DNA of 32,000 bases from Candidatus Saccharimonadota bacterium. GTDB lineage: Bacteria > Patescibacteriota > Gracilibacteria > BD1-5 > UBA2023. The stretch spans positions 300,001-332,000 of the forward strand of contig OY970170.1 in assembly GCA_963706795.1 (NCBI GenBank). Reading direction: 5' to 3'. Shown here piece after piece: positions 1 to 32,000 of the stretch. Numbering within the stretch: the stretch's first letter is position 1; the number at the start of each line of letters is the position of its first letter. The position numbers and the translations under genes were made by a program. The notes under the pieces are model-generated. The model ran no database searches, was not told where the DNA came from, and was given only the letters and a program-made list of their open reading frames with translations.

Positions 1-1284
1 GAGTGCGCCTGTCTCACTATAAATCGATCGAAATACCTGTGTATTTTGCAAGAAATCAGTCGATCTAAAGTCATAACTCTTTGAGCCTGTCATCGCGAGA
101 TTCCCACCAACTGGTGTAATAGAACCCGAAAACGTCACCTTGTAGTCACTCGAATACGCGAGTCCTGGACTCGAGTTCTTTACAATAAGAAATCTGCGTC
201 CCGCATCAGCTGCACCGTTTTCTGTTACCGCAGTCACTCCAATGTCCTTTCCAAATTCTGTAACATGCAAGAGAGGAATAAGATCTGCCGTCTTCACTGG
301 CGTATTAAAACTGAGTGGAATCCCCTTCAATGGAGAAAAATTCTGTGAAGGAGTTAACACTTCGAGTCTTGGAGTCTCAAAAGTAGCAGTTTTCGTCTCG
401 GAAAGTGGATAAAGTAAACCTTCTCTGGAAGCTACCTTAATATCAAATTTTGTCGCGTATGGAAGTGGATTTGTTGGCACAAATTCAAGAATCGATCCAT
501 TCGTCCAATTACATTTTCATTCCACTGCCGGAGTAATCTCGAGCGGACATGGCAGCGCATCTTTATTCGCCAAACTCGCAAGCGGAATCATTGGAATATT
601 AAAAAGCACAACGATATTTTTACTCACATTTGCAAGTCGCCCATCAGGCATGATGCGCATAGCTTTTGCTCCAGCGATTGCCTCTATCTCGTAGGTGATA
701 TCCTGTCCGAGCTTTGTTCCGTATTTGGATTTAATATCGCCTGAGAGAGTAATCGTGTAGTGATCTCCGATTTTAAGCTTGTTCGAGAGTTTGTAAGAGA
801 TGATATTCCCATCTTTGAGAGAAGCTTCTCCTGCTACATATGGTGCAAATCGGACACTTTCTTTGGTGATCGAACCCGCATCGAGTTCTTTCGAAAATGT
901 AATATCGATCGATGGTACGTCGTATGGAATCTTTTTGTATTCAAAGCTCCAATTACCAGCTACCACCGAAGGCGCAGCCAGGAAATATTGAGCACCAAAT
1001 ATTCCGACAGCCACAACAACAATCGCGGCAAATGCTCCAGAATATATCTTGGTATGTGCCATAAAGTTAGCACGAATCCGAGCAAAGAAGCCTTCGCCCT
1101 TTTTGATCTGAATGCCATCTTTAAGAAGCTCTTCTTTGAGCTTCATCGCAAATTGCTGGTCGAATTTTGTATCGGGTTTTTCGGCAAGCAGGGTTTTGAT
1201 GGCTTTCATAATTTCTTTTTTATGATCGGCGAGAGACGGGTCTACAGCGACGAGCTCTTCAAAGATTTTTGCAGCTGATTTCAT
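1..1284 (-). CDS. Single-pass membrane protein, putative anti-sigma factor with a large extracytoplasmic beta-rich/Ig-like region. The 3' end runs off the window.
   Basis: The ATG at 1284 lies 2 nt after the sigma-factor stop. The ORF-track fragment 517..1284 ends at TGA (517-519, minus). I checked every plus-strand triplet in this frame from 516 down to base 1 and found no TAA or TAG. There is one TM segment (YSGAFAAIVVVAVGIFGAQYFL) after a ~75-aa cytoplasmic head. The anti-sigma role is inferred from position only. Confidence 0.6.
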
Positions 1285-1286
1285 AT

Positions 1287-1841
1287 CTAAAAAAGGAAAA
1301 AGAAGAGGAACATAGCAATATTCGCCGCAATTTTTGCGAGCGTTCGAGAGATGATTTTTTTGACGTTTGAAAGGGATTCACCACTGATTTCTGCGATTTC
1401 TGCATATTTGAGATCGTCCCAAACTGCCATGAGCACAATGTCCTTATCTCGCACCGGAAGGGTTTCGAGATAAGCAAGGACTTTACCAAGACGCTCTTTT
1501 GCATCTATCGCACTTGCGTGGTCAGTCTGCTCTCCGAGAGACTCAGCGTGATCATCGAGTTCTTCATGCTGCTTGAGAGTTCGAGAGCGATCGACAATCG
1601 TGTTATACGCAATCCGAAAAAGCCACGACGCGAGTTCGGATTCGGACGAGCCACCAAAGCTTTCAAATGATTTCAGCGCTTTATAAAACGTATCCGAGGC
1701 AATTTCTTCGGAAGCGTCTCGATCGAATGTTCGATAGAACGCAAAATCGTAAATACGCTTGATAAAGGAATCATAGATTATCCCAAAAGATTCTCTATCT
1801 CCTGCGCGAAAAGATTCGATGGCAGACTCTAATTTTTGCAT
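1287..1841 (-). CDS. Sigma-70 family, ECF-type RNA polymerase sigma factor (184 aa)
   Basis: A region-2-like segment (RIYDFAFYRT...WLFRIAYNTIVDRSR) and a region-4 HTH (LPVRDKDIVLMAVWDDLKYAEIAEISGESLSNVKKIISRTLAKI) are present. I took the start at the internal ATG (MQKLESAIE). The stop is a true TAG at 1287-1289. Confidence 0.8.
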   Translation of the reverse strand: MQKLESAIESFRAGDRESFGIIYDSFIKRIYDFAFYRTFDRDASEEIASDTFYKALKSFESFGGSSESELASWLFRIAYNTIVDRSRTLKQHEELDDHAESLGEQTDHASAIDAKERLGKVLAYLETLPVRDKDIVLMAVWDDLKYAEIAEISGESLSNVKKIISRTLAKIAANIAMFLFFFLF

Positions 1842-1967
1842 AACCAGAAAACAAAGTGATGAATACCAAAGCCTATAACGAACACCCAAAAATAAGGTGA
1901 CAATTTAAAGTTAGTTTCATCTCTTTACTTGTTTTTGCAAAGATAAAATCTCACAGATAGCTTCCGA

Positions 1968-1995
1968 TTGATTCTCCTATATAAATCACTATGCT
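1968..1995 (+). promoter_or_regulatory. Candidate sigma-70-type promoter for the toxin-antitoxin/mutY/PBP unit
   Basis: TTGATT (1968-1973), a 16-nt spacer, then TATGCT (1990-1995), about 19 nt upstream of the ATG at 2014. This is pattern match only. Confidence 0.25.
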
Positions 1996-2013
1996 ATGTG
2001 CATATAAATTGCT

Positions 2014-2178
2014 ATGACCACAATAACAATCGATACTCCCATAGATCTACCAAAGACTCATTTTCATGATATGAATGAGCTTTCTAAGGTGCTTTTGCAA
2101 TGGCAGTTCGAAACCGAACTCGAAGCCAGTGTGGCAAAAAATGCTCAGGCTCCACTCTCTGATTTTGTGCGCATATAG
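2014..2178 (+). CDS. Small protein (54 aa), putative antitoxin of the adjacent RelE/ParE-like toxin
   Basis: Not in the ORF track because it is under 60 aa. ATG at 2014, TAG at 2176-2178, and 2 nt before the toxin ATG. Translation: MTTITIDTPIDLPKTHFHDMNELSKVLLQWQFETELEASVAKNAQAPLSDFVRI. The role is inferred from position and size. Confidence 0.45.
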   Translation: MTTITIDTPIDLPKTHFHDMNELSKVLLQWQFETELEASVAKNAQAPLSDFVRI

Positions 2179-2180
2179 TT

Positions 2181-2444
2181 ATGTTCTGCGACGATATACT
2201 CGAATCAAAAGAGGTAGTAGAATACCTTACAAAGAGAAATATCCTTGAGCCCTACAAGAAGGCTCGATCGTTTTTACTCGCAGGATTTCCCCAAAAATTC
2301 GACTTCAAGCTTCGTAAACCAAAAACTGCACAAGTCTACCAATTTCGAATCAACCAAAAATACCGAGCATTCTGATTTTTCAGAGAAGAGAGCGGCAAAA
2401 AAATCTTTATCGTTACAAAGATTTCCGATCATCAAGATTTTTAA
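2181..2444 (+). CDS. RelE/ParE-superfamily type II toxin (87 aa)
   Basis: ORF 2181..2375 ends at TGA. Read-through gives ...YQFRINQKYRAF-G-FFREESGKKIFIVTKISDHQDF with a TAA at 2442-2444. The pattern 'R-I-n-x-x-Y-R-a-x-G ... I-x-x-H-x-D' is the usual RelE/ParE C-terminal signature. Confidence 0.65.
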
Positions 2445-3454
2445 TGGAAATGAAAACTTTCCCCTACGACCTGCTTCTTGCTTGGCATGAGAAAAATGGT
2501 AGGCACGATCTCCCGTGGAGAAACTTTAAAAACAAGAGCGAGAAGGCTCGTGGATATGAAGTTTGGCTCTCAGAAATCATCCTCCAACAAACACAAGTGG
2601 ACCGCGGACACGAGTATTTTTTGCGTATTCTCGAAGCCTTTCCCACAGTCGAATCGCTCGCAGAGACGCCATATGAAACCTTCTTCTCATATTATAAATG
2701 ACTCGGATATTATTCGAGGGCACGCAACATGCTGAAGGCCGCAGAAATAGTGAGCCGGCAGTTTGGTGGAATATTTCCAAAAGAGACAGCCGAACTCGTA
2801 ACACTTCCCTGAGTTGGACCATATACGGCTGAGGCAATTCGAGCTTTTGCCTATGAAATCCCAACGCTTTCTTTTGATACCAATCTTGAGAAGGTTTTTG
2901 CACGTTACTACCATGGCTCGCGTTTTTTAAAGCTCTCTCAGGACGAAAAATCCGAGATCCTCAAGGCTTTTATCGCGAGTAGCAAATCGGCACGAGCAAT
3001 CAACTGAGCACTTATGGATTTTGCTTCTGCTTGCTCAAATAACCGTAAGACACTGGTCGATTTTGAGAATTATCCACTCAAAGATTGTCTCTTTTTTGAG
3101 ACGCAATGAGCCCTCGAAATCGAAACCCCAAAAATCAAAGCATACTTTCCTACAAAAGACGCGCAGATTGTGGTGATCATCCATGTCGATCATAGGAAAT
3201 ATTTTTCGGTACACAAAGATCATTATGCGCCTTTTGTGCTACCGGCAAGCGATGATGATACGCGCCATTTTGTGCAGGCATATTTTGAGAAGCATTACTC
3301 TCTCGAGCTCTCAGTTCGTCCAATTCACCTCAAAGAATACCGAGACAATAAGCCCTTTGTATTTGTTCATGCTCAGGTTCAGCGATGAGCGCATAATTTT
3401 GAATCCTTCGACAAACAAGCAAAAGACGAAGGGCTCGCAAAACTCGCGTACTAG
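2444..3454 (+). CDS. mutY: A/G-specific adenine DNA glycosylase (MutY), 336 aa
   Basis: Motifs seen: WLSEIILQQTQV (catalytic Glu), YYK-G-LGYYSRARN with the Gly at TGA 2699-2701, HhH-GPD LP-G-VGPYTAEAI with the Gly at TGA 2810-2812, and the FDTN Asp. A C-terminal MutT-like domain is present. The start ATG overlaps the toxin stop (TAATG). Five in-frame TGA codons; stop TAG at 3452-3454. Confidence 0.85.
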
Positions 3455-3509
3455 GTTTTGTCACCTTTTTGAATAGGATTCGTTTTTGGAAGAGTAGCTC
3501 ATTATATTC

Positions 3510-5543
3510 ATGCCACATTTCTCCAAACGATTACAAAAGATTGCCTTCATTTTTGGAGGAATTTGAGCGTTGCTACTCGTGGCATTTTTGGGTGTGAAAT
3601 ATTTCCTGCCCTACAACATTCCTCCACTTCCCGAATCCGACATCTATACCGATCGCACCGGCAAAGAAATCGCAGAAGTCGCTTACGAATCAAAAATCCG
3701 ACATCAGGATTTGAGCTTTGATGAGATTCCTATTTTTTATCGCGACGCACTCGTAGCACTCGAGGATCGATCTTTTTGGGATAACCAAGGCATCAGCCTC
3801 AAAGGAATTATCCGAAGCACCGTTGCAAATCTCAGCACCGGACAATTTGTCCAATGAGGTTCAACGATCACCAGCCAGCTCGTCCGCAATATCGAATGAG
3901 TCGAAAAATCGAGATCCTTCGGCAGAAAAATCCTCGAATTTATTTACGCAATTCGAGTCACAGGCAAATATAGCAAACAAGAAATCCTCACTGCGTACAT
4001 CAATCGCGTCGCCTATGGCCGGCTCAGTTACGGACTCGCAAGTGCAGCTAAGGTATATTTTGCCAAAACACCAAATACACTCACAAAGGCCGAGCAAATA
4101 GCCCTTCTCATCCTGCCACGCAATCCTCGGGCCTACGACCCAAAGCAAGAGGGTGAGGCATTCAGGGCTCGTTTTGAGATGGTAACCCACATGCTCGAAC
4201 AAGAGTACATCATCACCGAAACCGAAGCTGCGAGTATTCTCGCTGAACCACTTGCATATCGCAAAAGTCCAAATTCTCTTCCATACGTCATAGACTTTTT
4301 AGAGAAGAATTCTATTCCTCCTGGCCCAACAACATTCGATATTGATTTTACGAGCCACATTGATGATCTCGCCAAGAGCGTACTTATGGAAATTGGATGG
4401 AAAAATGTTACGGATTATGGCGTGATTATCGCTGATCGAGATACGAATGAGCTCAGAACCATGATTGGCTGAGTGAGTTATTCAAATAGTGAAAATGGCC
4501 AAGTAAATGCCGCGCTCGCCCCACGGCAAGTATGATCGACACTCAAACCATTCATCTATCTCCTTGCTGCACGCGATTTTGGAATTACCGCAAATGACAG
4601 CGTACTCGACTTGCCTGTTTCATATAAAACAGCCGATGATTACAGCTATGAACCAAAAAACTATTCAAAGGATTTCAAAGGCATCATCACCTATGCCGAA
4701 GCCCTCGCCGAGAGCGTAAATATTCCCGCTGTCACTACGCTTGAAAAAGTCGGCATTCAAAAATTGCTCGATTTTTTACATACTCTCGGAGTACAATCAC
4801 TCACTGACACCCCCGAACATTACGGCCTTTCACTCGCTCTTGGAAGCGGAGAAATCTCACTCTTTGAGCTTACTCAGGCATATAGTATTTTTTCAAATGG
4901 AGGATCATATTGCGCATTTGTCACCCAACCCTCAAAAACCAAAAACTGCGAACCTCGAGTCGACAAAAAATATACCGATATCATCGAGTCCATTCTCACC
5001 AGTCGCGAGAACAAAATGCGAAGCTTCCCAATCAATAGTGCACTCGATTTCTCAGATCGCAAAGTCTTTGTAAAGACAGGAACTTCGCGTAATTTTAGAG
5101 ATAACTGGGCAGTCGGATATACCGATCACTACCTCATCGGCGTCTGGAGCGGTAACAAAAATGCCGAAAATATGAAGGGTGTCTCTGGGGCCACAGGAGC
5201 GTGAGAAATCTTCGCCCGAATTGTTCGCGATCTCGAACCGATAAATGACCACATCGTACCAGAAGTCGCAGCCCAAAATATGACTGAATTTATTAGCATT
5301 GTCTCACCCCTAAACGGATCCGTATACCGCATGGAATCTTCTCGACCAGCCGAGCTCCAAACTCTCAAACTCACGAGCAAAACAAATATCGCTCACGACG
5401 ATGAAACATGGTATCTCGACAACAAAAAAGTGGAATGAAAATTCATCCCACTCAGTCTTTGAGAACATATAATTAGATACGAAATCCTCCGCGACAATCA
5501 GATTATAAAGAGCACCGAAACACGCTACCGCGTCGAGGAATAA
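3510..5543 (+). CDS. Class A penicillin-binding protein (bifunctional GT51 transglycosylase / transpeptidase), 677 aa
   Basis: The N-terminal TM segment includes a TGA-Gly. GT51 motifs: EDRSFWDNQGIS and Q-G-GSTITSQL with the first Gly at TGA 3855-3857. Transpeptidase motifs: V-G-STLKPF (SxxK, Gly at TGA 4533-4535), SxN-like region and KTGTS. Four ORF-track fragments (3570.., 4179.., 4611..) share one frame. Stop TAA at 5541-5543. Confidence 0.88.
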
Positions 5544-7927
5544 CTCACGAGTTTACGAGTCAGAAATACTCCAAGTATTCCCGTCCCAAGAATGAGAACA
5601 CCAATAGCAATCACGAACGCCGAGGGCGAAAACTTCATGAATGTCATCTTAGAAAGCACATAGAAGAATACTCCTATTCCCAGCGAAAAAACCAAGATCG
5701 CACAGAGTCAGATAAGCACCTGTGCACTTGTACGAAGGGATATCTGAATCTGCGACTTTGTTGCTCCAAAAAGTCCATAGAGTCTCGACTTCAAGCGTGT
5801 ACTTTGCTCGAGCGAAGAAAAGAGCGTCATCACCGCGAGGACTGCAAACACGGTAATAAAAACGAGGAAAAGCGAAAGAACTGAGAGAATCTTGTTTGAA
5901 ATCGTTCTCACTACCTCGAGGATCGATGCCACATCCACAAAAGTAACATGTGGACCAGTTGCGGTAAGCATGGCTTTTTTGAAGTATTCGACGTCTTTGG
6001 TATTTGTGGCCAAAAAATATGTCTTTGGTGCTTGTTCAAATGCCGCAGCATTCACCTGGAAATAAAAGAATGGCCGGAAGCCGCGCTCATTCGTCTCTCG
6101 TACTCCCGAGATAGTGAGATCAAAGCTTCTTCCTGATATCAAGAATGTAATCCGATCTCCAAGATCTACCCCAAGTCGTTCGGCAAAACCTGCATCTATG
6201 GTGACTGATTTTGGATCATTTGCCTTTGTTCAGCGCAAAATACGGACGTCATCTAATGGATTTGTTGTGATCGAAAATTCGCGCGTGAGATCACTGCTTG
6301 GATCTTTTTCTCCAGTATGCTGTTCAAGCGGTTTATCATTTACTGACGAAATTCGTGCCCGAATGATACTAAAAAGCTCATCTTTCGGGAATGCCTGAAC
6401 GACCTTCGCGCGATCGGATTCGAGGATATTCATCGCATAGATATTTGTGTCATCCGCCACACTGAGCACCAATCTATCCTGAAAAGTGAGGGAAATCGCC
6501 AAAAACACAAACACAGAAACAAGCGCCGTTGTAAGCGTCAAAGTCACCACGCTCGCCGGCATATTCGGCCGCACGAGTGAACGAAAACCATCAAACCGAA
6601 AAAATGTTCCCATCCGCAGCGACTGACTCCTTCGAAACATCCATCTAAAAATCCCTCTAAGCACAAAGAGCAAAATCAATATCCCAACAAGGAGAATCAC
6701 AGTAATGACGCCCGCTCTCAATGCTGTCTCAAATATCAAATAAAGAAGGGCAAAAAGCGAACCTATCGCGAGTCCAATCGTCAGATAAAAGAAGGCTTTT
6801 TTTGTAATAATTCCCTTGCTCGAGAGTGCACTCAGTGGAGATTCCGAAACAAATCGAGCTACCGATGGCACAATCGTCGCCACCACCAAAAGTCCTGCCA
6901 CTTCAGCTGTAAAGAGCAACGGCGAAACTAAAAAGACAAAATCCTTCGCCTCTTTAAAACTGCTCACGAAATACATAAATGAGACACCAATGCCCACAGA
7001 GAGCCCCAGACTCAAAAGCAATAATCCCAGATACAATCATCCAAGTAAAAAATATTTTTTACCCTTTGTGAGCCCTAAAAGCCCCAGTACTCCAAATGAT
7101 CGTCGCAGCTTTAAAAGCAATGTCTCATTCGCGCTATAGAGCGTAATCGCCGAAAACAATATCGAGATTACCAGCACAAGAAGCGTATACCTCGAGAGTT
7201 CATCTACCGCATTCGTCGCACGATTTGCATTTGAGCGATAAGATTTGATTTGGTATTTTTTGAGCGCAGGATCAGTCCTGAGTTTCGCATAGAGACTATC
7301 CGTAATTGCATCGCTCGGGAGCTTTAACAACAGTGTCGTCTGTGCCCGAGCACCCCGCGAGAGAAGCGTTGTTCCTGAGATTAATTCCTTTGGAAGAATG
7401 ACAATATTCCCCTCATCCCCAAACGAAAATCCCGTTTCACTCGTCTCAATAATTCGCTTTGCGATAGGCACTTTAAGCGTATCGATCGCGATCGTACCTC
7501 CGGATTCAAATCGATTAATCGTCGGTACATTTGCCATTGCCGATCAGGTTCTTGAGGGAATATCCTCAGTACGAAGCACGGAATATAACGGATATTTACC
7601 ATCTACTGCAATCACACGAACCAATCCAGTTTTGCCTTCTTTATCAAAAATCGTGGTATAAAAATCGGTCTTTTCAGCGAATTCATACTCGACTCATACG
7701 AGCTTATCCGCCAAGATTTTTTGAAGCGAACCTGTCATCATATCACTCGTCGAGATTGCGATATCCGCACCCAAAAACGGACGCGATTCGCGAGCTACGG
7801 TGAGCTCAACATTATCCGTAAGTTCTTTGGTGATCAAAAAACCCGCAAATGCCAGCGTAAAAACCACAAGCATCCGAATGATGGATTTTGGATCAGCAGA
7901 GAGAAGTGTTCGAAAAAGCGAAAACAT
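5525..7927 (-). CDS. Large FtsX/MacB-type ABC transporter permease (YbbP-like, two FtsX domains), 800 aa
   Basis: ORF fragments 7694..7927, 7037..7537, 6230..7036 and 5708..6142 are all in one frame and are joined by TGA codons. I translated the linking segments and they are open. The extracytoplasmic segment contains VDGKYPLYS, and multiple TM helices are present. Stop TAG at 5525-5527. Confidence 0.8.
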
Positions 7928-8010
7928 AGGCAGAGTTCAAAGAATTGCAGACTAGCCATTTTCGCAAGTTTTGAGAGAATCACAAATCAAAAACATCAGG
8001 CCTCTCAAAT

Positions 8011-8337
8011 CTATTCTCTATTCTCAGTACGATACTCTACCCACAGCCTATTCTCAGTCACAAAATACATATCCGCAGCACGATCAGGATGAGCCCAAAC
8101 CACCACGGGAATCAGAGCGATATTCGCTGCTCGCATCTGCCTAAATTTTACAATCTCCTCCGCCCGAAACTCCACAAACGCGCCCGAAAAATCCCCACGA
8201 AAATACGCCCGCTCAGGATAATACCCCAGTCACAACATCGCAAGAATAGTCTGACTATGTATCTCCAAGGCTCCAAGCACATATTCTTGTGCATCTCACG
8301 ATCCAAACAGATCAAGAATGTTCTCAAATTCGTCCAT
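8011..8337 (-). CDS. Hypothetical protein (108 aa)
   Basis: Not in the ORF track because two in-frame TGA codons break it. Translation: MDEFENILDLFGSGDAQEYVLGALEIHSQTILAMLGLGYYPERAYFRGDFSGAFVEFRAEEIVKFRQMRAANIALIPVVVWAHPDRAADMYFVTENRLWVEYRTENRE. No family recognised. Confidence 0.4.
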
Positions 8338-8464
8338 CGTCCTGAATATCAAAATATGTACAGGAAGTATCTCAAAATGACGAACGAAAAAAACGGAAGA
8401 ATCTACGAAAAGTACTATTTGGACAATTGTTTTGTGTTGCTATTGGGTCAAGTATTTTACGTTA

Positions 8465-9514
8465 CTACAGTACTGTATGAGTATATGTATGTAGTACCTT
8501 AGATCATCGATCAGCAATAGTAGACTTAGATCGAATAACTACGATATTTTTAATGCTCGACTCGATCGCGCCCTGGCACACAATTCTCTCTTGGATATAT
8601 TTAATTGTTTCACGCAATCCAGCCTCAAGATGAATTTTAGGTTCCCATCAAAGCTTTTCTTTTGCAAGACTCGTATCAGCTCGCCGCTTTTTTGGATCAT
8701 CGGGTGGGAGAGCCTGATATACTAATTTGCTCGTGCTTTGAGGAATGAGTCTCAGAATTAACTCTGCAAGTTCCAGCATAGTAAATTCGAAAGATGTTCA
8801 AATATTTACTGGCCCCGTAAAATCGGTGGCATTATCCATCATTCGTATCATTCCATCTATAAGGTCTGTCACATATTGAAAACTTCTCGTTTGTAAGCCA
8901 TCGCCGTATATTGTAATGTCTTCATTTTTCAAGGCTTGTGTAATGAAGTTACTGATTACCCTACCATCCTCAGGATGCATATTTGGTCAGTAAGTATTGA
9001 ATATTCGAACAATCCGAGTACGTGTCCCATATTCGCGACTATAATCAGTGAACAATGTTTCTGATATGCGCTTCCCCTCATCATAACAACTTCTCCGGCC
9101 CACAGGATTTACATTTCACCAGTAGGATTCGCACTGTGGTTGAATCAAGGGATCTCCATAGACTTCCGATGTTGAAGCTTGTAATATTTTTGCTTTCACT
9201 TTAGTAGCTAAATCAAGCATATGAATTGCTCCGAGAATTGAAGTTTTGGCGGTCTCAACTGGATTTTTTTGGTAGTATGACGGGGAAGCAGGACAAGCAA
9301 GATTATATATCTCATCTACCTGCATCCAAAATGGCTGAGTGACGTCATGCAGCAAAAATGTAAAACGCGGATTCTTAAGGAAATCGTATATATTTTCCTT
9401 ATTTCCAGTGTATAAATTATCCAAGCAAATAATTTCATGCCCCTTGTTCAAAAGCGCCCTACAAAGGTGTGATCCTATAAATCCAGCACCTCACGTAATT
9501 AAGATTTTTTTCAT
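8465..9514 (-). CDS. UDP-glucuronate decarboxylase (UDP-xylose synthase)-like extended SDR, 349 aa
   Basis: [17 protein letters not shown] Rossmann motif with the Gly at TGA 9491-9493. Also [61 protein letters not shown] and [23 protein letters not shown]. The fragments 9116..9451 and 8798..8980 share a frame. Confidence 0.8.
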
Positions 9515-9542
9515 AGAATAAACTGCTAGATAATCTCCTTAT

Positions 9543-10478
9543 TTAAGAGCTTCTTACTACATTCTTGATTCATTCGTACAAGGATATTGATGATTTCCAA
9601 TCTAGCATTTCAAGAGTATGTGATATATCAGCACAGTATTGATCTATTTCGCACGGCCTCTTAAGGCATTGACGAAGTATTGATGATGATCCTGTTATCT
9701 CAAGTATTGTCTTTGCAAGTAATTGTAATGATGTTTGAGTAGAGCTTCCTATATTGAAGATTTGTCCACTACTTTTGCTATTTTCCATACAACGAATGAT
9801 TGCATCTACAGTGTCAGTTATATATACGAAATCGATTATTTTTTCCCCAAACAGATCTATTGGCAATCCTTTGAGTGCGCGTTCTACAAACATTGGAATT
9901 ACTCTGTCCTTATCTCAAGCTCAATAGACGTTTGAAAATCGAAGAATGGTATAGTTTAGTCAGAATTGTTTCGATGTAGCTAGTATGAATTTCTCATTTG
10001 CAGCCTTTGATATTCCGTAAGGATTTTCAGGCTTAATTGCTGCATGGATGGATACAGGGAGAATTTCAGCTCTTCCATATACTTCTCGCGAAGAAGAGAA
10101 AATAATCTTTTTTCCTTGTTTCGCAGATGCCATGATCACATTTTCTGTCCCTGTAATATTATATTTGAATGTCGTCTCTGGATAATCAATGGATGTCATT
10201 ACTTGTGAAATTCCAGCAAGATGAACCACAATATCACTCTCAGTCACAAGTTTTTCAATAAGACTCGTGTCCAATATATCTCCCTGCACCGAACGAAAAT
10301 TCTGTAGTTCTGTTACGGGTAAAAAAATGGTGAGCTCAGCACTGCTCCATCTGTATGAGTTATCTAACGATATGACCGAGTATTGTTTCTCTAGTAGGCA
10401 TTTTATTAGATGTCGCCCAATGAATCCATTTCCTCCAGTAACAAGTATCGTTTTTTTAATTTTCATAGCATTGTCCAA
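9543..10478 (-). CDS. NAD-dependent sugar epimerase/dehydratase (extended SDR), ~311 aa
   Basis: Motifs: ILVTGGNGFIGRHL, SSSREVYG, YGISKAANE (YxxxK) and LRFSNVY-G-A-G-. The fragments 9960..10478 and 9570..9893 share a frame across TGA codons. Stop TAA at 9543-9545. An alternative start is the ATG at 10466 (MKIKK). Confidence 0.8.
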
Positions 10479-10496
10479 ATTAGAAGACAGTACACT

Positions 10497-10943
10497 CTAT
10501 GAATCAAGATCTTCGGTATTTCACAGTATCGCTTTTTCTATCATTGGTCTCGCAATAGGTGAGATTTCAATGTCAGACAGTCTAGATATATCAATGAATT
10601 CTGCACCTAGAGAATCTTGTCCGTCTGGATCTACCTTTATTGCGTCACATGAAATTGAAACGGAATAGTAGAATCAAATGTGATGGAAGTTTTTTGATTC
10701 CTGCTGTTGATTTGTGTATTCACATACATATTCATTTATTCACAAGAATACACTCGAATCTGTATTTGCTCAGGTTTCTTCGAGTATTTCTCGTTTCAAA
10801 CAATTCTCTATACTTTCTCAGAATTCTATTCCTCCACCCGGTAAATCGTACATTCCACGATACGGACCGCGGGCTTTTTTGATAAGAAGAATCTGAGCAT
10901 TTTGTATATATACTCCGTATACTCCAGTGTAAATAGGGTTCAT
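10497..10943 (-). CDS. NUDIX hydrolase (148 aa)
   Basis: Absent from the ORF track because it is broken by five TGA codons. The Nudix box reads GGIEF-G-ESIENCLKREILEET-G-A, and both conserved Gly positions are TGA. Stop TAG at 10497-10499. Confidence 0.8.
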
Positions 10944-10955
10944 ATTTAAAGATGA

Positions 10956-12035
10956 TTATAATATAGTTTTGAAATGATCTTCTATAGCTTTTATTCATAC
11001 TGACCTAAGCTTCTTCATAGACTTTATAGCATTCATTGATAAGGCATCGTACGTATCTTCTGAGATTAATTGTATTTTGAAGATGAGATTGGAAAGCTCT
11101 AGAGGATTTGTAAAGAGAAATCCATTATGCCCGTCTATTATGATATCACGGTGTCATTCTACGTCTGAAACGATTGGCATAATACCATGTGACATTGCTT
11201 CTATAAGACTATAGGAGAGTCATTCCATGAGGCTTGCTGAGATCATGTACTTACTTTTTCGCAAATATCCCATAGCTTCATCGTTGCTTAGTCTTCATAA
11301 AAATTGAGCCGTAGGATAGAGAGACATCCATTCGTTCAATTGATAGCCATCTCCTATAAAGAGAATTTTGTCCAACATACCAAGATTGTTAAAGACTCAG
11401 AGCAGGATCTCTACTCATTTGTCCTTGACCATCCTCCCTAGATAAACAAATTCATATTTTTTCGCTTCTACTCAAGATATTTTCTGTGTTCGAAAATTAG
11501 GACAGAGGAGAAGTTTCTCAGATGGAACTTTGAACTGTTCAGAGAGTATGTAGCTCTCTGAGGCTCAACATGAGAGGTAGTACTTTGCTTGTTTGGACAA
11601 AATTTTTTCAAAAATCCATTCTATAAATCTGGTCATTCACATGAATCGTTTAGTCTGAACACAATTAGGACTATGATATACATTACTAATGATTCAGAGC
11701 ATGTACAAGAACCTTGATATCTTTCCAGCGTAGCTCGTATAGCTTATGAGAATATCCGATTGTTTATCTCTAAAAAAATTGATGAAGAAGCAAATATCTT
11801 GGAATAAAAATCGATATGATCTCCGAAGAGGAACATGCGTAATTGTTCCGTATTCCTTGAGAATGTCTTCATTCTCAGCCTGTGTTTCTCCATACCTGTT
11901 TCGTATTTTCTCGGGGAAAAGAAAATGTACTTCAAAACCCATCTGCACGAGTATTGCTGATAACTCCTTCATGGCAACGAGAATGCCTGCGTATGGACAC
12001 TCTGTAATGAGATATATCCTACTTTTCTTGAGCAT
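10956..12035 (-). CDS. GT-B fold glycosyltransferase (GT4/group-1 type), 359 aa
   Basis: I translated it fully by hand and it is open across 9 TGA codons. The C-terminal catalytic region reads SLME-G-LSYSLIEAMSHGIMPIVSDVE-G-HRDIIIDGHNGFLF (EX7E-type). Stop TAA at 10956-10958, 12 nt before the NUDIX ATG. Confidence 0.8.
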
Positions 12036-12849
12036 ATACCTTTTCTATAAATGATATGTCCTTATTTACTTCCACTTCGTATCATTGGGGTTTTCTGAGA
12101 ATGAAAGAAGCCGTGTGCTCGAGTGGTATCACTGGCAAGAATGCGAGCACTCTTTCTCTTGCTAGGTCATATAGGATTTTTCGCTCATGTGCATAGTGGT
12201 CGATTACCTTCTCAAAAAAATGTTCAAAGTCCAGTCAATGATTCACTACTCAGTCAAATACTAATTTGGCCAAATCCTGAGCAGGCTCACTTATGTTTGA
12301 AAATTCCCAATCTATGAGTGTTGGCTTTTGGTTCTCTGCAAACAAGAGGTGTCGAAGACGTAAGTCTCTGTGGACTATAGTAAATTCCCCATGTTTTAAA
12401 TTCCGTATCTGTTTCTCGATCCAATGCTTTATATCGTGATCTAACGGAAACGAAGAGTTCGTAAAATTAATTTTTTCATTCACATATTTTTTCAAATATG
12501 GTATGTATTCACCATGTCCTATTTTTGTACGCAGGTGGGGTTCATTGGATCTAATGAGCCCATGCAACTCAACTGCGCATGTTATCAAATGGTCAAATGC
12601 TTGATCTTTATTCTTTCCTTCAGCCTCAGTGATACACTTCATTTTTACATATCAGTCTCTCACTGAGACCTCTCTTATTTCAGGGGGTTGGAATGAGCTT
12701 CGACCTTGTAGTATATTTGAAACTAACCAACTTGATTCATTTTTTATCTCAAAGCTATTTGGAGTGTATCGTTTCACGAAAATTTGTTCTCAATTTTCTT
12801 GGATAATATCTGTGGAATGCCACTGTTTTAATCATTGAATTTTATTCAT
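12019..12849 (-). CDS. Aminoglycoside-phosphotransferase/choline-kinase-fold small-molecule kinase (276 aa)
   Basis: The catalytic loop IVHRDLRLRHLLF (HxDxxxxN-like) is followed by LIDWEF (a metal-binding D-x-E/D-like segment). The N-terminal extension to the ATG at 12849 reads through three TGA codons. The stop (12019-12021) overlaps the glycosyltransferase start by 17 nt. The substrate is unknown. Confidence 0.65.
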
Positions 12850-12870
12850 AAACATTCGTTAGAATATAAA

Positions 12871-14121
12871 TTACCGTAAGAACCTTTCCTTGGCTTCAAT
12901 GGTGAGGCCATAGCCCACTGAATTAAACGAATCTCAAAAAACAACTCGTCAATTTTTAAATAATTCTCTAATGCGCGACGTAACTATTGGCAGTAACGAG
13001 GAGCCGCCAGTTAAAAACACCGTGTCGATCTTATCAGTAGTTGTTCCAGCTTGAGAAATAGCTTCCATCATCGTGACCATTACAGTATCAAGGCTTGTAT
13101 GAATCATTACTTCGAAATCTTTCCTGGAAAGATTGTAGTGAAAAGGATAGTTGAAAAATTCGAATACGCCTTCGGTATGTTCGCACTTAGAAAGAGCGCG
13201 CTTTGATTTTTCGACTTCCGAAAAATATTCATATCACAGTCTATGATTGTGGGAAATTTCTTGAATTCTTCCAAATCTTTCCTTGTCCTGAGAAATGCGG
13301 TATATATCATCTATAGCTGAAGTTACCTTCTTGGTAGATAATTCATGTATATTCTTCCAATCAGAAAGCATGTAGAAAAACGACGTAGGTACATCAAGTG
13401 ATTTTCAGAGAGAGCTGTATTTGCTGCCTTTTCAAAGAAAATTACAAAAGAAATCATATGATAATCTTTGATCAAAGGCGTCTCATCCAATGTATACCCC
13501 ACTGTTTCAGAGGATATCCATTGATACTTTATTAACCCTCAAAAGGGAGAAGTCGCTCGTTCCACCACCCAAATCAACTATTAGGACTGTTTCGTTCTTG
13601 TCTTCGAGGAGGGTTTCCTGATATGCCTTTGCTGCAGCTAATGGCTCAAATTGGAATTCTATATTCTTGAATCATGCAAGTCTTGCAGCAGACTCTAGGC
13701 GTTTTTGGGCAACTGCGTCTAACTCTTTATTAGTATCATTAAAATGAACCGGTCTACCCATTACTACAGACTGAACACTTTCATTCAATACACCTTCCAG
13801 TCTTTGTTTGATTTCTGATATTATAATTCCTAAAACTTCTGTAAGACTGTGCTCTTTCCCTAATAAGATAGTAGAAATCTCTTCTTTAGTTCAGAGAAAA
13901 GATTTGAGCGATTGAAGGAGTCTACCACTTGATCCTGAGGTAAATCTTCGCATTCATTCCACTCAGATAACAAATTCATTTTCTTCAGTATCAGCAAATA
14001 AAACGGTTCTATCTGCTTGCTTGTCTTCAGACAAATTGATCAATCTATGCTCTACTCAATCAGAATAGCCTATAGTCGAGTTGGTAGTTCAGAAATCAAG
14101 TCACGAAGCAAGCGTTTTCAT
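12871..14121 (-). CDS. Hsp70/actin-fold ATPase, YegD-like (416 aa, lacks a substrate-binding domain)
   Basis: Invisible in the ORF track because of more than 15 TGA codons. The track ORF 13107..13310 is out of frame with it. Motifs: S-G-LDF-G-TTNS (phosphate-1; TGA at 14101-14103 and 14089-14091), FEPLAAAKAY, VDLGGGTSDF, I-G-GDAFD and LTGGSSLLPIV. I translated the whole frame and it is open. Confidence 0.8.
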
Positions 14122-14171
14122 GTATCAGGCAAATAAACTAATATGTGGTACTTATACATCCACTCAACAAG

Positions 14172-14207
14172 AAAAAAACAGAAAATTCACAGAAATTTTC
14201 TGTTTTT
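14172..14207. terminator. Symmetric A/T-flanked hairpin (bidirectional intrinsic-terminator shape)
   Basis: aaaaacagaaaatt (14174-14187) pairs with aattttctgttttt (14194-14207). The A-run and T-run flanks give a U-tail on either strand. It sits between the 656-aa gene and the Hsp70-like gene. Confidence 0.55.
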
Positions 14208-14287
14208 AACACAATTTGAAGTGGTTATGTCACAGAAATCCTTACAATTCTTTGATATGACAAACGGAAGAATTAACGAAAAGTACT

Positions 14288-14316
14288 CAATAAAAAAACC
14301 TCCGAAGAGGTTTTAG
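14288..14316 (-). terminator. Intrinsic terminator overlapping the stop of the 656-aa gene
   Basis: The minus strand reads aaaacctc-ttcg-gaggttttttta. The stem is short and AT-rich, a T-run follows, and the TAA stop (14313-14315) lies in the 5' arm. Confidence 0.5.
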
Positions 14317-16283
14317 ATTTTTACACCAAGGGCTTCACGAATACCCGTCTCGCTCACCCGATTATCTGGCGGAAGCAAGAATCTACGACTCTGAAGTCAC
14401 TCGAGGAGTGCTTTTTTCTTCTCTGAAACAGGAACCGAGGAATTAATTTCACCATTTTGTGTGCTAAAAAGTGGTGGATCCTTCTTGATGAGACTATTTA
14501 AACTATCAGCAATAGCCTTTTTCTTTGCAGGAGTAAGTTCCTCAGAGAGCTCGATTCTATCAGCTCCATTGCGATGTTCGTTTATGATCCCGAAGAATGT
14601 ATCAAGGAATTCCTGTCCAGCAGCATCGAGTCCAAATTCTTCAGTAAGAATGAGGAGATTTTTGCGAGTGGTTTCGTAGGATTCCTGGTAGATAGACTTT
14701 TTACGGAATGGGTACGAATCAGAATTTTGGAGATCAAATTTTGCTTCGAGTTTCACAATAGCCTCTTTGCGCTTGAGCGCCTCTTCAGGGGTATTTTGTT
14801 CAATATATCGAGCAATCGAATCGAGCCCATTAAAGAAGTCAGCATGTGAAAATGTATCATGCGAAGGGTTCTTTTCAGATTCTTCCATAATACTCTGCTG
14901 GATGACTCACATAAGTTTTGAGTCATTCTTGAGAGCTGCAACCTGTGAACGTGAAAGAGTTTTAAAACTCTCCTGTGGATTATCAAGATCGACTCAGCGC
15001 TCTTTAATAGCAGCGCGAACTTTGTCAGAAGCCTTACCTGCCTGAATCATCGTGCCCGACCACGCATCACGTGCAAGAGCCTGTCTCGATGACTGAAGAT
15101 TTGTTTCGGAAGTCTTAAGTCTCTCAAGTTCCATGCGATCGACGGCCTCTTCTTTAGATAGCCCTTCAATACGAAGTGCAGCTTTTGGACCCAGGATTAT
15201 CGGAATATGAATATCATTCTGATTCATAAACAGACCCTTTCCAGGTACATAGCTTGGGAAAGTACCCTGAGCATCAGATATACCACGAGTTCGCTGACCA
15301 TCTCGATAGATTTCGCGATTAGCATCTAGACCTGTGGCAGTAGCAATATTATACGCTCCAGGAGAAACCTTTGGATCCTCTAAAAGACTCGTCTTAACAT
15401 CTCTAAATCCCGAAGTTGATGAGAGCTTTGCAAACTGTGCCTCAAGCTCTGCATGATAGGTTTCCGGAGCTTTCGAAATGAAATCAGCACGAAAATGCAA
15501 GATAGTTCGCATCTCCGCCTTCTCATTGATCTCCTTGCTCACCGCAGCACGATCTTGTTCTGGAATTTCTGTGATTTTCTTTCCATGCTCAGTCTCCCAA
15601 ATCTTCGTCTGTGCTTCAAGATATTTACGGAATTCAACATCATATTTTCCACCAATAATCTCAGCAGGAGATTTTCAAGGAAAAGCCTTTGAAATGAGCT
15701 CTTTGGTGGCTTTGAGTTCTACGAACATTGCTTCATTAGAGATCTTAGTTTTCTCTGCAATACTCTCTTCCGCTACTCTCGCCTGATCGCTTTGAAGAAC
15801 TACACTATTCAGCTCAGTTTTTTCTTGAATTTTAGTTAACTGCTCCTGTGCAGCAGCATTTTGCATTTCAGTTGCAGTATTTTGCATCTTGTTCAATACA
15901 TCTTCCTTCTTTACTACTTCATCTTTCATTTCCAAAGAGGACTCTTTAAGAACAAATGACTTAGATTCTTTTTGTGCTGCCTCTAATATGCCTTGCCACT
16001 TTTTTAAAAATAACTCAATATCCGCTTGAAGGCTTTTAGAATCAGCAATATCAATTGTATCAATCAAATCAGTTTGAAATTTTGTGAGTTGTGTATTGCG
16101 GACTGAATCATCAGTGTACGACTGCTGCAGTGCTGTAAACACAGCCTGCACGTTTGCTTTAATACTCTCAGGTAATCAACTAAGGTCTAGTGTGAGTGAC
16201 GGAACAACTTTACCAATCTCCTTCTCAGAAGAAGCAGGAGATGACGACTGTAATACTGGGCTGTTTTGGGACAATTCGTTCAT
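14313..16283 (-). CDS. Hypothetical protein, 656 aa, with a coiled-coil-rich N-terminal half and no recognisable domain
   Basis: ORF fragments 15675..16151, 14994..15542 and 14397..14888 share one frame and are joined by TGA codons at 15675, 14994, ~14900 and 14397. ATG at 16283 (MNELSQNSPVLQ...). True TAA at 14313-14315. I saw no NTPase, nuclease or signal-peptide motif. Confidence 0.65.
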
Positions 16284-16300
16284 AGACAAAGACTAGCATA

Positions 16301-16334
16301 AAAAATCCTTCGTTGCAAAAAACGAAGGATTTTT
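16301..16334 (-). terminator. Strong hairpin (14-bp perfect stem) between the second and third orphan genes
   Basis: aaaaatccttcgtt (16301-16314), loop gcaaaa, aacgaaggattttt (16321-16334). It begins 21 nt after the TAG of the upstream gene (16356) and ends 18 nt before the ATG of the next gene (16283). Confidence 0.65.
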
Positions 16335-16355
16335 AGAAAATGTCTTCTTGAATCA

Positions 16356-17255
16356 CTAATTTTTTAGAGACACTGTCTGTAAAGATGCTGTACTTGGGCT
16401 TGATGAAAATTCCAGAAGATCACCTTTTCCTGAGCGTACAACACCAAGAAGAGATTTTATCTTGGCAACATAGCTTGGATGCTTATTACGAGATTCAAAA
16501 CGTGCAATGACCATCGGGAAGATAACATCAGCGCGCGCGTATGCTTTATTTAAAGCTTCAATATCTTTACTGCTTTGAGTAAGCGATGTTTTTCCTGAGC
16601 GAAAATCAGAAAAGATTACTCTCAACTTTTCTGATCATTCTCCAATTTCAGTCATGAGTTTTTCAGCAACTTCTGCAAGCTCGTTATCTTTTATAACCTC
16701 CAGTTTTTCAAGTCTAATTTTCTCTTTCTCGGCAGCTGTAATTTTCATTTCTTCCTGAGCTGTCGCAATTACTACATTAGCTTGTTCAATGCTAGAATTA
16801 GCATTAGCAGTCCTCGTTTTAGCATTTTCAATATCTATCTTAGCTTGATTTTCTCTTTCAGTGGCACTCAATTTCATCTCGCAAGCATCGTAATAGTCAT
16901 TGAAATCACGATCAATCTTAGTCTTAATCTTAGCGAGCTTCTCTGGACTGTTAGCACCTGCCTCTTCAGCCTTAATCTTTTCGAGAAGATGAGCAGTACC
17001 TTCTTTGGCAGTCGCAATACATTCAGCTCGCTCACGTGTCTTATTCTGCTGAATTTCTGCTGCTGCGGCAGGATTAATATTCATGAGACTTGCAGCTGAA
17101 AGAGTAACTCATGCAGCCACCATTTTTACTCCATCCTTTCCTTCTTGAAATGCATCTTTTGCGCGTTGAAGCAAGGAGGACTTCTCTCACCCTAAAGAAG
17201 CGACTTTAACGTCACCGGAGGCGATCCCGCCACCAAATGTGTTCTTATCACCCAT
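16356..17255 (-). CDS. Hypothetical coiled-coil protein, 299 aa
   Basis: ORFs 16635..17084 and 16356..16625 are in one frame across TGA 16635. The N-terminal extension to the ATG at 17255 crosses two more TGA codons, and there is an upstream in-frame TAA. It has a Gly-rich head (GDKNTFGGGIASGD), a hydrophobic stretch (VKMVAAGVTLSAASLMNINPAAAA) and then ~150 aa of Ala/Glu/Lys heptad-like sequence. Confidence 0.6.
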
Positions 17256-17314
17256 ATAAGAGAAATTAATACGTCTGGATTTTACTCCAAACACTCAGTG
17301 GAGTCAAAGAAATA

Positions 17315-18475
17315 TTAGAACTTTCGCACCTTATCTATACCAGCTTCTATTCTTTTGCCAAGAATATCGTTCACCTCTTTGCTTGTGAGCTGGACTACTG
17401 ATGATCGCGATCCTTTTTGCTTGAGACGCAATTTGTTATTTGCGTCATTTACGAGTACTGAAATATCACCAAATGCTTCAATAGTTGGATAATCTTGTGG
17501 AGCATAGTAAATAAGCGAGTTCGCACGATCCCATGGGAGACTGAGTTGCATACGCATAGTCTCCGCATTTGGATTAATGATAGCTACCATGCGTCCAATA
17601 GCGCTCATCTGATCAAATCCTCACATAAGTCCAGCAATATCATTGCCAGTGCGCTTCTTATGAAATGCAAATTGCACTGCATCAGCCATGTATTCGATGC
17701 CCGTTAATACCGCCTGGGCAGTTTTTTTACCAAATAAATCCTGCTGAATTAGGTGTGGGAAGAGTGCATTGCAACGCTCTATCGCATACGCACGGAAACT
17801 CGGATTGCGGAGATATTCGAGAAGATTTTCTTTTGGCTTTTGAAGTGTATTTACGTATTCCTGATATTCCTGATCATTATAAGGTCGCGTCACTCCATTT
17901 TGAGTAAAACGAAGCCAGTCTCTATCTCCTTCAGCAGAAAAGAGCTTGAGCACAATCGATTCAATATTTTTATCAGTCACTTCGCTTGCACCAATGACCT
18001 CTGTAAGACCTTTTCAGAGAGTTTTTTTCTTGAGAAGTTCTCCACTGTTATAAAAAATCGAGAGTCCGACTTTTGCTGGAACGAAAGGCAGGACTTTGAT
18101 TCTGCGAGATTCCAGTGCGGGATTCTTTTCGCGTGCGTCTACTTCGCGTCTCTGAATTTCTAAGAATGTTTTGAAGGTCTTATTTAAGATTCCGTAATCC
18201 CCCATCATCCGAAGCCGAAGATGAATCAGCGACTCGAGCGCATCAGGATTGAGCGACTTCTGCATGAGTGCCCCTGGAGAAGTATTTTTTTCTCGGATCA
18301 GGGTCTCAAGAGGATCTGGCGAATGGGCAGTCTTATGAGAATCACCAGCTGCCGAAGAATCTCCGGAAATCACAGAAAAAACGCCGAGCGCAAAAGCCGT
18401 CTGTACAATATTAGCCTTGAGAGCAGAGGATTTTTTGGATGCGTTATTTTGATTGGAAGATTCTAGTGAATTCAT
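17315..18475 (-). CDS. Hypothetical secreted protein, 386 aa
   Basis: ORFs 18014..18475, 17621..17980 and 17315..17608 are in one frame, joined by TGA 18014 and TGA 17621. An N-terminal signal-like segment (ALKANIVQTAFALGVFSVISGDSSAAG) is present. True TAA at 17315-17317. No family recognised. Confidence 0.65.
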
Positions 18476-18500
18476 CGAAAATTTTCTGGGAATTGGAGTT

Positions 18501-18530
18501 AGTATACTAATAGAATACGAGGAATGTCAA
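18501..18530 (-). promoter_or_regulatory. Candidate sigma-70-type promoter for the three-gene orphan cluster
   Basis: The minus strand reads TTGACA (18530-18525), an 18-nt spacer, then TATACT (18506-18501), 25 nt upstream of the ATG at 18475. This is pattern match only. Confidence 0.4.
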
Positions 18531-18658
18531 TATCGTTGATAAATAAGGGCCACTAAGATTGAATTAACTTAGTTAGCCAAAAATGACGCCTCAGAAGATC
18601 AAAAATATGTATCTTCTAATCTAAATAAATGAACTCTGTAGTGATGCAAGGTTGCTAC

Positions 18659-21600
18659 TTAAGAAATACTTTCTTCTCATCCCTGATTATCACTCCTAGC
18701 AAGCAATTCAGTTAATAAGATTTCATACCTATGCAATTCTGAAGCCTGAGTCTCCATATCTACTTCTTTGAACATTGCTAGCCAGTTAGTAAATCAAACC
18801 TTAGACCCATTAAGTGCATATCAAAGTGTCATCAATCGGAAAGGATGGCCTCTATCTCTCTTGTAGTCTTTTATAAACTGCAGATTGATAGATTCTGGTA
18901 ACATAGGCACAACTGATTTTTGGGCATACTTTTGTATTCAATGAAATTGATATGGGTCATCTGCTTGTTCTACCTCCTCTAAATAAAGTTGAGATTGAAG
19001 CATAGACTCAGAGATCATTTCGACGCCCGAATTCATACTGTGTATGCTTTCAGATAGCTCTGATAGAGATTCAAATCATAAACTTTCTAGGTCGATTGAA
19101 CCATTATCAATATCAGCACTGATATTGATAATCAGTTGAGTCCAATATCAATAAAGTCTTTTTAAGGCTATTAAGCTAAGATTTTCAAACGTAAGATGAC
19201 ACAAGTTCGAAATAAAAATCAACTGCACTCAGCGTTGTGTTATCGAATCATGTCCCGCAAACCATGCCTCAATATCATCCTTAATTACAGGACGCATTAA
19301 TCGAATTTTACCAAAATAATTGAGGCATCTCAGAAAAGAGGTGGTGAGCCTTCAATCAAAGATGACATCTTCAATGGCTGGAACTAACTTCTTATAAAGT
19401 GTCAACGGATCACATTTTTCCAAAATATGATCCAGTACCAACTTAAATGCAGGACTATATTCTTTGTGATCAAAATTCCCCATATTAAGGATTGATTCAA
19501 CTGAGGGTAAATCTTCGACATCTAAAGACTGACTTAAGAAGTAATGAGCACGGAAAAAATCCTCAATTGACTGACTTGCAAAGTCTAATGAGTTATCACT
19601 AGATCTATGCACATAGCCTAACTCAGATATATCTTCAAATAGGTCTAAATCGACATCTCATTGGCCATGATTTGAGAGAAGTTTCTTATGCGCAAAGTCA
19701 GCTAAGCGCAGGAGGTATCTATTTAGTCTAAGAGATGCTATATCTGGGTTAATTTTAGATAAAGGGATATCACTCTTATTCCTTAGATGTTTATAAAAAA
19801 TATCCGCAATAAGAAGCTTGTATATTGTATAGCCTGATTTATCGTGAATTTCAGTCAATCATTCTTGATTGGATAATAAATTAAAAAATAAAATCATCGT
19901 TAAAGGATTCTCACTTAGTTGGACATTAGAACTAACTCTATTGTAAGCCTGAATTTGCTTTGAATACTCTTCAAAGCTCTCTACTCTTCTGAGCAGAAAC
20001 TTATAATGATCTATCGACTTAAATTCTAAAAGTTTCCAGCCTCTTTCTCGACTTTCCAAATCAATTATATTTGATTTGGCTGATAGAAAGATAGGGCATT
20101 TAAGATGTAAAACTGAATCTAATATAATTTTTTGCTTTCAATAGGAAACCTCGTCGATTCAATCGATAATAATAATCGAATTATCTTGTGCGTCTTGCTC
20201 AAGGACTTGGCGTATATCCTGATCTAACATAGAGCCGAAATCACATCCCTCATAGAATCTTACAGGCCTGCTTATCTGCAAATAGTCTCCTAGCAAGAAA
20301 GTTGATGCAACTGCAGCAGAAAGTATGCTCTTGCCAGCTCAAGTACCACCAATAAAAAGATAATGATTCTCAGAGTTTACTTCGTTGGTATAAAACTTTC
20401 ATAGCACTTCTCGGAATGTAATTATCTCAGTACCAATTACTGAATGATTTACGAGTTCTATCTCATCAAGCATATCCGCTAAAAAAAGAGGATGAGCTTT
20501 CTGGATAGTAACATCTACCGAACTTCGAATGATTCGACTAATCTTACGTAGGCTTTGGATTTGTTTTATAATATCAATTCCAAAGTCTAATGTTGTCAGC
20601 CTAGAAATATCTAGCGAGTCAAAGTATCGGTAAATATTATGCAACCCTATGCTACTAAATCGATCGTTCTTTCGCAGCGATATAAGATATAGGGACTCAA
20701 AACAAAATTTGTGATGCCTCGAGAATCACCAGAGAATCTTATATCCATGTATCCCCCTTCTTAAAAGTTGATAGACAATTGCGGACTCTAAATTTGGAAT
20801 TTTCTCACTTTCGTTTAACCAATCCTCTAATTTCTCTGCATTTTCATTTAGTAGCCTGAAATTGATTAAATTCTGCAAATCGACGTAATCAAGACTGGTT
20901 TGTGAAAATACCCGAGAACACTCATCGTAGTTTTTTGGAGTCACTACAAACAATCAATTTTGTTCAAGAATTTTTCAGTTTGCATTGAGATCAATACAGG
21001 CAATGCCCTCTTTAATAAAGTTGTTACATTCCCTTTTTATCTCCAAAGTGGATTTTCATCTAGTTAAAGCAAATACAGGAGCAAATGAGCTATTTGATAC
21101 TATAACGAATAGACTTCCTCACTGTTTTATATCTGCATTATCATAAAATAGCGCAGATATTTCAGTTATTGAATTTAGCAGCTCATCTATGTACGATTCT
21201 GATTTACTTATTCAAGATAGCTGAATATTGGAAATTTTTGCGTTAGGAAATTTCTCGACTAATTGCAGAGCAGTTTGTTGATTTCGCTTCTTTCATGAGG
21301 AATCAAGCAAAATCTCAACAGGATATCAAGGCTTAAATACAGCACTATAAATATCTTCCTCCAAATTTAATTCATCAAAATTCTTTACAGGAAGAAGAGT
21401 ATCAAGTTCATGCAAGGTCTTTGCTACCGACGGATTTCAAACAAAGAAGAAGTCTAATCTTTCTTTGTATTCAATATACTGCGAACTGTCCTGATAATAA
21501 GGGAAATGTCTTATGAAAAGTAGTTTCTTCTCGCAATAATTCGTGCCAAGTATATTTTTAATATCTTGCTGATAACCAGACTCTCATAGCAATACTCTTG

Positions 21601-21817
21601 CATAGCTGTCTGCATCGGTTTTTTTTAATAAATCATTCTCTGATGGAGCGCTAAAAAGCGTGGACTCGAGGAGATCCGCGAGCTCGTTAAATCCTTCGAT
21701 AATTCTATCTACAGAATTCACCACTGACTCCTCTAAGCTCTTCAAATGAGCTTGTTCCTCTGCTAGAGTTCTTTCTGGATTTTGTAAATATCCCTCTTCA
21801 TTATCAGCATTCATTTC
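18659..21817 (-). CDS. NACHT-type STAND P-loop NTPase, 1,052 aa, with an unassigned ~490-aa N-terminal domain and a ~450-aa helical C-terminal region
   Basis: Seven ORF-track fragments (21584.., 20726.., 20399.., 19859.., 19658.., 19352..) plus untracked stretches share one frame. I translated the full length by hand, found 24 in-frame TGA codons and no TAA or TAG until 18659-18661. Walker A: FIGGT-G-AGKS (20327-20350). Walker B: IIIID-G-IDEV (20150-20176), the NACHT hhhhDGhDE form. Downstream: NPLTMILFFNLL and SLDFASQSIEDFFRAHYF (F-x-H/S-x-S-x-Q/E-E/D-F-h-A-A-like). An alternative GTG start at 21838 overlaps the upstream gene by 14 nt. Confidence 0.8.
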
Positions 21818-21824
21818 GTAAGCC

Positions 21825-23435
21825 TTAAATGGTACCACCCCTCACAATCCTTGCCACTCTAAAACTCTCAGGATGTCTCAGTGCCACAAAAAAATCAGAT
21901 ACTCCACCACGACAAACTATATCCAATTCTTCCCCGAAAGCCTTCTTTGTAAGTCTTTTAATTGGGGTCAGGAGTTTGGAAGCCATGTCACTTTTATTTG
22001 CGGTATAGCTAGACTTAGAGAGTCCGGAAATATTCACCTCATTTTTCCCAGAGAAAAATGCCATAAGTAATTCAATTGTAGCCTGTTGTGTAGGAATTTC
22101 CTTGGAAGAAACACGTTCACCACGCACGTAGATTCTTCGCGAAATAAGATCCAACAAAAGATCCTCTTCGTGAAAAGTAGACTCATCATATCGGATAATT
22201 CTTCTTGTTCCATTCAGCCATTCACACGTCACATAATTCCCCTTTGCAGAGAATTCCGAAACTATACCTTCTTCAACTGACTGTTCGATTTTTGGGGCCA
22301 TTGGAAGGTCTTTTCCGCTACTTAGAAACTCAATCGACATACGCGAATAGCTTATCTTCATCTGCTCAAAGGTCTTCGTAAGTACTTCATCGGCAGAAGG
22401 TCCAGAAAAGTACACAATGTAAGATCCACCATATCTTGAGTGATACAATGGTAAGAGCTCTATGAGATTTTGCTGATGAGAATTGAGCGAGGAGTAGGTC
22501 TCAAAAAAGTCACTCTCAAACGAAGTCATGCCTAGCTGAGCATGTATGAGTGAATTATATTTCTTGATTACAGAAAAGAAGTCAGCAACAACTCATGTTT
22601 TATGTGAATCAGCGATTAATTGGTGTAATCACTCAATATACTCATTAGACAGCATAGAATTGACCTCTCGAAATTTCTCAAATCTATCTAGTTGAGTCGA
22701 AATTTCCTCTTCAGCCATAGCAGTATGACTCAGTAGGCCCGAAAATATTACTGCGTACTGTACGCCATATTTACCAAATACTTCAGAAGTTTTGTCAGCA
22801 TACGCCTTCTCTAGAGTTCAATATTGAAACACCCGAGGGCATGCAAGAGGTTTGAGCGACTGGTAAAATAAGGCTTTTGGAGGATTTTTTGTAAAAATAC
22901 TCCAAATCTCTGACGCAGTATTAATGAGTTGCATCATAGTATGATCTGACTCATCCAATATTGATGTAAGTGTATGCGCATAAGAAGAATCCGCATTTAA
23001 GAACTCTATTACCATGGCGATGCCAAGTGATACATGCCCAGAAAATGCAAAGCACATGCCTCGACTTACCTCAGAGAAAAATGACACTCGTGCACCACGA
23101 TATATCTCTTGTCAGAGCAGAAAAGTCTCTAGTGCATCGAGTGCGGGCGCAAGCGAGCTTTTAGAGAAATCTGTAGTTACAAATTCATTGGTATGGTTAC
23201 TTCTTTCAGTGACGGCACCAAATTGAATGCCTCTATCTCAAGCAGTCGAGGTAAATGTTATGCCGATATATAAACGCTTATCTATATTTGCACGAGCATG
23301 TAGGAAATTTTCATCATATCTCAATGCAACATTTCCTAAACAAAATGAGTATGGTATTGAAAAAATGAGTTCATTTGTCTGAAAAAATTCTTCGTAAATA
23401 TTACGATAATCTGTTTGTAGAGATGAAGGATTCAT
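21825..23435 (-). CDS. Fusion protein, 536 aa, of an N-terminal GHMP-kinase-like domain with degenerate motifs and a C-terminal OmpR/PhoB-type winged-helix DNA-binding domain
   Basis: ORFs 23238..23444, 22818..23087 and 21825..22529 are in one frame, with 5 TGA codons. GHMP collinearity: motif I-like SIPYSFCLGNVALRYDENFLHARANID, motif II-like SEVSRGMCFAFSGHVSLGIAM (in place of PxGSGLGSSAA), and motif III-like SRYGGSYIVYFSG. The C-terminus LDLISRRIYVRGERVSSKEIPTQQATIELLMAFFSGKNEVNISGL...KSDMASKLLTPIKRLTKKAFGEELDIVCRGGVSDFFV follows the Trans_reg_C pattern. True TAA at 21825-21827. The fold assignments come from by-eye motif matching. Confidence 0.65.
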
Positions 23436-23504
23436 TGCACACAATGATAATACAATTACTAATGTGACAATGATATTAGGAATGCGACATTCAAAGAAAA
23501 AGAA

Positions 23505-23540
23505 AATTCGCGGAAATTTTTCTTTAAATTTCCGCGAATT
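23505..23540 (-). terminator. Intrinsic terminator downstream of the EEP gene
   Basis: A perfect 15-bp inverted repeat: aattcgcggaaattt (23505-23519), loop ttcttt, aaatttccgcgaatt (23526-23540). On the minus strand it is followed by tttctttttcttt. It separates the EEP gene from the wHTH/NACHT pair. Confidence 0.7.
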
Positions 23541-23562
23541 CGATTAATTCAAGAGAAAAGCC

Positions 23563-24309
23563 CTACATCCCCACCTCCACCAAAAGTGCCGCATGATCAG
23601 ACACGTCATCCTCTAGCACTCTAAAATCTAAAATATTCAGCTCCTTAGAAGCAATCGCATAATCAGCAAAGCGCGAGCCTGGTTTTGCATACCTTGGAGT
23701 ACGAGTCGAGGTGATTTTGTATTCAGCGATGAGATCGCGGCGGCCATCTGTGAGCATTTCGAGGCTCTCAGTATCGGGATTGAGATTGAAATCACCGATG
23801 ATCAAAACTGGTGTAGTGACAGTTTCGAGGAGAGAATTGATTCGTTCACTTTGGAGTATTCGAGCAGGAATATCGTGCTTTCCACCAAGTGCGTTCCAGA
23901 TTCCGTGGAAATTTACGATAGTGAGATTGTCCGTTGTGAGAATCTGGATCTTGCGAGCATGGTCGGCATTTTCGAGTTCGAGGAAATCTATGAATTGTGC
24001 GGGACCTGCGACCTGGTACTCTTGATAGGTTGTTTGGATATTTTTGCGTACAAACATGGCTATTCCGTAGACCTCATGCATGATTGAGGCAAAATAAACA
24101 TTAAAATCAGGAAGTATTTTTTGAATATTTGAGAGCATATTGATGTCGTGCAGCTCTCCTTTGGTGAACTGTACAAGCGTCTTACCTGATGGATCATTAT
24201 AGAATTCCTGGAAGCAAAAAATATCCGTGTCCTGAGCGTGTTTCTGAATAAATTCATAAATATCAGGGCGCACTCGTGCACCCCAACAATTGAGGGAAAT
24301 AATTTTCAT
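23563..24309 (-). CDS. Endonuclease/exonuclease/phosphatase (EEP) family protein, 248 aa
   Basis: An intact ORF with no TGA. Motifs: SLNCWG, FCFQEF, IIGDFNLNP and the C-terminal SDHAALLVEV (catalytic His). Confidence 0.85.
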   Translation of the reverse strand: MKIISLNCWGARVRPDIYEFIQKHAQDTDIFCFQEFYNDPSGKTLVQFTKGELHDINMLSNIQKILPDFNVYFASIMHEVYGIAMFVRKNIQTTYQEYQVAGPAQFIDFLELENADHARKIQILTTDNLTIVNFHGIWNALGGKHDIPARILQSERINSLLETVTTPVLIIGDFNLNPDTESLEMLTDGRRDLIAEYKITSTRTPRYAKPGSRFADYAIASKELNILDFRVLEDDVSDHAALLVEVGM

Positions 24310-24386
24310 AGAAAAATGAAAGAAATAGATTTTTTGAATAGTTGGATTTTATGAAAATTTTGAGATTCATAAAAAGATTATGCAAT

Positions 24387-26120
24387 CTATTCCTTGACCC
24401 AGCCTGATTGAAGATCAACCATTGAGGCGTAGTTTCCACCGAGTGCGAGGAGTGTCTCATGATCTCCGTCTTCGATCACTTTTCCAGCTTCGATAACGAG
24501 GATTCTGTCGGCTTCTTTGACAGTTTGGAGACGGTGTGCAATGACGATGACCGTTCGGTCTTTGAAGAGTTCGTGGAGCGCGAGCGAGACAGTGTGCTCA
24601 GAGACAGAATCCAATGCAGAAGTTGGCTCATCCAAGAGGAGAATTTTTGGGTTTTGCAAAAAGATTCGAGCGATTGCAAGTCGTTGACGCTCACCACCAG
24701 AGAGACGAACTCCACGTTCACCGATTTCGGTTTTTAGGCCGTCAGAGAGATCAAGGATAAAATCCGCATGGGCATTTTTGATAGCAATTTGGAGGTCGTT
24801 TTCGGAAGGGATTCTTCAGAGTCCATAGACGAGATTATCCTCAATGGTTCCATCAAATACCTGTGGATCTTGCGAGAGATAGCCAATATTTTTGTAATAG
24901 GTTGAGAGCGATAATTCTGAGAGATCTTGACCATCCACTAAGACTTGGCCATCTGATGGCTTCAAACTACGAAGAAGCAGCTTCATGATCGTCGATTTCC
25001 CAGCACCAGAATGCCCAATGAGTGCTGTTCGTTTAACTCATTCGATCGTGATAGAAAAATCAGAGAAAATCGCTCTATTTTCGGTATATGCAAAAACAAC
25101 ATTTCGGAACTCAATATCACCGTTTTTGAATACAAAATCAGTTCAGGTATCGTAATTTTCGATAGTACCGTTTTGGAGAATTGCAAAAAGTGCCATGAAA
25201 CTGTCCCGATTCCCCATGTAATCACGGAATATTTGTACGAGATTGCTGAGCGTCTGCTGAAAAAGCAGTACTAAGCTCGAAAGTCCAGCTATGAGTGCAA
25301 GTGAAACACTTTGTAGGCCATTATTCAGCGCATACGCATAAAGCGAAATAAGCATAATAGCCGAGAAAACTCATGGAAGACTGAACGAGGCAAAAAGATG
25401 ATTATTATATGACTGATCATACTCACCGTATTTTACATATTGTTCAGTGATATATGTTTGTTCCTCGGGAAACATTCTATTTTGAAGCACTGAAAAACGA
25501 GACATGAGCAGTCGTGTGAGTCGCCTATGGATATTTGTCTCAGTTTCAATGCGCTTGGTTCTTGGGATACGTGATCTTGCCATCAAAAAGTAGGTAATTA
25601 CTACGATTATCAAGAACAATAGCACAAATCATACTGACATTTTCCACGAAAAAGCGGAGAGCGATATCGTGATAGTTACAAAGGTGATGATCAGTCTTGG
25701 GAACTCGTAAATAGTAATCAAGAACATATCAGACCATGCCATAGATCAACGAAGCAGGAGCGAAAGAAGCTTCCCTGTTCAATACGATTCAAATTTTTCT
25801 GTCGGTAAAAGAAGCAGTGAACGAATGGCATGATTTTGGATATACGCGAGATATTTGGGGCGCATTTCCGTAATTCCCCAATGACGCCATGATGCAACGA
25901 TTGCGTAGTAAACAACGATTGTTGCCACAAATTGCCAAAGGAGATGATTCAGCAACTTCGAATCTTGTGCAGCGAGTGCATTTTGAAAGTGAGATACAAA
26001 CCAAACAGAAAAAAGCAGAAAACTCGAATATGTAATACACACGATCAAACCACGGATAAATACCCATGGTTTATTTTTCAGAGGCAAGAAAAAAGTCTGG
26101 AGCGGCGTAAGTGGAGACAT
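24387..26120 (-). CDS. ABC exporter with fused transmembrane and ATP-binding domains (MsbA/type I exporter-like), 577 aa
   Basis: The fragments 25779..26120, 25371..25625, 25143..25355 and 24387..24659 share a frame. Walker A GHSGAGKST, signature LSGGERQRLAIAR, Walker B ILLLDEPTSALD and H-loop IAHRL. TM helices in the N-terminal 300 aa. Confidence 0.9.
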
Positions 26121-26195
26121 GGAGAAATATCTTAGATTTGTGGATAGCTGAGAGAATATCGAGATTGGAGATTTATGGAAGAGATTTAATACGCT

Positions 26196-26242
26196 CGAAC
26201 CTTCTCCATAAACACTCTTACCTTCTCGCTATATCAATCTCA
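26196..26242. repeat. Copy A of a ~50-bp direct repeat (partner at 29819-29869)
   Basis: cgaaccttctccataaacactcttaccttctcgctatatcaatctca versus cgaacctgctccataaacaccctcaccttctcactatctatcaattcctca. By hand alignment, about 43 identities over ~51 columns in the same orientation. Copy A is intergenic, between the hisS stop and the ABC exporter start. Confidence 0.7.
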
Positions 26243-26281
26243 GACATAGTTTAGATAATACCTTTGATGCAGGAGAAACTT

Positions 26282-27607
26282 TTAAACTCTCGATTTTTGT
26301 GAAATAAGCACTTCGAGTATATCATCGATCTCCCATACTTCTTGAATGCCGCTATTCAGATCCTTAAGGCTCAATTCGTTTTTCTCATCTATGAATAGCA
26401 TATATGCTATTCATTTCGAAGTTGCATGCTTAATCTGCTTTCCAGGCTTCTGAGCAAGATCATGGTATATTTCGCAATTTACTCACTTGGTTCTGAGAAT
26501 ACTCGCGATTTTATTACAATTTACGCGCTGTATTTCATTAAAACCCCCTATAAGCACTTGAGTGTTCGTTTTCTTTTTTGCATCAATCAATTTGAGGTGA
26601 TCGAGTATTCCGAATATTCGAGTAAGTCAGAGTGATATTCAGACACCAGGTAGCTGCTTATTTCCTATTGTATTCGTAAGATTTTCATATCTTCATCCCC
26701 CACAAATACTTAATGTAGGATATGCAGTAAGCCTCCCTTCAAAGATTGATCCTGTATAATAATCCAATCATCGTGCAAGATTGATCTTCAATTGAATAAG
26801 ATCAGAAACTTCTGGAAGAAGATTATCAATTACTGTTTCTACTTCTGACAATGCATTTTCAATAATCGCATTTGAAGCATACGCTGAGAATTTCGTACGA
26901 ATATCTTCCTTGTTAAGCTTGCTGGTAGAGTTATCGACCAGAAAAACTATGAGTTCCAAGGGGATATTCATTCACTGTAATTCCTCTATACATGCCTCTT
27001 TGCCAACTTTATCGAGTTTATCAATAGTCTTAATCATCAGTTTTTTATTTTGTTCGTCTATAGAAAAGAAATCACATAGGCCATCAAAAAAATTTCGATT
27101 ATTGAAGAATAACTCGAATTTACCTGGGACGATCTCATTAAGAGCCTTTACAGCTATCTCAAGAACCTCAGCATCAAAATGTAAAGGTAGCTTCTCATTT
27201 CAGACAATATCCACGTCCGCTTGAAGAAATTCCCTGTAACGTCAAAGTTGAGGTCTCTCACCACGCCAACATTTCTGAATTTGATATCGCTTGAACGGAA
27301 ATTCCAAGTCATTGAAATTGCTTGTCACATAGCGAGCAAATGGTATCGTTAAGTCAAAATGAAGACCCATTTTAGATTCAGATTCTTGCACCTCTACATC
27401 TCAGAAATCAAAGTGTCTTTTCACTCCATAAATCTCCTTATCATCTGATCATTTTGCTAGTAGAACTGACATATTTTCTACAACTGCTGTTTCTACTGGC
27501 ACATAGCCATAGCCTTCGTAAATCTTCCTAGAACTATCTATCCAGTTATTCATGGAAATCTGTTCACGTGGAAGTAATTCTGGGAATCAGTTTATAGCGG
27601 ATTTCAT
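26282..27607 (-). CDS. hisS: Histidine--tRNA ligase, 441 aa
   Basis: N-terminus [15 protein letters not shown]. Motif 2: [27 protein letters not shown]. Also [12 protein letters not shown] (TGA 26768-26770) and motif 3 CGG-G-RYENL. A C-terminal anticodon-binding domain is present. I translated it by hand to the TAA at 26282-26284. Confidence 0.9.
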
Positions 27608-27708
27608 AGTGTTTTCTGTGATTTATTGATGAAGAAACGTTAAAAATGATGAAAAAAGTCAGGAGTCAGTTTAAACTCTATGGTATAGATACAGTGTTAA
27701 AGTGATAA

Positions 27709-28323
27709 CTAAATTCGCGGTAAGCAGAGTGAAGTAGTATTTGTTAAAAAGGCGTGAAATTGGCAATAGAGACTCTTCGTGAGCGCGTATCATTGCTTTT
27801 CTTCTGGAAGCATTTCAGCAAAAGTTAAAGAGGTTCATTTGGGTACAAAAATCGTATCCCAGTCATACCCATTTGTTCACCGCGGGAAAGTTGCGATCTC
27901 TCATTCGAGCGACTCAGAGAAGTAGTACTCATTTACTCCGTCAAAATATCCGAGTACTGCTTGCCAGAGGCATCCACTATCTGCATTTGCATCGACGAGA
28001 TAACAAATATTTTTGTCACCCATATGCCCAAAAACATCTTTAATAAGGGCTCAAGGGAATTTTTTTGTATCTGAATTTTTGCAGAGGCCATGAATAACGA
28101 GTGAAGCATCCATAACAAAACAGGGCTTTCCAGTTTGAGAAAAGGCATATTTGAGCTTTGCTCTTATTACTTCTGCCACATCAACATTTTGTATTTCGGG
28201 TACGAAGATATCTCCTTTCTGTATAACAAATCAAGGTAGGTACATACTCGCTTCATTTACCTTATTTTGATTGCCGGTGACAAAGAGGATTTCAGTGTGT
28301 TTTTGGTTTGTTGATTGGATCAT
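27709..28323 (-). CDS. rdgB: RdgB/HAM1-family non-canonical purine NTP pyrophosphatase (ITPase), 204 aa
   Basis: Not in the ORF track in the right frame (track ORF 27933..28148 is out of frame). Motifs: ILFVTGNQNKVNEA, PEIQ, FP-G-ALIKD and FPR-G-TNGYDWDTIFVPK-G-TSLTFAEMLPEEK. Confidence 0.8.
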
Positions 28324-28341
28324 GGATATGAAAATAAAAAA

Positions 28342-29208
28342 CTAAACACTGTGCTCCAAAAACAAAAAACCAGCACTCACACCCTTCTCAAGATTTTTCG
28401 CTCGAATGCCCGTAAAGATAATATCTTTGGTAGTGTTTTGAAGCACTAAATCACCGTCAAAGGCATATATTTCGCCAGGATTGACCTGATGAAAGTCGAG
28501 AGTTTGGCCTATAAATCTAAAGTTATCCGTCTTTGGAACCATCTCAGATAGAAACGAGAAAGCTTTGCGGCCTTCCTGAATTTTTGAAAGCTCGGGGAAA
28601 GACTCAAATATCTGAGTATATTTGAGAAAACGGAGCGTGTTTTCCCAAGCTCTCTCTCATCCGTCAGGTGAACTATGATTTCCTGCCTCCATCCCGAAAC
28701 CCTTGCCACCGGAGCGAATGACCGATCCGATGACAGCATTATCACTTGCGCCTATAAGCAAATACGGAACATCACACCATGCAAACAGCTCAGATGCGAG
28801 CCCAGAATTTGTGATTCCGGCACAAAAATCTCACTCAGAAACACTGTGAATATCGAGCACGAAATCAAAGGAAGAAATGAGTGGTAAGAGCTCGTCTCGA
28901 CGGATAAATTCTCTGCCGGTTCCCTGCTTTGTTGGTCACCAGATGCGATTCATATCTGCATCGAGAAATCTTACGGGTGCAGATTTACCGCTCGCATCCA
29001 GATGTAAATACGCCTCGATGTTCATGGGAACAAGCGTGAGACTTCATTGCACTATGGGGTATTCGCGGAGAAATGTTTCGATACGGGAAAATACTTCTAA
29101 TCCCACCGGTTCATTTCCATGTGTGATCGCTAAAATTCAGACTGATGGACCTGGAATGTTGGAACTATAAGTATGAATTTTGAGATTATTGGAATAATTC
29201 TTAGGCAT
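28342..29208 (-). CDS. Succinylglutamate desuccinylase/aspartoacylase (AstE/AspA, M14-like) family protein, 288 aa
   Basis: Motifs: AITHGNEPVGLEV, DADMNRIW, VLDIHS and GMEAGNH. I translated by hand from the ATG at 29208 across 6 TGA codons. It is in frame with track ORF 28342..28542 and has a true TAG stop. Confidence 0.75.
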
Positions 29209-29235
29209 GAGGAAAGATGTGATGTGAACAAATAT

Positions 29236-29781
29236 CTATACGACAATCTCTCGGAGGCATTTTTCTAATTCCTCCATGTTAGCAATCCCCTTACATGGAA
29301 AGCGCTTGGGATCGGTTTTATAGCGATCATCGAGATACTGGTCAGCGAGTTTATCAGACCAACCACCTGTTCCCTTCATGACAAAGACGGGAATTTTTTT
29401 CTGATATGCAACGGTAATCTCATTGAGAGTTCCGCTTCCACCACCAACTGTAACAATAGCATCGCAACTTGAGACAAGCACAAATTCTCGTCCTCCGCCT
29501 CGTTCCATGCCGGTACACACCATACAGTCAGTGAGTGAGAGCATTTCACCCCAAACATCTGGTGTTTTACCGTACGTCACACCCATTACAATTCCGCCAA
29601 CTGATTTTGCTCCGCGAGCAGCACTTGTTGAGAGGCTATCGCTGTCTTTTTCGGCTCCATATACCATAACGCTTCCGAGCGAAGCAATGAGCTTGCCAAT
29701 CTCGTAGGCCATGTCAGCAATGGTGGATTCATATCCGAGATCTGCTGCGGATCCCATGACTCAGATTTGTAGTTTTTTCAT
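29236..29781 (-). CDS. LOG/TIGR00725-like Rossmann-fold nucleotide-binding protein, 181 aa
   Basis: MKKLQI-G-VMGSA at the N-terminus, and VGGGSGTLNEI matching the PGGxGTxxE-type motif of the LOG/lysine-decarboxylase-like family. Confidence 0.75.
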
Positions 29782-29796
29782 GAATAATTGATGTTT

Positions 29797-30624
29797 TTAG
29801 AATGTTTCTATATGAGATCGAACCTGCTCCATAAACACCCTCACCTTCTCACTATCTATCAATTCCTCAAAGGAACGGAGATTAATCTCATGATCTGGAA
29901 GGGTTTGAGTCTTGAAGTAGGTGCCGACTATTGCACTATCACAAACTGAGAGTACTTGAGTTGCATTTTCCAGGGTGACACCGCTTCCAGAAATAATAAA
30001 AGCATCTGGACAGACTGATCTGACAGCTTGAAGGTCCGAAGCAAGTGGCTGATCCCCCGTCCACTTCCCTGTAATGATGAGTCCATCGGATCATTGCTCT
30101 ATAGCACGAATAGCTGATTGTTCGAGAGAATCAGGATTGAGAATCTCAGAATGTTTTACGTGAATATCAGTGAATATCTGAATATGTTCAGCCTGAAGTT
30201 GCTTGCGATATGCGAGAACTTCTGCTGGGTTTTCTGTGATTTCGTAGCCGTAGTGCGTTCGAATATGATCGACAAAGACAGGGATTCTCACAAATTGAAA
30301 GTCAGCAAACCGTGCAATTGAGAGTGCACTCTTCCAGTCATTCCAGAGACAACAGATGCCGAGCGGTAGTTTTGTGGCCTTACGAAGTTCGATACAAATT
30401 GCAGTGAATTGCACGAGTACTTCTGTATCGAGAAGTCTTGTATGTGGAAGATCGTAATTATTTTCGATCATGATAGCATCAATACCGCCATCGACGAGAG
30501 ACTTGAGGTCTGCGAGTGCTTTTGCGAGAATGGTCTCGTGTGGAAGTGAGTCCTTAAAGCCAATAAGCGGAGGCAAATGGATCATTCCTATGATTGGATG
30601 TTTTGATGGGAAGATTGATGGCAT
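29797..30624 (-). CDS. BtpA/SgcQ-family TIM-barrel protein, 275 aa
   Basis: The N-terminus PIIGMIHLPPLIGF is typical of BtpA. ORF 30091..30624 continues through TGA 30091 to ...SGSGVTLENATQVL...MEQVRSHIETF with a TAA at 29797-29799. The last ~17 codons include repeat copy B. Confidence 0.75.
29819..29869. repeat. Copy B of the ~50-bp direct repeat, inside the 3' end of the BtpA-like gene
   Basis: See copy A. Here the repeat encodes ...LIDSEKVRVFMEQVRS. In the corresponding frame copy A would encode SEKVRVFMEKVRAY followed by a stop. Confidence 0.7.
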
Positions 30625-30629
30625 GGAAT

Positions 30630-32000
30630 TTAGGTAAGTGCTTCGATTCGAGATTTCATTTTGTCACAGAGTTGTTTAACGCGCATCTCGGATATAGCTC
30701 TTCTGGCTTTTGTAAATGCAGCGCGCAAGTAGAGAGGATTGATAATATCGTTGATGACAAAGTCATCTTGATCCATACTCCCATCTACCGTGAGTATAGC
30801 CAAGGCTGTATTACAACAAACCAGGTTTATGAGATCTTCATTAGCTGTATTTGAGATAATATCAGCATTAGCAGTATTAATAAGTGTTTCATCTGATGGC
30901 AATAAGGCTGATTCTATATTGATAGATACTCCAAAATCCTTGTCAGAGAGAACGTATTTTCACTTGTATTTACCATTTTGAACCACTCATACCACCGACC
31001 CAAGCGGCGAAAATTCATCAAGGCAGATTTCGGTATGGATATCTTCTTTAGAAATATCAGGAAGTTCGTTGTATCCGCCAACCACGAGGACATTTCAAAC
31101 GTTATATACATTTTTTTCATGAAGTACTTGATATGCTTCACTGATTGTCTGAAAGCGAATATTGTGATTAATTCCGAGAAGTTTATTGAGCTTTGTATCT
31201 TTACTGATAGGGGGTGTGAGGGGTCAGAGAAGATGGTTAACAGTCTCAGTACGCAAAACCTCTCCAGAAATATCATGAATAGACTTTGAAAGCTTGGCAT
31301 CTGTGAAGACATAGCCATCTTGTTCTAATAAATTTTGCGGCTGACTTGATGAATCAAAGGATACATTAAAACCAAAATCCCGAACAGCATCAGTTGATCC
31401 CACTGCAGTAGTATTTTTACCACTTCCATGCTTCATAGTTGGATATCCAAGGGAGGCAACAACAAAGGAAGCAAGGGTAGAAATATTCGCAGATTTACGA
31501 TTGCGAGTCTTATAAGATTGTTTAATTTCACGATCAGGCAAAACAACAGACTCCATCAAGAAGTTATAGTATGCCGTCAGATCAGAATCTTCTAACTCTG
31601 ACGAAAATCCTGTCTTAATTTTGTCATGGAGTGCAGCATATATCTCTCAAAAGTTTGAAACTCCAAATCCTATATCACCTCACATACCGCAAGTCTCCAC
31701 AATCATTGGGGCATTCACTATATACGTAAAATCAAGTCGTGTGGCCGCTACCATTCAAGCGATTTCTTCAGGGGTAATGAGATCTCTTTCTTCTTGAAAG
31801 CGCATAGTAAGAAGAAAAATCACAGCCTCCATCTCGAGCTCGTGGTACGACTTATTAGGACAAATCTTGTTTCTGAGCGTTGGATTATTCACCGTAACAA
31901 TACTCAAAGCACCAGCAAATGCTTCTGCATATGTGAGTGGGGTACCAGATTCAGCTTTTTGGATGAGCTCCATAAAGACACATTCTCTAGCTTGAACAAT
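30630..32000 (-). CDS. Glycosyltransferase family 3 protein (anthranilate phosphoribosyltransferase / nucleoside-AMP phosphorylase-like). The 5' end is possibly beyond the window.
   Basis: The fragments 31755..31973, 31224..31559 and 30630..30902 share one frame, and I translated the linkers and found them open. Motifs: ETCGM-G-GD (compare DTCGTGGD), ANISTLASFVVASLGYPTMKHGS and AVGSTDAVRDFG. A Met lies at 31973, but the frame stays open to base 32000. Longer than a typical TrpD. Confidence 0.7.

Follow-up and report, generated by a model that had tools for sequence, protein, structure and literature searches.

In-frame UGA codons on conserved glycine positions point to translation table 25 in a 32-kb window from a small-genome bacterium

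Introduction

In the 32,000-nucleotide stretch of DNA analysed here (the window), TGA recurs inside long, otherwise uninterrupted genes, which raises the question of how this codon is read. The initial annotation had proposed that TGA encodes glycine throughout, and that the DNA belongs to a recoded CPR genome. The analysis very strongly favors the view that this chromosomal DNA comes from a bacterium with a small genome, and that its genes are read with NCBI translation table 25. Under this code, UGA would serve as an ordinary glycine codon, supplying about a quarter of the glycine codons in the window, UGG would be the sole tryptophan codon, and genes would end at UAA and UAG only. Judging from published work on table 25, UGA would be decoded by a dedicated tRNAGly with the anticodon UCA, and release factor 2 would have been lost, so that release factor 1 alone would terminate translation at UAA and UAG. 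The reassignment of UGA to glycine is rare but already described, and the phenomenon as such is known. It matters in practice: standard software mistranslates every gene here, and the searched protein collection holds this genome only as table-11 fragments or with tryptophan replacing glycine.

Open reading frames and codon use

With only TAA and TAG treated as stops, the window contains 142 in-frame TGA codons across 24 long genes, which tile the sequence at a coding density of 92.7%. Table 11 cuts these genes into 166 pieces, of which 97 are at least 30 aa long, matching the roughly 100 fragments estimated initially. When TGA is freed, the longest open reading frame (ORF) of the window grows from 286 to 1085 aa, whereas the control of freeing TAA or TAG leaves ORF lengths unchanged. 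Within the 24 genes, TGA occurs at 14.3 per 1000 codons and makes up 23% of all Gly codons; Gly accounts for 6.2% of codons with TGA included and 4.8% without it. At least one in-frame TGA is present in 22 of the 24 genes, and the codons are spread uniformly along the genes (KS p = 0.96), with no 3′ enrichment. Matches to Pfam domains continue unbroken across TGA codons in HisRS, PBP, UXS, Hsp70, Nudix, GT1, APH, ABC, Ham1, and others. TGA density differs strongly from gene to gene.

The window includes the stop codon of 23 genes, and in every case it is TAA (11) or TAG (12). In-frame TAA or TAG is absent from the 24 genes, and none of them requires a TGA terminator. The high share of TAG among the stops (12/23) is an indirect hint that prfB, encoding release factor 2, may be absent. 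The count of 27 uninterrupted genes given initially holds as far as their TAA/TAG endings are concerned, but the tally itself comes to 24 solid genes plus up to three small doubtful ORFs. The warning that a standard-code annotation would be badly wrong is borne out by the public gene calls, since NCBI/ENA-derived calls are fragments of 43-173 aa and Logan calls place Trp at Gly sites. The window has a GC content of 40%. No tRNA genes were detected in it or in the Logan contigs L001, L002, and L051, which match it identically and total 46 kb, and the window contains neither rRNA nor ribosomal protein genes.

Genes of the window and the location of TGA codons

The genes are described in window order and lie on the minus strand unless stated otherwise. 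All nine sites for which the initial annotation had given coordinates are TGA, in frame within long ORFs. The first gene (g01, 1..1284, 1 TGA) is of the alpha-2-macroglobulin/MG2 type, as indicated by Pfam A2M, MG2, and bMG10 matches to the complete gene as called in Logan; the window holds the N-terminal 428 aa of a 2294-aa protein, the rest of which lies beyond it. It is followed by a sigma-70 family factor of 184 aa without TGA (g02, 1287..1841). On the plus strand, a MutY-like HhH-GPD glycosylase (g03, 2444..3454, 5 TGA) has TGA at codons 86 (2699-2701) and 123 (2810-2812), both aligning with Gly of E. coli MutY, and at codon 187, which aligns with the Gln of FNQAMMDLG and is the clearest non-Gly site. 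Also on the plus strand, a class A penicillin-binding protein with GT51 and transpeptidase domains (g04, 3510..5543, 8 TGA) carries TGA at codons 116 (3855-3857), 321, and 342 (4533-4535), where PBP1a structures have Gly. The next gene (g05, 5525..7927, 5 TGA) encodes a hydrophobic, probably membrane protein of 800 aa with no match in the Pfam search.

A UDP-glucuronate decarboxylase-like SDR (g07, 8465..9514, 6 TGA) shows Gly of human UXS1 at all five alignable TGA sites, including the Rossmann motif T-G-GAGFIG (9491-9493). Downstream in window order are an NAD-dependent epimerase/dehydratase (g08, 9543..10466, 4 TGA) and a Nudix hydrolase (g09, 10497..10943, 5 TGA). Both Gly positions of the Nudix box had been claimed as TGA; on reading the sequence, REILEET-TGA-A does represent the terminal Gly of the strict box, but IEF-TGA-E corresponds to the common Gly that precedes the box Glu. 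A group 1 glycosyltransferase (g10, 10956..12035, 10 TGA) and an APH-family phosphotransferase (g11, 12019..12855, 6 TGA) come next, followed by a YegD-type Hsp70 family protein (g12, 12871..14121, 14 TGA), which at 416 aa with TGA read through has the length of its homologs. Among 115 distant homologs, Gly reaches at least 90% at six of its 14 TGA columns and occurs in 115/115 sequences at five of these six, the DF-G-TTNS site (14089-14091) included; at four further TGA columns it is the commonest residue. The other TGA noted initially in this gene, the first of G-LDF-G-TTNS, is at 14101-14103. Three consecutive genes (g13, 14313-16283, 5 TGA; g14, 16356-17255, 3 TGA; g15, 17315-18475, 2 TGA) had no match in the Pfam search.

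A P-loop NTPase of 1052 aa (g16, 18659..21814) carries 24 TGA codons; one lies in its Walker A motif, GGT-TGA-AGKS (20339-20341), and another in a Walker B-like motif, IIIID-TGA-IDE. The Walker A placement had been reported correctly, but no profile confirms the NACHT label attached to it: the protein gave no Pfam match with X at the TGA sites and only sub-threshold matches with Gly substituted (AAA, 21.0 bits against a cut-off of 21.2; NPHP3_N, 18.4 against 24.8), a single weak PADLOC match (mad8, 16 bits, E = 0.0016), and no match in a PDB search. The motifs GGTGAGKS and IIIIDGIDE resemble those of NACHT proteins, and membership in that family is an unconfirmed possibility. The adjacent gene (g17, 21825..23435, 536 aa, 5 TGA) matched neither Pfam nor PADLOC, and an endonuclease/exonuclease/phosphatase family protein of 248 aa (g18, 23563..24309) is the other gene without TGA; the source contigs were traced through it. 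An ABC exporter of 577 aa with fused membrane and ATPase domains (g19, 24387..26120, 7 TGA) is divided into two ORFs by the public table-4 gene call.

The histidyl-tRNA synthetase (HisRS; g20, 26282..27607, 12 TGA) is 441 aa long with TGA read through, again the homolog length. Among 109 distant homologs, Gly makes up at least 94% of the residues at nine of its 12 TGA columns and is present in 109/109 sequences at seven of these; R-G-LDYYTG (26768-26770) and GG-G-RYE are among the conserved sites, and PDB homologs likewise have Gly at 9 of the 12. The remaining genes encode a Ham1/ITPase family protein (g21, 27709..28323, 6 TGA), an AstE/AspA-type deacylase (g22, 28342..29208, 5 TGA), a LOG-like protein (LDcluster4; g23, 29236..29781, 1 TGA), a BtpA family protein (g24, 29797..30624, 1 TGA), and a Glycos_transf_3 family protein (g25, 30630..32000, 7 TGA in the window), of which the C-terminal 456 of 484 aa are covered.

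Glycine identity of UGA

In the combined HisRS and YegD alignments (109 and 115 distant homologs, respectively), columns that are at least 90% Gly make up 15 of the 26 at TGA but 16 of 831 elsewhere (Fisher p = 2.8e-17). Fifteen of these 16 non-TGA columns correspond to GGN codons, and among non-Gly codons just 1 of 792 columns reaches this level. Inspection of homolog columns, a check proposed in the initial annotation, upholds conserved Gly at 15/26 sites, but not every TGA codon is on a Gly column: three sites in HisRS and several in YegD are variable. Summed log-odds at TGA over 24 well-occupied columns are +64.4 bits for Gly, −63.0 for Ala, and −109.2 for Trp, and over 31 columns Gly scores +63.6 bits; glycine across the window, as first proposed, agrees with these values. 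In PDB structures of homologs that use the standard code, Gly stands at five TGA sites of UXS, three of PBP1a, and two of MutY. Taken as sequence comparison, these data support reading UGA as Gly and not Trp; they show selection for glycine at the UGA sites and speak to that selection, not to the residue physically inserted.

Codon controls behaved as expected for an otherwise standard code, with TGG scoring as Trp (+21.9 bits), GGN as Gly, and CGA as Arg (+18.4 bits over 16 columns; 100 CGA codons in the 24 genes). The rarer CGG (31 codons in the 24 genes) is found on no Trp column; three of its columns were scored, and conserved Arg sites in UXS and PBP carry it. Every clearly positive codon score agrees with table 11, and conserved Trp columns in the window are TGG. 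The remaining code therefore looks standard, that is, plain table 25 and not table 4.

Relatives and taxonomic position

Recoding extends to the closest relatives in HisRS, which share 57-61% identity and have 26% GC. Their contigs require TGA as a sense codon (longest ORF 138 aa versus 537 aa), W residues in their proteins are TGA in their DNA, and at invariant Gly columns TGA and GGN alternate among them. In one relative, GCA_964435215.1 (L047), HisRS contains no TGG, and its sole CGG and sole CGA lie on conserved (invariant) Trp columns; this genome carries the Absconditabacteria-type CGA/CGG-to-Trp signature, an additional change that the window lacks. Table 25 is the Candidate Division SR1 and Gracilibacteria code (Campbell et al. 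2013 and Rinke et al. 2013, cited in PMC8629427; preprint 10.64898/2026.05.24.727570), and the initial view that it is so far known only from Gracilibacteria and Absconditabacteria agrees with this literature (PMC8629427; preprint 10.64898/2026.05.24.727570). On the basis of such published work, the most probable home of the organism is GTDB class JAEDAM01, the Patescibacteria clade that comprises Gracilibacteria (BD1-5) and Absconditabacteria. The designation "recoded CPR genome" finds indirect support in the source contig of 1,267,896 bp, in the recoded closest relatives, and in the Absconditabacteria signature of one of them.

Alternative explanations

That UGA might encode tryptophan under table 4, as it does in Mycoplasmatales and certain insect endosymbionts, is suggested by its restoring long ORFs as well as table 25 does; the comparison of tables initially recommended confirmed the gain from freeing TGA, and tables 4 and 25 give equal ORFs because ORF length cannot separate them. 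The public Logan proteins were called on the assumption of table 4, whence their Trp translations. This reading is nevertheless scarcely credible, as it is contradicted by the column log-odds and by TGG at conserved Trp columns, and no TGA column of HisRS or YegD is Trp-rich. We give practically no weight to a standard code in which the TGAs stem from pseudogenes, from errors in sequencing or assembly, from selenocysteine, or from UGA acting as stop or sense depending on context. Nothing specific favors it beyond the two TGA-free genes and the uneven density, and it must face 142 in-frame TGA codons against zero in-frame TAA/TAG, their uniform placement, and the homolog-like lengths of read-through HisRS and YegD. 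Errors and pseudogenes are contradicted by run ERR12037365, whose independent assembly in Logan is 100% identical over 21 kb, and by relatives that keep TGA or GGN at the sites; selenocysteine is contradicted by alignment of TGA sites with Gly, not Cys, and by an Rfam search that found no SECIS and no other element.

A further explanation accepts UGA as glycine but places the organism outside the known Gracilibacteria/Absconditabacteria clade, so that the reassignment would have arisen independently or at a much deeper node. The organism's best matches are indeed distant once its own Logan copies are left out (61% identity for HisRS, own copy P0003 with TGA translated as Trp; 51% for YegD, own copy P0129), its GC content (40%) differs from that of the nearest relatives with a recoded genome (26%), the CGA/CGG-to-Trp change of one relative is missing, and a few table-25-like genomes are at present assigned to other Patescibacteria orders (gTranslate preprint 10.64898/2026.05.24.727570). 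However, the authors of that preprint take such outlier placements as misclassification, 40% GC lies inside the published range of the clade (0.21-0.53; PMC8629427; preprint 10.64898/2026.05.24.727570), the 1.27-Mb contig fits the clade, and recoding is seen in the nearest HisRS relatives, one of which bears the Absconditabacteria signature. HisRS and YegD are, moreover, poor phylogenetic markers. We regard this origin as improbable, and table 25 within the known clade is preferred.

Comparison with known genetic codes

Table 4, in which UGA is read as Trp, is used by Mycoplasmatales, Hodgkinia, Zinderia, Nasuia, Stammera, and some Eggerthellaceae. It resembles the code of the window in its equal ORF-length and coding-density signal and, probably, in the capture of UGA from release factor 2 in a reduced genome, but the amino acid in the window is Gly, more than 170 bits apart in column log-odds. 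The extended Absconditabacteria code, which combines UGA-to-Gly with CGA/CGG-to-Trp (Shulgina & Eddy 2021, PMC8629427), shares the UGA reassignment and is found in its full form in the relative GCA_964435215.1, whereas in the window CGA is Arg, CGG falls on Arg where this can be judged, and Trp is TGG. With table 25, the window shares frequent sense UGA on conserved Gly, UGG as Trp, UAA and UAG as the sole terminators, and the small genome (1.27-Mb contig) and GC content of its clade; taxonomic membership is the probable element of this match, and the code itself shows no difference.

TGA as a sense codon

With the six frames of the window (GC content, 40%) read between stop codons, the longest open reading frame (ORF) extends from 286 aa under the standard code (table 11) to 1085 aa once TGA is freed; in control analyses where TAA or TAG was freed instead, the maximum stayed at 286 aa. 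With TAA and TAG as the sole stops, 24 long genes (22 on the minus strand) tile the window at a coding density of 92.7%. These genes carry 142 in-frame TGA codons (14.3 per 1000 codons), and in-frame TAA (n = 11) and TAG (n = 12) occur solely as terminators, which bears out the initial annotation in its view that reading TGA as sense yields uninterrupted genes ending in TAA or TAG. The nine codons it had located (2699-2701, 2810-2812, 3855-3857, 4533-4535, 9491-9493, 14089-14091, 14101-14103, 20339-20341, and 26768-26770) are all TGA triplets lying in frame in the long genes. Read with table 11, the 24 genes are cut into 166 pieces (median, 37 aa), and the 97 pieces of at least 30 aa agree with its estimate of roughly 100 fragments.

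TGA positions are crossed by Pfam matches to histidyl-tRNA synthetase (HisRS), class A penicillin-binding protein (PBP), two SDR epimerase/dehydratases, Nudix, GT1, APH, Hsp70, ABC, Ham1, AstE/AspA, and Glycos_transf_3. The read-through lengths of HisRS (441 aa) and the YegD-type Hsp70 (416 aa) equal those of their homologs. With TGA counted, glycine makes up 6.2% of codons rather than 4.8%.

The amino acid specified by UGA

In comparisons with homologs from standard-code organisms, each TGA-encoded residue was kept unassigned (X), so that no amino acid was assumed. Glycine faces TGA at all five alignable sites between the UXS-like SDR protein (g07) and human UXS1, including that in T-G-GAGFIG, and at 9 of 12 sites between HisRS (g20) and three PDB enzymes. 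When HisRS was aligned with 109 homologs, each below 45% identity, nine TGA columns had Gly in at least 94% of sequences, including seven at 109/109, and three were variable. Against 115 distant homologs of YegD (g12), 6 of 14 TGA columns were at least 90% Gly, with Gly the commonest residue in four more. A composite query of the PBP gene (g04), the adjacent membrane-like gene g05, and a flanking tRNA synthetase retrieved distant long PBPs only; as these aligned poorly at the GT51 motif, the PBP was checked against PDB entries, and PBP1a structures have Gly opposite its TGA codons 116, 321, and 342. Similarly, Escherichia coli MutY has Gly opposite TGA codons 86 and 123 of the MutY-like gene (g03), in which codon 187 faces the Gln of FNQAMMDLG and several other TGA sites fall in variable loops. 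Such sites in non-conserved columns are the behaviour of any Gly codon.

Summed in the manner of Codetta, the log-odds of 24 well-occupied columns came to Gly +64.4 bits, Ala −63.0 bits, and Trp −109.2 bits; adding the noisier PBP alignment (31 columns) left Gly at +63.6 bits. Columns of at least 90% Gly make up 15 of 26 TGA columns and 16 of 831 others (Fisher p = 2.8e-17); 15 of those 16 are at GGN codons, leaving a single such column among the 792 at non-Gly codons. Thus, UGA is translated and its sites are under selection for glycine, and the alignments of HisRS, YegD, UXS, PBP, and MutY concur with the earlier proposal that TGA occupies invariant Gly positions in unrelated families.

Other explanations of the in-frame TGA codons were weighed. 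Translation of UGA as Trp (table 4) was rejected on the log-odds of Trp against Gly over the 24 columns. A dual role of UGA as stop and sense codon was rejected as well, since TGA is placed uniformly along genes (KS p = 0.96) and no gene needs it as a terminator. Selenocysteine at UGA, and pseudogenes or sequencing errors as the source of in-frame TGA, were also considered and rejected.

Public protein records

The TGA-free proteins g02 (sigma-70 family) and g18 (endonuclease/exonuclease/phosphatase family) are both found on one NCBI/ENA contig of 1,267,896 bp, and also on two contigs of the Logan collection (run ERR12037365), which match the window at 100% identity for 9.4 kb and 11.8 kb. HisRS, UXS, and the product of g23 occur in the protein collection searched in just two forms, neither of them a Gly translation: the Logan form is a TGA=Trp translation, and the form from the NCBI/ENA contig consists, for UXS and g23, of fragments of 43-173 aa. 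With only table-11 fragments or Trp translations in the collection, the warning that a standard-code annotation would be badly wrong was justified. Under table 4, 142 glycines become Trp, some of them in catalytic motifs (the Rossmann GxGxxG, Walker A, the SxxK neighbourhood, and the Nudix box). All other observations on the window depend on table 25 translation, and sequences from such genomes have to be translated before analysis.

An ABC exporter gene (24387-26120, minus strand, 577 aa), which has a weak ABC_membrane match and an ABC_tran match, is split in the public table-4 gene call into a 362-aa C-terminal part and an ORF of 180 aa that lies in a different frame (25525-26067); hence a recoding-aware caller also mis-annotates this locus.

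Uneven use of TGA and individual genes

TGA use differs strongly among the 24 genes (chi-square 70.3, df 23, p = 1e-6) and declines with rising gene GC (Spearman −0.70, p = 1e-4). In the 11 genes with a GC content below 40% (e.g., g10-g12, g16, and g20), 35% of Gly codons are TGA, compared with 13% in the 13 genes of at least 40% GC; TGA is absent from g02 and g18 and occurs once each in g01, g23, and g24. Possible causes of this unevenness are AT mutation pressure, expression level, and differing histories of the genes, and the tracking of local GC may interest studies of how a newly acquired Gly codon expands when mutation favours AT.

The single TGA of g01 stands among 30 Gly codons in the part of the gene within the window (1-1284). 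The gene, at 10558-17442 of a Logan contig identical to the window (L002), directly follows the sigma-70 family gene and encodes a 2294-aa alpha-2-macroglobulin/MG2-type protein, very large for a 1.27-Mb genome. Five consecutive genes on the minus strand (g13-g17, 14313-23435) have no Pfam match. Among them, g16 encodes a 1052-aa P-loop protein with 24 TGA codons, including the Gly of both Walker A (GGT-G-AGKS) and a NACHT-like Walker B (IIIID-G-IDE). Its initial label as a NACHT protein was not upheld by Pfam, PADLOC, or PDB: the PDB search returned no match, and PADLOC only a weak mad8 match (16 bits). Between convergent or divergent genes lies a 537-nt gap (7928-8464) that contains weak ORFs only, one on the minus strand (8011-8337, 109 aa, two TGA codons) and an apparently spurious one on the plus strand (8089-8502); Rfam gave no match there at E ≤ 1. 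The adjoining UXS-like protein has a C-terminal tail of ~35 aa beyond its homologs, with one TGA inside.

Recoded relatives and placement

The closest HisRS relatives (57-61% identity) carry W or G at invariant Gly columns, and these W residues are TGA in their DNA. Two of them have contigs (26% GC) in which TGA is needed as a sense codon, since reading through it extends the longest ORF from 138 aa (table 11) to 537 aa. The HisRS gene of one relative, GCA_964435215.1 (contig CAYSXV010000009.1, 10001-11305), has 28 in-frame TGA codons and no TGG, and the one CGG and one CGA it contains lie on two conserved Trp columns (Trp in 91 and 109 of 109 homologs, respectively). This pattern is the CGA/CGG→Trp reassignment reported for Absconditabacteria by Shulgina & Eddy (PMC8629427). 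The same contig bears a second HisRS-family gene (14113-15390).

The TGA-encoded Gly columns and the ORF gain of these relatives, with the CGA/CGG→Trp signature of one, place the nearest detectable kin of the window within the known UGA=Gly radiation, and assignment of the source organism to the Gracilibacteria/Absconditabacteria clade is, as an inference, well supported. A genome-collection scan with HisRS peptide patterns reached only ~40% identical HisRS genes, mostly from Actinomycetota and none from a close relative. Beyond the recoded relatives, the window's HisRS (26282-27607) matches proteins at ~40-43% identity from Ktedonobacteria, Actinomycetota, Alphaproteobacteria, and one member of Peregrinibacteria; given this scatter, this HisRS type is patchily distributed and an unreliable phylogenetic marker.

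We consider it very improbable that the genome represents a UGA=Gly lineage that branches deeply, outside the known orders and with no close sequenced relative. What speaks for such a lineage is the lack of close relatives and the higher GC: once the copies of its own proteins in Logan (P0003 and P0129) are set aside, the best matches reach 61% identity for HisRS and 51% for YegD, and the GC content of 40% is unusually high against 26% in the recoded relatives. If the lineage did fall outside BD1-5 and Absconditabacterales, this would suggest that UGA was reassigned to Gly earlier or independently.

Probable decoding of UGA

By analogy with the literature on table 25 (PMC8629427; preprint 10.64898/2026.05.24.727570), UGA would be read by a tRNA-Gly(UCA), and with RF2 lost, RF1 alone would terminate translation at UAA and UAG. 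The near-equal stops (12 TAG, 11 TAA) agree with RF1-only termination and prove nothing. No tRNA gene was detected in the window, nor in the identical Logan sequence scanned (46 kb, three loci), and scans extended to four relatives' loci gave no tRNA(UCA), their sole match being a tRNA-His in a relative. An Rfam search of the window yielded no match at the gathering threshold or at E ≤ 1.

Comparison with known genetic codes

The description of table 25 in SR1/Absconditabacteria and Gracilibacteria dates to 2013 (PMC8629427; preprint 10.64898/2026.05.24.727570). In current surveys the code is still restricted to the GTDB class JAEDAM01, orders Absconditabacterales and BD1-5, in line with the initial annotation, which named these two groups; a small number of outlying genomes are interpreted as misplaced (preprint 10.64898/2026.05.24.727570). 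UGA=Gly here is thus one more instance of an already known phenomenon; it will not surprise a specialist, and its main weight is practical, in translation.

Under the same log-odds scoring, TGG is read as Trp (+21.9 bits), CGA as Arg (+18.4 bits, 16 columns), and GGN as Gly, and all other codons with a clearly positive score agree with the standard code. Scored columns are too few for CGG, but the CGG codons at positions 167 and 277 of g07 and 339 of g04 lie opposite Arg in UXS1 and PBP1a, and none lies opposite Trp. On these codon scores, the uniform TGA placement, and the read-through gene lengths, the window fits table 25 exactly, agreeing with it in every sequence-level property tested. 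In contrast, it departs from table 4, and also from the CGA/CGG→Trp extension of Absconditabacteria, as its CGA, CGG, and TGG codons are canonical.

What the first reader, a model, noticed from the sequence alone, without database searches (positions are those of the whole stretch)
18659..23435. Tightly coupled two-gene module: a GHMP-like/OmpR-wHTH fusion followed by a 1,052-aa NACHT STAND NTPase (candidate novel defence or signalling system)
The two genes are bounded upstream by a perfect 15-bp terminator (23505-23540) and downstream by the promoter region of the next cluster. The second gene starts either 7 nt after the first gene's TAA (ATG 21817) or overlaps it by 14 nt (GTG 21838), which suggests co-expression. 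The second protein has the NACHT Walker A and hhhhDGhDE Walker B, plus the downstream NPL... and F-x-S-x-x-E-D-F-x-x-A motifs. Bacterial NACHT and other STAND NTPases (bNACHT, Avs) are established anti-phage sensors. STAND NTPases joined to OmpR-type wHTH domains (AfsR/SARP-like) are established transcription regulators. Here the wHTH sits on a separate protein, fused to a kinase-like domain with eroded catalytic motifs, and I do not recognise this arrangement. Both a defence reading and a regulatory reading are open.
Basis: partly seen in the sequence, partly recalled or inferred. Interest (0 to 1): 0.85.

Follow-up and report, generated by a model that had tools for sequence, protein, structure and literature searches.

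The report
NLR-like switch paired with pseudokinase regulator
In a tiny bacterium that reads TGA as glycine, a kinase-shaped protein with a possible DNA-binding tail sits directly upstream of a large NLR-type molecular switch with a phosphatase-like head; the pairing recurs in related genomes, has not been described, and may link sensing to gene regulation or defence.

Summary
The two genes are real once TGA is read as Gly (code 25, shown directly). Gene A is 21825-23435 (-), 536 aa. Gene B is 18659-21814 (-), 1051 aa, starting 10 nt after A's stop.

A belongs to a large unannotated family (454 cluster representatives), found here almost only in Gracilibacteria/Absconditabacteria-type MAGs. 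A high-confidence model of a family member has a GHMP-kinase fold (Foldseek E 1e-13). The window copy's phosphate-loop motif is eroded. The C-terminal domain has OmpR-like topology, but every similarity test was non-significant, so the wHTH is unproven.

B is a divergent NACHT NTPase. A family profile hits NLRP3/NLRC4 (E 3e-7), and the D[GAS]hDE signature is present. B's C-terminus is variable helical/HEAT repeats.

Co-occurrence is subfamily-specific. B follows A in 16 of about 25 loci of the window-like A lineages, often after a Nudix gene, and in 0 of 42 loci of the other A paralogs.

Best reading (about 0.35): an NLR-like sensor that signals to a GHMP-fold regulator through a phosphorylated ligand. 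A defence role remains open. It matches no known defence model.

The parts
23504..23541 (-). Hairpin with a 16-bp stem and T-tract. It lies after the stop (23563) of the upstream Exo_endo_phos gene and before gene A.
   Evidence: Only the loop, right arm and T-tract are conserved in L001 (27/27 nt); the left arm is absent there.
23436..23524 (-). Conserved 5' region of gene A. It probably holds the promoter and possibly a regulatory site.
   Evidence: 81% identical (72/89 nt, one 1-nt gap) to the region upstream of the L001 ortholog. Direct repeat A(A/T)TATCATTGT at -40 and -14 from the ATG, with parallel changes in L001. The repeat alone is only marginally unusual (about 4% of shuffles) and the motif is not enriched in the window.
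21825..23435 (-). Gene A: 536 aa, 5 TGA = Gly codons. Member of an unannotated family restricted here almost entirely to Gracilibacteria/Absconditabacteria-type genomes.
   Evidence: 454 representatives at E <= 1e-3; leave-out HMM E 4.8e-77; NCBI name: 'hypothetical protein'.
22311..23435 (-). Gene A residues 1-375: GHMP-kinase-fold domain.
   Evidence: Model of family member P0007, pLDDT 93.8. Foldseek hits mevalonate kinase 1kvk at 1.9e-13, plus galactokinases and phosphomevalonate kinase, with target-normalised TM 0.57-0.68. One member gives sub-threshold NCBIfam matches to PMK/MK.
23034..23075 (-). Degenerate GHMP motif II (phosphate-binding loop), SEVSRGMCFAFSGH, residues 121-134.
   Evidence: The housekeeping-context paralog lineage has LSELPRGVGLGFGS, and the B-linked lineage has LSE..RGHSFGF.GT.
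22407..22451 (-). GHMP motif III-like glycine loop, PLYHSRYGGSYIVYF, residues 329-343.
   Evidence: The assignment to motif III is my own reading of the sequence.
21828..22310 (-). Gene A residues 376-536: the most conserved domain of the family. It is an alpha/beta domain with OmpR-like topology and may be a DNA-binding winged helix.
   Evidence: Model of window residues 377-536, pLDDT 88.6. No significant PDB or viral fold match; the best is BaeR at E 0.89. Sequence profile against PDB finds nothing. hhalign against PhoB/ArlR gives P 0.024. Invariant residues across the family are Q, S, Y, K, K, P, G.
21815..21824 (-). 10-nt A-B spacer (GGCTTACGAA) with no terminator.
   Evidence: The spacer is 8 nt in L001.
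18659..21814 (-). Gene B: 1051 aa, 24 TGA = Gly codons. Divergent NACHT-clade STAND NTPase with three parts.
20834..21571 (-). Gene B residues 82-327: histidine-phosphatase (PGAM)-like domain. R102, H103 and R177 are invariant in the family. The window copy has RHF instead of RHG and lacks the second His.
   Evidence: The N-terminal family profile hits the putative phosphoglycerate mutase 3eoz_A at E 2.8e-5, aligning 'RiylvRHG' and 'aRikqsa'. Leave-out HMM E 2.9e-10. Motif comparison.
19514..20374 (-). Gene B residues 481-767: NACHT module. It contains Walker A GGTGAGKS (20327-20350), Walker B IIIIDGIDE (20150-20176), sensor-1 position FLSAKSN (20069-20089), ENPLTMIL (19889-19915) and the winged-helix motif LDFASQSIEDFFRAHYF (19538-19588).
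   Evidence: The D[GAS]hDE criterion is from Kibby et al..
18662..19414 (-). Gene B residues 801-1051: helical C-terminal region and the most divergent part of the protein. Presumed sensor region.
   Evidence: 42% identity to the L001 ortholog, against 57-65% for the other domains. Relatives carry HEAT repeats here (L010: HEAT_2 at 3.5e-60), and total lengths range from 1025 to 1813 aa.
18501..18530 (-). Promoter-like site of the next gene cluster. It marks the downstream boundary of the A-B unit.
   Evidence: TTGACA-18-TATACT, 11/12 matches. A TTGACA...TATAAT pair sits at the equivalent place in L001.

Best explanation
Genes A and B form a co-transcribed, lineage-specific signalling pair.

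B is an NLR-like (NACHT) NTP-dependent switch. Its variable C-terminal helical/HEAT region senses an input. Its N-terminal histidine-phosphatase-like domain is the output.

A is a GHMP-kinase-fold protein whose kinase site has decayed in this lineage. It acts as a ligand-binding pseudokinase, and its highly conserved C-terminal winged-helix-like domain delivers the response, most likely by binding DNA.

The two communicate through a phosphorylated small molecule, or through a phosphorylation state, that B's phosphatase-type domain removes or binds and that A's GHMP domain reads. In the more typical loci, an upstream Nudix hydrolase acts on the same ligand pool.

Shown: the genes, the code, the GHMP fold at family level, NACHT and PGAM-like homology at family level, and subfamily-specific adjacency.

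Inferred: co-transcription, ligand sensing, DNA binding, any A-B communication, and the nature of the input (phage, host/prey or metabolic).
For: Same strand with a 10-nt gap and no terminator between the genes. A terminator lies upstream and a separate promoter downstream.

The pair is retained in L001, with A 76% and B 56% identical. A is followed by a B-family gene in 14 of 26 loci of the related A subfamily and in 2/2 of the window's clade, always on the same strand and mostly 1-165 nt away. None of the 42 informative loci of the other A subfamilies has one.

GHMP fold. Decayed motif II. The C-terminal domain is the most conserved part of A (79% against 71-75% elsewhere; invariant columns). 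All three weak similarity hints point to OmpR/PhoB effector domains.

B has NACHT homology, a PGAM-like N-terminus with invariant RH...R, and a fast-evolving repeat C-terminus.

A Nudix gene precedes A in at least 10 B-linked-subfamily loci. Nudix, kinase-fold and phosphatase-fold proteins all handle phosphorylated small molecules (my own knowledge).

The A family includes a paralog in conserved gyrB-rpoD-ruvA-A-lepA synteny (gene identities read from the sequences; only the ruvA-like one was scanned, giving HhH motifs). That fits a native regulator class rather than a mobile defence gene. B uses TGA-Gly heavily, and 14 TGA positions are shared with the ortholog, so it is a long-term resident.
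Against: DNA binding by A is unproven. No significant wHTH match was found by Pfam, PDB sequence profile, Foldseek or hhalign.

No ligand is known. There is no direct evidence of an A-B interaction, and no multimer model could be run.

About 7 of 21-23 informative loci of the window-like subfamily have A without B. A therefore does not need B.

The window's B lacks the second catalytic His, has RHF instead of RHG, has Lys in place of the sensor-1 Arg, and has Ser in place of the winged-helix His. Its enzymatic output may be impaired.

The reverse test (is B ever found without A?) could not be done.
Confidence: 0.35

Rival explanations
1. B is a self-contained NLR-type conflict (anti-phage or anti-invader) protein. 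Its C-terminal repeats recognise a foreign protein, NACHT oligomerisation follows, and the N-terminal phosphatase-like domain acts as the effector by depleting an essential phosphorylated metabolite or nucleotide. A, and Nudix where present, are accessory enzymes of the same nucleotide-centred defence system, or are simply the neighbouring regulator.
For: The three-part layout (enzymatic N-terminus, NACHT, C-terminal repeats) is the standard layout of bacterial NACHT defence proteins (Kibby et al.).

B evolves faster than A (56% against 76%), fastest at the C-terminus at 42%. B occurs as tandem duplicates in L009, L016 and L033. It is present or absent among related genomes.

Two family members give weak NCBIfam similarity to the NACHT antiphage proteins HyoA (1e-4) and EruA (0.01). 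Gene B has the lowest GC in the window.
Against: There is no PADLOC hit beyond a marginal P-loop match (mad8, E 1.6e-3), and no PHROGs hit.

B holds a fixed position downstream of a vertically inherited gene across deep divergence, and the neighbours are housekeeping-type genes rather than a defence island.

Phosphatase is not mentioned as an N-terminal effector in either STAND/NACHT survey I read. The window copy has lost predicted catalytic and sensor residues. No relatives were found in viral contigs.
Confidence: 0.25
2. This is a metabolic gene cluster. Nudix, a GHMP-type small-molecule kinase (A) and a PGAM-type phosphatase (B's N-terminus) together salvage or interconvert a sugar-phosphate, isoprenoid or nucleotide-derived metabolite. 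The NACHT and repeat parts of B only regulate the enzyme.
For: All three folds are typical of small-molecule phosphate metabolism. GHMP fold. PGAM-like. NUDIX. The housekeeping-context A paralog keeps a near-canonical motif II (LPRGVGLGFGS) and lies among core genes.
Against: Window A's motif II has lost two loop glycines, and no canonical motif I is recognisable. No Pfam or NCBIfam enzyme model is reached. The most conserved part of A is the non-enzymatic C-terminal domain. I know of no metabolic enzyme fused to a 700-aa NACHT-repeat module, and the window and L001 loci have no Nudix next to A.
Confidence: 0.12
3. There is no functional link. A and B are neighbours through inherited gene order only, and each works on its own.
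For: A persists without B in about a third of the window-like loci, and the largest A subfamily never has B. No interaction evidence exists.
Against: Adjacency with the same orientation and short gaps survives divergence down to about 25% identity in A and 16-18% in B, while the flanking genes differ between loci. Within the sampled loci, B-family genes were seen only next to this A subfamily.
Confidence: 0.1

Closest known systems
Bacterial NACHT (NLR-related, bNACHT) proteins (Kibby et al. 2022/2023)
   Same: P-loop with the D[GAS]hDE Walker B. A winged-helix extension. The three-part layout of N-terminal enzymatic domain, NACHT and C-terminal repeats. A fast-evolving C-terminus. Family-profile homology to the NLRP3/NLRC4 NACHT modules.
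   Different: No PADLOC model matches. The N-terminal domain is histidine-phosphatase-like, a type not mentioned in the surveys I read. The gene is fixed next to a conserved GHMP-fold partner in reduced code-25 genomes. The window copy has Lys at the sensor-1 Arg position and Ser at the winged-helix His position.
STAND-type transcription regulators (AfsR/SARP, MalT, GutR)
   Same: A STAND NTPase coupled to a transcriptional output, with repeat-type sensor domains. These are cited as the non-immune STANDs.
   Different: In those proteins the DNA-binding domain is part of the STAND polypeptide, and they belong to other STAND clades. Here the putative DNA-binding domain is on a separate protein fused to a GHMP fold, and B has a phosphatase-like head instead.
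Gal3p/Gal1p of yeast and XOL-1 of C. elegans (GHMP-fold proteins used as regulators; my own knowledge)
   Same: A GHMP-kinase fold used as a ligand sensor or switch in gene regulation, with reduced or lost catalysis.
   Different: Those proteins act through protein partners and have no DNA-binding domain. They are eukaryotic and show no sequence relationship beyond the fold.
ROK-family repressors (Mlc/NagC) and other fusions of an enzyme-like sensor to an HTH (BirA, B. subtilis PurR; my own knowledge)
   Same: The design principle: a kinase-like or enzyme-like ligand-binding domain fused to a winged-helix DNA-binding domain in one polypeptide.
   Different: ROK proteins use the ASKHA fold with an N-terminal wHTH. 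Here the fold is GHMP and the C-terminal domain's winged-helix identity is unproven.
Histidine phosphatase superfamily, PGAM/SixA branch
   Same: The catalytic 'RHG' strand and a second Arg motif are aligned, with E 2.8e-5 to the putative phosphoglycerate mutase 3eoz_A. Some relatives have the canonical VRHGES.
   Different: No Pfam His_Phos_1 hit. The second His is not conserved across the family and is absent in the window copy. The domain is fused to a NACHT module.

Membership tests
NACHT clade of STAND NTPases | Walker A GxxxxGK[ST] | tested here: met
   GGTGAGKS at residues 489-496. G492, G494 and K495 are invariant in the family.
NACHT clade of STAND NTPases | D[GAS]hDE signature in Walker B (Kibby et al.) | tested here: met
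   IIIIDGIDE at residues 547-555. D551, D554 and E555 are invariant in the family.
NACHT clade of STAND NTPases | Significant profile match to curated or solved NACHT modules | tested here: inconclusive
   Window B alone gives no Pfam NACHT hit, only AAA at 4.9e-4 and NPHP3_N at 2.6e-3. At family level the test is met: NLRP3 at 2.7e-7 and NLRC4 at 5e-6, from Walker A through the winged helix; the L004 relative scores 28.4 bits on Pfam NACHT against a gathering score of 26.7; and a leave-out HMM aligns window B 481-767 at 2.3e-13.
NACHT clade of STAND NTPases | C-terminal winged-helix extension with the conserved F-x-H-x-S-F-x-E-[FY] motif, and a sensor-1 Arg | tested here: inconclusive
   The segment is present and collinear (LDFASQSIEDFFRAHYF). 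However, the His is Ser, and the sensor-1 position reads SAKS instead of (T/G)SR.
Known anti-phage defence systems (PADLOC-DB 2.0 models; bNACHT/Avs) | Match to a defence-system protein model | tested here: not met
   PADLOC gives nothing for A and only mad8 at E 1.6e-3 on the P-loop for B. PHROGs gives nothing.
Known anti-phage defence systems (PADLOC-DB 2.0 models; bNACHT/Avs) | Protection against phage | not testable with these tools
   This needs recoded expression and phage challenge.
GHMP kinase superfamily | Two-domain GHMP fold | tested here: met
   Shown for family member P0007, about 25% identical to window A: pLDDT 93.8, Foldseek E 1.9e-13 to 1e-10 against mevalonate kinase, galactokinase and phosphomevalonate kinase. 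Window A matches the family HMM over its full length. The window protein itself could not be modelled whole, because the tool refuses recoded sequences.
GHMP kinase superfamily | Pfam GHMP_kinases_N/C or an NCBIfam enzyme model | tested here: not met
   No hit for window A or for 10 relatives. One relative gives only sub-threshold PMK/MK matches, E 0.002-0.009.
GHMP kinase superfamily | Intact motif II phosphate-binding loop (PxGSGLGSSAA-type) | tested here: not met
   The window has SEVSRGMCFAFSGH. The paralog lineage keeps LPRGVGLGFGS. Comparison with the canonical motif is from my own knowledge.
OmpR/PhoB-type winged-helix effector domain (Trans_reg_C) | Pfam PF00486 or a significant sequence-profile match | tested here: not met
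   No Pfam hit. The domain profile finds no OmpR-family chain in the PDB at E <= 10. hhalign against PhoB+ArlR gives probability 2%, P 0.024. NCBIfam RppA scores E 0.034 on one relative.
OmpR/PhoB-type winged-helix effector domain (Trans_reg_C) | Significant structural match to solved OmpR/PhoB DNA-binding domains | tested here: inconclusive
   The model of window residues 377-536 is confident (pLDDT 88.6). The best PDB hit is BaeR (OmpR family), but at E 0.89, probability 0.21, TM 0.31. The order of secondary-structure elements (beta-sheet, a1, b, short a2, long a3, beta-hairpin) fits the OmpR layout; that is my own reading.
Histidine phosphatase superfamily (PGAM branch) | Catalytic RHG motif and second Arg | tested here: met
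   R102, H103 and R177 are invariant in the family. The window has RHF. The family profile hits 3eoz_A at E 2.8e-5 with these residues aligned.
Histidine phosphatase superfamily (PGAM branch) | Second catalytic His, and the Pfam His_Phos_1 model | tested here: not met
   Window B has VSNSS where relatives have (V/I)xHKSN. No family member hits His_Phos_1.
STAND transcription regulators (AfsR/SARP, MalT) | DNA-binding domain in the same polypeptide as the STAND NTPase | tested here: not met
   No HTH-type domain was found in B. The candidate DNA-binding domain is on the separate protein A.

The most novel reading that the evidence does not exclude
GHMP-fold proteins with this conserved C-terminal domain are a previously unrecognised class of transcription factors that is core to the TGA-recoded Gracilibacteria/Absconditabacteria. 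In one paralog lineage they are the downstream output of an NLR-like receptor. The receptor signals not by oligomerising a toxic effector but by using a histidine-phosphatase domain to change a phosphorylated small-molecule signal that the pseudokinase reads. This would be a new route from a bacterial NLR to gene expression.
Probability: 0.2. Interest if true: 0.85.

Novelty: new variant of a known kind. Interest (0 to 1): 0.62.

Why it matters
Bacterial NACHT/NLR-related proteins are currently understood as stand-alone anti-phage sensors that carry toxic effectors. STAND transcription regulators carry their own DNA-binding domain.

This locus shows a third arrangement. A NACHT protein with a phosphatase-type head is held next to a separate GHMP-fold pseudokinase that has a strongly conserved, possibly DNA-binding, tail. 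The pairing is conserved across deeply diverged, genome-reduced, TGA-recoded episymbiotic bacteria.

If the two proteins communicate, this would be a new NLR output mechanism and a new use of the GHMP fold. It would also give a first functional handle on a large protein family (at least 454 clusters at 50% identity) that is annotated only as 'hypothetical'. That family appears to be a core, paralogous regulator-like family in these lineages.

The work also shows in practice that standard pipelines miss or truncate these genes. Database copies carry Trp at TGA positions or are cut at TGA.

Tried and rejected
Tool restrictions. I therefore used the TGA-free fragment A 282-536 for the exhaustive search and A 377-536 for the second model. 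Gene B could not be modelled at all.

Searches that found little or nothing:
- Word-indexed searches found only one B homolog and no A homolog.
- Two-sequence profiles against PDB found nothing.
- Scans with the window+L001 A alignment found nothing in GTDB genomes, viral contigs or JGI metagenomes.
- The 54-sequence alignment was too diverse for a scan.
- The reverse co-occurrence scan with B relatives in JGI metagenomes found nothing.
- PADLOC and PHROGs: no family.
- The C-terminal domain gave no significant hit in the PDB sequence profile, Foldseek PDB or Foldseek viral.
- Literature: no paper combines Gracilibacteria with NACHT, and the only GHMP+NACHT paper is irrelevant.

Readings I rejected:
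- Code 4 (TGA = Trp): rejected because the aligned residues are Gly.
- GTG 21838 as B's start: rejected because of the ortholog alignment.
- A as a housekeeping mevalonate kinase or galactokinase: rejected because there is no model hit, motif II has decayed, there is an extra conserved domain, and the family has paralogs.
- B as a recent foreign import: rejected because it uses TGA-Gly heavily and shares TGA positions with its ortholog.
- An operator motif upstream of A: the repeat is only marginally unusual and is not enriched in the window, so I make no claim.

A false alarm. A leave-out B HMM first appeared to miss window B. This was caused by HMMER's filters. With --max it scores 54 bits over two collinear domains.

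Full report
**1.

Under table 11 the region 18659-23435 breaks into ORFs of fewer than 240 aa. With TGA read as a sense codon, two long co-directional ORFs appear on the minus strand. Across the whole window, the total length of ORFs of at least 150 aa rises from 13 kb to 52 kb.

TGA encodes glycine. In the window's UDP-glucuronate decarboxylase homolog, all five aligned TGA positions fall on Gly of human UXS1: GGAGF, YWG, FGP, LGN, LGWEP. TGA also supplies G492 of the Walker A and G552 of the Walker B in gene B. Between the window and its ortholog locus, TGA pairs with TGA 19 times and with GGN 8 times.

- Gene A runs from ATG 23435 to TAA 21825-21827. It is 536 aa with 5 TGA codons.
- Gene B runs from ATG 21814 to its stop at 18659-18661. 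It is 1051 aa with 24 TGA codons.
- The spacer between them is 10 nt.

The GTG at 21838 exists, but the ortholog alignment begins at the ATG.

The upstream hairpin (23541-23504, 16-bp stem, T-tract) is confirmed. So is a near-consensus promoter after B's stop (18530-18501, 11/12 matches). No terminator lies between A and B.

**2. Gene A.**

Single-sequence searches are blind here. Pfam, PADLOC, PDB and the word-indexed protein search give nothing.

I therefore searched the TGA-free fragment 282-536 exhaustively. It found 454 cluster representatives at E <= 1e-3 and 174 at E <= 1e-10. Most are 530-620 aa proteins that match over their C-terminal 240 residues. Many are rich in Trp because their genomes were called under code 4. 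None has a Pfam domain. NCBI calls them 'hypothetical protein'.

A GTDB scan returned 80 loci. All but one (a 2.4-kb contig binned as Ignavibacteriaceae) come from Absconditabacteria/SR1, Gracilibacteria, 'Peribacteria'- or Peregrinibacteria-labelled, or unclassified Patescibacteria/bacterial MAGs. 81 of the 84 loci held at that point showed the strong ORF-length signature of TGA as sense; the other three were borderline.

A family HMM built without the window and L001 sequences matches window A over its full length (E 4.8e-77).

An AlphaFold model of family member P0007, built on a 54-row alignment, is very confident (pLDDT 93.8, pTM 0.90). Foldseek places it in the GHMP kinases: rat mevalonate kinase at 1.9e-13, then galactokinases and phosphomevalonate kinase. 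Probability is 1.0, target-normalised TM is 0.57-0.68, and identity is 8-13%. The 'GHMP-like' call is therefore right.

The phosphate-binding motif II is recognisable in the family. It reads LSELPRGVGLGFGS in one lineage and decays to SEVSRGMCFAFSGH in the window protein. 'Eroded' is fair, and a pseudokinase or ligand-sensor role is more likely than catalysis in this ortholog.

**3. A's C-terminal domain.**

This is the most conserved part of the family. A typical stretch reads ...LTSK(D/E)IxSQxxT(I/V)E(I/L)L...SSYSKNKNEMxGKIxxPLxKL...CKG. Between the window and L001 it is 79% identical.

The window's own residues 377-536 give a confident model (pLDDT 88.6). The order of secondary-structure elements is the same as in OmpR/PhoB effector domains.

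No test reaches significance:
- Pfam Trans_reg_C is absent.
- A 24-sequence domain profile finds no OmpR-family protein in the PDB.
- The best Foldseek hit is BaeR, an OmpR-family protein, but at E 0.89 and probability 0.21.
- The viral fold library gives nothing significant.
- One relative has a sub-threshold match to the DNA-binding part of RppA (E 0.034).
- hhalign against verified PhoB and ArlR domains aligns the expected beta-strands and first helix, but with P = 0.024.

All three weak hints point to the same family, so a derived winged helix is plausible. I put it at about 55%. It is not established.

**4. Gene B.**

Window B has one close relative, P0001 (52% identity by the search tool's BLASTP; 55-56% in my own alignments). 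It is encoded on L001 immediately after a 536-aa gene that is 76% identical to A.

More distant positional equivalents were recovered from loci that contain A-family genes. They share these features:
- Walker A
- Walker B hhhhD(G/A)(I/L/V)DE
- sensor-1 (T/G)SR
- NPL(L/M)L
- F(I/V)HxSFxE(Y/F)F
- C-terminal repeats

These are shown.

A 10-sequence profile that includes window B hits the NACHT modules of NLRP3 (2.7e-7), NLRC4 (5e-6) and NLRP1, from Walker A through the winged helix. One member passes the Pfam NACHT gathering score. Six of ten hit NPHP3_N. The D[GAS]hDE signature that defines the clade (Kibby et al.) is present in the window protein.

A leave-out HMM aligns window B in two collinear pieces with filters off: residues 82-327 at 2.9e-10 and residues 481-767 at 2.3e-13. 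An initial miss was a filter artefact.

Window B is a divergent member. It has Lys at the sensor-1 Arg position and Ser at the winged-helix His position.

**5.

B's N-terminal roughly 250 residues carry an invariant Arg-His, written RHG in most relatives, VRHGES in some and RHF in the window. They also carry an invariant second Arg. A 14-sequence profile of this region hits the putative phosphoglycerate mutase 3eoz_A (E 2.8e-5) with these residues aligned to its catalytic motifs.

B is therefore: histidine-phosphatase-like domain, then NACHT, then helical/HEAT repeats. One relative has HEAT_2 at 3.5e-60.

The second catalytic His is not conserved and is missing in the window copy.

Between the window and L001, the C-terminus is the most divergent region at 42% identity. 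The phosphatase-like domain is 65% identical and the NACHT module 57%.

**6. Co-occurrence.**

Clustering 78 A proteins gave several lineages.

| A lineage | Loci | Loci with >= 1.5 kb downstream | B-family gene downstream |
|---|---|---|---|
| Largest lineage, 591-620 aa | 40 | 33 | 0 |
| Lineage closest to window A | 26 | 21 | 14 |
| Window clade (window + L001) | 2 | 2 | 2 |
| Smaller lineages combined | 10 | 9-10 | 0 |

- The largest lineage lies in conserved synteny with genes I read as gyrB, rpoD, ruvA and lepA. Of these, only the ruvA-like gene was scanned against Pfam, and it gave helix-hairpin-helix motifs.
- In the lineage closest to window A, the B gene is always on the same strand and mostly 1-165 nt away.
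- That lineage also has one locus with B upstream, one with a truncated B at the contig end, and tandem B duplicates in three loci.
- About seven loci of that lineage truly lack any NACHT gene.

In at least ten loci of that lineage, eight of which also carry a B-family gene, a NUDIX-domain gene directly precedes A, giving Nudix-A-B. The window and L001 lack it.

So the pairing is real and lineage-specific. A is the stable partner. B is the variable partner that is often duplicated and sometimes lost.

The reverse test, whether B is ever found without A, could not be run.

**7. Context and origin.**

Upstream neighbours are housekeeping-type genes: Exo_endo_phos, an ABC transporter, HisRS, Ham1, an AstE-like gene, SLOG and BtpA. 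Downstream neighbours are uncharacterised proteins that are also conserved in L001.

Gene B has the lowest GC in the window (0.349). It encodes 45% of its Gly with TGA and shares 14 TGA positions with its ortholog. It is therefore native to a recoded lineage.

Nothing matches known defence models or phage families.

**8. Mechanism.**

I commit, at about 0.35, to a signalling pair. B acts as an NLR-like NTP-dependent switch. Its repeat region senses an input, and its phosphatase-type head alters or binds a phosphorylated ligand. A's GHMP-fold pseudokinase domain reads that ligand, and A's conserved C-terminal domain converts the result into a response, probably on DNA.

- **Shown:** the gene structures, the code, the folds and homologies at family level, the adjacency statistics, and the promoter/terminator layout.
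- **Inferred:** co-transcription, ligand sensing, DNA binding, and the coupling between A and B.

The main rival, at about 0.25, is a stand-alone NLR-type conflict system. It is favoured by B's three-part layout, its rapid C-terminal evolution, its duplications and its patchy presence. It is disfavoured by B's fixed position next to a vertically inherited gene, the absence of defence-model hits, the non-toxic type of N-terminal domain, and the loss of key residues in this copy.

A purely metabolic cluster (about 0.12) and mere synteny (about 0.10) are less likely.

**9. Novelty.**

The NACHT part is a new, divergent member of a known clade. The phosphatase-like head, the GHMP-fold partner with an unassigned conserved domain, and their conserved pairing in TGA-recoded candidate-phyla bacteria are not described in the surveys or the literature I could search.

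I rate it a new variant of a known kind, with moderate-to-high interest. The case is limited by the lack of any functional evidence and by the unproven DNA-binding domain.

Noticed in passing
window 23436-23524 (- strand); L001 about 4281-4369: The 89 nt upstream of gene A are 81% identical to the region upstream of the L001 ortholog, more conserved than the proteins. A 27/27-nt identical block covers the loop, right arm and T-tract of the window's terminator hairpin, while L001 lacks the left arm. A direct repeat A(A/T)TATCATTGT at -40 and -14 changes in parallel in L001 (…TTAC). It may be an operator, but it is not statistically compelling.
   Followed up: partly
window 23563-24309 (-); L001 4009-4260: The Exo_endo_phos gene upstream of A has no TGA among its 12 Gly codons (GC 0.434) and is absent from the syntenic site in L001. 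There, a 3' remnant of the ABC-transporter gene (C-terminus matching window 24387-26120) abuts A's conserved upstream region. This suggests an insertion in the window lineage or a deletion/rearrangement in L001.
   Followed up: partly
window 17315-18475, 16356-17255 and 14313-16283 (all -); L001 9463-10500 and 10583-10990: Three uncharacterised genes downstream of B have no Pfam or PHROGs hits. Two have homologs at the same place in L001 (35% and 27% identity). They have their own strong promoter (18530-18501) and alanine-rich or hydrophobic N-terminal segments, so they may be secreted or surface proteins.
   Followed up: partly
loci L019-L055 (e.g. L022 5620-7419, L040 4588-6444): The largest A-family lineage (591-620 aa) sits in a conserved gene order with genes I read as gyrB, rpoD, ruvA and lepA, followed by a conserved 107-aa ORF of unknown function (F1). 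It never has a NACHT neighbour. It keeps a near-canonical GHMP motif II (LPRGVGLGFGS) and may be an active enzyme or a core regulator of these bacteria.
   Followed up: partly
L012-L016, L018, L039, L056, L069, L070 (e.g. L016 7335-7991): A NUDIX-domain gene of about 220 aa (Pfam E 4.4e-13; the sequence looks IPP-isomerase-like, 'AHVWI..QKRS..K..W..SAAGH') directly precedes the B-linked A genes in many loci. It also sits between tandem B copies in L009 and L033. It is absent next to A in the window and in L001.
   Followed up: partly
L009, L016, L033 (B duplicates); L005, L008 (A duplicates): B-family genes are tandemly duplicated in three loci and A-family genes in two. B lengths vary from 1025 to 1813 aa because of variable C-terminal repeat regions.
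   Followed up: partly
protein database entries P0001, P0002, P0004-P0006: Public gene calls for these organisms are distorted by the recoding. P0001 carries Trp at all 26 TGA positions (called under code 4). P0002 is a 234-aa truncation of the window's own gene A that starts after a TGA. Many family members look Trp-rich for the same reason.
   Followed up: yes
window 12019-14121 (-): A 416-aa Hsp70-like protein (Pfam HSP70 E 6e-34) lies next to a 278-aa APH-type phosphotransferase. This unusual pairing was not examined further.
   Followed up: no
window 29236-29781 and 29797-30624 (-): A SLOG cluster4 (LOG-like) protein lies next to BtpA. In L001, BtpA sits directly upstream of the A-B pair, so gene order between the two genomes is rearranged.
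   Followed up: no
window 9000-14000 and 19000-22000: Two low-GC stretches (0.35-0.37, against about 0.42 elsewhere). The first covers sugar-nucleotide and glycosyltransferase genes. The second is gene B. The TGA share of Gly codons rises as GC falls across genes.
   Followed up: partly
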